Below, in pieces: positions 1 through 64,000 of a stretch of DNA of 64,000 nucleotides; the stretch's first letter is position 1; each line of letters opens with the position of its first letter. The stretch spans positions 18,352,001 through 18,416,000 of the forward strand of contig JBHGNT010000006.1 in NCBI GenBank assembly GCA_043228905.1. The letters are read 5' to 3'. The notes below the pieces were generated by a model. The model was not told the DNA's origin and did no database searches. It was given only the letters and a program-made list of their open reading frames with translations. Position numbers and translations under genes: made by a program. This stretch comes from Azolla caroliniana. Its lineage: Eukaryota; Plantae; Polypodiophyta.

Positions 1-2800
1 GATAACATAGCATTCGAGTATGCCATCTAATTTTTCCCAATAATCAGTTGAGGGTCTTTAGTGTGGTAGGAGCCGGGGCACTGAAGATGGCCTGGCTTGC
101 ACCTTGTGGGGCGCCATGGTGATCCCTTCGCGGTTGAAAATATGCGCCAGCAAAGCACAACTACAAACATAAAATGCGCATTTCACGAGGTTCTGACTAA
201 GCCGAGCTTGTCGACAATGTTCGAGACAAAGGCGTAATTGGGTGAGATGCTCTATTTGTCAACCCTAAACTGCAACATCATCAAGGAACACTTGCATGAA
301 TGTTGGAATGTAGTCTTCGAAAATTTCGGCGATGATACATTGGAATGTGGCTGGTGTCATTTTTAACCCAAACATAATCACGACTGTGACGAAAACGCCT
401 GGTTCTATTACAAATGTTGTTTTTTCTTGGTTGTCAGGGTGCATGTGGATTTGATTGTACCCACTGAACCCATCCAAGAAGCTATATTGCTCATGACCCG
501 CCACACTATCGAGCACACCATCTATAAATGGAAGAGGAAAAGTGTAAGTGATGGTGGTCACGTTCAACTTCCTATAATCAACGCAAACCCTTATTTTTCC
601 ATTTTACTTTGGAACGACCACAATGGGACTTAAGCACATGGCACATTTGACTAGTTGAATGAACCCCACCTGAAGGAGCTTGCCGATTTCCTCTTTCACT
701 TTTGCCGCAAAATTAGGATTCATTCTGGAACGACATTGTTGTACCGGTCGTGCATCGTGTGTCAGATGGGTGTGGTGCTAATAGTATGTCAGGACTAACC
801 CTTTCATGTCGTTGTATGACCATGAAAAGATGTCCTTATATTCCGTGAGCAAACCAACCAGTGTCGAGGGTTCGTCAGGAGTCAGCTCTTTTGCTATTTT
901 TAGTGTTCTCGGATCCGTGGTGGTACCGAGATTAATCTCTTCTAGTGTTGATGCCTTCAACTGTTCAGATATGGCTAGTTCTCATTCGAGCGCTTCGCGT
1001 GCATACCGTAATTCTTCGATCGATTTCGGATCGGGTTCTCGGTCGATCTCTTGCTCTTCTCCCGCCGCCTCAGAAACATAAGGGTTGACTGTTGTTAGAA
1101 TGTCGATGTCGAATAGTGGAACAATCTGCGGGTGATCCTCTAGGATGTGGTCAAGCTCCTCCTCAGTTAGTCCATCGAGCATGTGAACACCTTCCGCATA
1201 TAGGGCAATGGTATCTTATGGGCTGCATATTTGTTCCTTCGTGATGACACGTACCTTAGTTTTCACACACCGGAACGAGATCATATTGTGCAACCAGTGT
1301 TGCTTAATGTTGCCCATGCGTACCCAAGGACGGTCGAGCAGCATTTGGTAGGCATTAGGAGCATCTAGTCGTAACACCACAACCGAAATCATGAAGGTGT
1401 GGCCTTCGAGAATAAAATCGAGGTGTTAGATTAAATAGATCGCCCGAATGGATTGTGTATCTAGCATATAGAGCCAAAATGGGCATGCTTTCCATTGGGT
1501 AATGCCAAGAACTCGGCAAGTAGCCTTGTTGAAGGCATTGACCCCCAATCCCCCATCGACAATACAACCGTGAACATACCGCCCTTTCATAATGATCTTT
1601 ACAAACGGGTTCTGGGAGTCCATTAGTGGTGGTCTTGTACTTGGCTCGATTATCTGGAGGTCGTCAATTATTACCCTATTTTTGTTGACCTTGATTATGA
1701 TGGGGAGGTCGTCGATTGTCCCTATGGTATCTCGATTTGCAAACATCGTCACGATCATAGTCATAACGGTAGTAGTCGTCAATTGGTTGATAGCGCTCCT
1801 CCCTGGGCCGGTAAAGGTCGTCCTCTATCCTATAACACTCGTCCTTGGGCCAGTACCTATTGTCCCCTCAATAACTATCCTCCTTGAGTCGGTATCGATC
1901 TTCACGTCTATAACAATCCTCGTACCATGTCTGCTCGGCTTCCCGATTTCTAAGATGAACGATTGCGATCATCCTGACGAGGGTGATCATGGCAGGGCTC
2001 GATTTGGTGTACCAAAGCGGTGGTTGTGCGATTGAGCATATTATATTCACAGTCCTCCACCGAATGTGTGCACTGCGCTCAAACAACGCAATCCACGGCC
2101 GATTGGCCAGAATTCGAGCATGTCATGCATTGGATTGCCTGCCGAAATTGGGTTTCTTCATGTGTTGGCAAGGCGTTTTGGAGTGAGTGCATTGAGAAAG
2201 ATGTACTACAAGGAAGACACAAACGACCACCTGCTCGATTGTTTGTTGGGAGACATCGGTTAAGGAGAGAGTTGTGCGATGATGCTCCTGTAATCCTACA
2301 AGGAATGTGTCGTTAGATGATTCGTGGACACATCTTGAGCGAGCTGACGATAAAGATCCTGGAAGCGGATCGTAAACTGGAAGACCATTTCATTCGGCTC
2401 TTGTGTGATTGCATAGAACTGGCGGAGAAGCTCTCTCTTGGGTATATCTCGATGGAAAAGTTTGAGGAATCGAGAGCGAACTTCCTGAAACATCGCAAAT
2501 TCCCCGAGATCTAGGTGAACTCCGTGATTTTGGACGTTGTCCGCCTCAGCAGCAGTCAGACGCTCCATCGAGTGGTTGGCTTGCCATATCGACAAGGAGG
2601 TGCGGATGTGTGATTTGGCATCGGGCCCATCTGTGTACCGCTAATACAGATACGCCATGGTGTCAAAGTTTGGATCTTCAGGTAGCATCGGGAATGGGTT
2701 GTATTCTTCTTGGTTGACTTTGGGGGAACAGTGACGTGAAACGAGGTGAAAATCCATGTTGGACTGAGTGTTTGGTGACGGCGACAGACAGTGGCATGAC
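1..2800 (-). mobile_element. G1: degenerate Ty3/Gypsy retrotransposon fragment (gag, protease, RT), runs off the left edge
   Basis: Minus-strand fragments: RT 'FPLPFIDGVLDSVAGHEQYSFLDGFSGYNQI...FMQVFLDD' (265-567), 'LEEINLGT...DIFSWSYNDMKG' (778-960), protease 'CIVDGGLGVN' (~1560), gag-like 'LLRQFYAITQEPNEMVFQFTIRFQDLY' (2296-2595). Many stops and frameshifts; LTR not delimited. Confidence 0.85.
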
Positions 2801-3516
2801 TCAAATGGCTCCGAAGATTATTGTTGCGTGAGCATTGTCGTGTTGTTTTTCACACAACATATGAAAAATAATGAAATAATTATTTTAGATTAGCTTAATG
2901 GATTGGTACAAAAAGATGGACGTCCTCAAGAGCTTCCAAATGCATTTTACCACGTATGAAACGGACAACCACGTATCAAGTTATGTGTGTATGAAGCTGG
3001 ACAAGATGGAGGAACAAAACTATAAGATATCCCACATTAATAGGAGAACATCGTACCCAATAGTATATAAGCAGATACAGAACCCATTAGTTCATATCTG
3101 GGCATTCAGAGCATAGACCAAACTACTCGAAATAGCCAAAACAGTTGCACGATAGCCGGTTTTTGGAATGGCCGATTCCCTTTTTCATACTTGACCTACT
3201 TGTCTCTTTAAGTTTCGTTTCACACCTCGTTCTTTTTGTCCTAAGGATAACACTCGCTCGCTGAGAAAATGATGATGCACCTCATTGTGCTCTGTCTGAG
3301 TGTGAAAGACAGGGTTCTTGGCAAGTTGGATACTACTGAGGTTGTACAATATATCATTGTCGGTTTATACCCCACCACATGCAGATCCTTCAAGGTTCGC
3401 ATGTAGCGATAGTTGTTGCTCTCTATTCAACCTCAACGCTTGATAATGCAACTATCGATTGCTTCTTACTGCTCTAGACGATTGCGGCGCTTCCAAGTGA
3501 AAACGCAAAACCTGAT

Positions 3517-4002
3517 TGTTGAATAGGCAAGCTCAACCGTATCCCGATCGGCTCAATAAGCCAGAGCCAGATCAGTATCTGGAACGGAAAATCAGATAGG
3601 TACACAAATAGGTGTCCAGATATATCGGTATCCAGAACCTAGAGTTGGACCGAAGAACCAGATTGTACTACGGAATAGTGAGAACCGGTAGGCCGTTGGA
3701 GCCTACGGTCCGAGCCTAGTACATAGGCATATTCCTTGGAGTTAGTGTCAGTCGCTCGTGTGAGAATTGAAGTACATGTCAATACTTCTGGTAGTCCTTT
3801 CAAGGACTTGTATAAAAAGTGTTATGTAGGACATTGTATGTACATAGAGAGTTATTATTTTGAATTGAGTTTATGTTGTTCTGCTCTCTCTATCTCTCCC
3901 TTCTACTCTGTATTCTTAAGCTTCCATTAAACCTTCATTTCTATTTTACTGTTGTTATCCGGCTCAACCGGTTTATCTAAGGTTTCGCATATTAACTTTA
4001 CA
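3517..4002 (+). repeat. 5' LTR of C1
   Basis: TG...CA termini, TATAAAA, directly followed by PBS; similar to LTRs at 45713-46084 and 56615-56964. Confidence 0.85.
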
Positions 4003-4014
4003 TGGTATCAGAGC
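4003..4014 (+). promoter_or_regulatory. Primer-binding site (tRNA-iMet) of C1
   Basis: TGGTATCAGAGC immediately after the LTR-terminal CA. Confidence 0.95.
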
Positions 4015-4101
4015 GCGAGGGTTGAGAGCCTGTGCTGTCGACAATTGCTCGAAACAAACAAACCCGAATCGCCGGTAAAGAATAGAAGAGAGAAGGAATA
4101 T

Positions 4102-7002
4102 ATGGACAGAAACATGGTGAGATCGCTTCCTACGGAAAAGCTCAACCAGAGCAACTATGCATCTTGGTCGTATAAAATGCACCAGTACCTATTGGGGCAT
4201 GGATACTGGAGCTACGTGGAAGGAGCAAATGTAGCAGCGCCAGATTCGGCACACAAGGACTTCCCAGTATGGGAGCAAGGAGCGAGCAAGGTGTTATACT
4301 GTCTCGTGTCCTGTGTGCACGACCAGATGCTTGACCACATCAGAGATGCAAAGTCTCTGAAGGAGTCCTGGGAAAATCTTCGGAAGATTTTTGGTGGAAG
4401 TACCACGGCTCGGAAGTTGCAGCTCCGACAAGAGCTTAACAGTATCTGGCAACGGGACATGTCGGACACCAACTACACGACCAAGATCAAGGAGATCTAC
4501 GATGCGCTCGGGTCCATCAACGTGACGGTGGATGAAGACGAGATGGTTCAGATCAGCCTCGGTGGTATAGCACACCGGTACAAGCCAATCTGGACGGCAA
4601 TTTGCACCCCTGAGGAGCCACTGTCCTTCTTCGACCAGCAATCAATGCTCATGGTCGAAGAAAACCAAACAAGTGGGTCAAGGACCACTCAATCGGCTAG
4701 CCAGATGCTTTACAAAGAGGCGGACCGACCCCGTGGGCGTGGAGGACGAGGCGGGTCGGCACACAATGCAAGCGGCTAACAAGAGAAAAACCGAAGGCAC
4801 AAAGATAGTGCCGACAGCAGTTCCAGACCCTCCACAAGCAGGAGGAGTCAAAGCGGCACCGGAAACCGGCAATCAAAGAACAAGTCGGAATGCTCGTATT
4901 GTGGAAAGAATGGCCTCTGAGAGAACGAGTGTTGGATATTTCCCGATTCAAGAAAGCCGGACATGGGAACCAACAAAGCTCGCACTACGCAAAAGGATTG
5001 TAAGGATCCAAAACCAGTAAGACCGGAAAAGGGCCAACCTTTGTGATGAAGCACAAGGCAAACTCGGTGAAGAAGACCACCTCCGGCTCAGAGGAAGTTT
5101 GGTACGTTGACTCCAGAGCATCTAACCACATGACGAGTCACGAAGAGTGGTTCTCGTTTCTGGAAAAGCCGGAGAAACCGAGAGTTGTCGAAACCAAAGA
5201 AGACACTCGTCACCCCATAGTGCATGTCAGTCAACTCCCCTTGAGTCATGTCCGACAACAAGGGACACTTATGAACATGCTTCACGTCCCAACAATCATA
5301 AAGAACTTGGCATCGGTCGGTCAATTCATCGATCAGGGGATGTAGGTGCGGTTTACGCACCTCGGGTGCTTGATTGAGGAAGAGGGTTGGATCATCGTGC
5401 AAGGGCGCTAAGATGGGAGGATGTTTATGCTCGACACCAACAATCTCAGCACCGGTATGTTCATAAAAGGACAGAAGATCAAATCGGATATCGACCTGTG
5501 GCACAAGTGGATCGGCCACGTCAATTACCAGAGGCTTCAAGACCTGCAAACGAAACAATTTGTTGTTGGTTTGCTGAAATTCAGTGGCCGAAAGGCCCAA
5601 TTGTGTGAAGCTTACCAACTCGGGAAGCAACACCGGCTTCTATTCCCCTCCGAAAGAAACCAGAGTCGTAACAAGCTCGACTTGATACATTCGGATGTAT
5701 GGGAACCGACACAGAACAATAGTCTTGGCAGGAGCCGATACTTTGTCTCCTTCATCGACGACTACAGCCGGCACACATGGATCTATCTCATAGAGAAGAA
5801 AAGTGAAGTGTTCGACTGTTTCTGGAATTGGAGAGGAAAATCAGGTTCCTACGGTCGGATGGCGGAAGTGAATACTTTTCCAGCTAATTCAACAATTATC
5901 TGCGACAAATGAGTCCGCATCATGGTACTCTCTATCGACAGTGATGTCCAACTCTAACCCAATTCTGGAAGATGAGGCTGAGTAAGCCGAAAATGATATG
6001 GGTAGAAGATGAAGAAGGATTCGGTACTCGGGATGAGACTCCGATCTCATTCCGGCTGAGTCGGCCAAATGGGTGACTGAGACAGAATGCCCAGTCAGAT
6101 GAAGAGTCGGCGAGCAGTGGAGACTCGGTCATACTCTCCCCGCGCAAGGAACCAAGGAGACGGTTCACCCACAAAGAGAAGGGGAAGAAGAAGATGTCGG
6201 AATATGACACTGGCAGAGATGAATTGGATCGGAGCAAGTCCGATTTGTGAAAGAACAAAGATGGATCTTTGGAAGAGAAGTCTGAATCGGCCTAGAGGGC
6301 CCAGAAATTGCGTTGAACTAGCTGCCAGAAGCACCCCATAGTTCGGTACGGATATAACGAGTATATGGCGCATCATTATGCATACATGGTGAAGGTGGTA
6401 GCCATGCGTGAGCCCGAGAGCTACGAAGAAGCGGCTAAGGATCCAAACTGGGAGAGGGCCATGGAGGAAGACATGCACGCGCTCATAGAGAATGAGGTGT
6501 GGGACTTGGTGGATGTACTGAAAGGAGTGAAGTCGAACGGTTGCCAGTGGGTATACAAATTCAAATACAACATCCATGGCACCGTCAACTGGTATAAGGC
6601 GCGATTAGTGGCAAAGGGCTACGCACAACAACACACCATTAACTACGATGAGACATTTGTGCCGGTCGCAAAGATGACGACCATCCGTGTTTTGCTTGCA
6701 GTGGCAGGGACGAAGGGGTGGCATCTACATCAAACGGATGTGAAAAATGCGTTCCTGCAAGGTGATCTTGAGGGACAAGTCTTCATGGTTCAGCCCCCCA
6801 AATTTTAGTCTGGAATGAACACGTTGGTCGTTTGGCGACTAAAGAAGTCCCTTTACGGACTAAAGCAAGCCCCGCATACCAGGAACACGAATATCATGCA
6901 GCGACTGCGTCGGATGGGGTTTGCCGTGTCAAAGTCAGATTCTTCACTCTTCATCAAGCAAGGATGGAACGGGCCTGTTAGTACTTTACTTTATGTTGAT
7001 GA
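4102..7002 (+). pseudogene. C1 gag-pol pseudogene
   Basis: ORF pieces 3952-4779, 5043-5345, 5421-5912, 6365-6808, 6815-7002 with Copia domain order PR-IN-RT; stops plus internal integrase deletions relative to C6. Confidence 0.9.
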
Positions 7003-7452
7003 TGTAAAGAATAGCGTGCGGAAGCTTGTAGACAAACCGGCTCAGCTGGGTTACAAGAATAAAACTGAAAATGAAGGTTTAATGGAAGCTTAAGAATAGA
7101 GAATATATAGGAGAGACAGAGAGAGCATAAAGCATAAACTCAATTAAAAAATAATGCTCTATGTACATACAACGTGCTTAGTGAGCACTTTTATACAAGT
7201 CCTTATCAGGATTGACAAGTACTTCAATGCTCATACAAACGACTAACACTAACTCCCAAAAATATGCCTACCTACTAGGCTAGATTAGTAGGCCTCTAAC
7301 GGCCTACCGGTTACAATCCAATCCAGCTCTCCAATCCAGCTCCTGGTTCTGGACACCAATCCGGCTCTAAGTTATTCCGCGGATCCAGATTGGTTGAGCT
7401 TGTCCGCTCAACACTCCCCCTCAAGCTCAACTTGAGGTCGGATCGTAGTGTT
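7003..7452 (-). mobile_element. C2: 3' LTR (7003-7413) + PPT of a C1/C6-related Copia inserted in antisense
   Basis: Minus strand reads ...CTTGAGGGGGAG|TGTTGAGCGGACAAGCTCAACC...TTCTTTACA, matching the PPT/LTR junction at 56581-56640; interrupted at 7453 by C3. Confidence 0.85.
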
Positions 7453-8195
7453 TGACAGGAACTACACGCTCCCTATGCGCAACGCTCGGCCACAACCGAG
7501 CTTAGAAACATACACAAAAAAACGGGGAATGGATGCACGACACAGAGGAGAGAAAAAAAAGAGTACACAGGATGTTTACGTGGAAAACCCAAACTAGGGA
7601 AAAACCACGACAGCCCACACACTGCGAACTATCACTATATCACAAAGATTACAATAGTGAGCTCACGGAGGCAACGACCTCGTGCTCACGATCTTCGGCA
7701 CAGGTGGAGGTTACAACAGAGGCAACGACCTCTTTGTTTCTTTCTCTCTCTCTCTCTCTGTGTACACTGTTGCGCTCTAATGTTGCACCAACAAGAAATG
7801 ACAACAACCTTTTCTATCCTCAAAAGTTTGCCCTAAGTCATATTTATACTAATATGACTTTTCGGCTATTTACAAATATAGCCACGATGGACTCTCAGAA
7901 ACATATTTACAAATATGTCTCTTCATCCGGTGAGCACTCCTCACCGGGCCTTCATCATCCGGCGCTTGCCTGGTACTCGTCATCCGGTTCTGACCGGGTC
8001 TTCCATTTCCGAGTACTCCTCATCCGGTTCTCACCGGGTCTGCACCATCCGCCTCTCCGTAGCCGGGTACTCGTCATCTTGTTCTCACCGGGTCTTCCGT
8101 AGCTGGGTATTTCTCATCCGGTTTCGGACTCGGCCGAGTTTGCTCATCAGTATTGTTCTTCTCATTTCCCATCCGGAGGGACCTGTTTCCTAACA
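7453..8195 (-). repeat. 3' LTR of C3
   Basis: TGACAGG...TAACA on plus; repeated at 19707; contains CATCCGG/ACCGGG short repeats. Confidence 0.92.
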
Positions 8196-9409
8196 AACTC
8201 CCCCTTCACTCCGGCATGCGATGTCTTACTAGTCTGATCCGCTTCCGGCATGCATCCAGCTTGTCGGGTATCAGTACTTTGGTCAACATATCTGACCCAT
8301 TCTCGGCTGTGTGGATCTTCGTCAGCGCGAACTCCTGGTCATCTACTCTTTCCCAGATCCAGTGATACCTTCATTGGATATGCTTCGCCCAGGAATGGTA
8401 GGCCACATTCTTAGCAAGGTGGATGGCACTTTGACTGTCGCAATAGAGCCGGTATTCATCTTGCCTGATACCGAGCTCTCCGATGAAGTCCTTCATCCAT
8501 AATATTTCCCGGCCGGCTTCCACAGCCGCCATGTACTCCGCCTCCGTGGTTAACAACGCAACCATCTTATGCAGCCTCGACTGCCACGAAATAGCTCCCC
8601 CTGCATATGTCATTACATACCCGAATGTAGACGGGCTGGTATCCACATCAGCCGACGTTTCCGAATCAGTAAAACCATCAAGTTGAGGTTTACCGGAGCC
8701 GAATCAGAGACACATATTTGAAGTGCCCTTCAAGTACCGGAGTATCCATTTGACCGTTGTCGTGAAGAAAACCGTCCCCTGGCGCAATCGGTGAATAGCA
8801 CACATGAACCGGCCCTTCACGTGTGCGCTCTCTTAATGTATAGAATAGAGAATTAGGTATAGAGAGAGATCCTGGGTAGTTAGATTCGGTAGGTGGGAAG
8901 TAAATGAGGGAGACGGCTCCCTTCTTGATGCTATAAAGGAGAGGGAGATGCAGGGAGAGGGGATCGCGCATTAAGGAGGACGAAGTGCTATCGGACCGGA
9001 ACCGAACGTTTCTCCTCTGTCTGTTCTCTATTGTTCTTCTCTACAGGCTTCGGGAGGCTCGCGCTGCTTCGAGGAACGCCCGTGTGCTTCCGACAGCTCC
9101 TCCATCTTATCACCTTTCCGTGCGCAGACGAACAGGCATCGACATCTATTCGCCGGCCTGTTCGGTTGTAACTGCTCGCGTGTTCTGTTGTGTTCTTGTT
9201 ATTCGTTAATATACAAACAATTGTGTCTCCCTGTCTCTGTGTCCATTCGTGTTTTCTGTGTTGACGGGCCACGCCCCTGTGTTTCTTTGCTCATACGTGA
9301 CCGGGCGTCTCTCTCCTTCTTTTTCCCCTTTTATCATCTGCTCTTCGGTTCAAGACCCCGGTGGTCCCGCCTCGTTTTCCCACGCACGCGCGTAGTAACG
9401 CGACATCTT

Positions 9410-9429
9410 TGGTGAACCCGACGTGAATC
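9410..9429 (+). promoter_or_regulatory. PBS complementary to tRNA-Trp
   Basis: TGGTGAACCCGACGTGAATC is the reverse complement of the plant tRNA-Trp 3' end (...GATTCACGTCGGGTTCACCA, recalled from memory). Confidence 0.85.
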
Positions 9430-9449
9430 AGGCGGCAGAGGAGCAGAAG

Positions 9450-12400
9450 ATGAGGGGGTCAGATCTTGCAGAGGCCATGGCTTCGGCCGTGGACCGGATA
9501 GTGAGCGCGCGCGAGGGCACTGGCGCCCTCGACAGGGCTATTGAGGCGATTGTCGGTACGATCGGCCGGTTCAGTGGAAAGGATGCCACGAGTTATTTGG
9601 CGTCCTACTGGGCGGATATGTTGATGAGGGATATTCCGGAAGAGAGGCGTCTTGCCGGATTCCCTCGAGTGGTGATGTCGGGCATCCATGCGGAGGTGCT
9701 CGAGGTCCAAGCGGAGAGCCGGACCTGGGAAGAGTTCGAAGGACGGCTCCTGGAGAAGTACGGGCTGGATGACGCGCTTCGACTTTCGAAGCGGAGCTTC
9801 ATGGAATGGGTGGAGGCCCCCAAAAAAGGAAGAAATGCGTCGGTACTCCTCCGGGAGTTTGAGGAACGCTTTGCGCGCCTTTCGGCGCTCAATCGGACTG
9901 TTCTGGACACAAGTCGTGTCCTACTGTTTGTCAAATCGGTTGACACACGGGATCGGGGGCAAGTTGGCTCCTTACTGGAAACCAAAGACGGGCTGACGAC
10001 CGACTGGGCAGCGGTAAAGAGATTTTGCGGCCGTTTTGACAAACGGTGGGAGTGGGCTGATACAGAGGCGACCGGGGCGGGACCTGTCGCAGCAAGGAAG
10101 CTCAAACCGATACCGCAGGCACGAAGGGAAGAGACCCGGGAATGGCTCGAAACCAGTTCTTCTTCGACCGGCGTGATCAGAGGCTCGTCCGGGGGAACAA
10201 CTCTGGAGGAGTTGACACGAGCGGTAAAGGATCTCCAGATTGCCCAGGCTCGGAGGGAAGGCGGCGATCAGGCTCGCGACCGACGGCCTTCGGCAAGAAG
10301 TAGGTGCATGTGGTGCGACGAGGTCGGCCACATCCGGAAAGACTGCGGGGACTTTATGGAGGCTTTGAGAAGCCGGGTACTGTGCCTGTGGGAGGGTCGG
10401 GTGCACGCCAGCGATACCCGGAGGGCCCTAAACCGAAACGACGGGAGAGGAGGAATGAAAAGGCTGATGGAAGAGGCGGCAACCCGGCACGCGGAGACTG
10501 TCCACTACTCAGCGTCAGCCGGTATTCGGGTTGGGGGCAGCGAGGCCCAGAAGGAGAGCAAAGCCGAGTTCTGGCCGACGATGCTGGAAGGCCTCGCTGG
10601 TGCCCGACTGAAGAGAGACGAGGCGGACCGCGCGGAGAACCGGGTCCAGGAGGTAACCGGGTGGAGTGACCCGGTCGAAGAAAAGACGGGTTTCGTAGAA
10701 GCAGCTTGCCAGAACTACGAAGCTCTGGTTGAAGACAAACGGGTAGGTAGAAACGGAGGGGCCGGACCCTCACAGAGATAGGAAACCCGATTCGGGCCGA
10801 AACGGAACGAGGCCGGTGAGTCCAGTGCCCGGGATAACCACAAGAAGGGCAGATACCGGCTGGGCACGGAGATTGAAAGGACCACGGACCTATGAAAGGT
10901 CCTGGGAGAACGAATCCTCGACAGCAAGGTGGAACTGTCGTTGTGAGAGGTGCTCGGGATAGCCAAGAAGGAGTTCCACGACTCCATCGTGGACTTGGTG
11001 AAGAGGAAGAGGCTGTCGATGAAGGTAGAACCGGAAAGGCCGGTGGAAGTACGGACAGCGCACATAGAGGACATGGCGCTGGAAGACGAGTGGGCGGAGA
11101 GCCACTATTCGAGGCCACACTGGGCCCGAGCGACCACGGAAACCCCGGTGAAAATCGGAGATGTTCAGGAACCGGTGGTGGCACTGGTGGACCACGGTTC
11201 GGAAATAAACCTGATGTCCATGGACTTCTACAAAAAGGGGAAGATATGCGCGGCAACGCGCGCCACCGAGGAACTACACGGGGCCTGCCCAAACGTGCGA
11301 GTCAAGATCAGCGACGTCGAAATAGACCAGCACTTCTTTGTGTAGGAAACGTCCTCGCACCCGGTCATTCTAGGGGAACCGTACATTACGGCGGCACGAA
11401 TGGAGACCAAGGTGTTGGACAACGGGTCGGCGTACGCGAGGGTCAAGAGCCAGGACGGGCATCATTCGGTCCAGTTCCTGACGGTACGACCCAACCACGA
11501 GCGAAACCGCGAGTCCCTCGGTGGCGAGAACCGAGAGGATTTTTAAAGAGGGTTGCCAAGGCGTGGGGCCGCGACAGTCCGGACACTCTGGGAAAACCCC
11601 ACAAATGTACGATAGAAGTGAAACCAAAGAATCCTTGTACCATAAGTAGGAAGTTTTGTTTCTCCCACAACGGAGGGTGTACGATAGTCGGCGTCGTAGG
11701 CCAAGAAAAGACAAGGGCAGAAAGGCGACTTCGGGCGTGCGGAGTTCTTGGGCCCAGCGAAGAAATCAACGGAGCCATGGAGGCGGTCTCCTTTGATGAT
11801 ACCTTGGGAATACTGCGAGAGGTGGTCGGAGAGTGCCTTAAAGAGGACCGGATGATACCGGTTTGTTCAGAAGAGATGTATGAAGTCATCACGGACTTCA
11901 GTCGAGGGCTCGAGTTAGATCGGACGGCCCGGGTTCACACGAAGTACAAGGCTATGGACCGGAAGGTAAGGCCAGTCGCAGCACCCTTACCGGAGGACAG
12001 CGAGTTGCAAATCGAGGGGGTCGCGTCGGACCCCAGTTTACGTGATCCGGCCCGCATAGGACACACCTTCACTGACAGAACGCTACGGGAGCTCAAAATC
12101 GGTGGGGGCGGGTTCCTACTGCCGGCGGAAGAAGACCAGTTTCGGAGGATGCTCGGAAGGCACGGGAAAGCCTTCGCATTCTCGCCGGAAGAGATCGGGT
12201 GCGTAGACCCGACAGTCGTGAAGCCGATGGTGATATTGACGGTACCGCATGTACCATGGAATCTCAAGCCAATTTCGGTACCGAGAGCTCACATCCCGGA
12301 GCTGATGGAGCTATTGAGGCAGAAAGTCGATATGGGCATCCTCGAACCGTCGAGTGCCCTGTACTCGAACCGGTGGTTTACTGTACCGAAGAAGAACGGG

Positions 12401-15400
12401 ACGTTGCGCTTCATTCAAGACCTGCAGTCGGTCAACAGAGTGACCATTCGGAACGCAGGAATCGGACCAACAATAGATGAGTTCGCGGAGGCCTTCACCG
12501 GAAGGTCGATCTACTCAGTCGGTGATCTGTACTCGGGGTACGATCAGTTCCAACTAGCCGTAGAGAGCAGAGACATTACGACGATGCGGACTCCTCTCGG
12601 CCTAGTGCGGATGTGCACCCTGCCGCAAGGAGGGACAAACTCGGTGGCCCACATGGTGAATGCGATGAACAAGGTGCTAAGGGATTGTATCCCGGACATC
12701 ACCATGCCATTCTTGGACGACATCCCAATCAAGGGATGTTCGGTGGGGGAAAAGGACGAAACGATCGGACCGGACGGATGCAGGAAATTCGTGACGACAC
12801 ACATTGACGACTGCGAGAGGGTGCTGCAGAGGCTAGAGGACGTGAGGCTCACCTTCTCCGGGGAGAAATCGGCCTTCGGGCAATCAGAGATCATGGTCGT
12901 TGGACATCTATGCGGAGCGAATGGCCGGAAACCATCTCCGGCCAAGGTAGAAGTCATTTCTGCTATGAAGCCCGATTGTAACTCGGTCACGGAGGTACAG
13001 AGGTTCTTGGGAGCATGCGCGTTCTACCACATATGGATCCCACATTACGCCCACGTTGCCGAGCCACTATATGGGTTGCTGAAAAAGGGGCAAAAATTCG
13101 AGTGGCGAGTCGAGCATGCGGAGTTAGTCTGAAAAATGAAGGAGGCTCTTACTGCAGCTCCGGCGCTCCGGAAGGCGGTCTATGAGAAAGGCACCCCCAT
13201 CTACATAACGGTAGATACGAGTCCGACCGGGATCAGATGGGTCGTCAACCAAGAAGATGAGGACGGTATTCGGTTCCCAATCCGGTTCGGCGTGAAGGTC
13301 CTCAGCGAGCGACAGCGAGGATACGCCCAGGTTAAACGCGAACTCTGGGGTATCGTTTCGGCGGTAAAGGCCGATAAAGACTATCTGATCGGGACGGAGG
13401 TAATTATCGAGACGGACTGCCTGCCAATCCTCGACATGGTTTCCGGATGCGCAACTCCGGACCTGGCAATGCTCAGGTGGATAGCGTATATCAAGTCCCT
13501 AGATCCGGAAATACGACACATTTCCGGGAAGGACAATGCCATGGCCGACATGCTTTAGAGGGCCCGATTCGACGACGAGGGCGGCATGGTTTCGGAGGAC
13601 GAGGAAGTCGGCGTAGACTTCTTCGAGGCGGCTTACGTAACAACCGAAGGAAAAAGCACTCCGGCGCTTAACGATTTCAACGAGAGCAAGTACGACGGGG
13701 AGTGGCTGCAAATTGGGGGATTCTTGAGGACAATGGTGCCGGACGCATCATGGACAAGGGACGAGGCCAACCGGATCCGGAAGAAAGCGTACCGATTCTT
13801 TCTCCGAGACGGATACTTATGGAAGCACCCGAAGAAGAGGAACGACATCCCGACCCGAGTAGTGGCGACGAAGGAGGAACAGGACGAATTGTTGAAGGCC
13901 TACCACGACAGCCCTTGGGCCGGGCACCGTGGGACGTGGGCCATGTTCGAAAAGTTAAAGGGGAAGTACTGGTGGCCGGGACTGTACTAGGACGTGCATC
14001 GGTTCGTGACAACTTGTGAGAGTTGTCAGATGCACTCCATAATCCGACATCGAGACAAGCTTCACCCCACTTACCCTCCGGCCATCCACTTCAAATGGAT
14101 GGTAGATTTGGTGACGATGCCGATGGGCGTAGGGCAGATGCGGTATCTGGTGCTGGCCTGGGAGCACTCCGGCGCTTAACGATTTCGACGAGAGCAAGTA
14201 CAACGGGGAGTGGCTGCAGATTGGAGGATTCTTAAGGACGATGACGCCGGGCGCGTCATGGACAAGGGACGAGGCCAACCGGATCCGGAAGAAAGCGTAC
14301 CGATTCTTTCTCCGGGACGACTACTTGTGGAAGCACCCGAAGAAGAGAAACGGCATCCCGCACCGAGTAGTGGCGATGAAGGAGGAACAGGAGGAGTTGC
14401 TGAAAGCCTACCACGACAGCCCCTGGGCTGGACACCGTGGGACGTGGGCCACGTTCGAGAAACTAAAGGGGAAGTACTGGTGGTCGGGACTGTACCGGGA
14501 CGTGCATCGGTTCATGACAACTTGTGAAAGCTGTCAGATACACTCCATAGTCCGACATCGGGACGAGCTTCACCCCACATACCCTCCGGCCATCCACTTC
14601 AAATGGATGGTAGATTTGGTGAGGATGCTGATGGGCGTAGGGCAGATGTGATATCTGGTGCTGGCCCGGGAGGACCTGACGAACCAGGTGGAAGGCCGAG
14701 CCCTGCAGAACAAAACGACCGTGGCCGTGTGTCGGTTCCTGATCGAGGACGTGATATGCCGGTACGGATGCGTCTGAAAGATCGTGGCTGACCGCGGGGA
14801 GTTGGACGCCGAAGAGGCCAAGGAGCTGTTCAACCGGTTAGGGGTCAAGCTCTCGCTCACCACAGCGTACAATCCGGAGGCAAACGGGAAGTTAGAGCGC
14901 GGGCACAGGCCAATCGTCAAAGCGCTAGTCCGGGCGTGTGGAGGACAGGTCGGGAATTGGCCGCGACTGTTACCCTATGCCTTGTGGGCGGACCGGACAA
15001 CGCACAGTTCGGTTACCGGGTTCATGCCGTCAGAACTCATGTTCGGACAGAAGCCGATCATGCCGATGGAACGGACGATCTCCTCCTGGGCGACAGTAGA
15101 CTGGAGTGACGAAATGAGTTGGGAAGAACTGCTTGCGGCGCGTATACGGCAGCTCGAACGGAGGCCAGAGGATGTGGAATGAGCGGCGGAGAGACTTCGG
15201 ACGGCGAGAATGAAGAACAAAGCCCGGTTCGACCAAACGCACGGGCTCAGACCAAAGAGAATCGAGGAAGGTGACTGGGTGGTAGTCTACGACAGCAGCC
15301 TCCACAACCAGCACCGAGCAACACGGAAGTTTGCAAAGCGGTGGTTCGGGCCTTACGTGGTAACGGGCGCCAACGACAACGGGACGTACCACCTAGTGGA

Positions 15401-15632
15401 ACTCGACAATATGAGGATGGCGATGCCAGTGGCGGGGAACCTGATCAAAGCGTTCAAGAAGTGCCACGACGGCGAACCGGATCTAAGAAGCCTGGACAAC
15501 GACGATGATCAGTCCGAGGCAGAGGACGAACCGATGGATGAGGAACCGGAACCCGGGCCGTTTTTCTCCAACCAGAACCCAATTTTGGCGCATACCGGTG
15601 GATGCGTGGTTAGGTGGGGGCGGATGTCGTGA
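9450..15632 (+). pseudogene. G2 gag-pol (gag with CCHC knuckle, PR, RT, RNase H, integrase), disrupted
   Basis: Gag 'CMWCDEVGHIRKDC'; PR 'LVDHGSEINLM'; RT 'DLYSGYDQF...PFLDDIP'; RH 'VDTSPTG...RELWG...TDC...NAMAD'; IN 'HDSPWAGH...CESCQ', 'WMVDLV', 'ADRGE', 'NPEANGKLER'. Several TAG/TGA stops; no chromodomain seen. Confidence 0.92.
13655..14672 (+). repeat. 508-bp tandem duplication in G2 integrase N-terminal (H2C2) region
   Basis: AGCACTCCGGCGCTTAACGATTTC occurs at 13655 and 14163; both copies run to TATCTGGTGCTGGCC. Confidence 0.95.
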
Positions 15633-18600
15633 AGAAAACCGTCCCCTGGCGCAATCGGTCAATAGCACACATGAACCGGCCCTTCACATGTGTGCGCTCT
15701 TAATGTATATAATAGAGAATTAGGTACAGAGAGAGATCCTGGGTAGTTAGATTCGGTAAGTGGGAAGTAAATGAGGGAGACGACTCCCTTCTTGACGCTA
15801 TAAAGGAGAGGGAGACGCAGGGAGAGGGGATCGCGCATTAAGGAGGACGAAGTGCTGTCGGACCGGAACCGAACGCTTCTCCTCTGTCTATTCTCTGTTG
15901 TTCTTCTCTGTAGGCGTCGGGAGGCTCGCGCTGCTTCGAGGAACGCCCGTGTGCTTCCGGCAGCACCTCCATCTTATCCCCTTTCCGTGCGCAGAAGAAC
16001 AGGCATCGGCATCTGTTCGCCGGCCTGTTCGGTTGTAACCGCTCGCGTGTTCTGTTGTGTTCTTGTTATTCGTTAATCTACAAACACTTGTGTCTCCCTG
16101 TCTCTGTGTCCATTCGTGTTTTCTGTGTTGACGGGCCACGCCCCTGTGTTCTTTGCTCATACGTGACCGGGCGTGTCTCTTCTTCTCTTTCCCCTTTTAT
16201 CATCTGCTCTTCGGTTCAAGACCCCGGTGGTCCCACCTCGTTTCCCCACGCACGCGCGTAGTAACGCGACACCGTGTTCCAGTGCTCCTTGCCGGGATTG
16301 CTCATAAACCGGCTCACCACTCCGACTGCGTATCCTATATCCGGTCGGGTACACACAATTGCGTACATCAAGCTCCCGACGGCACAGGCATATGGAACCT
16401 TCATCATATCAGCCTTCTCCGCTTTCGTCTTCGAGCTTTGCGTACCGGATAATCTGCAGTTTGTCGGGAGTGTCGATCCGACCGGTTTCGCATCTGACAT
16501 GTTGAACCGGTGAAGCACCTTTGTCACGTACTTCTCCTGTGACAACCACAATTGCTTCACTGACCGGTTCCGACCAATATGCATCCCCAGCATCTGTCTT
16601 GCCGAACCCATGTCTTTCATTGAGAAGGTCCAGTTGAGAGCCTTCTTCAGCATCCGTATTTTGGCTTGGTCCCGTCTGACGATCAACATGTCATCCACGT
16701 ACAGAAGGAGTATCAGGAAGTCGCCTCCTTCGAACTTCCGGTACCATTGTCGGGGAGCCTGCTTTAGTCCGTACAGGCTCTTCTTCAACCGGCATACTAG
16801 GTGCTTCTTCCCTTTGTCCACGAATCCTTCCGGTTGCTGCATGTAGATCTCCTCTTCGAGGTCGCCGTGAAGGAATGTCATCTTCACATCCAGCTGCTCT
16901 ACCTCGAGGTCCATGCTTGCCGCTATACTTAGCACCGTCCGGATGGAGGTCATCTTTACTACCGGGGCAAATATCTTGCTGAAGTCCACGCCCTTCTTCT
17001 GCTGGAACCCCTTCACCATGATCCTGGCTTTGTATCTTGGGGGGTTGCCGGCATCTCCCGGTTTCAACTTGTACACCCACTTATTTCGGAGTGCCCGCTT
17101 TCCTTTTGGCAACTCCACCAATTCATACGTATGGTTCGCATGCAGGGAATCCATCTCATCCTGCATGGCACTTTAACCATTTGCGGTTGTGGGTGTCATC
17201 CTTTGCCTCTACGAAGCTTTCTGGCTCCCCCTCATCGGTTAGCAGCACATGCTCTGCATCCGGAAATCTCCGGGGGGGGCTTCTCTCTCTGAGTGAATAT
17301 CTACGTCTTTGGGCTTCGGTAACCGGCTCATCCATTTGCTCTTCATCTGAATCCCATTCGGGGTCTTGGCCGGTTCCGGTTTTGGCTTCCTCTACTTCTT
17401 CTACTGCCGGTTCGGTATCCTCACCGTAACCGGCTGGTTCCTCGAGTGTTAACCGGTCTCTTGCCGGTTGGGTCTTTTCATCGTAGAATCAATCCTTACC
17501 GGTCGACTCGGAGTTCATTATCTTCTTCTCCGACTCCCAGTCGGCGAGCGTCTTGTCCTCCATGAAGATAATATCTCGACTCTGGAATACCTTCTTGTCA
17601 ACCGAGTCCCACACTCGGTAGCCGAACTCACCGTCGCCGTAACCGAGGAATATGCATGGCCAGGTCTTTGGATCTAACTTTCCTCTCCGGTCCTTAGCTA
17701 CATGCACGTATGCGAGACAGCCGAACACCTTCATATGTCGGTAGGACACTTCCTTACCGGTCCACACCTTCTGCGGTGTGTCTCCATCCAAGGGCACTGA
17801 GGGTGATCTATTTATCACATACGTCGTTGTCGACAGCACCTCAGCCAGAAACGTCTTGGGTAACTTTGCATGCGCTAGCATACTCCGGACTCTCTCCATT
17901 ATGGTCTGGTTCATCCTCTCGGCCAGCCTGTTTAGTTCTAGCGTCTTCGGTACGGTAAATTCGAGCCGGATTCCTTTTGAGCGACAGTACTCCTCAAACT
18001 GCGCCCGGTATTCCCCTCCGCTATCTGCTCGAACCGCCTTCAGCTTCCGGCCAGTTTCTCTTTCCACTCTCACATGGAGCTCTTTGAAGACGGATAGCAC
18101 ATGATCCTTCGTCTTCAACGGTGTGGCCCACAGCTTCCGGCTGTGGTCATCCTGCATGTGACTTCATGTCCACTTGACACACATCAGTATGCACCAACTC
18201 CAGTGGTGCATTACGTCTCATCGGTGGCCTTGGTCGGAAGGAGGTCCGGTTTTGCTTACCGGCCAAACAATCAATGCACTTCTCCAAGTGCACATTCTTC
18301 ACTAGAATGAGGTTGTCGTCTGCAAGCCTCTTCATCCCCTTCTCGCTCATGTGACACAGCCTTTTGTGCCACAGCTCACCGGCAGTGTCGGATGCCACGT
18401 TCACTTCCTCCAGACATAACCGGGCATTCATCAGGTACAGCATGTTGACCTTCCGGGCCCGACCCACAATCAGGCTCCCTTTGCTGAACTTCATAACACC
18501 GTTCCGGATGCTACTCATGTAACCTTCATCATCTAGCCGACCGGCTGATATCAGGTTCAGACGAACCTCTACAACGTGTCGGACATCCTTCAGCAGCAGC

Positions 18601-19706
18601 TTGCATCCGGTTGGTGTTGTCAGCCACATGTCTCCTATGTTGATAATTCGGCATGTACGTTCATTCCCCATCCGAACACAGCCGTGATCACCGGTTGAGC
18701 AGGATGAGAAGCATTTCCTGTCCGGGGTAAGGTGGAACGACGCTCCGGAGTCGACCACCCAGGTCATCTCGTCGCCGGCAAGGTTTATCTCACTCTCCTT
18801 GGTGATGAGCATGAACTCTTCTTCACTTGCCGCGATTGTCGTCGTTCCCTTTTGGTCCGGCCCCCTCTGGTCTTTACCCTTCCGATCAGGTGTCCGCTTC
18901 AAATCGGTACCGTCAGTTTCCTTGTCTTTCCGGAAATGCCGACAGTTCTTCTAGAAGTGTCCCGGCTTGCCACAATAGAAGCAAGTAGGCCTCCCCCTTG
19001 ACTTTGACCGTGTCCCCGACTTTTCCCGGTTCTGGGGACTACGGTTTCTATGTCTTCCACGTTCCGATTCGGTAAGGAGCGCTTTGGAGTTGGAGCTTGT
19101 ATCCTTATCTTTCCGACATGCCTGCTAATCTAGCAAGCTTGACTTAACTCTAGCTAGGGATAACCGTTTCCCTTCCGGCCCGGCGTTGCCCAAACTGACA
19201 ACCAACGTCTCCCAGCTATCCGGGAGGGAACCGAGCAGGAGTAGCGCTAGTACCTCATTGGCGAGAGGTACTTCCAATGATGTTTCCTAGTGGATCAAAC
19301 CCTGGAAGGCATTCATGTGCTCCACCATGCTGGAGCCATCTTGGTACCGGAGTCTTACTAGCTTCCGGAATACCGAAACCTGATTAACAGCATTTTTGTT
19401 TTGAAACATAATGTCGATCTTCTCCCAGAGCTCATGAGCCTTGCTCTCTTCATTGAAGTTGTTGTATAGGCTCATGTCGATGAAGCACCGTATGTACGTC
19501 GTTGTCTTCATGTGCATCACCTCCCATATCGTGGCGTCGATTTTGTCCGGTCTCTTGTCCCCAAACTGAACCGGCAACCAAAGATCTTTAACCACGAGCA
19601 TGTCCCTCATCTTCGACTTCCACACCGAATAGTTGGAGCCGGTGAGCTTAAACATGCCTCCCAACGAATCGTCCATTTTCTGTGTCGTTTCGCTCTGATA
19701 CCACTT

Positions 19707-20265
19707 TGATAGGAACTACACGCTCCCTATGCGCAACGCTCGGCCACAACCGAACTTAGAAACATACACAAAAAAACGGGGAATGGATGCACGACACAGA
19801 GGAGAGAAAAAAAAGAGTACATAGGATGTTTACGTGGAAAACCCAAACTAGGGAAAAACCACGGCAACCCACACACTGCGAACTATCACTATATCACAAG
19901 GATTACAATAGTGAGCTCACGGAGGCAACGACCTCGTGCTCACGATCTTCGCCACAGGCAGCGGTTACAACAGAAGCAACGACCTCTTCGTTTCTTTCTC
20001 TCTCTCTCTCTGTACATTGTTGCGCTCTAATCTTGCACCAACAAGAAATGACAACAACCTTTTCTATCCTCAAAAGTTTGCCCTAAGTCATATTTATACT
20101 AATATGACTTTTCGACTATTTACAAATATAGCCACGATGGACTCTCAAAAACATATTTACGAATATGTCTCTTCATCCGGTGAGCACTCCTCACCGGGCC
20201 TACATCATTCGGCGCTTGTCGGGTACTCGTCATCCGGTTCTGACCGGGTCTTCCGTTTCCGGGTA
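19707..20265 (-). repeat. 5' LTR of C3, outer ~180 bp missing
   Basis: Matches 7453-~8015, then homology stops abruptly at ...TTCCGGGTA into AT-rich DNA. Confidence 0.9.
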
Positions 20266-20944
20266 AATCAATATTGAGGAATGAAGCACCACAACAATTA
20301 AAGAAAGAAGAAACTCAAATGGATAAAAATAAAGACACTTTTCAAAAATGTCAAAAAGTAGAAAAAAACACAAAGTGGTGGAAAAGAAAATTTCAATAGA
20401 GAAACAAGCTCATAACTTCGTCATCTGATATCCACATTTAGAAAGAAAAGATTCATTAGAAATTTGACAACAAGACCTTTCCAATAATATCTTATACACC
20501 AATATTAGAGAACTAGAAAGAAGAAATAGTGATGAAAAAAGTAAGTCAATGTCAAATGAGGATAACTAGGTCTATCTTTAGGATATATTATAAACATCTT
20601 AAACACCTCACATAGACCCAAGCATAGAATGAACCATACGTGCATTCGCATTCAAGAATGATTCAATCAAACGTGTATGGTAAATCATCTCAAAGTTGGA
20701 ATGGATTGACTATGGTCTATATTATATATTGATTCACTCTCAATCCCAATAAGTGAACTCAATTGTGAACCACCAACATAAGTATGGTTACAATATTTGC
20801 ATTGTATCACATGCATACTTTTGGGATGCTTCATAAGAATCAAGACATCTCTATCATCCTCACTTTAGAACTTTACAAAAGAATGAGTATGAACTATAGA
20901 GATTGAATCAAAATATGTCATTATAAATTATAATCAAATGTTCA

Positions 20945-21600
20945 AAAACTCATAAAACGTATATTCGAGAATAGAAAGAAAACATGACATAGGCAGTAGT
21001 AGCATAACAACTTACCACTAGGGTGACCTAATTTCTAATAACAAATAAAGAAAAAAAGAAAAGAAAAAAGAAACAATAAAAAACTCATAAAACATATATT
21101 CGAGAATATAAAGAAAACATGACATAGGCAGTAGTAGCATAACAACTTACCACTAGGGTGACCTAATTTCTAATAAGAAAGAAAAAAAGAAAAACATGGC
21201 ACTAACATAAAATGTTGCCATGACATAGGCAGTAGTAGCATAATAGTTTACCACAAGGGTGCGCTAATTTCTAATAACAAAGAAAGAAAGAAAAAGAAGA
21301 AAAAGTAACATGACACTAACATAAAATTTTGCCATGACACTAACAAGAGGATATGATAAAGTTGGGAATTGAACCCAAGACACAAGTAACAATAGCATAG
21401 CAACTTACCACTTGGTTGTGCTTACTTCTAATAAATAATAAATAAATATTAAAAAAACCTATTATAATACTAACACAAAATTTTGCTATGACATGGTACT
21501 AATGAGAGAGAGAGAAAGAGAGGTGAGAAAATTGAGAATCAAAACCAAGACATTGACAACAATAGCATGACTCCTTACCACTAGGGTGAGCTAAATTGTA
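20945..21600 (-). repeat. Cluster of ~5 degenerate repeats with tRNA-like A/B boxes (SINE-like)
   Basis: Motif TAGCATAACAACTTACCACTAGGGTG recurs at ~21000, 21135, 21235, 21392, 21563; the 21361-21425 copy reads (minus) AACCAAGTGGTAAG...TTGGG-TTCAATT-CCCAA. Confidence 0.55.
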
Positions 21601-21643
21601 ACAACAACAACAACAACAATAATAATAATAATAATAATAATAA
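21600..21643. repeat. Compound microsatellite (AAC)n(AAT)n
   Basis: ACAACAACAACAACAACAATAATAATAAT... Confidence 0.9.
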
Positions 21644-22458
21644 AAGGAGTACGTATTTTTCCCATTTTAAACGTGTTCGTTTCCAAACATTTGAATGCTT
21701 GCACGAACACGAATATTACGTTCTACATTCATTAGAAAGTGATGATAGCCTATCAATCAAACAAACCAAAAATCCTTAAAGAGGAGAGACTTATTAGAGA
21801 TTTTTTTTTTAAAACAAAGAACAATTGAAAGTTTACAATAAGTGAGAAGAGACTTGAGACTAGGTTTGTCAATTAGAGTAACAAGTGATAAGAGCTTGAG
21901 AGGAGGTTTGTCAATTAGAGTAATAGAAATTAAAGTTTGGCGTTATTGTACTTGGAGAGTAAGAAATTTGTATTGTTTCCATAATAGTATATTGTAGCAT
22001 TCTTTCCTCTTCCTCATCTCTTCTGTATCTTTTCTCTAGCTCTCTTAATTAGTAAGCACACATCCACATCCTAATACACAACATGCACTCTTTCATGAAA
22101 CCTCTTTCAATTCAATACAACCACTCCTACAAAGCCTTTAGTGACCTCTAGTATCCATGCATTGGGAACTATCACCTATATCCCCATACATTGTGGAGTT
22201 TATTAGAAAGGCATTGATGATTCTAAATATATAGAAAATTAATTATTATTGAAGTTACTTGCAAACTAACCTACATCTATTTCAAATCATTCCATGTCTG
22301 TCACCATACAATTGTTATTCCCTTAAAATTGTAATATATATCAAACCAAACTTAATTCATCATGTATTCTCTCCACATCATGACAACGTAGAGTCCGGGA
22401 ATGCCAAGACTAAACTTGTAGCATTGTCAAAAACCCACTAAAAATGATACCTATAATG

Positions 22459-22536
22459 TGTCATGAACAGTACTGAGACAGAGAAGGAATTAGTACTATG
22501 AGAGGTGTGGAACTTCTTCGAGAGAAGGAAGAAGTG

Positions 22537-22570
<34 letters not shown>

Positions 22571-25500
22571 TGATGATAAGAAAGATATGTATTATATGAA
22601 GAGAATATACAATGGTGGCTAAAAGGCTTAAGACTGGCGTTGAACCAATTTGGTTCAACATAATGCCTAATGCCCTCTTTTATAGTGTTTTCAAGAGTAA
22701 TCCTGAAGCTTCTAGAATGTTCCAGAGAAATCTGGAATATACACTAATTTCCTATAATAAAATATAAATGAAAATAATATCCTACATATTACAATAGATG
22801 ATCTAATGGTCAAGAGCTCGACTCATATAACCTAAGGTCATGGGTTGGAGTCTTGCCATATCATGACACTATCCCCCCTTTAAAAAGACGAGTGTCACGA
22901 GTCGTCTTAGATTGAGGACCTGGTTTGTGTGGATATTGACGATGGAAGTCTTCAAGAAGAGCACGACCATTGGTCACATTCTCGATCGGTTCCCGAGTAC
23001 GTTCGTTGGGGCTATAGCCTAGCCAATCGACTAGATAGTAGAGCTTGTTGCGAACAATCTTCGAAGCAAGGATGGCAGCAACCTCGTACTCCGGCCCATC
23101 TTCAAGCTTGATCGGGGGTGGAGGTTGGATAAGACGTCTTGGGATGGTGCTCTCGTGGTAGGGTTCGAGGAGAGAACTATGAAACACCGGATGTATCCGA
23201 AGTTGAGGAGGTAGATCGAGACGAAAAGCGACATCATTAATCTGTCCAATAATACGGAAAGGACCTAATCGCCGATAATCTAACTTCTCACATGGACGAG
23301 TAGTCTTGATGTGTCGTCGTAGCAGCCACACCCGATCTCCAATATTAAAATTGGATGGAAGTCGATGACGATCCGCGTAGACCTTGTGTGTTTGTTGAGC
23401 TTGCTGGAGATGAGTAGATAAATCCGCTTGTATCTTCCGTAACTGCTCCAAACGATCCTCTGCGCACGGATTTGTGGACACCTCTGGGGTTTCAAGTACA
23501 CTCCACCGGAGGTCACATCCCGTATAAGCATAAAATGGCGTAACTTTAGTGGATGCGTGGATAGAGTTGTTATAGGAAAATTCGGCAAAGTGGAGAATAT
23601 CTGCCCAGTCATCTTGATGATAGCTGAGAAAGCACTACAGATACTGCTCCAACATTTGATTTGTTCGTTCAGCTTGGCCGTCGTTTTGTGGGTGGTAGCC
23701 GGAGGAGAGGTTACAAGTGACCTTGAGCATGTTAAAAAGGTGCTTCCAGAATTTTGACACGAACTGGGGTCCACGGTCACTGATGATACTATTGGGAAGT
23801 CCATGATGCCGACATACTTCACACATGACAATTTCGGCAGTGTCTTCACTGGAGATCTCCTTAGTACATGGCAAGAAATGAGCCATCTTCGTATATCGAT
23901 CGACCACCGTTAGAATCGCATTGAACACCTTAGAGACTGGAAGATCTGTGATGAAGTCTAGAGCAATGGATTGCCACGGCTTGCTTGGAATTCGTAATGG
24001 TTCTAATAAACCATATGAATAATGCCTTGGCATTTTCGCTCTACAACATGTATCACAAGTCCCAACAAAATCCTCGACAAATTGTCGCATACAGGGCCAC
24101 CAGAATGTTCGTTGTACTAAATGTAATGTTTTAGTACTACCAAAATGCCCAGCTGTATATGTGTCATGAGAGTTTTGTACTACTCGAAGGCGGCAAGAAC
24201 CATTAGGAACATACAAAAGTTCTTTAAAGAAGAGTAATCCATCATGGTATTTGAATTGCCGATAGTCTGTACCTGGTGGTTGCGACTGTGAACACGATGC
24301 TCGAGAGGGATCAATTTGTGCTAGTATAGCTTGGGCGAACGCATCTGTCTTCAAGTCTTCACGTATGGTATCGATAACGCGGGAATCCATAGGCATGTCA
24401 AAGATCTGTGTTGCTTGTAGTCGTGCCGGTCCCAAGATGACTTGTTTTTGGTTATCGAAAGTTGGCTCGCCGGGACGGGGTGCTAGATACGAACGCCGTG
24501 ATAATGCATCTGCCTTCCCTTGGTGCCTCCCCGGGCGATATGTAATTTTGAAGTCGAAACGCGTGAGGAAGTGGGCCCACCGAGCTTGACGTCGATTCAA
24601 CACACGAGCATCCTGAAAGTAGGCAAGATTCTTGTGGTCACTAAATACGGTGACTGGATGAGAGGATCCCTCCCGAAAATGCCTCCATTGCATAAAAGAA
24701 TCCACTATTGCCAATAGCTCCTTATCATGAATTTCGTAGTGGATTTCAGCGGCGTCAAACTTGCGTGAGTGAAAAGCCACAGGATGTAGCTTCTCATCAT
24801 TCCCCTGTTGTAACAGAATGCTCCCCAATGCAAAATCCGATGCGTCAGCTTCGATAATGAATGGTTTTTCCGGATCGACATGAGCTAGAATTGGAGCTGA
24901 TGTAAATGCCTTTTTAAGACTCTCGAAAGCCATGTCCGTTTCTTCAGACCAGATGAACGGTTGTCCCTTCCTGGTAAGTTGTGTGAGAGGTAGAACGATC
25001 TTTGAGTAATCTTGTATGAACTTCCGGTAAAAATTGGCAAAGCCTAAGAAGCATTGCACATCCCGCACCGAACGCGGAGTCTGCCATTCTACCACCGTTT
25101 TGACCTTAGCTGGGTCCATGGAGATGCCTTCTGACGAAATGATGTAGCCGAGAAATTCCACTTGGTTGCACCCAAAACTACATTTTTCCAACTTTGCATA
25201 CAGACCATGTTCTCGAAGTCGTTTTAGTACTAATAGTACATGAGAATCATGTTCTTCTTGGGTCTTTGAATAAACCAGTAGATCATCCAAATAGATGATC
25301 AAACAATCATCCAATAGATCCCGGAATATATCATTAGCCATGTGTTGGAAGACTGTCGGCGCATTAGTGAGGTCGAATGGCATGACCGTATACTCGAAGT
25401 GCCCATATCTGGTGCGAAACGTAGTCTTCCATTCATCTCCTAGTCAGATCCGTACGAGGTTATATGCTCCCCGTAAGTCGATCTTCATGAAGAACCTGGC

Positions 25501-27789
25501 ACCATTGATCCGTTCTAAAAGACTTGAGATAAGGGGAAGAGCATACCTATTCCTGATTGTAACCTTATTCAAGCCACGGTAATCTACAACGAGACGAAGC
25601 GATCCATCTTTTTTTTTTACGAAGAAAATGGGCGCGCCGGCTGGAGATTTCGAATGCCGAATGAAACCATTTTCCAAATTCTCCTCTATATAGGCCCGAA
25701 GGACTTCCAGCTCGGTTGGTGACAAATTGTAGATCGGTCCCCATGGCGGCTCTTTTCCCGGTTGTAAATCGATGGGGCAATCGTACGGTCGATGATGAGG
25801 AAGTGTGTTGGCTTGTACTTTATCGAAGACATCGGCGTAATGACAATACTTCTCGGGAAGTTGAACGGTGGATTCTTCTTTAGTGGTGCTGGAGGGGTTT
25901 ACTGATATTGCAAAGAGGAACATTTCCTCCTTGCGCCCTTCTTTATGCAACTGACGTAGCAAAATGGTTACCATCTTCTGAGTTGACCCTTGGGTTTGTC
26001 GACACCGGATTTCTCTTGTTCTCCAATCTATGTCTGGGTTATGTAACTCGAACCACAGTAATCCTAAAACTATAGGATGTTCTGGGATACTAATAATATT
26101 AAATGATACTACACATGCTAAGTTATCTAGGACAATATTAATGGGCTCTGACTCTTCTATGATATTTCTGGAAGTAATGGGACGTCCATCAATGACTACT
26201 ACAGAGGCTGGACACTGGAGTTTTCTTAGGGATATCTTATGAGCTTGAGCAAATTTCTTATCCATAAAGCAAGAGTTAGCTCCGGAATCTAGGAGTGCTA
26301 GGACATGTGCTGGAGGGGTACATAGTACTAACTATTACTTGGGCTACGAACACATCACTAACTTGCTTAGAGGGAATGGAACCACTAATGGGCTGCACAG
26401 ATCTAGGGTTGTCCAACCAAACGGCTCCTATTTTGGCTGGACTTAGTCATTTAACTCTTCTTCTAACTGACTAAGGACATCAAATTTGTTTGCTAGATCT
26501 GGGATATTAGTACTATTAGGACTATCAGATATCCCTACTGAAATAGGCTCGGATTTAGTACAATTAGAACTAGCGACTATTTGGTTTACCTGTCTTCTTG
26601 GCCTATGGGGGCAATTTATTGCGATATGTCCTAGTCCACCGTAGTAAAGACATAGTCGATTTGTAGTAAAGACATAGTCGATTTGTACGGCGTCGTTGCT
26701 TTTCTTCTTCGGATAATGGCCCTCGACGACATGTAGTGCCAATCGCCATCAGAGTCGGAGTATTCGCTGGAGGCACATTATATGACTCCTTCAAAAAAGG
26801 TCTTGCTACCACTGAGGCGTAGGTGGGCTCTGATCTTGCCCTCGGCATCTGTAGATGTCGTTCCGAACGTCGCTCAAAGAGGCGGTTGTCACATCTCACC
26901 GCGCGACTGATTGCTTCTGTTAAGGACTTTGGCTCTTCGGGGAAGGTCAATAGTAAATCCTTGACGTCATTGCGTAAACCATAACGGAATTGCTCCATCA
27001 ACGCTTGATCATCCCAAGGGATATCGGCGGCGAGTAGGCGAAAATCTGCAGCGTATGCGGAGGCTGGACGGTCACCTTGGCGTAATCGCCGGATTTTGTT
27101 GATTGCGGTCCTAATGCTGTCAGTATCTCCGAAACATGCTTTAAACTCACCTAGAAACTCTTCAAAATTGTTGAGTAACGGAGATTCCTTTTCTAATAGT
27201 GGAGCGAACCATGAAAACGCTAAGCCACTTAACAAAGTGCCTACTAAACCCACTCGTGATGCATCGGTGGGATATCGGGAAGGATGCATTTGAATAACTA
27301 ATCGTACCTGGTTAAGGAACCCTCTAAACTGCGATCGCGTTCCATCGAACTTCGTGGGAAGGCCAATCTTGGGTTCTTTATTAATCCCTTGTGTTCTGGG
27401 CCCTTGTTGTTGCATCGCTACGATGGTTGCTTCGAGTTGTTGCACGCATAACGCAAGTTCCCCATGTTGTTGTTGCGTTTGCTGCTTTTCTAAGGAGATT
27501 TGTTGAAGATCCCCCAGCAACCGTTGGTTTTCTTGTTCCAAAGCATGGAACTTCTCCTTCAAGCATTGAAATTCCGAGCAAACAAATTGATATTCTTCAG
27601 TGGTAACAGTGGCGATGGGATGAAAGAAAAGAGGAATAAAAGATTAGTAGGAAATGAGAGAGACAGAAGGTAGGGGAAATTGGTTCAAACTGTCATGAAC
27701 AATACTAAGACAGAGAAGGAATTAGTACTAAACGAAGGATTAGTACTATGAGAGGTGTGGAACTTCTTCGAGAGAAGGAAGAAGTGAGC

Positions 27790-27837
<48 letters not shown>

Positions 27838-28132
27838 TGATAAGAAAGATATGTATTATATGAAGAGAATATACAATGGTGGCTAAAAGGCTTAAGACTG
27901 GCGTTGAACCAATTTGGTTCAACATAATGCCTAGTGCCCTCTTTTATAGTGTTTTCAGGAGTAATCCTGAAGCTTCTAGAATGTTCCAGAGAAATCTGGA
28001 ATATACACTAATTTCCTATAATAAAATGTAAATGAAAATAATATTCTACATATTACAATAGATGATCTAATGGTGAAGAGCTCGACCCATATAACCTAAG
28101 GTCATGGGTTCGAGTCTTGCCATATCATGACA
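22459..28132 (-). mobile_element. G3: full-length chromovirus (Ty3/Gypsy, Tcn1-like)
   Basis: LTRs 22459-22868 and 27691-28132 with TGTCATGA...TCATGACA termini; TSD TAATG on both sides; G-run PPT next to 22869; gag 26603-27562, PR 'LLDSGANSCF' (~26290), RT 'KIDLRGAYNLVRI...YLDD', RH 'EADASDFALG', IN, chromodomain. Confidence 0.97.
22861..27562 (-). pseudogene. G3 gag and pol with C-terminal chromodomain (a few stops/frameshifts)
   Basis: ORFs 26603-27562, 25444-26265, 23635-25383, 22861-23481; chromodomain 'EYEVAAILASKIVRNKLYYLVDWLGYSPNERTREP'; a 22-bp duplication at 26641-26684 frameshifts the Gag knuckle. Confidence 0.93.
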
Positions 28133-30883
28133 TAATGGAGGGTCCTTGGTGGAAAGATATTCCTTGTTAACCTTGTTGGTTCATAAGGTTTGGAGAGAGA
28201 CAGATAGAGAGATAGCTTTATTGGACATTTGGTTAGAATAGGAGATTGATTATGATATTTGCAAATGATGTTTTTCACAAGTTGATTGACAAACATTAAG
28301 TGAATGGAAAAAAGGGTTATAAAGATTTGGGTTTTCGGAAACCCATTTCTTGGTGCATTCATGTGATCAAGGCATATTGATGTTCTCAATTGATGTTATG
28401 AGCTAAGGTATTCATGTAGAGAGTTACGGTTGAAGCTTTACCATTGGGGGATGCATTAAACAAAAGAAACATTGTTAGAGGAATATGTTTCTTTTGTTCA
28501 ATGGAATTGGAACATAGTAGGCATTGATTTCTTTCATGCCCATGGCAAGAATGGTTTGGGGGTTTATCAATTTAGTGTGGGAGGAAGACTATCTTCCTTT
28601 AGTTAGGTTTTTGCACATATGGAGAAGACTAAATTGATGCCTCATTTCAAATTCTTTTTGAGTTCTTGAGGTACTAGGGCTATGGTTCAATTGGAATATT
28701 TGAAATGCCTTCACTTTTGATTCACAAGTTGTATATGTTATAAAGTGAAACAGAATTCTTTTGCGGCAATTAACAGTGTTAGAGGAGTCACAAAATCTAA
28801 ACCATGAGGAGAGAGAACTCTGCAAGGTCACACAACGTCATATTCGAGATTTGAATTGGTCTATAGGGTGGGATTGAGTTTGTAGTCGTAGGAGCATTTA
28901 GATCCCTAGAAGGGTTCTATACTTTGTTGTAAGTTAGTCTATACTTTATTGCAAGTTAGTCATGGTGATGTGTTTTTCTCCTTTCATAACGAAAGTCATC
29001 ACTTGAGCTTAGTTGGTAAAGGTTGTCCAATGAAGTCTAGAAGCTCATATGTCCAACCCTACATTCCAAAGTGGCATCTAGTAAATTAAGAGAATATGTA
29101 TGGAGTAATAGAGAGGTGAGAAAATTCAGTCTCACACCCAAGAATACCCAAGAATGAAGATTAATAGTAGATAAAAATTCACGACTAGGGCAAGCTATTT
29201 ACAACACAAACACAAAAGAAGAAAGAGAAAAAGGAATGAAGTCAGTGGCAATGTAGATAAGTTATATGATATATTAGGAAGAGGAAAACAACAGCTAAAG
29301 CATATTCATGCAACACATCTGCAACACTACATGTGCCAAGCAAATATAGCCATTTAGCTGGTGTACTTGAGAAGGTTGTGTAACAATGTATGCACCCTGC
29401 CTAGACTCAGAGGTAAACAGGACATCGTTGAGATTGACGAGCACTTTGAACATGAGAAGAATGGTATATACACTATCCTACAACTCTGTTGACATGGAGA
29501 CCTGGAAATGTACTCATAGCTCAAGTACAACAACTTGATATTAGTGCTGGAAAGGTAGACATAATTCATCGCAACAAGTTCCATGAGAATTGTCATGAGA
29601 AATCACATAATGGGTGCATTCATTTTCCCTAAGTTCTGTTGTGGTGTTGAGGACTTGGGCAATCGTGGCTACAATCGATTGTGTGGTGTTGCCCTCGGAA
29701 GCCCAACAATCACAAACCAACACAAAAACAAAGAAAGAAAGGAGACAACAACAATGGGTTAGATGCCCAACACTAAGGAGAAGAGGCCAACATAATGGCG
29801 GCAATCAATCTTGAATGAGCCGAGGTCCTGCCACAAGCAATGCAATGTAGTGGCGGCATTCGCTCTCCTATTATTCTGCCACACATCCTAACAAGTCTCG
29901 CGCCAAGTATTGATGATGAACTGGTGTTCATACATTTGGCGATTGACCTACGACATATGTTAACGATAATGTCTGTGATAATGTCCATCATCTCCTAGTC
30001 CACATGAAAGCTTGTGCACATTCTAGGTATACTAAGGATTATAACAAACTCATGTCTCACTACAACCATGATAATAGATTGTGCCGCTATAATGACACAA
30101 TATAGCTCTATGCTATCCCCAACATGAAATCTTTGTCATGTGGCTCTATTATAACCTTTGATATGTTGCCTTAGTTTGGTGGTTGCTACATCTAATTAGT
30201 TCACTTGCAATCTCTAGAACAAAGTCTAATAATTGTGCACTTTTTCCTAAGGTGTTCTTCTTATAACCTTGGGCATTGGCTTCCTTCTTGGATTTTATAA
30301 CTCAACATTATATGGTGAAATGATGATTTGGGCTTTCCACATGTTTTGATAAATTTTGAATGAGGTTTTTAGGAGAGAAGAATTAGGAGGGATAATGTAG
30401 TATGCCTTGTATGCTTGGATCTAATGATTCATATCAAGAAAGAGAAATTCTACAACACAATCTTCATCTATTCCTCAAGTAATTCCCAAGAAAAAGTGGA
30501 TCCCCTCTTTTTCTGTCTTGAATTGTTATGGACATTTCAATTTCAATACTTTTCATAAGACATTGAAGAGTAAAGGGAGGGTGAATGATAGTTCTTCAAA
30601 CTTCCAAAAAGGCACAATGTGGTGATATGATTGATAGATGGGGCCATCACCATCCATCCATCTACTCTCTCTCTCTCTCTCTCCCACCAATGGAAAACCA
30701 AACATGATCAATTCTGCAGAATGAACTTTTCAATACTCATAAAAACAAATCCGAAAAGATAAATATCATTTTGGGAGATGTGTGTGAACTAAACAAAGAA
30801 AACCACCCCCCACCAAGAGAGGATGATGATGATAAAGATGTTACAGACATCATCATCATGGTCTACAATGATCCCTCTTAACT

Positions 30884-32024
30884 CTAGAGGAGAAGGGCAT
30901 AGTAAGATACGCCCAAAAGTGTAGTAGCCAAAAGCAGAGATGGCGTCAGAGTAGCACCCCATGATTGGCCCAACGAATTGTCCACAGGAGCTGTCTGCAA
31001 GGATGGAGTGGGCGGTGGTGCCGACGTACCCATTGAGGTGGTCGTGGCTATGGCACACAATAGCAAAACATTTTGAAAACGTTCAGAATTTATTCCATGG
31101 AAAATAATACATACATACACTAATTATTAACCTGTTTCCCCAAAGTGCCATGATTCATTCCAACATTGCTGCTCATTACGAGCTACGATTAATTAGTATT
31201 TGGCACATTCCCACATTATTAAGTAGGGGCTTCCATCATTGGAATTTGGTGGGAAATCCATTGTCTATATCCATACAAATACAATACAACGCAATGCAAA
31301 TGTATATATGGTTCCTATATTTATGTATACTTACAGTTTGTGGTAGATTTAGGCGGGAAGATCTTAGCTTCAGGAGATCCAGGTGGGAGGTTTAATAGAT
31401 CTACAAAACCATCCATCGAGTATAGATAAGCAGAAAGCTAGAAATAGGATGCCATTTGATTTGTGCAACATACAAAAGTTAGAAGAAGAAGAAGAAGAAG
31501 AAGAGGAGGAGGAGGAGGATTGGGGACTATTGAAATGGTGTTTCATTATATCAATTTCATTTGATGTAGTAGATTAAAAAGGAATCCACTAATGATGAGT
31601 TTGAAATTGAAACAATTTAACAAAAAAAAATGCATTTACCTGGGCATTTACTGGGGTCAGTGTTGATGTTGCACGCTGGTCCGAGGGTCATGGTTAAGGT
31701 CAAGTTAAGGTTGGGCAGGCGCGAGTTGTTCTGGGACGAGGCGAGGATGAGGTCGCAAAGGCATTGGGGCTTCTGGAGGTGGATGGGCAAGAGATTGGTA
31801 CAACATTCTTTGGAAGGTAGCTTCGCCTGGCCCTGGACGTACGCGAGACATGGCACGAGCGAAGGTATGAGGGCATCGCAGTTGCTCGTGTCCGTGGCCG
31901 GCCCAGCCGAAGAAGCCCCAATGACCCTCCTAGGCCCTAGGGTCATTAACACGATGGTCGCCACGACCATTAGGTTCCCAATGTGATGGCACGTCCTAAT
32001 TCCATTGGTAAGCTTACGATCCAT
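30884..32024 (-). CDS. LTPG: GPI-anchored non-specific lipid-transfer protein (type G), 3 exons: 32024-31640, 31400-31335, 31047-30884; 204 aa
   Basis: Hydrophobic signal 'LMVVATIVLMTLG', 8-Cys motif C-x9-C-x14-CC-x12-CLC-x26-C-x8-C, GT-AG introns both phase 1, exon 2 'DLLNLPPGSPEAKIF' typical of LTPGs, S/T/P-rich linker and hydrophobic tail 'PSLLLATTLLGVSYYALLL'. Spliced length 615 nt is in frame. Start ATG is uncertain. Confidence 0.92.
31481..31520. repeat. (GAA)n(GAG)n microsatellite in LTPG intron 1
   Basis: AGAAGAAGAAGAAGAAG...GAGGAGGAGGAG. Confidence 0.9.
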
Positions 32025-32476
32025 TACAACAAACAAGTGTGTAGGTACTAGGTAGCACTTCCCTTCTTCCCTTGGTGACACCACCACTACCCCACACTAG
32101 GGCCAATATCTAAACTAGGGTCAATATCAAAGCAAGCACCTAGAAGAAGACCTAGCAACTCCCTCTCAATCACCTCCTCCTCCTCTTGCTGCTATTATTT
32201 GCACTTAATCAGTTTCCAAAACCCATGCATGTATATATGTTTTGTTTGTATGTAGTGCACACCTCTTTGTTGTCTTTGGTTTTTTTTATCCATTTCCATT
32301 GTTTCTTTATTGCTTCCTTCCCTCCAATCAGCCATTAATTATGAGGGGTAGTAGCTCAACAAAGCCCTTCGGTGACCCCCACCCCCCCCCCCCCCCCTTC
32401 AATTAATTCCCTTCTTTTTCTCACCAACAACTACTCTTAAGAGTCTTTAGTTGTGCTAGCTACAAATAAGAGGTAC

Positions 32477-32507
<31 letters not shown>

Positions 32508-34975
32508 ATAAGTGCCTACCAATATGGTTGTGGTTGGATGGATGGTCATACTCAAGTTCCGGCAAAAATTTCAATGTGTCCATATGGATTGTCAACGTGA
32601 TGAATGTGTGTGCATGATTACCCCTTGGTCTTGTTAGTCATACTTCAATAGAAAAAAGACTTAATGTATTCATATGAGAAGTTGATGCGTTCGACAAAAT
32701 TGAATGTATTTCGATGGTCAATTTGGTAACGTTATTCAGAGTCATGGAGGTTGTCAACGTAATTTAAGAATACTTAGATAATGTATGGTCTCTCATACAT
32801 AACCAGTCATCCATCATATTGAATATAGTCAATTCTTATTACCAAATCTGCCATTTCTGTTTACATTTTAACAAATCGCAAAACTAAGATTGTTTAGTGG
32901 AACTAGTCTTATGGGGATTTCACATTGAATTCCTAATTTAATCTTTCCATCAACCTATTTGACCCATCTTTATCCCTCACCCTTGAGCACTCTCGATATG
33001 ACGCGCCATGCTAGTGATGTGCTTCAAAGTTCACATGTTTCTCATGGCTCTCATGTCATGATAGGGTGTCTTCGAATATATTGTGAGATTTCATTTCTAC
33101 TCTCAAATTCTTACAACTAGATCCATCACAAAGCGTAAAGTGTTAGAGAAACAATATTGATTTAGGTGGACACAATCATTTTCCAAACAATCACATTAAA
33201 ATATACAAATATTCGTCCTTAAAATATATTTGTAAACATTAACGGGCCCATGAAAAGTATATGAAGGAAATAATAATGGAATATTGTACTAGAAAGGAAG
33301 GTAAACTTTCATAAGTATGCCCCCTTGTATATGGGCAATATCGTAAATACTTCCCCCTTAATATCGAATCTACTTTGAGTGAAAGTTACCATGTGATATT
33401 CTTCTTAAAAAAGAGAGAGAAATAGAAGAACCCATATACAAGGTGAAGAGGGGTATTTGTGAAAAATCCTACGAAAGGAAAAAAATGAGATCATAAACAA
33501 TTGAAATTACTACACGAACAAACAAGAAAATTTGGGACTTCTTATTTTTGGTAATAAAGACCTTAGAAACTCCTTTTTGCACCAACCCAAAACTACTTCA
33601 TTGGTTTGTGGCACTACACTTTTAGGATGCCTAAAGCTATAATAGTTATTGGACGACCTTGATACATGGTCATTAATGTGGAGTGTTCACTGCATTCATA
33701 AATGCCTCCTACTTGGCGACTAGAGTGATTGTTTTTTTCTTCATTACTGTCAATTGTGTGCTTCATTACTGTCAATTGTGTGAGCATTTATAGACTTCCT
33801 ATATTTCGCTATATACATTGTTAACATTCATACACCATTAGTTGTGCATTGCTCTGATACTCACGAATTTGATGTTAGGAAATCTAGGATTTTTGTCTAT
33901 GTACCATATTTGAGATAAAATGTCCCCCAGTTCAATATCGTATGTGACTCAACCAAGCTATATTCCATTGTAAACCTCCATGGCTTATCATATGCAAGAA
34001 GACTCCTTCACAACAAACCTTTTTCTCATTCAAATTTTCTTCATTGGCAGACCATGATTAATGTGGAGAAGAGTGTTGGTCACATGAATAGTACTTGCAC
34101 TAGACAAAATATGATAACATGATTAAGATTAACTAAATGGGGACTACCTAGTGCAAGAGCAATAATAGTATAGGCTCAAGATACATATGATGCCAATAAA
34201 GTCTAACCATGTGAAATGAAAGAGACTTTTATAGGCTCATTATGATGTCACATGCACATTGAATGGTGTAAGTTGTAACGAATTGTGAACTTAGGGTGTA
34301 GTCTAAGATATTTGGATTTAGTAGGGTAGATATATGTTGATTTTCTTAGTAACAACATGAAATGGCTATTCTGGCTTTTTTATTGTCCCTCGATGTGTTT
34401 TCTTTTGGTTCCTTCTAGGTTATGTGAATTGCCTTTCACCTTATATTAGGGATTACATCAATGTTTGCTTCTTTGGTAGGCATCCTTATTTCGAATCTTA
34501 GTTCTTTTTGTTCAATTGAAACTTCATTGTGGATGATGAATGTAGAGAGTTTCCATTTGAATGATAATTTGCACAAAATAACATAGTATAGTGTGAAGCA
34601 TGTGCTAATGGAAAATGAATAACAAGTTCAGAGTAAAAAATGGATTTGTGGATAACAATGAAAGTAATAAGTTGTGTGGCACACAAATGATGGTCAGCAA
34701 AAGAGATCTTTGTAAGGTTTTTCAAAAGTTTAAACACAAATAAGACAACATTGTAAAACCAAGGTAAAAGATGATAAAGGATATTGTAACAACCTCCCTT
34801 GATGATGGTAGTGACTACATGTTGATGGAAGATGAAGATTGGTGTTAAGAGCAACAACAAAAAACAACACTAAATTAGAAAAAGAGTTTTATTATCCATA
34901 AGAAGAAAGAGGGCCACAGGATTATGTTAAAGACTTGTGCAAATTTGGAATGTTAATAAGTCTATGCATTGTTAA

Positions 34976-35366
34976 CAATCAGCAACGGTTCGGTTTGAGA
35001 GTGTCAAAACCAAACCGGTTTGAAACTGAACCGTTATTATTATTTTTTAACTTGACATAAACCACGAAACCGTTAAAACTTTTTCAAACCGTTAAAACTG
35101 TAGTTTCATGGTTCGGTTTCGATTTTCAACTTAGGTCAAAATTCAAAATTCAAAATTTTCAAAAATTTAAAGATTTTCCTAAAATGTGAGAATAAGGTTT
35201 GAAAATGAAAAGATTGTTTAAAAACAATTTTAAATTTTTTTAAAGAATTAAAAAAAATAAAAAACCGTTTAAATTACAGTTTCTAATTTTTGAAATGAAC
35301 CGATTTGAACCATTTAAACCGTTAGGCCGTGGTTTGGTTTGGTTCAAACCGAACTGTTGCCGACTG
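34976..35366. mobile_element. MITE / non-autonomous DNA transposon with AACCG-rich subterminal repeats
   Basis: Imperfect ~23-bp TIRs CAATCAGCAACGGTTCGGTTTGA / TCAAACCGAACTGTTGCCGACTG; many AAACCG/CGGTT motifs; TSD not clean. Confidence 0.75.
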
Positions 35367-35479
35367 TTATGCATGGTCATCACTTAACAAATAATGCTTC
35401 CAATTAGCAAATAATGCATGCTTCCACTTTTTTAGAGAGCATATTTGTTATTTTTTTATCACCATTGCAATTTTATGAC

Positions 35480-35654
35480 CATAGATTCACACATGCGTGA
35501 CATTCGCCATATTCTCCATGCGTGCTATTCGCAATATTCGGGAATACGAAATGGCCCAAGAATATTATTAAACCGAATACTTGACCATGCATCGTATGCG
35601 TATTCGTTTGCATTCGAATGGGAAACCCCACGAATGCGAATATGTCAATCTATG
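35480..35654. mobile_element. 175-bp hAT MITE
   Basis: TIR CATAGATT...AATCTATG; 8-bp flanks TTTATGAC / TTTAGGAC (7/8); ATTCG/CGAAT subterminal repeats. Confidence 0.8.
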
Positions 35655-36134
35655 TTTAGGACAAATCCATAGGTGTTAATGCATAAATTGGAAATGGGTT
35701 CCTCAAATTGATATCAATCACCATTGAGAGAGTTTGCTACACAAGTTCCCAATTTGATCATTGGGTGTAGAACTTTATCAATCCAAGAGGTAGTATAAGT
35801 TTTGTTACACATGATTTTTTAGTCTAAAATCATGTAAACCTCATACTTATTACTATATATGGTCCATTAACACCTTCAAGTAGGAGCAGATTTGAGCTCG
35901 ACGCACAAGGTCACAAAAGTGACAAGTGGAATGCATGTCGACAACATGCATGCACTACTACAAAATACGGTTTCAATGTCATTCAAATACGATGCTAATT
36001 TCAAAGTTAGGCTCGACAAATGTGTGTCTTGCGAAGTGTAGAGCAAAAACATGCATTGTTTAGTGTCTCAAAGTATTAAAAATAAGAGAAGTTAGTTTTG
36101 AATCCCCTTATATGTATGTATGTATAGATGCATG

Positions 36135-37058
36135 CATAGATTGACATATTCGCATTCGTGGGGGTTACCAAATGAATGCATACGAATATGCATAAGAATG
36201 CATGAAAAAATATTCATAAAAAAACAAAAAGAGTTCATACTTTTTAGTTTTTTAATACATCATATAACAAAGAGAATTTCACATTAAATAGGGGATATTT
36301 AACTTTACATTAAAAAGGAGACTTACACTAAATAATATTTTTATAATATAGATGAAAAACTTAAAAGCTATTTTATTTTTAATAAATAATAATAAATAAA
36401 AGGTTCATTAGTTCCCCACCTTTTACTCTCCCACAAAGATTGATATTTTTATGTATTATTAAAAGGGGACCTCACACTAATAATATTTTTAGAATAGATA
36501 TAAAACTTAAATTTTTTGTTTTACTTTTTAATAAAACAAAAAATAAATAAAAATATGTAAATAAATAAAAGGTACCCATAAATTTCATATTTTTATCTCA
36601 CATTAAAAAGGGGACCTCACACTAATAATTATTTTAGAATAGATATAAAACTTAAATGTATTTGTTTTATTTCTTAATAAAGCAATAAATAAATAAAAAG
36701 ATGTAAATAAGTAGAATAAATAAAATGTTCCCATAAAATTTCGTATTTTTATCTCACATTAAAAAAGGGACCTCACACTAATAATATTATTATAATAAAT
36801 GAAAAACTTAAAAGCATTTGTTTTATTTTTAATAAATAAATAAATAAAAGGTTCATTAATTCCCTACTTTTTATTCTCTTGACATTAAATAGGGGAGGTC
36901 ACACTAATAATATTTTTATATAATCGTTGTAAAATATTTATTTTAAAAAAAAAAAAAAAATGGTTTTGTAATATTTCTTGGGGTCATTTCGTATTCTCAA
37001 ATATTACAAATATTACGGATGTCGAATACTACGAATATCACGCATGGATCAATCTATG
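36135..37058. mobile_element. 924-bp hAT non-autonomous element, same family as 35480-35654 in opposite orientation
   Basis: TIR CATAGATTGA...TCAATCTATG; perfect 8-bp TSD GATGCATG; internal AT-rich tandem units (AAAAGGGGACCTCACACTAATAATATT). Confidence 0.9.
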
Positions 37059-37069
37059 GATGCATGTAT

Positions 37070-37643
37070 TGTTAAGTATCTTAGGTAAATAGTGCTTGTT
37101 GGCCGAGCAGGACAACCAAGGTGTGAAAGGGTCGAAAGATCGACACAAGTGATAGTTATTATGAATAGAAGCTGGACAAGTGTGGAGCCGGACAAAAGCT
37201 GAAGTAAAATAAGGTATGTGAATAGTTAGATAGAGAGTTAGTAACGATTTTTACTTTCTTAATGTAACTGTTCATGCTTACTATAAAAAGGGAGTATCCA
37301 GTCTTGTAAAAGGGATTGATCTGTAAGAGTTTGTCATCTTAATACAATCTTTATTTGAGTATTTTGGTGTCTATGCTCTTCTGATTACTGTGTACCATGT
37401 AAACTAATCGATTGTAGCCGCCTTGGATCAAGTTCAGAGGGCATTTTAAGCAACCGATCCGGTATCATCTGTGTTCATCTGTGTGATAATTTACCTTTAC
37501 CTCAATCTCTGTTAAGTGCGTCTTTCTATAAGTGTGACCGTTTAGTGTTTTACCCATCCATTCGACCACAAAACCTTGATCAAGGTACTTACTGATTAAG
37601 CATCCAACCCCTGTTTCTATTAAAACTTCAAACACAATTAACA
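37070..37643 (+). mobile_element. Probable solo/orphan LTR
   Basis: TGTTAA...TTAACA inverted termini, CTATAAAAAGGG, LTR-like composition; no matching TSD because the right side abuts the C4 LTR. Confidence 0.45.
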
Positions 37644-37832
37644 CTTGCTGAAACCACAAGACGAAAATGAGAGTACACCAAAAATTTTAACGTGGAAAAC
37701 CCAAAATAGGGAAAAACCACGGGAACCGTAGGTTCCAAACAACTTCACTATAATTTTGAGTACAATGGAATACGACCTCACTAGAGGACTGTATCTACCT
37801 CAAGGGAATGGCCTTGGCTACAACCTTCATCC

Positions 37833-38727
37833 AATCAGGTGGATAGAATAACACAAATTACAAACTGAGTACAACCTCTCTAGGTTTTGATTAGAGGAAC
37901 GTACCTCAAGGCAACAACCTTGGCTACACAAAAACGAATATAACTGAGTACGAACTTTCTAGGTTTTGACTAGAGAGAATGTACTAGCCTCAAGGCAACA
38001 ACCTTGGCTACAATCGGGTGGATAGAATAACACAAATTACAAATTGAGTACAACCTCTCTAGGTTTTGACTAGAGGAACGTACCTCAAGGCAACAGCCTT
38101 GGCTACACAATAACGAATATAACTGAGTACAAACTTTCTAGGTTTTGACTAGAGAGAATGTACTAGCCTCAAGGCAACAACCTTGGCTACAATCGGGTGG
38201 ATAGAATAACACAAATTACAAATTGAGTACAACCTCCCTAGGTTTTGACTAGAGGAACGTACCTCAAGGCAACAGCCTTGGCTACACAATAACGAATATA
38301 ACTGAGTACGAACTTTCTAGGTTTTGACTAGAGAGAATGTACTAGCCTCAAGGCAACAACCTTGGCTACAATCGGGTGGATAGAATAACACAAATTACAA
38401 ATTGAGTACAACCTCTCTAGGTTTTGACTAGAGGAACGTACCTCAAGGCAACAGCCTTGGCTACACAATAACGAATATAACTGAGTACAAACTTTCTAGG
38501 TTTTGACTAGAGAGAATGTACTAGCCTCAAGGCAACAACCTTGGCTACAATCGGGTGGATAGAATAACACAAATTACAAATTGAGTACAACCTCTCTAGG
38601 TTTTGACTAGAGGAATGTACCTCAAGGCAACAGCCTTGGCTACACAATAACGAATATAACTGAGTACAAACTTTCTAGGTTTTGACTAGAGAGAATGTAC
38701 TAGCCTCAAGGCAACAACCTTGGCTAC
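37833..38727. repeat. 5 x 179-bp tandem array (79+100-bp related subunits) inside the C4 LTR
   Basis: AATC(A/G)GGTGGATAGAATAACAC at 37833, 38012, 38191, 38370, 38549; near-identical units; degenerate subunits flank on both sides (~37757-38880). Confidence 0.97.
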
Positions 38728-40251
38728 AATCTTCACTTGATCGGGTGGATACAACAATGACAAGCACAAGAAATGTGGTAGCCTCAAGGCAACAACCTTG
38801 GCTACGATCCTCACCCAATTGGTTGGATAAACCAACAAGCAAATAAACTTACAATTCTTCACCCAACTGGGTGGATAGAAAAACAAGCAAAATAGGAAAC
38901 AAGAAAACAACACAAAACGAAGGAACCTGAAGCGAGTAGGCAGGAGAGGTGTTGTACAATCGCGGTTCTCTGTCAGCATGACCAACACCTCACAAGTCTC
39001 TGTCTCCACTTTGGTAGAATGCTCCTCCTCTTGTTCTCCCTCTTTCGTTTTTTGTTTTCTTCTCTATTTTATGTTTTTCTCTCTGTTTTCTGTTTTTGCT
39101 CTGTGTACGTAGAAAAATCTGATCCCGTTATGTTTCCTCATTCTCCTTTTTATGTTTCTCTCCTTGTTGTCCAACATCTATGTACCTGTGTTCACACACA
39201 CACACACAAAAGACACACACCAAAAAACATACAAAAGAAAAAGGGTACACACACACACACACATGTATATATAAATATAATAATAGATAATTATAACTTT
39301 TCTCCTTTTTGGCCCTAAACCAATTCGGCGCTCAACGACTCCCAATCGGCTGAGCAATGCTCAACCGACTCTCGATCGGCCCTTCGGCTCTTAGCCAACT
39401 CCATGTTGTGGGCTCCACTTGAGTGGATAGGCCCAACATTCTCCCCCTCCATCTCAAGTGGGGGGCATAACTAGGTTTGCCTTTCGTTTGCAAACTTCAA
39501 GCTTCTCAAAAGCTTTCTATTTGTCTCCTGTCTAAGAACATCACATAATCATGTGAAGATCATCTTCATCTCATAGACCCTCTTCCACCTACTGTGGAGA
39601 TGCTGAAACATCATCTACCTAGTCACCTATGATATGATGATCATGATCCTATCCACCATCATCATCAATTGCATGATCAGCCGTATCATCATACTCCTAC
39701 GCATCTCCCCCGTGACCTTGGGTGTCTAGGGACAGGAGTTGGACATTTGGTGACTAAAAAACAAGGGGTGAAATTTGGCATTTCATTCAGCTCCTCAAGG
39801 AATACCACATCCCTGTTTCTAATGACCTTCTTCTCTAAGTCATATAGTCTATGGCCGGATTCCTCATGGCCGTATCCTAGAAAATATGCATGGTGTACAT
39901 TAGGCTTGGATCTTTCATCTTTAGGACGTGAACACGGGTCCTACAACCGAACACTCTCAAGTGTTTGTATGGCACCTCCTAATTTGTCCACACCCTCTCG
40001 GGTACATCATCATCTTAGAAAAAAGACTAATGGAGACAGATTCATGAGGTCAACTGCAGTCCTCATTGTTTCACTCCAAAAGGGTTTAGACAATTTTGAG
40101 TGTGATAGTATATATCTTATCTACTCACAAATTGTCCTACTCATCTTCTCAGCCACACCATTGTGCTGAGGTGTTTTCTGAACACTCCTCTCAAGACTAA
40201 TACCACGCACACAACCATATTGCCCAAATTGTCCGCCCATGTTTGGCGCCA

Positions 40252-41343
40252 TTATTCACGCACATACATTTCAGCTTGCATTAGGTAGAGAGAATTCTGT
40301 TTTTGACAGCTTGCTATTAGGGAATCTTTGGTGAGTTTCCATCTTCCTTCACCAAAGTAATTTTCATATCCCTCATCATCAAGCTTACCGGTAGAGATGA
40401 TATTCAACGGAATATCTGGTACATGCCTTACATCCCTCAATATGAGTTTACTACCCGTATCAGAGACTAAGACTACATCCCCTAGGCCAACGGCCTCTGT
40501 CATACCGTGATTAGCCATTTTGACTTTACCAAAGTCACCACCGGTATCTAACTCAAACATTTCCCCATATGGGGTGATGTGATACGAGGCTCCCGAGTCA
40601 ATGACCCAATCAATTTGTTGACATGCTAAACTATTACAAGCATCATCACAGACAATAATAACATCGCCATCACATGTGGCGGTTATAGGGTCATTTTTCT
40701 TGTCGTTATTGGTTCCATTCTTTTGGTCCCTCTTCTTCTTCCTACAATCTCTTTCGTAGTGATTTGGACCACCACAATAACGACATGAGAAATCTTTCTT
40801 GAAGTCTTTCCTACTTCTAGATTTTGACCTCCCCTCAACATTATTTCTATGATCTTGTGGACCCCGAGTGTGGCTTCTTCCTCTATTGGGGTTGTTTTCT
40901 ATGACCAAGGCTTCATGCTCATTGTTGGACTCATGCTCCTTTCGTCGTGCTTCTTCATGTAGAAGAATCGACTTAAGCGTGTCCAATGTTAGCTCCTTTT
41001 GTTGTGTTGCAGTCCCACGCATCTCAACAAGGGTTTCCCAACTATATGGGAGAGAGCCTAACAATAACAAAGTCAACACCTCATTTGCTAGAGGTATTTC
41101 TAATGAGAGTGTTTGACTTATAAGTCCTTGAAACGTGTTTAGATGCTTTGCCATACTAGAGCCATCTTGATATCTAAGTCTTACAAGTTTCCTAAACACG
41201 GAGACTCTATGTAAGGCATTTTTTATCTGAAACATAGTTTCAAATTTCCCCCATAACTCGTGTGCTTTGGTTTCATCAACAAAATTGTTATATAGACTCA
41301 TGTCTATAAAACAACGTATGTATGATGTTGTTTTTAGATGCAT
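40252..41343 (-). pseudogene. C4 gag-protease fragment
   Basis: 'CRYCGGPNHYERDC' knuckle, 'WVIDSGASYH' protease; the preceding gag codons (EA) lie at 45288-45297 beyond G4. Confidence 0.9.
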
Positions 41344-41345
41344 TG

Positions 41346-44300
41346 TGAAAGGGTGTATAAGATAATAGATAGTTATACACTATATGAGGGCTTGACCAAA
41401 CCGATTAGATGGAGTTGAAAATCATAATATATTATATAGCTCTAGGTAATTATGATTAGAGAGTATAACTCAAGAAACTAAGAAAAAAGATAGAGAAAGC
41501 GAGCAAGAAATAAGAATGTTCTGATATTCCAACATCAAGAGAATACAAAGGAGACAAACTCCACATTGAACTAAAACCAAAGACCTTCCTCTTCTAAGAC
41601 ACTTCCTCTTCCACAAAGACACTTCTTCCTAACACTCCTCATCCACTCTTTGGCCTTCACTCTTCGCCCTATCCTCCCTAATATCACTTCTTCTTTTATA
41701 ACCTTCCTCTTCTTATCCACGTTCATGCTATTTTTAGAAGCTTTTTATCTCCCTATTTTTAGCTATGACACATCGACCTTCTAATCGTCATATCTCCCTC
41801 ATCCGATATCCAAATTAAGCGATTTAAAAAGCTATAGAAAGCTCTTTTTACAAGCTTTCTAATCCATATTTAAACGTGATATTTGGATAAACAACGAGGG
41901 AGTTATGACCATTCTATTTTTACTGTTTTTTATAGTCTGCGTTTTCTCTTTTTACTTTTCTCTTTGTCTCGTACTTTTACTTTTGACTTCTTCCCTAAGG
42001 TCTTAGTTCGTGTTCTTATCCTCAAAATGTGAATTATCCATACTTTATATCCATCTAGTGTTCAATGGTTTGAATTCAAAAAACACTTTCACATTTAGCT
42101 CCCCCCCCCCCCCTTGCTTGTTGAGCGAACCATTTATGGTGAGCCGAAGATAAAAAGAATAAAAAAAACTCCTTCGCCTTATGGTAGGCTATAGACAAAG
42201 AAGGAGAGAAGAAAAAGAAACAAACTATGTGAGTAAAACCCCCGCTAGTCGGTAGGAAAAACCTCACACTCCTAGACACACCCACACACACATTGACAAT
42301 TCCATCATCATCTTTCTCCTTGTCAACACAAAGAAAGAGGTTACCACAATCATTATGTCTTCGTTAACTCTCCAAAGACTAGTAGGGCCATGGGATACAT
42401 CACTCTTGATAGCAGTAAGCATGTCAACATATAAATGAATCTTTCGAGCGAGCGCACCTTTTGCACAAATACTTTCAAAGCTTCAAGACTTGTCGGAATT
42501 GTCATCTTTGTAATTATGTTAATCTTTGAATCATCCACATGAAATCCTTTTTGGCACAACATATTGTCCACACTACCTTGTTTTGTATAAACAACCATTT
42601 TATCGACAATCTCATCTCGAGAAGGAAGTGAAAATTCATCTCGTTTGGTCGAATCATTCAAGGGTTTGAAATTGATCTCATTCTTCTTTGGAACCAAAAC
42701 TATAGGTGACACACACCTCAAATCTTCCATCTTATAATTGGAACTTTCTTGTAACCATGCGTTGAACTCTTGCATAAATTCTTCCTTTTGTTCAACACTC
42801 AATTGCCGAAGCTTTGGGGAAATTGATACACTTTCCTTCAAGTTGATGTGGTATTTGTTGCAAGCTTCTCCTCTTATTCCAAAACACTTGATGAACACAT
42901 CCTCCACTATGCTTGTGCAATGCACCACTCCACTATCTACTACAACCACCCTTGTTGAAGATGACCTACTAATAGGAATTCCTACTTTGTTTACTACAAA
43001 TTCAGAAATCAAGCTTACCCTAGCACCACTATCACCCAAGGCATCTTTGATGTGAACCCCTTTGATGGAGACAGGGGTGATTGGACTTATGTCCTTTCGA
43101 TCTTCTACTCGCATGATCCCCACGTAATGCACGGTCTTTTGACTTTGGCAAATACTCACAAGCCTCCCCCACTCATTTTGTAATGTGGATGATAATTGGA
43201 GAAGTTGCGGCCATGTTATCCTTGGTCCACTCGATATCAATTCATGCTTCCGATTGAAAGATTCTACACCTTCTCCCATAGGAATATCCTCCATCTTTAT
43301 CTTCCTTCTAGAGTGTCTCCTTCTCAATTTGTCCTCTTTCTCATTCTCCTTAGACTTCTTCTTTTGTCTTGAGTCACTAGATTCTCCTTCAACTTCTTTC
43401 TCCTTTTGCGAGGCTCTTGTCCTTTTCACAAGAGCTACTTCACAAGCACTATCACTATCATCAATAAAATTAAGAAGATTCACATTATGAGGAATTGTAG
43501 GAACCTGAGTCATTGGAAGTGTTATGGATTCGCCTCCTTCGACTCCATTGTTGATAGGTCGTTGTCCATTCCGTTGCACTTCATACATGTCTCTTTCCAT
43601 ACCTCTTTGTTGTCGATGAGGACATCTTGTTGAGTGTCCCTCCTCTTGACAAGAATAACAAATTACACCTTGATGCCCTCTAGAGCCACCACCATCGGGA
43701 ATAGTGTTGCGAATTGCTTGGGATTGTTGCAAGTGGGCCATCACTTCATCAAAGCGCCGATTCACCAACGCCATTGTATCTTGTTCACTCTTCACTTGTT
43801 CCACTTCTTGAGATATACTTGTTGGGTTTATTGTTGTGGTGGTATACACATTTGGAAACACTTGTCCACCATGCACAATTGAAGATAAGGCTTGAAAGTT
43901 GGCACGAGGCATCAAATTTGCACCCAAAGCCGTCATTTGGGGATCCCCCATGGAACTCATCATCTTCACTTGTCGATCATAATCTTGACAAACTTGGAGA
44001 AGAGCTTGAAAAGTCGTTGGATCCTTCAAGCTTGCCTCTAAACGGAAATGCATATCAAGGCCCACCTTAAATTGTTCTATCTTAAACCACTCGTCTTCGG
44101 TGCCACCACGAAGACGAATCCACGTCGTCCACAATTCTTGGAAATTTCGTTCATACTCTAAAAAACCAAAAGGTGATTCCATCTTTAGTTGAAAAAGCTC
44201 CTCCCTTACCTCAGTTGCACTTTTCCATTGAATATATCTTGTACGAAATTGATGCACCAATAATTGATATTCTCCTTGTTCATTTTGCGGAAGAGAGTCA

Positions 44301-45287
44301 TACCAATCTCGAGCACGACCATAGAATGTAGCTACCAACAAGGGCAACTTTTCGTTGTCGGTGATGCGTCCAATAGATATGGCATGATGCTCAAAGCATG
44401 CCAAAAAGGCACCAGCATCTTGTGTTCTTTCACCCGAAAATGCAAATTGCATAGCTAAGTTAATGTAATATAGTAACACAATTAAATGATAACTTCTCTT
44501 CCTATACGGAAAGGATCGGCCCTCCCTGGAGCGCCAAAATGAAAGGGTGTATAAGATAATAGATAGTTATACACTATATGAGGGCTTGACCAAACCGATT
44601 AGATGGAGTTGAAAATCATAATATATTATATAGCTCTAGGTAATTATGATTAGAGAGTATAACTCAAGAAACTAAGAAAAAAGATAGAGAAAGCGAGCAA
44701 GAAATAAGAATGTTCTGATATTCCAACATCAAGAGAATACAAAGGAGACAAACTCCACATTGAACTAAAACCAAAGACCTTCCTCTTCTAAGACACTTCC
44801 TCTTCCACAAAGACACTTCTTCCTAACACTCCTCATCCACTCTTTGGCCTTCACTCTTCGCCCTATCCTCCCTAATATCACTTCTTCTTTTATAACCTTC
44901 CTCTTCTTATCCACGTTCATGCTATTTTTAGAAGCTTTTTATCTCCCTATTTTTAGCTATGACACATCGACCTTCTAATCGTCATATCTCCCTCATCCGA
45001 TATCCAAATTAAGCGATTTAAAAAGCTATAGAAAGCTCTTTTTACAAGCTTTCTAATCCATATTTAAACGTGATATTTGGATAAACAACGAGGGAGTTAT
45101 GACCATTCTATTTTTACTGTTTTTTATAGTCTGCGTTTTCTCTTTTTACTTTTCTCTTGGTCTCGTACTTTTACTTTTGACTTCTTCCCTAAGGTCTTAG
45201 TTCGTGTTCTTATCCTCAAAATGTGAATTATCCATACTTTATATCCATCTAGTGTTCAATGGTTTGAATTCAAAAAACACTTTCACA
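41346..45287 (-). mobile_element. G4: young 3.9-kb non-autonomous Ty3/Gypsy-type LTR element
   Basis: 748-bp LTRs 41346-42093 and 44540-45287 (one mismatch seen), TSD CATTG, PBS (minus) TGGCGCTCCAGGGAGGG, poly-G PPT at 42094-42120, single long ORF. Confidence 0.96.
42353..44452 (-). CDS. G4 Gag-protease-truncated-RT polyprotein (~699 aa from first ATG), intact frame
   Basis: Gag 'FSGERTQDAGAFLACFE...GRARDWYDSL', knuckle-like 'CYSCQEEGHSTRC', PR 'LGDSGARVSLI', RT relics 'VSPIVLVPKKN', 'INFKPLNDSTKRDEFSLP', 'GFHVDDSKINII..M..PTSLEAL..F'; no YxDD, RNase H or integrase. Confidence 0.88.
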   Translation of the reverse strand: MQFAFSGERTQDAGAFLACFEHHAISIGRITDNEKLPLLVATFYGRARDWYDSLPQNEQGEYQLLVHQFRTRYIQWKSATEVREELFQLKMESPFGFLEYERNFQELWTTWIRLRGGTEDEWFKIEQFKVGLDMHFRLEASLKDPTTFQALLQVCQDYDRQVKMMSSMGDPQMTALGANLMPRANFQALSSIVHGGQVFPNVYTTTTINPTSISQEVEQVKSEQDTMALVNRRFDEVMAHLQQSQAIRNTIPDGGGSRGHQGVICYSCQEEGHSTRCPHRQQRGMERDMYEVQRNGQRPINNGVEGGESITLPMTQVPTIPHNVNLLNFIDDSDSACEVALVKRTRASQKEKEVEGESSDSRQKKKSKENEKEDKLRRRHSRRKIKMEDIPMGEGVESFNRKHELISSGPRITWPQLLQLSSTLQNEWGRLVSICQSQKTVHYVGIMRVEDRKDISPITPVSIKGVHIKDALGDSGARVSLISEFVVNKVGIPISRSSSTRVVVVDSGVVHCTSIVEDVFIKCFGIRGEACNKYHINLKESVSISPKLRQLSVEQKEEFMQEFNAWLQESSNYKMEDLRCVSPIVLVPKKNEINFKPLNDSTKRDEFSLPSRDEIVDKMVVYTKQGSVDNMLCQKGFHVDDSKINIITKMTIPTSLEALKVFVQKVRSLERFIYMLTCLLLSRVMYPMALLVFGELTKT

Positions 45288-45712
45288 CATTGCTTCCTGT
45301 AAAAGAATACGTGTGCGGAAGCGTATGCGTAAGACACTGAGTACACAGTTCGGAATTACGACAGTTCGATAAAACACAGAAATCACAAAGACGGAGAGGG
45401 AGAGACACAGAGAGAGAGAGAGAGAGAGTAGAAAATGTAACTATATTCAGAAACAATTCTCTGTATGTTCTCTATACATATTTGGTGCTCAGTGAGCACC
45501 TTTTATACAGGCCCTGACTATTGGGTTGACACAAGTACTTACAGTACCTGACTGCTCATAAATGAGCATCCTACGCTTACCCCCAAAATTATTCCTTACG
45601 AGGAATAACATTCTAATGGCCTCTCGGTTTACATACCGCTACGGTCATATTTTGCGCACAGTTTTACGCACCCAGTCTACGCACTGGGTTATGCACCCGT
45701 TTCACTCCCCCT

Positions 45713-48700
45713 TGTTGAGCAGCAAGCTCAATCGGATCCGGATCGGTTGAATAAGCCTGAGCCGGATCGGTGAGTAGGGGAGTCGGTTAGCTGGATCAAG
45801 CAGTAACCGGAAGCCAAGTAGCAGCTAGTCTACTAGGGAGTTAATATCTCGTAGTTAGTGTCAGACGCTCATGTGAGCATTGAAGTACACCGTACTTCTG
45901 TAAGTTCAAATGGATTTGTATAAAAGTGTTCACTGAACACATACGATGTACAGACTGAGTAGTATTTTTGAATTGAGTTTCTATGTGCTCTCTCTCTGTC
46001 TCTCCCGCGTATTGTTAAGCTCTCCATTAAACTTGTTTTCTATTTTCTGTTTTCTATTGCTTCCGCACACGATTTGTTTCTACATGGTATTAGAGTGTGA
46101 GGGTTGAGAACCTCTGCAACTGACATTCGCTTTCGCAAGAAGAAAATCTAACCTTTGTAAAGAACATAAAAAACAAATGGATAGAGGAATGGCTAGTTCA
46201 CTCCCGGTGGAGAAGCTCGACAGATCCAACTACACATCTTGGTCATACAAGCTGCACTAGTACCTGCTTGGGCATGTTTACTGGAGCTATGTCGACGGAG
46301 CTAACGACACAGTACCTGATGCGGCACACAAGGACTTCCCAGTGTGGGAACAATCGGCAAGTAGAGTGATGTACTGCTTTGCGTCCAGTGTCGGAGACCA
46401 GCTGTTGTGCCACGTTCGAGATGCCAACATGCCGAAAGAGGCTTGGGGAAACCTGAAGAAGGTGTTCGCCGCAAGCACTACAGCTCGGAAGCTGCAACTC
46501 CGACAGGAGTTGAGCAATGTCCGACAGAAGGACATGTCGGTGGTTGATTACACAGCCTGAATCAAAGAGATCTGTGACTCGCTTGCCTCTATCAACATCA
46601 CAGTAGAGGAAGACGAGATGGTACAAGTCTATCTTGGGGGCCTGGCGTCTAAGTTCCGAGCTTTTCAGACAACAATATGTACGAGGGAGAATACACCGTC
46701 ATTTTTCGACTTACAGTCGATGCTCCTTGTAGAGGAGAACCACGCCAATGCATCAACAAGTGCACCCACTGACAGCCGGATGCTGTACACCGAGGCATAT
46801 CGGCTCCGTGGGCGTGGTCGACGAGGTGGGTCAGCACGAAATGGAGGCGGCCGGCAAGAGCAGGAAAGACGGCACAGAGACCGTGCCGAAAACAGTTCCG
46901 GGACCTCCACAACTAGGGGGAGTCAAGGTGGCGCCGGAGGCCGGTAAGAAAAATCCGCCACGGAATGCTGGTATTGTGGTAAAAAGGGCCACAAAGAAAG
47001 CAAGTGCTAGAAGAAGTGCGCCGATTCGGACAGATCTGGATCCGGCAAAACCAGTCGGGAGAACCGACAAAGCTCGCACTACGCGCAAGGATCGAAAGGA
47101 TTTGGAACCGGGAAGACCGGTAAGGGGCTAGCCTTGGTGATGAAGCACGAGGCAAATTCGATGAAGAAGACCACTTCCAAATCGGAGGAAGTGTGGTACG
47201 TTGATTCCGGTGCATCAAATCACATGAAGAACCACAAAGAGTGGTTCTCCTTCTTGGAGAAACTGGAACAATTGGGAGTTGTCGAAACCGGAGATGACAC
47301 TCCTCACCCAATCGTGCATATCAGTGAAGTCCCTTTGAGCCATGTCGGACAGAGGGGGAAGCTGATGAACATATTACACGTTCTGACTATCACAAAGAAC
47401 CTGGTGTCAGTCGGACAGATCGTCGACCAGGGAATGTAGGTGCGGTTTACGCACCTCGGGTGCTTCATCGAGGAGGAGGGCCAGATTATTGCGCAAGGGC
47501 GCAGAGACAGGAGGATGTTTATCCTCGACACCAATGACGTCGGTACCGCTTTGTTCGCCAAAGGACAGAAGATTGAATCGGACATCAATCTCTGGCACAA
47601 GCGGATTGGCCACGTCAGTTACCAGAGGCTTCAAGACCTGCAAACGAAACAAGTTGTTTTCGGTTTGCCAAAGTGCAGTGGCCGGAAGGCCCAAGTATGT
47701 GAAGCCTGCCAACTCGGGAAGCAACACCGGCTTCCATTCCCCACCGAACGAAACTGTAGCTGTCACAAGCTCGACCTTATTCATTCGGATGTATGGGGAC
47801 CGACACAGAACGTGAGTCTTGGTGGGAGTTGATACTTCATCTCCTTCATCGACAACTATAGCCGGCACACATGGATCTACCTCATTGAGCGGAAGAGCGA
47901 AGTCTTCGACTATTTTCGGAACCTCCAAAGCATGGTGGAACGGGAATCGGAGAGGAAGATCAAGTGCCTGCGGTCAGATGGCGGAAAATAATATTTTTCC
48001 GGCCAATTCAACAGTTATCTGCAGCAAACAGGAATTCGGACAGAGTTCAGCTACAGATACACACCGGAGCAAAACAGTGTGGCCAAAAGGAAGAATCGGT
48101 CACTTGTCGACGTGGCAAGGGCAATGCTGGAAGAGAAGAGCATGCCCCATTTCTAGTGGGCGGAGGCGGTCCGGACGGCCATCTACATCCAAAACCGGAT
48201 CGGTGACAAGGTGTCCGCGCATGAGCTGTATTTCAGGCGCAAGCCGAATTTGAGACACCTTCGGATATTCGGTAGCATTGCATATGTACATGTACCGGAT
48301 GAGAAGCGGAGGAAACTGGATGCAAAATCGGAGAAGTGCATCCTCGTCAGCTACTCACATGAGCAAAAGGGGTATAAGTGTTATAACCCCTGGACGAAGC
48401 AGGTCCAAGTTAGCCGCGACGTGGAGTTTGATGAGACGACATCATGGTATACCTTACCTGCTCCAACTTCCGAACCCGACCTGATACCGGAGGATGAGGC
48501 TAGTGAGCTTGAACCGGTCCAGATACAAGATGATGAATCTGAGACTCAAGAAGGGAGTCCGGAATTGTTTCAGTTGAGTGGGCTGAACGAGAGACTGGGT
48601 CAATCCGACTAGTCAAAAGAGGAACTGGTGAGTAGTGAAGACTCTGCCGTGCTCTCCCTGCGCAAGGAATCGAGGAGACGGTTCACGCGCAAAGAGAAGG

Positions 48701-51700
48701 GGAAGAAGAAGATGCCAGATTATGAAACTGATAATGATGAGTCGGATAAGAGCGGATCCGACTCTGGAAAGGAAAATGATGGTTCTTCGGCACCGAAGAC
48801 CGAACCGGCCAAGAAGGGCCTCAAACCGGGTAATGGCGGGTTACGCCGAGCAACCTGCCAGAAGGAACTTGTTAAGCGGTACGGGTACAATGAGTACATG
48901 GCGCATCACTATGCATACATGACCAAGGTGGCGGATGTGTGTGAGCTGGAGAGCTACGCAGAAGCGACAAAGGACGCACATTGGCGTGCCGCTATGGAAG
49001 AAGAGATGCGGACACTTGATGCCAACGAAACATGGGACCTGGTTGACCTTCCCTGTCACTGTAAACCGATCAGATGCAAGTGGGTGTACAAGGTAAAGTA
49101 CAACACCGACGGTTCAGTTAACCGGTACAAGGCCCGGTTAGTGGTGACGGGATACACACAGACCCACGGAATCGACTACGACGAGACCTTCGCTCTGGTA
49201 GCGAAGATGACGATGGTACGGGTAGTGCTAGCGGTTGCTGCGGCAAGGGAGTGGCATCTTCAACAGATGGACGTGAAGAATGCATTTCTTCAAGGCGATC
49301 TAGAAGAAGAGGTCCTTATGACCCAACTATTGGGGACAAGGCAGTTAATGCGGAAGTGCAAGCAACATTCGTGATGAAGAAGAACCTGTGTATGCGCGAG
49401 CAAGATAGACACAGAGGGAGAGAGAGAGAGGGAGGCACAAAGGAAACGTTATATTCCAATAGCAATAGTTACAAATGACAACCAACCTTTACTAAAGGTT
49501 ACAAAGTCACTTTATATAGTGACTATCCTAGGGCAACTTCCCTTTATGCTATTTACAGAAATAGCCCAAACTTGGGTTGTCCAAAGGGACAATATGAATA
49601 CGGCCATTATACACTCGTATTCGACACTCCCTCGTAATGGGTGTATACATGGGTTATCTAAAGATTTACAGGTATATATACAAGGTTTATCAGACAGATC
49701 GGTTTTGTCAGAGTCGGCAAGATCCGAAGATAGAGGACCGAACCGGTCGGGTCGGAAGAGCTGAAGCCGATCCTCAGAGAGCCAATGTCGGTGGTCCGAA
49801 ACCATCCTGTGCTGTGTGTCCGACTTTAATCAGACCAATTTTTTGTTACGCCCATCTGGTGCTGAAGGGACTGGAAATGATCCGCCGAAAGACACTTGGT
49901 CATTCCATCTACGACATTATCAGTTGTGGATATCTTCTCGAGACCAATTTTCCCTGAAATGATGCAGTCCTGAAAGAAGTGATATCGAACGTTGATATGC
50001 TTAGAGGCATTGTGGTGAACCGGATTTTTTGACAAAGCAACAACACCCTGACTGTCGCTGTAGACAACTGGAGCTGAGTCGGAGTCGACCTGTCGAAATG
50101 TGTGCGCCAGTCGACCGAGCCATAAAGCTTCTTTTGCCGCATTGGACATAACTACATATTCCGCTTCGGTCGTTGAGGTGGTTGTGCACTCTTGAAGTTT
50201 TGACTTCCACGAGATTGCTCCATTGCCGAATTTGAAACAGTATCCGGTTGTTGATTTCCGACTGTCCACATAGCCGGCGAAGTTTGAGTCGGTGTAACCG
50301 ACTAAGCCTGAGGTTGAGTTCGGGCCGAAAAGAATGCCGTGGTCTTTTGTGCCAGCTAGATATCTAAACACATGCTTGACTATGTTCCAGTGTGATCGGC
50401 TGGGGTTGTGCATGAATCTGCTGACAACTCCTACGTCGTGAGAAATATCAGGCCGTGTCGCGACCATCGCGTACATAAGGGAGCTGACTGCCGGTGCATA
50501 CGGTATCGACTTCATATCTTCCCCCTCCGAACCGGATGTCGGACAGTCTCGCTGAGACAGCCGAAGGTTAATGGGGAGCGGGGTCAAAGCAGACTTGGCT
50601 AATTGCATGTTGAAACGTTCTAAGACACGTTCGATGTAGTTGGTTTGAGACAAGAAAAGTTGTTGTGTATCACGATACCGACTAATCTTCATACCAAGTA
50701 TGTGTCTTGCCGGATGGAGGTCCTTCATGGCAAACTTCAACCGCAGTTGTCGAACGAGTTCGGTGAGCTCTCCGGCATGCCGACCGGAGAGTAGCATGCC
50801 GTCCACGTAGATGATGAGGAAGACGAGAGACCCGTCTTGAGCTGTTTTGGTGAACAGACAGTGGTCCTCATCGCTCCTTGAGAAGCCGACCGATTGGATG
50901 AAGTCGTCGAACTTCTTGTACCACTGTCGGGGTGCCTGTTTCAGGCCGTAGAGACTCTTCTTGAGTCGGCAGACTAGATGTTCCTGGCCAGATGCCTCAA
51001 AGCCTTTTGGCTGCTGCATATAGATTTCCTCTTGTAGGTCACTGTGGAGGAATGCCGTTTTTACATCTAGTTGAATCAACTCCAAGTTGTAGGCGGCCAC
51101 AACGCCGAGCATGAAACGAAGGGTCGTCATTTTCACCACCGGTGAAAAGATTTCGTCGAAGTCGACGCCATATTCTTGTCGAAATCCCTTCGCAACTAAT
51201 CTGGCCATGTACTTTGGGGTGGTCGAGTTTGACGTCTCTTTTAGTCGATAGACCCACTTACACGGAAGAGCACGTCGATTCTTCGGTAATTTGACCAAGT
51301 CCCAAGTCTTGTTTGCCTGAATAGAGTGCATTTCCGACTCCATCGCCAGATGCCATGTGGCTGAATCGGCAGATGCCGATGCTTCTTCGTAAGACGTCGG
51401 TTCGTCGATGTTGGTAAAGAAAATTCTGGGAGAGTACCTCTCCGGAGGTTGCGACAGTCTCTTGGATCTGCGAGGTATGACTGGACTAGTCGCACCGGGT
51501 GTCGATGTCGGATGGTCGGGAGCCGAGCCATTCGGTTGTGCCGAATCGGTGGATTCGGTGCGAGAGTTGTTGGTTACCTATGAAACCGATCTCGTGTTGT
51601 GGGTTGGGCCGTCATAAAGGGTTGGCACTTCGGAAAACATTACCCTTCGGACTTCAATAGGCCTTTCAGCCATTTTATGCATACTTGACTCGTTGAACAC

Positions 51701-54700
51701 GATGTCCGAACTTCGGACGATTTGTCTGTGCTCGGGGTCCCAGAGTCAGTATTCGATCTCGCCGTCGGGTCCATATCCAAGAAAAATACATTTCCTTGAC
51801 CTTGGTTCGAGTTTCCGGCGGTCGTCTTTCGGTATGAGAGCATACACCTCGCAACCGAAGATCCTCAGTTTGTCATAATTCGGCTTACCGCCGGTCCATA
51901 TTTCCTGAGGTATTTGAAGTCCTAGAGGTCTACTTGGCGACATATTTATTATGTGTACTGCCGTAAGTAGAGCCTCTGCCCAGAAGCCATTCGACAATAC
52001 GGAGTGTTGGAGCATGGATATTACATGTTTTTGAATCGTCCGATTCATGCGTTCAGCAATTCCGTTCTGCTCCGGACTATAGGGTGCCGTATATCACGTC
52101 GAATGCTACGTTTCCGACAGAATTTGACGAATTCTTCAGACTTGAATTCCCCGCCATTGTCGGTTCGGAGACATTTCAGTTTCCGACCGGTCTGATTTTC
52201 GACCATTGCAAGCCATTCGGAGAAGATTGAGAACACCCAATCTTTGGTTCTGAGGGGGTAAGCCCACACCTTCCGAGTCGAGTCATCAATAAAATCGATG
52301 AAGTACGAAGCACCACCGAGAGACTGATGTGGCATCGGGACATAGACTTCTGAGTGGACCAAATTGAGGGGACTCGATTCTCTTGGTGCTGATGTCGGGT
52401 GTGATGTGGCTACATGTTTGCCGTACTGGCAATGCTCGTAGAATTGGTGATCCGAGAAGGAGAGTTTGGGGATGTAACCGGCTCTGGATAGGTGCGTTAT
52501 GCCGGCCTTGCTGAAGTGTCCAAGTCGTTCGTGCCATAACGATGACACGAGGATATCAACCAAAAATAAGTCACCCTCTTTGAGTGTGACATATAAAGGA
52601 TACAAGGAATGTACCTTTGGTCCTCGAGCAAGCAGGAGGTTCCCTTTGTGGAGTGTCCACCCTCCTGATGAGAATCCGGCATGGATGCCGGCTTCGTCAA
52701 GTTGTCCGACTGAGATCAAGGGTCTTGAAAGCTCAGGAACGTGTCAGACGTTGTGTAGTACGAGTGTAGAGCCTCCTAGAAGATTGAGCTCTACGGTGCC
52801 GATTCTGATTATAGCATAGTGCTGCGAGTTTCCGACTTGAACTGAGTCGGAGTGCCGGTCCGAGTATTGCCGAAACTGATATCGGTGAGGTGTCACATGA
52901 TACAATGCGCCCGAGTCCAGGAGCCATGTGCTCGATTCCTTAGTTGTAAACCGAACTTCTGATTCGACTGGGATCTCTATGGACAGTATGTTCGGGTCGG
53001 TCGTCAAAATTTCGGCTGAAGAGCCGACGTAGTTGACCTCCTCATGCCGGCTACTCTTCTGATCTACTCTCTGAGTTTTGTCGGTTTTTTCTTTGAGTGC
53101 CCGGCTGTTGGCTTTGATGTGTCCCAGTTTCTTGCAGTAGTTGCAGATTCGGTTGTCCCGGGACTTGCTCCGGCTTCGCTGATTGTTTGGCGGTCGGGAA
53201 GAACTTCTTCCCCGGTTGTTCGATCGGTCGGTCGAACCTTGTACTACGTAAGCTTCATCTGCCGAGTCTTTGGCGAAAGACTTTCTCCGAGCTGCTTCAG
53301 TCAGGATTGCGCTCGTGACTTCGGAGTACTTAACGACAACTGTTGAAGCATTGCACACGGTTGTAACGAAAGTTTCCCATGAAGAGGGGAGACTACTCAT
53401 GAGTATCATTGCTCTGAGTTCATCCTCAATTGCCGTCCCTTGAGACGAGATTTGGGAGCTTATGCTTTCGTACTCATTGAGGTGTGCCTGAACCGAATCA
53501 GATTCTTTTATCCGCAAGTTATAGAGGCGCCGGATCAGATACATCTTCGTTGCGGCTACCTTCTTTTCATAAGTTTCCAACAGTGTTTTCCAAAGTTCAA
53601 ACGCTGTCGTGCATGATTGCACTGTGAAGTACACTGACTCCAACAAGTGCATCCAAATCGTGGCGCAGACGATTCTGTCCAACTTTAGCCACTCATTTTC
53701 CTTGTATGCTTATGGAGGATTTTCATTCTCAATTGGGTCTATCTGACCCTTGACTATGAGATAGTCCTGCATTTGTTCCTTCCAGAAGTTGAAGTTCGAA
53801 CTGTCGAACCTCCTTAGACTCATCTTCGATGAGCTGGATGTTGATACCATCTGCTTCGGTTTCGGTTGGTAAGACTCGGTTCAGAGTTGACTACGAACCT
53901 TAGTGGGGTGCAACCGGTCGGCTCACCTGATATCGTTCTAGTCGGTTTTGAACCCGAGTTGGTTTGGTTTCGGATACTTGTTGCTGAACTTGCTCGGAGT
54001 GACTCTGGTAACTTGAGGGACAGAACCGGCTAGTTTTCACGAATGTTGCCGAGTCGGAGTGTGCCCGGTTAGCTTCCGATTGTATGCCGAATACCGATTA
54101 CGCGAAATCGATTGTTTGGGCCGATTTTGCTTCAAATGGCTGCAGCAATGAGAGGGACGGATCCAATTCATCCTCCCGAATGTTGATCAGCCGAGTGAAG
54201 CACAAAGTGGTTGTTGCCAAGAGACCAATTTGCAGCGGTTGGTTACAACAAGCGGGTGAATAGCGTCCAGTGACCTATTCGGATGTTGTTTAACCGAATG
54301 AAGCACGATTGGGTCGGTTGTTGCTCAAGGAGCTCCCCTCAAGTGGTTACAATCACAGGAACAAAGTACAACAGACTGGCTTACTCTAATTTGTGATTTA
54401 ACACAGTGAGATGCAAGCTTTTTGTTTTTCTTCTCCCTTCTCTGTTCTTTAAAGAAAACGAAAACATAATGTTGTGTTGTGCGATGACGGATGACAACGG
54501 GTTGAAGAACCTCCAACGCTCTGATACCAAATGTTGGGGACAAGGCCGTCAATGCGGAAGTGCAAGCAACATTCGTGATGACGAAGAACCTCTGTATGTG
54601 TGAGCAAGATAGACACACAGCGAGAGAGAGGGAGAGAGGCACAAAGGAAACGTTATATTCCAATAGCAATAGTTATAAATGACAACCAACCTTTACTAAA

Positions 54701-56964
54701 GGTTACATAGTCACTTTATATAATGACTATCCTAGGGCAACTGCCCTTTATGCTATTTACAGAAATAGCCCGAACTTGGGCTATCCAAAGGAATAATGTG
54801 AATACGGCCATTATACACTCGTATTCGACACCAACCTCCCGGTTTTCAGTCGGAAATGAACAAGTCGGCTGTATGCCGGCTGTAGAAGTCACTTTATGGC
54901 CTGAAGCAAGCCCCCCGAGCTTGGAATGCAAAGATTACGCACCGGTTGCGTAAGTTGGGGTTTGTGGCCTCCAAGTCTGACTCTTCGTTGTTCATCCGCA
55001 AGGTTCGGACGGTCCGGTATGCATCTTGTTGTATGTTGATGATCTAGTCATCACCGGACCCAGACTTGATGAAATCAGCCGAGTCAAGTCCCAACTATCG
55101 GATGCATTTGAGATGAAGGACCTGGGGGACCTTCATTACTTCCTTGGGATCGAGGTGATCCGAATTCCCGGTGGCATATTTCTCTCACAGAGACACTATG
55201 TGTTGAATATGATGTACAAGTTCGGCATGACGGAATGCCGCCCTATTTCTACACCCTTGGACCGGAAACAGAAGCTCTGTCCCAACTTTGGACCGGCCTG
55301 TGATTAGAAACGGTTCCGACAAATTTTTGGAAGCCTTATATATTTGACCATCAACGGACCCGACATTAGCTACCCGGTCAGTGTGATTAGCCAATTCATG
55401 TAGAAGCCAAACGTAGAGCATCTTCAGTGTGCGCACCGAATACTGCAGTATGTGAGCGGCACGAAGGACCGAGGACTGTTATACCGGCGAGGTATAACCG
55501 AGGAGCTCGTTGGTTACACAGATGCCGACTGGGCCGGCGATGCATCAGATCGCCGATCAACCTCCGGTTATATGTTTTCCCTAGGTAGCGTGGCTGTTGT
55601 GTGGAGCAGCAAAAAGCAGCCAACAGTGGCTCTGTCGAGCATTGAGGCTGAGTATCGGGGCGCTACCATCGCCACCTGTGAAGCCATTTGGTTTTGGCGA
55701 TTGTTGCAAGACCTGCGGATCGAGGTGCCGACCCCGATCCTAATCTACTACGACAACATAAGCAACATGCAGCTTGCCAAGAACCCCGTATTCCATGCTC
55801 TCACAAAGCACATCGAAGTGCACTACCACTTCGTGCGTGAGCGTGTCCTGAGCAGTGAAGTTGAACTTCGGTATGTTCATACGGATCGGCAAGTTGCCGA
55901 CATCTTCACAAAACCGCTCGGATCGGACAAGTTGCAACACTTCACCGAAATGCTTGGTGTTCAGCATCTCGACGTGCCACACTTGAGGGGGAGAATGGGC
56001 AAAGACACCACCGGAACGGGCAAAGGCAAAGAGATTGCCGATTGCGCCAGTGAGGGAAGAACCGACAAGGGGAGAGATAGGAAGAAGAAAGGAGCTGAGT
56101 CGACAAAGGAAGTTGACACATCCGAACAAGCGGCAACGGAGGCAGAGTCAGGAAGGACAGAGCTGACCGAAAGAAGAAGGTCAAGACTCGGACATGGTCC
56201 GATGTGGTGAAGGGCCTAGAACCAGAAGACGAATCGGGAGCAACCGATTCGGAAAAGAGCTGGAACGAATCGGAGATAGCCGATTCGGTTCTATAGAAGG
56301 ATTTGGAAGAACCAGATCAATTCAAGGCCAAGAGGACGAGATGATAGCAAAAGTCGACGCCAACACAAAGGAATCGACGGGTCGACAAGCGCCAAAGTCA
56401 CAAGTTCAGTGAGGGAGCTAATTTGGGCATGTTGAGCAGACAAGCAAACCAAGGAGGTCAAGATGCAGAGAAACAGAAGGGTCGCGGCAAACGGGACCGG
56501 ACCGGATGAGCAGCGCGAGCAAGGTAGAGTGACGCCAGAGGGAGCCGGGTGGATGGACCGGTTGCCATGGAGATTGACACTACGATCTGACCTCAAGTTG
56601 AGCTTGAGGGGAAGTGTTGAGCTGCAAGCTCAATCGGATCCGGATCGGTGAACCGGTGAGCTGGGGAGCCGGTTGGCTGGATCGAGCAGTAATCGGAAGC
56701 CAAGTAGCAGCTAGTCTACTAGGGAGTTAATATCTCGTAGTTAAGTGTCAGACGCTCGTGTGAGCATTGAAGTACACCGTACTTTTGTTAGTCCGGATGG
56801 ACTTGTATAAAAGTGTTCATTGAACACATACGATATACAGACTGAGTAGTATTTTTGAATTGAGTTTCTGTGTGCTCTCTCTCTGTCTCTCCCGCGTACT
56901 GTTAAGCTCTCCATCAAACCTATTTTCTGTTTTCTATTGCTTCCACATGCTATTTGTTTCTACA
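45713..56964 (+). mobile_element. C6: full-length Ty1/Copia (C1 family) hosting C7
   Basis: LTRs 45713-46084 and 56615-56964, TSD CCCCT, PBS TGGTATTAGAG, PPT GAGGGGAAG; gag from 46178, PR 'WYVDSGASNHM', IN, RT split at MTQ|PPGF, 'LYVDD', RNase H 55452-56210. Confidence 0.95.
49328..54830 (-). mobile_element. C7: full-length Ty1/Copia with 299-bp LTRs
   Basis: LTRs 49328-49626 and 54532-54830, TSD CCAAC, PBS-Met 54518-54529; gag-PR 52744-53682, IN 51746-52719, RT-RH 49826-51343 (catalytic YVDD reads YVDG). Confidence 0.95.
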
Positions 56965-59726
56965 CCCCTCAAGCTCAACTTGAGGTTCCATATGCTTTTC
57001 CAGATCTTCGCTCCGGTTTCTCCTTGCTTCACACCTTGCTCGCGCTCCTCGACCCGTCCAATTCCGCACGCTTCGACCCTTCCAGTCGGCTTGTCTGCTC
57101 ATGCGGCCTTTCTCAGCTACCTTGCTATCGGAGTGTTCGTGCCTCTTTCATTTCCCTTTTCTATGCTTGTCCCTCAGTTGATTTGGCGTACCCAAATCGA
57201 ACATTATGATTGAATCAAACATTTCTGATTCATTCCCACTTTCACCCGAATTGGCTGTCTCTAGTTTGTCTTTTGCCTTCCATCCCTTAACTATGTCCAA
57301 CCATGTCTTAGTCTTGGCCTTTACGCCTTTCGTGGCTTTGTTTCCCCTTTGTTCGGCTGTCTTCGGCTCTTCCTGGCGATTACAACCCCTATTTTCTTCT
57401 TTTGCTTCTTCAGCTGGCCCGAAATCGAATTCCTCATCCGATTCGGCATCGCGGATACTATCGCTCCTTTCACGCTCATGTTCTTGTTCCTGTCTCCCCC
57501 TCAAGTTCGGCGTGTCGAGGTGCCGCAAACCTAGCTCAACCGAGAAAAACCATAATTTGTCGAGACCAAGGGGCTTGGTGAAGATGTCTGCAATCTACCG
57601 ACCCGTCGGAACATACGCTAGTTCAACTTCACCAGAAAGGCCATGCTCATAAACAAACTGCTAGTGCACCTCAATGTGCTTGGTCCGACCGTGGAATACA
57701 GGGTTTTTCGCAAGGTGGATGCTGCTGAGGTTGTTGTAGTAGATCGTTGTTGGATCGGACACCTCTACGTGCAGATACCATAATAGCCGTTTCAGCCAAA
57801 TGACTTCGCACGTAGCGATAGTCGCCCCTCGATATTCGGCCTTTGTACTCGACAGTGCTACTGTCGGTTGCTTCTTACTGCTCCACGTGATCGCCGCACT
57901 TCCCAATGAGAATGCGTATCCGGATGTGGATCTACGATCGTGGGCATTTCCGGCCCAATCGACATCCGTGGAGCTGACTAATTGCTCGACTACATTTGCA
58001 TGATACAACAACGCCATGTCTTTCATGCCGCTGACATATCGTAATATCCTTTGCGTTATCAAGAAGTTTCGCGCGTGCGTGTAGAAGGGCGGGACCACGG
58101 GGGTCTTGGACTAGGGAGTGACGGAGCGTAGGAACTCGTGACACACCATTTCCGAGACGTCGGAAACAACCCAAAAGGAGGGAGAGAAGAACATGCGCGC
58201 ACCCCTGGCCGACACACGCACACACACAGTGCCGACCCCACTCACGCTCATGTATAGAAACAGAAGTAAGGAAACACTAAAACACCCACGCATACACCAA
58301 AAACGCAGAATCTTCCATAAGTATATTTACAAGAAGCAAGATACAACAGTCGTCTACTGCCAAACCGCCGGTCGGGGAGCTCACGGGCTCGTCGTGCCGA
58401 GCGGGGTCTTGCACATCAGACAGGGCAAATACCGAACCTGAAGGTATCAAGCTAGACCCATAGAGTGACGAAGAAGAAACAGAGGAGGAGAAGAATAAGA
58501 AACCCTAAAACAAGAGAGAGAGAGGAAGAGAGAACGTCTCTCCATCTAACGGTATACCCTACTAATACAAAATGGGCAACCCCCTCGAAGAGGGGCGCTC
58601 CCTTCCTTTTATAGAACAAGGGGAGGGATGCGTTACAATGTGGGATAAAATTTCCCCTCTTATTTCTGTACACCATTTCCTAGTATACATGTGCACATGG
58701 TGCACACCACCGATTTGCCTATTCCACCCCGGTTTCCGCTTATGGACGAAAATCTTCACGACATCCGCCCCCACCAAACCGCACGTCCACCGGTACGTGC
58801 CAAATCCGGTGAAGGGTGAGAGATTTCGGTCAGTGAGAAACCCGGTCTTCCGTAATCCGCATCCCGGCTCGCTGCCGGTTTGAATCGTCGGCTTTGGTTC
58901 TTCCTTCGCACTTACCTCCCCGTAGGCTTGTTCGACCCGTCGATGGGTCCTTCGCCGTGATCTCCGTAGTACGCGTCCTTCTGCTGGCCCTTGTTCGGCT
59001 GTATGCACGCTCTGCTCTCCGTCGTACGCCTGATGTCCTTCGCTTGAGGAATGCTCGTAGTGGCCCGCCTGGCCTCCATCGACCATTCCCGTGGTCCTGA
59101 TTGTCGTCCCGCGTTGTTTTTCACTTCCTTCGTCCCCTCACCGCCACCTTCCTTCTCCTTGGTCTTACGTCACCTCATCGGCTCGGACCGCCAAGGCCTT
59201 CGGAATGGTGTGGAGGTTCCTTCTCCGGTCTTCTACGCACAACCTCCGAACCGGGCGACTCAATCTTCGCGCTCGCCTTTCCACTCCGGGCCCTCCATGT
59301 GCCGTCTTCCGCTTCCTTCGTTCGGCACCGCCCATGCCGAACACCGTCCCGTGGTCACGCTTCGATCCAGCCCACGATGGCCACTTGCGAGACTCTTGTT
59401 CCGCCCCAGGCGTGCCTTTCCGGCCCAACACACCTCCCCGTGTTTTCCCCTACCGGCTCCTTCTGAAACCGTAACCGTTCGGTAAGGGTTTCGCACTTCG
59501 TCCGCCCCGTCTTACCGACCTTTGTCGATGCCGGGTCCCGTTCCTTGCCGCCACCTTCCTTCTCCCTCGGTCTTATGTTGCCACGTTGGCCGAACAGCCG
59601 GAGTCTCCGAAACTGGTGTGAAGATCCCATAGGACCAGTCTTCGTTTCGTTGCTAGCCGAAATTCGGGTCTTTTGTTCGAGTCCCTCTCGGACTCTCCTC
59701 GTGGCTTCCGTGTAGTCGGGTCCCGT

Positions 59727-60502
59727 TGTTGTGAAGAATTTTGGCCAGAGGCGGAAACCGAGAAACATTGGCTACATCGGCGGGGTGCAGCGTGTGTACG
59801 CACCCATGTACATTTAGTGTGAATAACGAGGGCGCCTTTATGGCACCGAAGAGTAGTCAAGTTGGGACAGACGATCCCATGTAAGTCAGGATTTATCCCA
59901 CATTGTAACGCATCCCTCTCCTTGTTCTATGAAAGGAAGGGAACGCCCTTTGTGAAAGGGTTGCCCATTTTGCGTTAGAGGGTATACCGTTAGATTTAGG
60001 GTTAGTTACGCTTCTTCTTCTTTTTCTTCCCCCTTCGTGTTTTGCCTAGGGTTTGCTTTGGCTCGGCCTCCTGTGCAAGACCCCGCTCGGCGCGACGAGC
60101 CGAGAGCTCCCCGACGGCGGCTTGACAGCAGACGATTGGTGTAACCTACCTTGGCCCGGCTTGAAGCCGGGAATGTATGTATTCTTCTTTTTGTATATAT
60201 ATATACGTTGCGTCTATCTGTGTATATTCGGGTCTTTGTTGGTGTCGGGTGCTTCCCCTTTCCCCCGTTTCATGTACATAAGGGCGTGAGTCGGGTCGGC
60301 ATGTGTGTGTGTGTGCGTACGTGTGCGTGAGTCGGTGTTAAGCGCACGCTCCCTCTCTTTCTCTCTCTCCCTTCGGTCGTTTCCGGTGTTCTTCTGGGAT
60401 TCCCCGGAAACGGTGAAGCACGACTTCCTACGCTCCGTCACTCCCTAGTCCAAGACCCTCGTGGTCCCGCCTTTCTCCACGCACGCGCGTAACGACGCGA
60501 TA
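59727..60502 (+). mobile_element. G6: solo LTR of the G2/G5 family with 4-bp TSD CCGT
   Basis: TGTTGTGAAG...CACGCACGCGCGTAACGACGCGATA; reverse-similar to 58057-58763; CCGT at 59723-59726 and 60503-60506. Confidence 0.88.
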
Positions 60503-62307
60503 CCGTTTCCTGCCGCCATCAGCCTTCTCTCAAGGTCTCACGTTGCCACGCTAGTTGAACTGCCGGAGTCTCCGGTCTGGTGTGGGGATCCCGTAGGACC
60601 GGACTTCCTTATGCCCGTGACCTTGCCGGTAGGTCCAATTCGGTTAGTAGCCGCTTCGCCGGCCTAATACCTTCTTTTTCTGCTTTCGTCGTCCGATCAC
60701 ATTAACCTGCCGCCATCGACCTCTCCTATAGGACTCATGCCGGCACTCGGGCCGATCGCCAGATCAATGTGAGGATCTTCGCAAACCTCCCCTCCGCAAT
60801 CCTTCGCCTTCATCCCCTTTCCGCCACCGATCACCACTCTAGGTCTCACGCTGGCTCTTGGGCTGACCGCCGGAGTCTCTGGAACCGGTGTGAAGGGTCC
60901 TTCTTGGGCTCATCATACTTCGCCGTTTCCGCCCTTATCCCCTCGCCGCCACCGTCAGTATCTTGGTCTTACGTCGACCGTGTTGCCGACTGCCGAAGTC
61001 TCTAGATCTGGTGTGAAGGTGCCTCCTTGGGCTCCTCGTATCCCTGACCCTTCTCCCGGGTCTTACTTCCTTCGCAAGCCGAGAGGGTGGCTCGCTCCAC
61101 ACCCTCTCCTGTGGTACCGACGCACCGTGTTCTCGGCCTCTTCGTAGGGCTGCTCTCTTCCTCCCTCCCGGAATGGTTATCCGGTAGTCCACTCCGCCCG
61201 GTTCTCGTTCGGGTTCGTTCGTCTATCTCCGGATTGCCGGGTCCCGTTCTCCTGTCGCCACCGACCTCTCCTACAGGACCCATGCCGGCACTCGGGCCGA
61301 CAGCCGGATCGGTGTGAAGATCTCATGGGACCGGTCTTTGTTCTCCTCTTTGCGTTCTTGCCTCAATCTTCCATCTCTTTCGGTCTTACGTTGCCACGTC
61401 GGCCGAACAACCGCAGTCTCCGGATAGGATGTGGCGTAACCGATTTCACAATGTCTTTTCGCGACTCGTCCGGGCCACCGGCCCTTTTAGTGGTGTCGGT
61501 GGATAGCATCTGATCTGTGATCAATCAAGCCCCGCCTGGGCTTGATTCTCCAATGTCCGGAGTTTTGGGTCCGATGCCGACCTTGCCAGAATCGTTCCGA
61601 ACCTTTGATCACCTTCCTTCCAATTCCCGACCTTCGCCCAGTCGGTCTTTCTCCCCATGTAAAAGAGGGCGGCTCGTCCCGCAACCTCTCTCGTATCGGC
61701 ACCTTCATGCCGAATCCGGCCCCATTCGAACAATCCACAACGGGATTACGCTCCACCCGTATCGGAGTGTCGCACGGTTCGGTCCCCGGTCGGGTCATCC
61801 CTTGGTCTCTTCGTCGACCTTTTCGCGGGCCATCTCCCATCCATCTTCGCTGGCATCGTGCCAGGACTCCTCGATACTGTCATCCATCTCCTCGGTCTCA
61901 CTTGGGCTTAAGGGCCCGAACGCCGAGTTCTTCGGAATCGGGTTCGAGGGCTTTCGTCCGCTCCTTCCCCGTATCGTCTCGCCGGTGATTCTTGGTTTCT
62001 CGCGGGCGCATTCCTCCTCTTGGGACTCAAGTGGGCACTCGGGCCCGACTGCCGTTGTCTCGGGAGCAAGCATGGGAAGACTCAAGGAATTGCTCGTCCG
62101 TTTTACGCACTTGTCCGTAGCCACCGGCTCTTCGTGGTCAGCGGCCATTTCCTTACCGATTGCGCAAACCCCGTCTGGGCTTGCTTCTCCAATGACCGGG
62201 GTATCGGGCTGACACGCCCGACACCGCTGGTTCCAACGTTCCGATCCCGCGATCGGTATCTCGGCTTCGTCCTTGGCCGTTCTATCTCCGCAAGTTGAGA
62301 GGGCGTT

Positions 62308-63162
62308 TTATTCTGCACCCTCTCCCATGGTACTATGGTATCGATCTTTCTTCATCGCGTGGGACAGGTCTGTCTCCTCAGTCTCGGCTTGCGGCCTCAA
62401 TCTTTTCTCTTCCTCGAGCATCACCTCGAGAGCTGCGTACGCCTCCGCAATCTTGGCCCCAACGCCGACCCTTGCAGACTCTCTTTGCCGTTCGGCCTCT
62501 TCTTGCTGTGATGGCCTGTCGTCATGCGCCTTCCTCTTAGCCTTCTCGGCCCGCTCATTGTCTAGCCGTTGGCACACCCTTCCGACCTTCGACCAGTCCT
62601 CCGTAAGCCCATTTGCTTTGTCATCGTCTTCGAGCTCAATCCCGATGGCCTCCCGTTCTGCTTGGTCGATCGACCTGACGAACAATAGGACTTTGTCTGC
62701 CCCCACCAAACCTTGTTCCCGCTCCGGGAGCCGAGCAAGACGTCGCTCAAACTCTCGGAATGCCTTCGTTGCACCCCGGTGGGTCTCTGCCGATGCTACC
62801 CACTGGTCGAAGTCGTGCCATCCCCGGCTTTTCGGCCGTCCTCCATATGCCTGCCGGAGCGCCTCTTCAAAGGCCTCCCACGAACTATGAGCTTCTCGGA
62901 GCTCCTTCACTTCCGCTTGCATACGGACGACGACAACCCGACGGAAGAAATCCAGCCTCAACGCTTCATCCACGTCTCGCTCCTCCATTTCCGCGTTGTA
63001 GGCTTCCAAGTAAGATGCGACTTTGTCCCCGTTAAAATGGCCGACTCTTTCGACCACTCGCTCAACCGCTTGATGCGTTGCTTCTCGCCTTATCACCACT
63101 CGTGCAAACTCCAACACCACTTCGGCCACCATCTCTGCGAGGTCGTCGTCTTCCGACTCCAT
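62308..63162 (-). CDS. G5 Gag (capsid-like), ~284 aa
   Basis: Aligns with G2 Gag: 'GHFNGDKVASYLEAY' vs 'GRFSGKDATSYLASY'; 'KVLLFVRSID' vs 'RVLLFVKSVD'; 'GLTEDWSKV' vs 'GLTTDWAAV'. Confidence 0.8.
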   Translation of the reverse strand: MESEDDDLAEMVAEVVLEFARVVIRREATHQAVERVVERVGHFNGDKVASYLEAYNAEMEERDVDEALRLDFFRRVVVVRMQAEVKELREAHSSWEAFEEALRQAYGGRPKSRGWHDFDQWVASAETHRGATKAFREFERRLARLPEREQGLVGADKVLLFVRSIDQAEREAIGIELEDDDKANGLTEDWSKVGRVCQRLDNERAEKAKRKAHDDRPSQQEEAERQRESARVGVGAKIAEAYAALEVMLEEEKRLRPQAETEETDLSHAMKKDRYHSTMGEGAE

Positions 63163-63319
63163 CCTCCCCTGCCGCGGTTCACGTCGGGTTCCCCAAAGAT
63201 GTCGCAAAGTTTCGCGTGTGCGTGTAGAAGGGCGGGACCACGGGGGTCTTGGACTAGGGAGTGACGGAGCGTAGGAAGTCGTGACACACCATTTCCGGGA
63301 CGCCGGAAACAACCCAAAA

Positions 63320-63554
63320 CCCCGATTACGGAGCCGGATGATGAAGACCCCGGCTACGGAGCCGGATGACGAATGTACCCGGAGAGAGATCTGGATGCGG
63401 GGACATATTTGTGAATATGTTTGCCAAGGACCCTTGAGGCTATATTTGTAAATAGCCCGAAAGTCATATGTGTATAAATATGACTTAGGGCAAACAGTTT
63501 AGTGTCTGTTACTTATTTTTCTGGTTTTCCAGTTAGTGGGAGCTAAGTGAGCAG

Positions 63555-63603
<49 letters not shown>

Positions 63604-64000
63604 GAAGAGGTCGTTGCCTCTGTGTATTACCGCCGCCTGTGGCGAAGACAGTGAGCTCAAGGTTGTTGCCTTGTAGCTTCACCATTGTACATCTCTATTT
63701 ATAGTGATAGTTGGAGTTTGAGGACTCCCGTGGTTTTTCCCATTTAGGGTTTTCCACGTAAAACATCCTGTGCACTCTTCTCTCTATTGTCTTCGTGCAT
63801 TTTGTATTTCCTGTTTTCTGTAAGTTGATCCTATTCCTCGGTTGTGGCCGAGCACTGTGTTTAACAAATTGGTATCAGAGCGACGGTGACACAGAAAATG
63901 GAAGGCGGCGGTAGTGGGCCTCCGGGCATGATGGTGTTGAACTCACAGAACTACGCCGACTGGAAGATAAAGATGGAAGACCTTCTCATCGTCCGAGACC
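63320..64000 (+). mobile_element. C8: Copia 5' end (LTR truncated on the left, PBS, gag start), C3-related
   Basis: LTR ends TTAACA at 63866, PBS TGGTATCAGAGC 63870-63881, ATG 63898 'MEGGGSGPPGMMVLNSQNYADWKIKMEDLLIVRD'; shares TATAAATATGACTTAGGGCAAAC and GGGTTTTCCACGTAAA with the C3 LTR. Confidence 0.9.

What the first reader, a model, noticed from the sequence alone, without database searches (positions are those of the whole stretch)
8754..60506. tRNA-Trp-primed Gypsy family with 4-bp, CG-centred target sites (CCGT, CCGT, GCGT)
Seen: G2 (8758-16271) is flanked by CCGT/CCGT and the solo LTR G6 (59727-60502) by CCGT/CCGT; the one visible flank of G5 (58053-58056) is GCGT. Removing G2 with a 4-bp duplication exactly restores the host RT codons, and removing G6 restores a repeat motif seen at ~59535 and ~61238. 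The four other LTR insertions with both flanks visible have 5-bp TSDs of unrelated sequence. Established: plant LTR elements usually make 5-bp TSDs with weak preference; 4-bp sequence-specific targeting is known for insect errantiviruses (gypsy TATA, ZAM CGCG). Inference: this integrase targets NCGT, possibly reading (methyl-)CpG, which would steer it into GC-rich silenced transposons; all three copies sit inside other TEs. It may belong to a basal non-chromovirus lineage (Phygy/Selgy-like). The sample is only three insertions.
Basis: partly seen in the sequence, partly recalled or inferred. Interest (0 to 1): 0.78.

Follow-up and report, generated by a model that had tools for sequence, protein, structure and literature searches.

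The report
Phygy-like retrotransposons that insert at CG
These plant jumping genes insert almost only at 4-base sites with CG in the middle, a real preference that was already published for the moss 'Phygy' lineage, to which they likely belong.

Summary
G2 and solo LTR G6 have CCGT/CCGT duplications; G5 lies on the minus strand, so its flank is ACGC. In related LTR ends from public metagenome contigs, 81 of 91 unique 3' flanks have CG at +2/+3 (background 3.9%) and 19 of 22 5' flanks at -3/-2, which fixes a 4-bp duplication. The motif is VCGB (80 of 81), best ACGT, not NCGT (43 of 81). It is not new: Neumann et al. 2019 list Phygy as 4-bp TSD, NCGN, tRNA-Trp primer, no extra domain, and Phygy has since been reported in ferns and a liverwort. 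G2 fits these traits, but no Phygy reference sequence was available for a tree. A flexible pyrimidine-purine centre with T and A avoided at the edges is the published signature of 4-bp retroviral intasomes, so target bending plus base contacts is the likely mechanism. Steering into GC-rich DNA is not supported (flanks 43% GC, no rise near the junction). Methyl-CpG reading could not be tested.

The parts
8758..16271 (+). G2, full-length but mutated non-chromovirus Ty3/gypsy element, 7514 bp (about 7.0 kb without an internal tandem duplication)
8754..8757 (+). left TSD copy of G2 (CCGT)
16272..16275 (+). right TSD copy of G2 (CCGT)
8758..9405 (+). G2 5' LTR, 648 bp
9410..9427 (+). G2 primer-binding site, 18 nt, 4 nt behind the LTR; exact complement of an abundant CCA-ending small RNA listed as miR894; tRNA-Trp identity is recalled, not shown by a call
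   Evidence: ARAGORN checks gave nothing
9399..10781 (+). G2 gag-like ORF (stop to stop, 460 aa, no Pfam hit; 39.5% identical over 200 aa to the G5 ORF)
10877..15630 (+). G2 pol region: protease (weak hit), RT (about 12383-12907), RNase H (13133-13555), integrase with SH3-like end (weak hit); several stops and frameshifts; no chromodomain, no second RNase H
13655..14675 (+). 508-bp tandem duplication in the integrase N-terminal region (90.8% alike)
15612..15624 (+). G2 polypurine tract directly before the 3' LTR; nearly the same tract precedes the G5 LTR
15625..16271 (+). G2 3' LTR, 647 bp
7453..20270 (-). Copia element that hosts G2 at the end of its RT region (ends approximate)
58053..58056 (-). 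3' flank of G5: ACGC in element orientation (GCGT on +); lies in a Copia RT/RNase H remnant
58057..63330 (-). G5, gag-only derivative of the same lineage (no pol match); 3' LTR 58057-58763, PBS 63178-63195, 5' LTR from 63200 broken near 63331 by a Copia LTR
59727..60502 (+). G6 solo LTR, 776 bp, inside G5 in the opposite orientation
59723..59726 (+). left TSD copy of G6 (CCGT)
60503..60506 (+). right TSD copy of G6 (CCGT)

Best explanation
G2, G5 and G6 are Ty3/gypsy retrotransposon copies that sit at 4-base CG-centred duplications, likely belong to the Phygy lineage of non-seed plants, and likely owe the preference to their integrase bending the target at the flexible CG step and contacting the neighbouring bases. 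Shown: 4-bp duplication, CG centre, symmetric VCGB motif with ACGT best, PBS and PPT, no chromodomain or extra RNase H. Inferred: tRNA-Trp priming, Phygy membership, and a foamy-virus-like intasome with a 4-bp stagger that selects the site by local sequence and shape, without a chromatin reader. Most non-CG sites (5 of 10 read TG) are likely later deamination of a methylated CG. Nesting in other transposons likely follows from a transposon-rich genome, not from steering.
For: 81 of 91 unique 3' flanks CG at +2/+3, 5 TG (blind count 82 of 93, background 3.9%, p about 5e-103). 19 of 22 5' flanks CG at -3/-2, none at -4/-3. T at position 1 in 1 of 81 (background 36%), A at position 4 in 0 of 81 (34%); ACGT 7.5 times expectation. 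Both LTR subtypes behave alike (55 of 60, 26 of 31). Phygy row: 4 bp (100%), NCGN, tRNA-Trp 81%, no extra domain. None of the 120 listed long relatives shows a Chromo (PF00385) or RVT_3 (PF13456) domain in its precomputed list. 4-bp retroviruses select a YR centre and disfavour T and A at TSD positions 0 and +3 (PMC4422553 section 6). The best solved matches of a relative's integrase are foamy-virus integrases.
Against: No Physcomitrium Phygy sequence could be fetched, so the defining tree test is missing (the tree is a quick tree without that reference). G2 is slightly shorter than the Phygy range (7514 vs 7656-9968 bp). The tRNA identity was not confirmed by any search. A general YR preference does not explain why CG wins so fully over TG, CA and TA; that needs specific contacts that I did not model. 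The outside LTRs are at most 85% identical to G2, so they are relatives, and most come from a few related assemblies. Short-read contigs are often chimeric across LTRs (L004 and L077 carry both PPT and PBS), so paired TSDs there are weak: 4 exact 4-bp pairs, 1 exact 6-bp pair (L036), 7 mismatched.
Confidence: 0.8

Rival explanations
1. The integrase core senses 5-methyl-CG and so targets silenced DNA without a chromodomain.
For: CG is chosen far more strictly than other YR steps. All three window copies and at least 43 of 89 outside flanks lie in transposon-like DNA. The G2 site reads T at 16275 in both TSD copies where related host-Copia contigs mostly read C before G, which suggests the host copy was already methylated and decaying.
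Against: No reader domain by Pfam. Flank GC and CpG content equal background (43.1% vs 43.6% GC; CpG o/e 0.81 vs 0.81). Most of this window is transposon DNA, so nesting is the null expectation. For retroviruses local preference is largely independent of chromatin (PMC4422553 abstract). No methylation data were available.
Confidence: 0.1
2. The elements form a sister lineage of Phygy, or belong to TatI, and share the target preference by ancestry.
For: TatI also has 4-bp TSDs and tRNA-Trp. G2 is below the Phygy size range. Named relatives come from a fern and liverworts, none from Physcomitrium.
Against: TatI carries an extra archaeal-type RNase H in 100% of members; none is seen between RH and INT in G2 or three close relatives (one Riccia protein has a sub-threshold RVT_3 hit, E 0.048, overlapping its own RNase H). 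NCGN is reported for Phygy only. Phygy is reported from ferns and a liverwort.
Confidence: 0.08
3. The pattern is chance or a boundary artefact (really a 5-bp duplication).
For: For G2 alone the last A of the LTR could be counted into a 5-bp ACCGT duplication; the window holds only three insertions.
Against: G6 5-mers differ; CG register on both sides gives exactly 4 bp; LTR ends are fixed by 16 PBS junctions and the TG...CA rule; p about 5e-103.
Confidence: 0.02

Closest known systems
Phygy clade, non-chromovirus Ty3/gypsy (Neumann et al. 2019, PMC6317226; passages and Additional file 5 read)
   Same: 4-bp TSD, NCGN target, Trp-type PBS (recalled identity), no extra domain, polyprotein filling most of the interior, non-seed plant host.
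   Different: G2 is about 140 bp below the listed size range; host is likely a fern, not Physcomitrium; this work sharpens NCGN to VCGB with ACGT best; a gag-only derivative (G5) is present.
4-bp TSD retroviral intasomes: PFV, MoMLV, PERV, XMRV (Serrao et al. 2015, PMC4422553; abstract and section 6 read)
   Same: Palindromic site, YR step at the centre, T and A disfavoured at the first and last TSD base.
   Different: Their YR enrichment is modest (63% above random on average); here one YR step, CG, takes 89% of sites.
TatI and Selgy (PMC6317226, Additional file 5)
   Same: 4-bp TSD; TatI uses tRNA-Trp; both are from non-seed plants (TatI host recalled).
   Different: TatI has an extra RNase H; Selgy uses tRNA-Ala and averages 5.0 kb; no NCGN preference is listed for either.
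Insect errantiviruses gypsy, ZAM
   Same: 4-bp sequence-specific targets, ZAM CG-rich.
   Different: They carry env and belong to another clade; no env-like ORF in G2.

Membership tests
Phygy | Groups with Phygy references in RT/RH/INT phylogeny (the formal criterion) | not testable with these tools
   REXdb FASTA (Additional file 3) too large to read; no named Physcomitrium hit among the 240 listed proteins. The quick tree (51 rows) puts G2 among fern and liverwort relatives, far from the window's Tcn1 fragment.
Phygy | 4-bp TSD | tested here: met
   G2, G6; register in 81 of 91 and 19 of 22 outside flanks
Phygy | NCGN target | tested here: met
Phygy | PBS for tRNA-Trp | tested here: inconclusive
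   18-nt exact complement of a CCA-ending small RNA in PMC5846777 Table 3; that it is the tRNA-Trp 3' end is recalled; no tRNA gene could be fetched
Phygy | No chromodomain, no extra RNase H, no extra ORF; coding region spans the interior | tested here: met
Phygy | Length 7656-9968 bp (descriptive; the paper calls size of little weight for classification) | tested here: inconclusive
   G2 is 7514 bp, about 7.0 kb without its internal duplication
TatI | Extra archaeal-type RNase H | tested here: not met
Tcn1 / chromoviruses | C-terminal chromodomain, 5-bp TSD | tested here: not met
   No Chromo hit in G2; the window's own Tcn1-like element has both
Selgy | tRNA-Ala PBS, about 5 kb | tested here: not met
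   G2 exceeds the Selgy range 4432-6724 bp; PBS is Trp-type by recall
Methyl-CpG-reading integrase (hypothetical) | Preference for methylated over unmethylated CG | not testable with these tools
   No bisulfite data or assay; composition proxies show nothing

The most novel reading that the evidence does not exclude
The Phygy-type integrase core reads 5-methyl-CG directly, giving a plant retrotransposon a chromodomain-free route into silenced DNA; the near-absolute choice of CG over other flexible steps would be its footprint.
Probability: 0.1. Interest if true: 0.75.

Novelty: new member of a known kind. Interest (0 to 1): 0.22.

Why it matters
As it stands it adds a sharper motif (VCGB, best ACGT) and a likely fern example to a published trait of one lineage. 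Phygy is the only plant LTR lineage for which the 2019 survey reports a target motif, so its integrase is a useful comparison for how a 4-bp intasome becomes sequence-specific. The motif also helps to call element ends and to date insertions by CG decay. It would matter much more if the preference depended on methylation.

Tried and rejected
Rows dropped before the count: 16 PBS junctions, 7 without a unique terminus, 1 truncated, 4 duplicates, then L008 (not an element) and L094 (another element's end inside the LTR) by hand. Confirming tRNA-Trp failed: 31 viral loci held no tRNA, no match in prokaryote genomes, paper searches gave only miR894 listings. Pairing TSDs in short contigs is unreliable because of chimeras. 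A count of source assemblies failed because the files hold no contig names. The careful tree did not finish; the quick tree is shown, with a long partial outgroup. A link to fungal Ylt1-like elements was considered (DUF4100 in Riccia relatives; Mucoromycota cluster first in the Atlas; PMC2864245 and PMC5014426 passages) but not tested. A homolog search with the nearby lipid-transfer gene gave one unnamed hit and no host name. Laying contigs on the LTR end showed depth running on through the four flank bases and dropping about 7-9 fold after them; depth is no copy number, so it is not counted. GingerRoot (PMC6839031, passages) has a 6-bp TSD and is no close parallel. Additional files 1 and 3 of PMC6317226 could not be read; file 1 lists each TSD and may already show the VCGB bias. 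Searches for a prior report; none of the listings or passages I saw gives VCGB or a methylation test for Phygy.

Full report
The window is a nest of plant LTR retrotransposons with one lipid-transfer-protein gene near 31.6-32.1 kb. It holds several Copia elements, a chromodomain-bearing Tcn1-like element (22459-28132) and the three copies in question. Named relatives of the G2 reverse transcriptase come from a fern (Adiantum nelumboides) and liverworts (Riccia, Calypogeia) at 48-71% identity, with unnamed relatives up to 92%. A non-seed plant, likely a fern, is the inferred host. No whole genome was available.

Observation. G2 (8758-16271) has LTRs of 648 and 647 bp that are 95.1% alike and is flanked by CCGT on both sides; the 5-mers differ. 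G6 (59727-60502) is a solo LTR with CCGT on both sides, and the repeat unit it interrupts carries one CCGT at 59533 and 61239. G5 is on the minus strand, so its flank is ACGC in element orientation, and its terminus is decayed. The host-Copia sides of G2, translated apart, leave one plus two bases, one codon in all. Contigs of uninterrupted host copies leave the reference at 16271 and continue like the left flank. Four other elements have 5-bp TSDs. The three copies are different families: LTR distances are 0.20-0.33. For G2 alone a 5-bp reading (ACCGT, with an LTR short of its last A) is formally possible; G6 and the data below exclude it.

Larger sample. The LTR end was called without looking at the flank. 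After dropping 16 PBS junctions, 7 loci without a unique terminus, 1 truncated locus and 4 duplicates, 82 of 93 flanks had CG at +2/+3 against a background of 3.9% (p about 5e-103), and none at +1/+2 or +3/+4. Removing two non-termini by hand gives 81 of 91, with 5 TG and 5 others. On the 5' side 19 of 22 flanks have CG at -3/-2 and none at -4/-3. CG two bases in from both ends means a 4-bp duplication. These LTRs are at most 85% identical to G2 and come mostly from a few related assemblies, so they test the lineage, not this genome. Left and right flanks of one short contig often disagree because assemblies are chimeric across LTRs: 4 exact 4-bp pairs, one 6-bp pair, 7 mismatched.

Motif. Among the 81 CG sites, position 1 is A 55, C 14, G 11, T 1 and position 4 is T 43, C 19, G 19, A 0; background has T before CG in 36% and A after CG in 34%. 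VCGB covers 80 of 81 against 42% of background CG sites, and ACGT is 7.5 times expectation. NCGT covers only 43 of 81. G is modestly enriched just outside the right end (32 of 81, p 4e-4) and C just outside the left end (10 of 22), which hints at CACGTG as the best extended site. CG-to-TG/CA change at the TSD (5 vs 81) is not significantly different from that at the LTR's own terminal CG (12 vs 79, p 0.13), so later deamination can account for the TG sites.

Anatomy. G2 has a PBS 4 nt behind the 5' LTR, a gag-like ORF, a broken pol with protease, RT, RNase H and integrase, a 508-bp tandem duplication, and a PPT at the 3' LTR. Neither G2 nor three close intact relatives shows a chromodomain or a second RNase H. 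G5 matches gag but not pol, so it is a non-autonomous derivative. The PBS is the exact complement of an 18-nt CCA-ending small RNA listed as miR894 (PMC5846777 Table 3, passages). That this is the tRNA-Trp 3' end is my recall; no call confirmed it.

What is known. Neumann et al. 2019 (PMC6317226; passages; Additional file 5 whole) state that Phygy elements have an insertion preference for NCGN and list 186 elements with 4-bp TSD (100%), tRNA-Trp (81%), 7656-9968 bp and no extra domain. Jedlicka et al. 2019 (PMC6911290, passages) found 4-bp TSDs most common in Phygy and GC-rich centres in 4-bp TSDs. Phygy is reported in ferns (PMC13477047, one passage) and a liverwort (PMC12885004, passages). 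The finding is therefore published at lineage level. Formal membership needs a tree with REXdb references, which I could not fetch; my quick tree of 51 rows only shows G2 among fern and liverwort relatives. TatI is excluded by the missing extra RNase H, Selgy by size and primer, Tcn1 by the missing chromodomain.

Mechanism. Retroviruses with 4-bp duplications select a flexible YR step at the centre and disfavour T and A at the first and last TSD base (PMC4422553, abstract and section 6). That is the VCGB pattern, here narrowed to CG. The best solved matches of a relative's integrase are foamy-virus integrases. I infer an intasome that kinks the target at CG and adds base contacts; this was not modelled. 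At least 43 of 89 flanks resemble the window's transposons, as expected in such a genome; no random-fragment control was available. Methyl-CpG sensing remains untested. One hint in its favour: the G2 site has T at 16275 in both copies where related host contigs mostly have C before G, so the host was likely already decaying at CG when G2 arrived.

Earlier notes of this scan were leads only: one names Phygy and a likely fern for a related nest in this genome, others call the genome a likely fern.

Verdict: real, well supported, already described for Phygy; the new part is the VCGB refinement and a likely fern example. Interest 0.22.

Noticed in passing
window 16272-16275 and 58053-58056: G2 and G5 sit at nearly the same place, about one codon apart, in two different Copia hosts, just before the (K/R)IL(R/Q)Y motif at the end of RT. 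The outside flanks show no obvious pile-up there, so it may be chance.
   Followed up: partly
L118; joints table 5c: Copies insert into or right behind the CG-rich end of their own lineage's LTR (GCGC in L118; ACGT and TCGC before an LTR start in two contigs). TCGC breaks the VCGB rule.
   Followed up: partly
L036: A 910-bp solo-like LTR of this lineage has a 6-bp duplication (TCTCGT), a possible aberrant integration.
   Followed up: no
window 58057-63330 (-): G5 is a gag-only derivative whose interior holds imperfect repeats (59533, 60503, 61239) in place of pol.
   Followed up: partly
window 41346-45287 (-): Very young Gypsy-type element (LTRs differ at 1 of 748 bases), 3.9 kb, with gag and a deleted pol, 5-bp TSD CATTG.
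   Followed up: no
window 22459-28132 (-): Tcn1-like chromovirus with 5-bp TSD TAATG, LTR K2P 0.025, broken by stops.
   Followed up: partly
window 37780-38809: Tandem array of a 179-bp unit, about 5 copies, 97-98% alike.
   Followed up: no
window 31617-32096 (-): Lipid-transfer-protein exon (PF14368), the only host gene piece seen; one unnamed relative at 96%.
   Followed up: partly
window 9410-9427: The PBS matches the small RNA catalogued as miR894, abundant across land plants; a tRNA 3' fragment that could silence this lineage through its PBS (idea raised in PMC5846777).
   Followed up: no
P0142, P0145 (Riccia relatives): Their gag regions match DUF4100, and the Atlas lists a mainly Mucoromycota cluster first for the integrase; a possible fungal link of the lineage.
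   Followed up: no

What the first reader, a model, noticed from the sequence alone, without database searches (positions are those of the whole stretch)
41346..45287. Very young non-autonomous LTR element encoding Gag-protease fused to an in-frame minimised, catalytically dead RT
Seen: 748-bp LTRs differing at only one position I could find, clean CATTG TSD, PBS, PPT, and one uninterrupted ~700-codon ORF, whereas the pol regions of the other elements here carry stops or frameshifts. After Gag and protease the ORF keeps only islands of Gypsy RT in the right order (N-terminal 'LSVEQKEEFMQE', 'SPIVLVPKKN', 'INFKPLN..TKRDEFSLP', thumb-like 'DDSKI..I..M..PTS..AL..F'). The D-G(Y/F) motif, the YxDD palm, RNase H and integrase are gone, and all these deletions preserve the frame. 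Established: Gag-only non-autonomous plant LTR elements (TR-GAG, BARE-2/Dasheng-type parasites) borrow enzymes in trans. Inference: this is a self-encapsidating parasite family whose RT stub is retained by selection, for example as a dimerisation or packaging decoy that recruits or inhibits the helper Pol, like a defective-interfering particle.
Basis: partly seen in the sequence, partly recalled or inferred. Interest (0 to 1): 0.8.

Follow-up and report, generated by a model that had tools for sequence, protein, structure and literature searches.

The report
Parasitic retrotransposon keeps RT-thumb tail
This young plant jumping gene has lost its copying enzymes and likely borrows them from an intact relative; most of its leftover reverse transcriptase drifts freely, but the last 37 amino acids stay conserved and fused to several different capsid proteins, so they likely have a new job.

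Summary
In detail: 748-bp LTRs with one mismatch, CATTG TSD, PBS, PPT and one 699-codon ORF with RT islands. The element is one of a repeated family of non-autonomous Ty3/gypsy elements. An intact relative (Gag-PR-RT-RH-aRH-INT, LTR 98% identical, same PBS) is the likely helper. The RT junctions are shared by several subfamilies and the shared indels keep the frame, but RT-relic residues 526-662 evolve neutrally (dN/dS 0.8-1.2), so the 'minimised RT decoy' fails. Only the last 37 residues, a hydrophobic rework of the RT thumb helices, are under purifying selection (dN/dS 0.12-0.20, p<1e-6). They stay fused in frame to three different Gag types, one of which has lost nearly all the rest of the relic, and they relax when a frameshift cuts them off (0.68). 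Best reading: a Gag-supplying parasite whose tail is likely a binding helix; its partner is unknown. Rivals: membrane anchor, decay avoidance, degron. No expression data. The scan had no look-alike sequence; it noted Pol-less Gag-protease elements in other genomes.

The parts
41341..41345 (.). target-site duplication, left copy (CATTG)
41346..42093 (-). 3' LTR, 748 bp
   Evidence: LTR positions 86-748 match helper contig L002 at 651 of 662 sites
42099..42115 (-). polypurine tract
   Evidence: same place in both autonomous families
42227..42269 (-). conserved 3' UTR block, predicted hairpin, shared with both autonomous families; candidate cis signal
   Evidence: little covariation, so the structure is only predicted
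42311..42339 (-). short predicted hairpin just behind the stop codon, conserved among the non-autonomous subfamilies
42353..44452 (-). single ORF, 699 aa: Gag, partial protease, RT relic, tail; stop 260 nt before the 3' LTR (262 in both helpers)
42356..42466 (-). C-terminal 37 residues (aa 663-699): RT-thumb-derived hydrophobic helix with a 5-residue insertion; under purifying selection
42467..42595 (-). RT relic aa 620-662 (palm-deletion junction and start of thumb); neutral
   Evidence: dN/dS 0.82, p 0.54
42596..42877 (-). RT relic aa 526-619 (fingers islands); neutral
   Evidence: dN/dS 1.03-1.19; Ty3 RT match
42878..43075 (-). N-terminal part of the aspartic protease (DSG at aa 474-476); C-terminal part deleted at 42878/42877
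   Evidence: dN/dS 0.69, not different from 1, over aa 386-525 against L001
43622..43660 (-). zinc knuckle, one residue short in this copy
43931..44452 (-). Gag capsid domain (aa 1-174)
   Evidence: Pfam PF03732, PF19259; dN/dS 0.21 against L001 and 0.13 against L002 over aa 1-165
44520..44536 (-). primer-binding site, identical in both autonomous families
44540..45287 (-). 5' LTR, 748 bp
45288..45292 (.). target-site duplication, right copy (CATTG)

Best explanation
This is a recent insertion of a repeated, enzyme-less Ty3/gypsy element that likely makes its own Gag and likely borrows protease, RT and integrase from an intact relative, and whose RT relic is a neutrally drifting in-frame linker to a conserved 37-residue thumb-derived tail that likely serves as a binding helix. 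Shown: anatomy, loss of all enzymes, shared junctions, an intact family with the same PBS and a 98% identical LTR, purifying selection on capsid and on the tail, neutrality in between, and the same tail on three Gag types. Inferred: the RNA is translated, its Gag-tail protein co-assembles with helper Gag-Pol, and helper enzymes copy and integrate it. Inferred: the lineage persists by recombining fresh LTR and Gag sequence from the current helper onto an old 3' module. Guessed (about 0.45): the tail mimics the helper's thumb surface and hooks the parasite's Gag to helper Pol or to the assembling particle, which would work whichever Gag sits in front of it.
For: Tail aa 663-699: dN/dS 0.20 on 6 sequences (p 4e-7), 0.12 on the window plus 3 high-coverage loci (p 5e-8); 0.19 under another codon-frequency model; 0.19 for the part 676-699 that no helper shares (4 sequences, p 7e-4; 0.31, p 0.0035 on 6). 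The boundary at 663 is the deletion junction of L013, not a fitted one. Upstream relic: 0.82 (620-662), 1.03-1.19 (526-619), 0.91 (575-619, 8 sequences); sliding windows fall from about 1 to 0.12 only at the C-terminus. Tails cut off from the Gag frame (L005, L011) relax to 0.68 against 0.21 (p 0.035), as expected if selection acts on the fused peptide. Variable sites favour third positions in the tail (5/9/19 in five sequences) but not in 620-662 (17/13/17). L013/P0005 deletes about 109 relic codons in frame and keeps the tail; L014/P0053 puts it behind a third, partial Gag. Residues 663-675, those most like the helper thumb, are the most constrained (0.03), which suits a specific surface. 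Helper. Mosaic: Gag-PR DNA 82-96% to family A, RT islands 59-72%.
Against: No partner is shown and no expression or protein is shown. 2 of the 7 tail-bearing loci (L005, L011) have the tail out of frame yet carry high assembler coverage (15.9 and 24.6, against about 2-5 for other contigs), so tail-less forms may have multiplied too. The sample is small (6 in-frame tails with DNA), the loci are collapsed metagenome contigs that may be chimeric, and recombination breaks the single-tree assumption. The third-position bias is not significant on six sequences (9/11/19, p 0.12). The relaxation test is marginal and fails for either locus alone (p 0.21, 0.13). The 46 bases behind the stop are also conserved (9 variable columns), so RNA-level constraint is near. 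Pairs that include L004 or L022 give low dN/dS in 526-619 (0.18-0.27); I put this down to recently recombined helper RT sequence in those two and left them out of the 526-619 tree test. The tail is hydrophobic enough (Kyte-Doolittle 19-mer 1.4-1.85) that a membrane role is not excluded.
Confidence: 0.6

Rival explanations
1. The frame is kept only to end translation near the 3' LTR and so avoid nonsense-mediated decay; the tail sequence is conserved by RNA constraint or recent exchange, not for its peptide.
For: The stop lies 260 nt before the 3' LTR, as in both helpers (262). A Gag-only ORF with a long 3' UTR is expected to draw decay in plants (PMC5580714, passages; proposed there, not tested). 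The UTR behind the stop is conserved. Tails are swapped among subfamilies (P0058). This explains the in-frame indels in the neutral part well and may act together with the best explanation.
Against: It does not predict fewer amino-acid than silent changes: 6 silent and 0 replacement differences in aa 676-699 between the window and L001. The consensus RNA fold over the tail has an unfavourable covariation term (+0.95). Disconnected tails relax.
Confidence: 0.15
2. The tail is a C-terminal membrane anchor that ties the parasite's Gag to a membrane site of particle assembly or transport.
For: It is the most hydrophobic 19-mer of the protein (1.85; next 1.44) and more hydrophobic than the helper thumb (1.0-1.1); it ends 5 residues from the C-terminus and is preceded by an amphipathic stretch; it is predicted to be helical (pLDDT 50-70).
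Against: One or two arginines sit in the core, several subfamilies score only 1.4-1.5, and the tightest constraint is on the polar stretch 663-675.
Confidence: 0.15
3. The tail is a degron: an exposed hydrophobic end that removes unassembled Gag fusion, confining it to its own RNA and limiting harm to the helper.
For: Hydrophobic C-terminal end on an otherwise unfolded relic. That hydrophobic C-termini draw quality control is recalled, from no call.
Against: A generic degron would not need 23 invariant positions of 36, many of them polar.
Confidence: 0.05
4. One reading: the whole minimised RT is a selected decoy that dimerises with, recruits or inhibits helper Pol.
For: Junctions are shared and in frame; Ty3 RT works as a substrate-induced asymmetric homodimer (PMC5371799, passages).
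Against: dN/dS about 1 over aa 526-662; other subfamilies delete 17, 38+13 or about 109 more codons of it; no confident fold (mean pLDDT 39.6 on a 9-sequence alignment, weak evidence); the position of Ty3 R203 is deleted and that of R140 is E in the helper and K, D or E in the relics.
Confidence: 0.05

Closest known systems
TR-GAG elements (Chaparro et al. 2015, PMC4350172; passages read)
   Same: Under 4 kb (3942 bp), LTR, PBS, PPT, TSD, one ORF with Gag, no working enzymes, repeated and young.
   Different: The ORF runs on through a cut protease and an RT relic into a selected tail; an autonomous partner is in hand here, whereas none was found for TR-GAG1.
RLG_Quinta / RLG_Cereba of wheat (PMC11302176; passages read)
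   Same: Old non-autonomous Gypsy derivative with an intact Gag ORF, conserved PBS and LTR ends, recombination around the gag region, and an extra piece behind Gag (DUF1).
   Different: Quinta's DUF1 has no known origin in the passages seen; here the extra piece is traced to the RT thumb and selection is mapped. Cereba is a centromeric CR-domain lineage; the helper here has a second RNase H.
RLG_Sabrina_SA and RLG_WHAM with RLG_Wilma (PMC9744471; section 2.7 and passages read)
   Same: Gag-protease ORF without RT and integrase; many variants with different 5' coding content.
   Different: Their Gag-Pro ORF is called intact; here the protease is cut, and the constant part is a 3' RT-derived tail.
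Sugar-beet non-autonomous families with decayed POL remnants (bioRxiv 10.64898/2026.03.01.708851; passages read)
   Same: 15 of 115 families keep partly decayed RT, RH, INT or chromodomain pieces, 8 of them with GAG/PROT; modular recombination is common.
   Different: The remnants are treated there as decay; the passages seen report no selected RT-derived peptide.
Tat clade, Ogre/Retand domain order (Neumann et al. 2019, PMC6317226; passages read)
   Same: The helpers have RT-RH-aRH-INT, a 5-bp TSD and a tRNA-type PBS.
   Different: The helpers are compact, with one ORF filling the internal region and no extra ORF or Ogre-type split; no tree was built, so the subclade is open.

Membership tests
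TR-GAG | LTR element under 4 kb with PBS, PPT and TSD | tested here: met
   3942 bp
TR-GAG | one ORF coding for the Gag precursor only | tested here: not met
   ORF continues through a partial protease, RT relic and selected tail
TR-GAG | no enzymatic machinery, yet multiplied | tested here: met
   no palm, RH or INT; same 698/699-aa product on 3 further contigs; an exact 252-base relic piece at depth 760 and 1864 against about 16-29 and 38-200 for other listed pieces (rough, depth is not a copy number)
Semi-autonomous Gag-Pro elements (Sabrina_SA, WHAM) | intact Gag-protease ORF | tested here: not met
   148 helper residues with the LGRPW motif are deleted
Autonomous/non-autonomous pair (criteria of PMC9744471) | similar PBS | tested here: met
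   17-nt PBS identical in L002, L008, L009
Autonomous/non-autonomous pair (criteria of PMC9744471) | conserved LTR ends and promoter region | tested here: met
   651 of 662 sites identical to L002; first 277 bp 92%; family B about 80% over 370 bp
Autonomous/non-autonomous pair (criteria of PMC9744471) | active at the same time | tested here: inconclusive
   helper ORF intact on a high-coverage contig; helper copies not dated
Autonomous/non-autonomous pair (criteria of PMC9744471) | parallel population structure | not testable with these tools
   no assembled genome
Tat clade (Ty3/gypsy, OTA) | second RNase H (aRH) in the polyprotein | tested here: met
   in the helpers P0026 and P0008: PF13456 between RH and INT; the element itself has lost it
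Tat clade (Ty3/gypsy, OTA) | placement on the RT-RH-INT tree | not tested
   no reference set at hand
Ogre/Retand subclades | extra ORFs, large non-coding regions, or split Gag-PR / RT ORFs | tested here: not met
   L002 and L009: one ORF of 1722 / 1730 aa, stop 262 nt from the LTR
Tat clade (Ty3/gypsy, OTA) | primer tRNA type | not tested
   likeness of the PBS to a tRNA-Arg end is recalled, from no call; Rfam found nothing in the element
Defective-interfering RT decoy | selection on the RT relic | tested here: not met
   neutral over aa 526-662; met only for aa 663-699
Defective-interfering RT decoy | lowers helper replication | not testable with these tools
   needs an experiment

The most novel reading that the evidence does not exclude
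A long-lived parasite lineage has turned the thumb helices of a dead reverse transcriptase into a portable 37-residue hook. It keeps this hook fused to whichever Gag it captures, even a capsid-C-terminal fragment, and uses it to grab or throttle the helper's Pol: an exapted RT fragment that defines a trans-acting parasite module.
Probability: 0.3. Interest if true: 0.8.

Novelty: new variant of a known kind. Interest (0 to 1): 0.55.

Why it matters
How Gag-keeping non-autonomous LTR elements get helper enzymes into their particles is open. Pol remnants in such elements are usually filed as decay. Here a codon-level test separates true decay (137 residues) from a 37-residue piece that selection has kept through large deletions and Gag swaps. 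That gives a short, defined peptide and a named helper polyprotein to test for binding, localisation and stability, and it suggests scanning other 'decayed' families for selected tails.

Tried and rejected
No whole genome is held, so copies could not be counted or dated. No RNA holder listed. Four runs guessed to be RNA were laid: one is probably DNA, the run with the same species label gave 4 contigs, all under 90% alike, and one run covers Gag-PR and the 3' UTR but hardly the relic; none of this bears on expression or absence. Complex prediction of helper RT-RH-aRH (668-1270) with residues 630-699: no answer, alignments not used. Structure of the relic: too low in confidence for a fold search, none run. 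ESM Atlas with P0001 619-698: top hits are unnamed clusters at 0.93-0.94, leads only. Rfam: 0 matches up to E 1. Splicing as the source of the deletions: I looked at the junction codons by eye; the 47-codon protease deletion has a GTAAGC repeat on both sides, which fits template switching; no clean GT-AG pair was evident at the others; not tested statistically. IQ-TREE codon output could not be parsed; I wrote a GY94 fit instead. Pairwise dS against family B and L013 Gag is saturated and not used. The DNA indel census misaligned L013; its deletion is in frame by its open ORF. An empty-site test was not possible because the left flank is itself a repeat. Earlier scan notes: nothing by sequence.
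Full report
1. Observation. The element lies on the minus strand at 41346-45287 (3942 bp). The LTRs are 748 bp and differ at 1 of 748 sites; CATTG flanks both ends; PBS and PPT are in place; one ORF of 699 codons runs from 44452 to 42353. One difference gives about 51,000 years at 1.3e-8 per site per year (rate quoted in PMC4350172), with a 95% range of 1,000-290,000 years, and up to about 0.3 million years at slower rates that I set freely. It sits in the gag of a broken Copia element. No second copy lies in the window. The host is a plant by the company it keeps (lipid-transfer gene; leaf and plant metagenomes among the holders); it was not identified.

2. The helper. A search for longer relatives gave 2 proteins among 3891 candidates, P0007 and P0008; their clusters hold several 1719-1730-aa members. 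Pfam shows Gag, protease, RT, RNase H, a second RNase H and integrase, the order given for Ogre and Retand in the Tat clade (PMC6317226, passages). 9 of the 26 hold an RT palm, 7 of the 26 hold the tail described below, and 10 hold neither. L002 (family A) has an intact 1722-codon ORF, the same PBS, and an LTR identical at 651 of 662 sites. Family B (L009) has the same PBS and an LTR about 80% alike. Family A is the likely helper; mobilisation in trans is inferred.

3. What is lost. Against L002 the ORF lacks 148 residues from the C-terminal part of the protease to the start of RT, 5 residues in the fingers, a net 109 in the palm (CDGYSG and FMDD included), and everything behind the thumb. So no enzyme is whole, the protease included. 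The last 37 residues align with the thumb helices of the helper and of Ty3 RT, with five extra hydrophobic residues; the tyrosine matching Ty3 Y298, a primer contact, is serine in the six aligned tails (numbering offset of two worked out from the alignment).

4. A family, and an old one. The first search gave 6 proteins among 4162 candidates. The same 698/699-aa product stands on three further contigs (P0001, P0012, P0013), and P0002 and L001 share all junctions at about 80% protein and 90% DNA identity. An exact 252-base piece across the palm junction has depth 760 and 1864 in two runs, where other listed pieces have about 16-29 and 38-200; this suggests tens of copies but is not a copy number. 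Runs labelled as three organisms cover all 30 bins at 80% likeness. 28 of the 74 stored proteins match the tail pattern and 26 end in it; these come from protein searches and so favour open frames. They fall into types: A-type Gag with the window's junctions; A-type Gag with a different 47-codon protease deletion (L004, L022, P0015); B-like Gag with the full relic (P0006) or with about 109 more codons gone (L013, P0005); and a third, partial Gag with no zinc knuckle or protease site (L014, P0053-P0058, P0060-P0062, P0064). The window's Gag-PR DNA is 82-96% identical to family A, its RT islands only 59-72% (47-61% as protein to either helper, where A and B share 72-96%). The 3' module is therefore older than the Gag and LTR in front of it; repeated recombination is the inferred cause. 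A profile of the tail found 7 proteins among 1.84 billion representatives, all of this family by their sequence.

5. Selection. Pairwise GY94, window against L001: capsid dN/dS 0.21 (p 5e-4), Gag linker 0.35, aa 386-525 0.69 (not different from 1), aa 526-619 1.18, aa 676-699 six silent and no replacement differences. On trees: aa 526-619 1.03 (3 sequences) and 1.19 (4); aa 575-619 0.91 (all 8 that reach there); aa 620-662 0.82 (5); aa 663-699 0.20 (6, p 4e-7) and 0.12 (4, p 5e-8). L004, L022 and L005 were left out of the 526-619 test because their RT start is helper-like; pairs with them give 0.18-0.27 there. Sliding 30-codon windows give 0.72, 0.94, 1.08, 0.43, 0.24, 0.12, 0.20 from residue 575 to the end, and another frequency model changes little. 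The two tails cut off from the Gag frame fit 0.68 against 0.21 (p 0.035; neither alone is significant; one extra codon of L011 was dropped from the alignment). Indels in the relic: in 5 loci all 9 are multiples of three; non-triplet indels occur only in L005 (2 of 4) and L011 (1 of 3); L013 misaligned. AlphaFold2 on a 9-sequence alignment gives mean pLDDT 39.6, with a helix over the C-terminal 43 residues at about 50-70.

6. How it likely works. Shown: structure, losses, shared junctions, helper match, and the pattern of selection. Inferred: the RNA is made from a helper-like LTR, translated into Gag-relic-tail, packaged with helper Gag-Pol, and copied and integrated by helper enzymes. The relic between protease and tail is a passenger that must only stay in frame. 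For the tail I favour a specific binding helix, because the tightest constraint is on the polar residues that copy the helper thumb (0.03 over aa 663-675) and because it survives changes of Gag; no partner is shown. A membrane anchor (Kyte-Doolittle 1.4-1.85, arginines in the core; scale values recalled), avoidance of decay (stop 260 nt from the LTR as in the helpers; PMC5580714, passages) and a degron remain open. Against all tail-dependent readings: L005 and L011 have the tail out of frame and still show high assembler coverage.

7. Comparison and novelty. Gag-keeping parasites are known: TR-GAG (PMC4350172, passages), Quinta (PMC11302176, passages), Sabrina_SA and WHAM (PMC9744471, section 2.7 and passages; the paper id came from earlier scan note e1-7275017), and beet families with decayed POL pieces (bioRxiv 10.64898/2026.03.01.708851, passages). 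This element works like them but fails strict TR-GAG and Gag-Pro membership. I found no report of a selected RT-thumb tail: (non-autonomous, LTR retrotransposon, gag, thumb, hydrophobic) gave 0 papers; one search gave 3 unrelated ones; searches listed none by title or abstract start. The library lacks most subscription journals, I read no supplements, and those of the beet preprint are closed; its family tables could hold a like case. Ty3 RT facts are from PMC5371799 (passages).

8. Verdict. Observation confirmed with two corrections. Interpretation partly supported: a real, old, Gag-making parasite family, but not a whole-RT decoy. The surprise is the short selected tail. New variant of a known kind; interest 0.55.

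Noticed in passing
L014:2730-4508; P0053-P0058, P0060-P0062, P0064: A subfamily encodes only the C-terminal part of a distant capsid, an acidic middle region with no Pfam match, and the same tail; it could not build a particle alone. It brings to mind the Ty1 p22 restriction fragment (recalled, from no call).
   Followed up: partly
P0007, L003, L020, L004, L005, L022: One 47-codon in-frame deletion in the middle of the protease is shared by full-length family A copies and by one tail-bearing subfamily, so a protease-defective full-length form seems to have spread and donated its 5' half.
   Followed up: partly
window 43622-43660: The zinc knuckle is one residue short here and in P0013; other copies have the full spacing, and laid contigs show the three extra bases at 43633 in all four runs.
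   Followed up: partly
window 42227-42269: A 3' UTR block is nearly identical in both helper families and in the parasites and folds as a hairpin; a candidate packaging or strand-transfer signal.
   Followed up: partly
window 40252-41345 and 45293-45700: The element sits in a broken Copia gag; five bases beyond the right TSD another TG-starting, AG-repeat sequence begins (45298), perhaps a second insertion at almost the same spot.
   Followed up: no
window 22459-28132: A chromodomain Ty3/gypsy element with LTRs about 90-93% alike and in-frame stops in pol.
   Followed up: no
window 37780-38731: Tandem array of five 179-bp units, 98% matches.
   Followed up: no
window 31617-32096 (-): Exon of a plant lipid-transfer protein gene among nested retroelements.
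   Followed up: no
window 9399-14675: A further Ty3/gypsy-like element with an RT match at 10877-13132, a duplicated 508-bp stretch at 13655-14675, and a Copia element next to it on the other strand.
   Followed up: no
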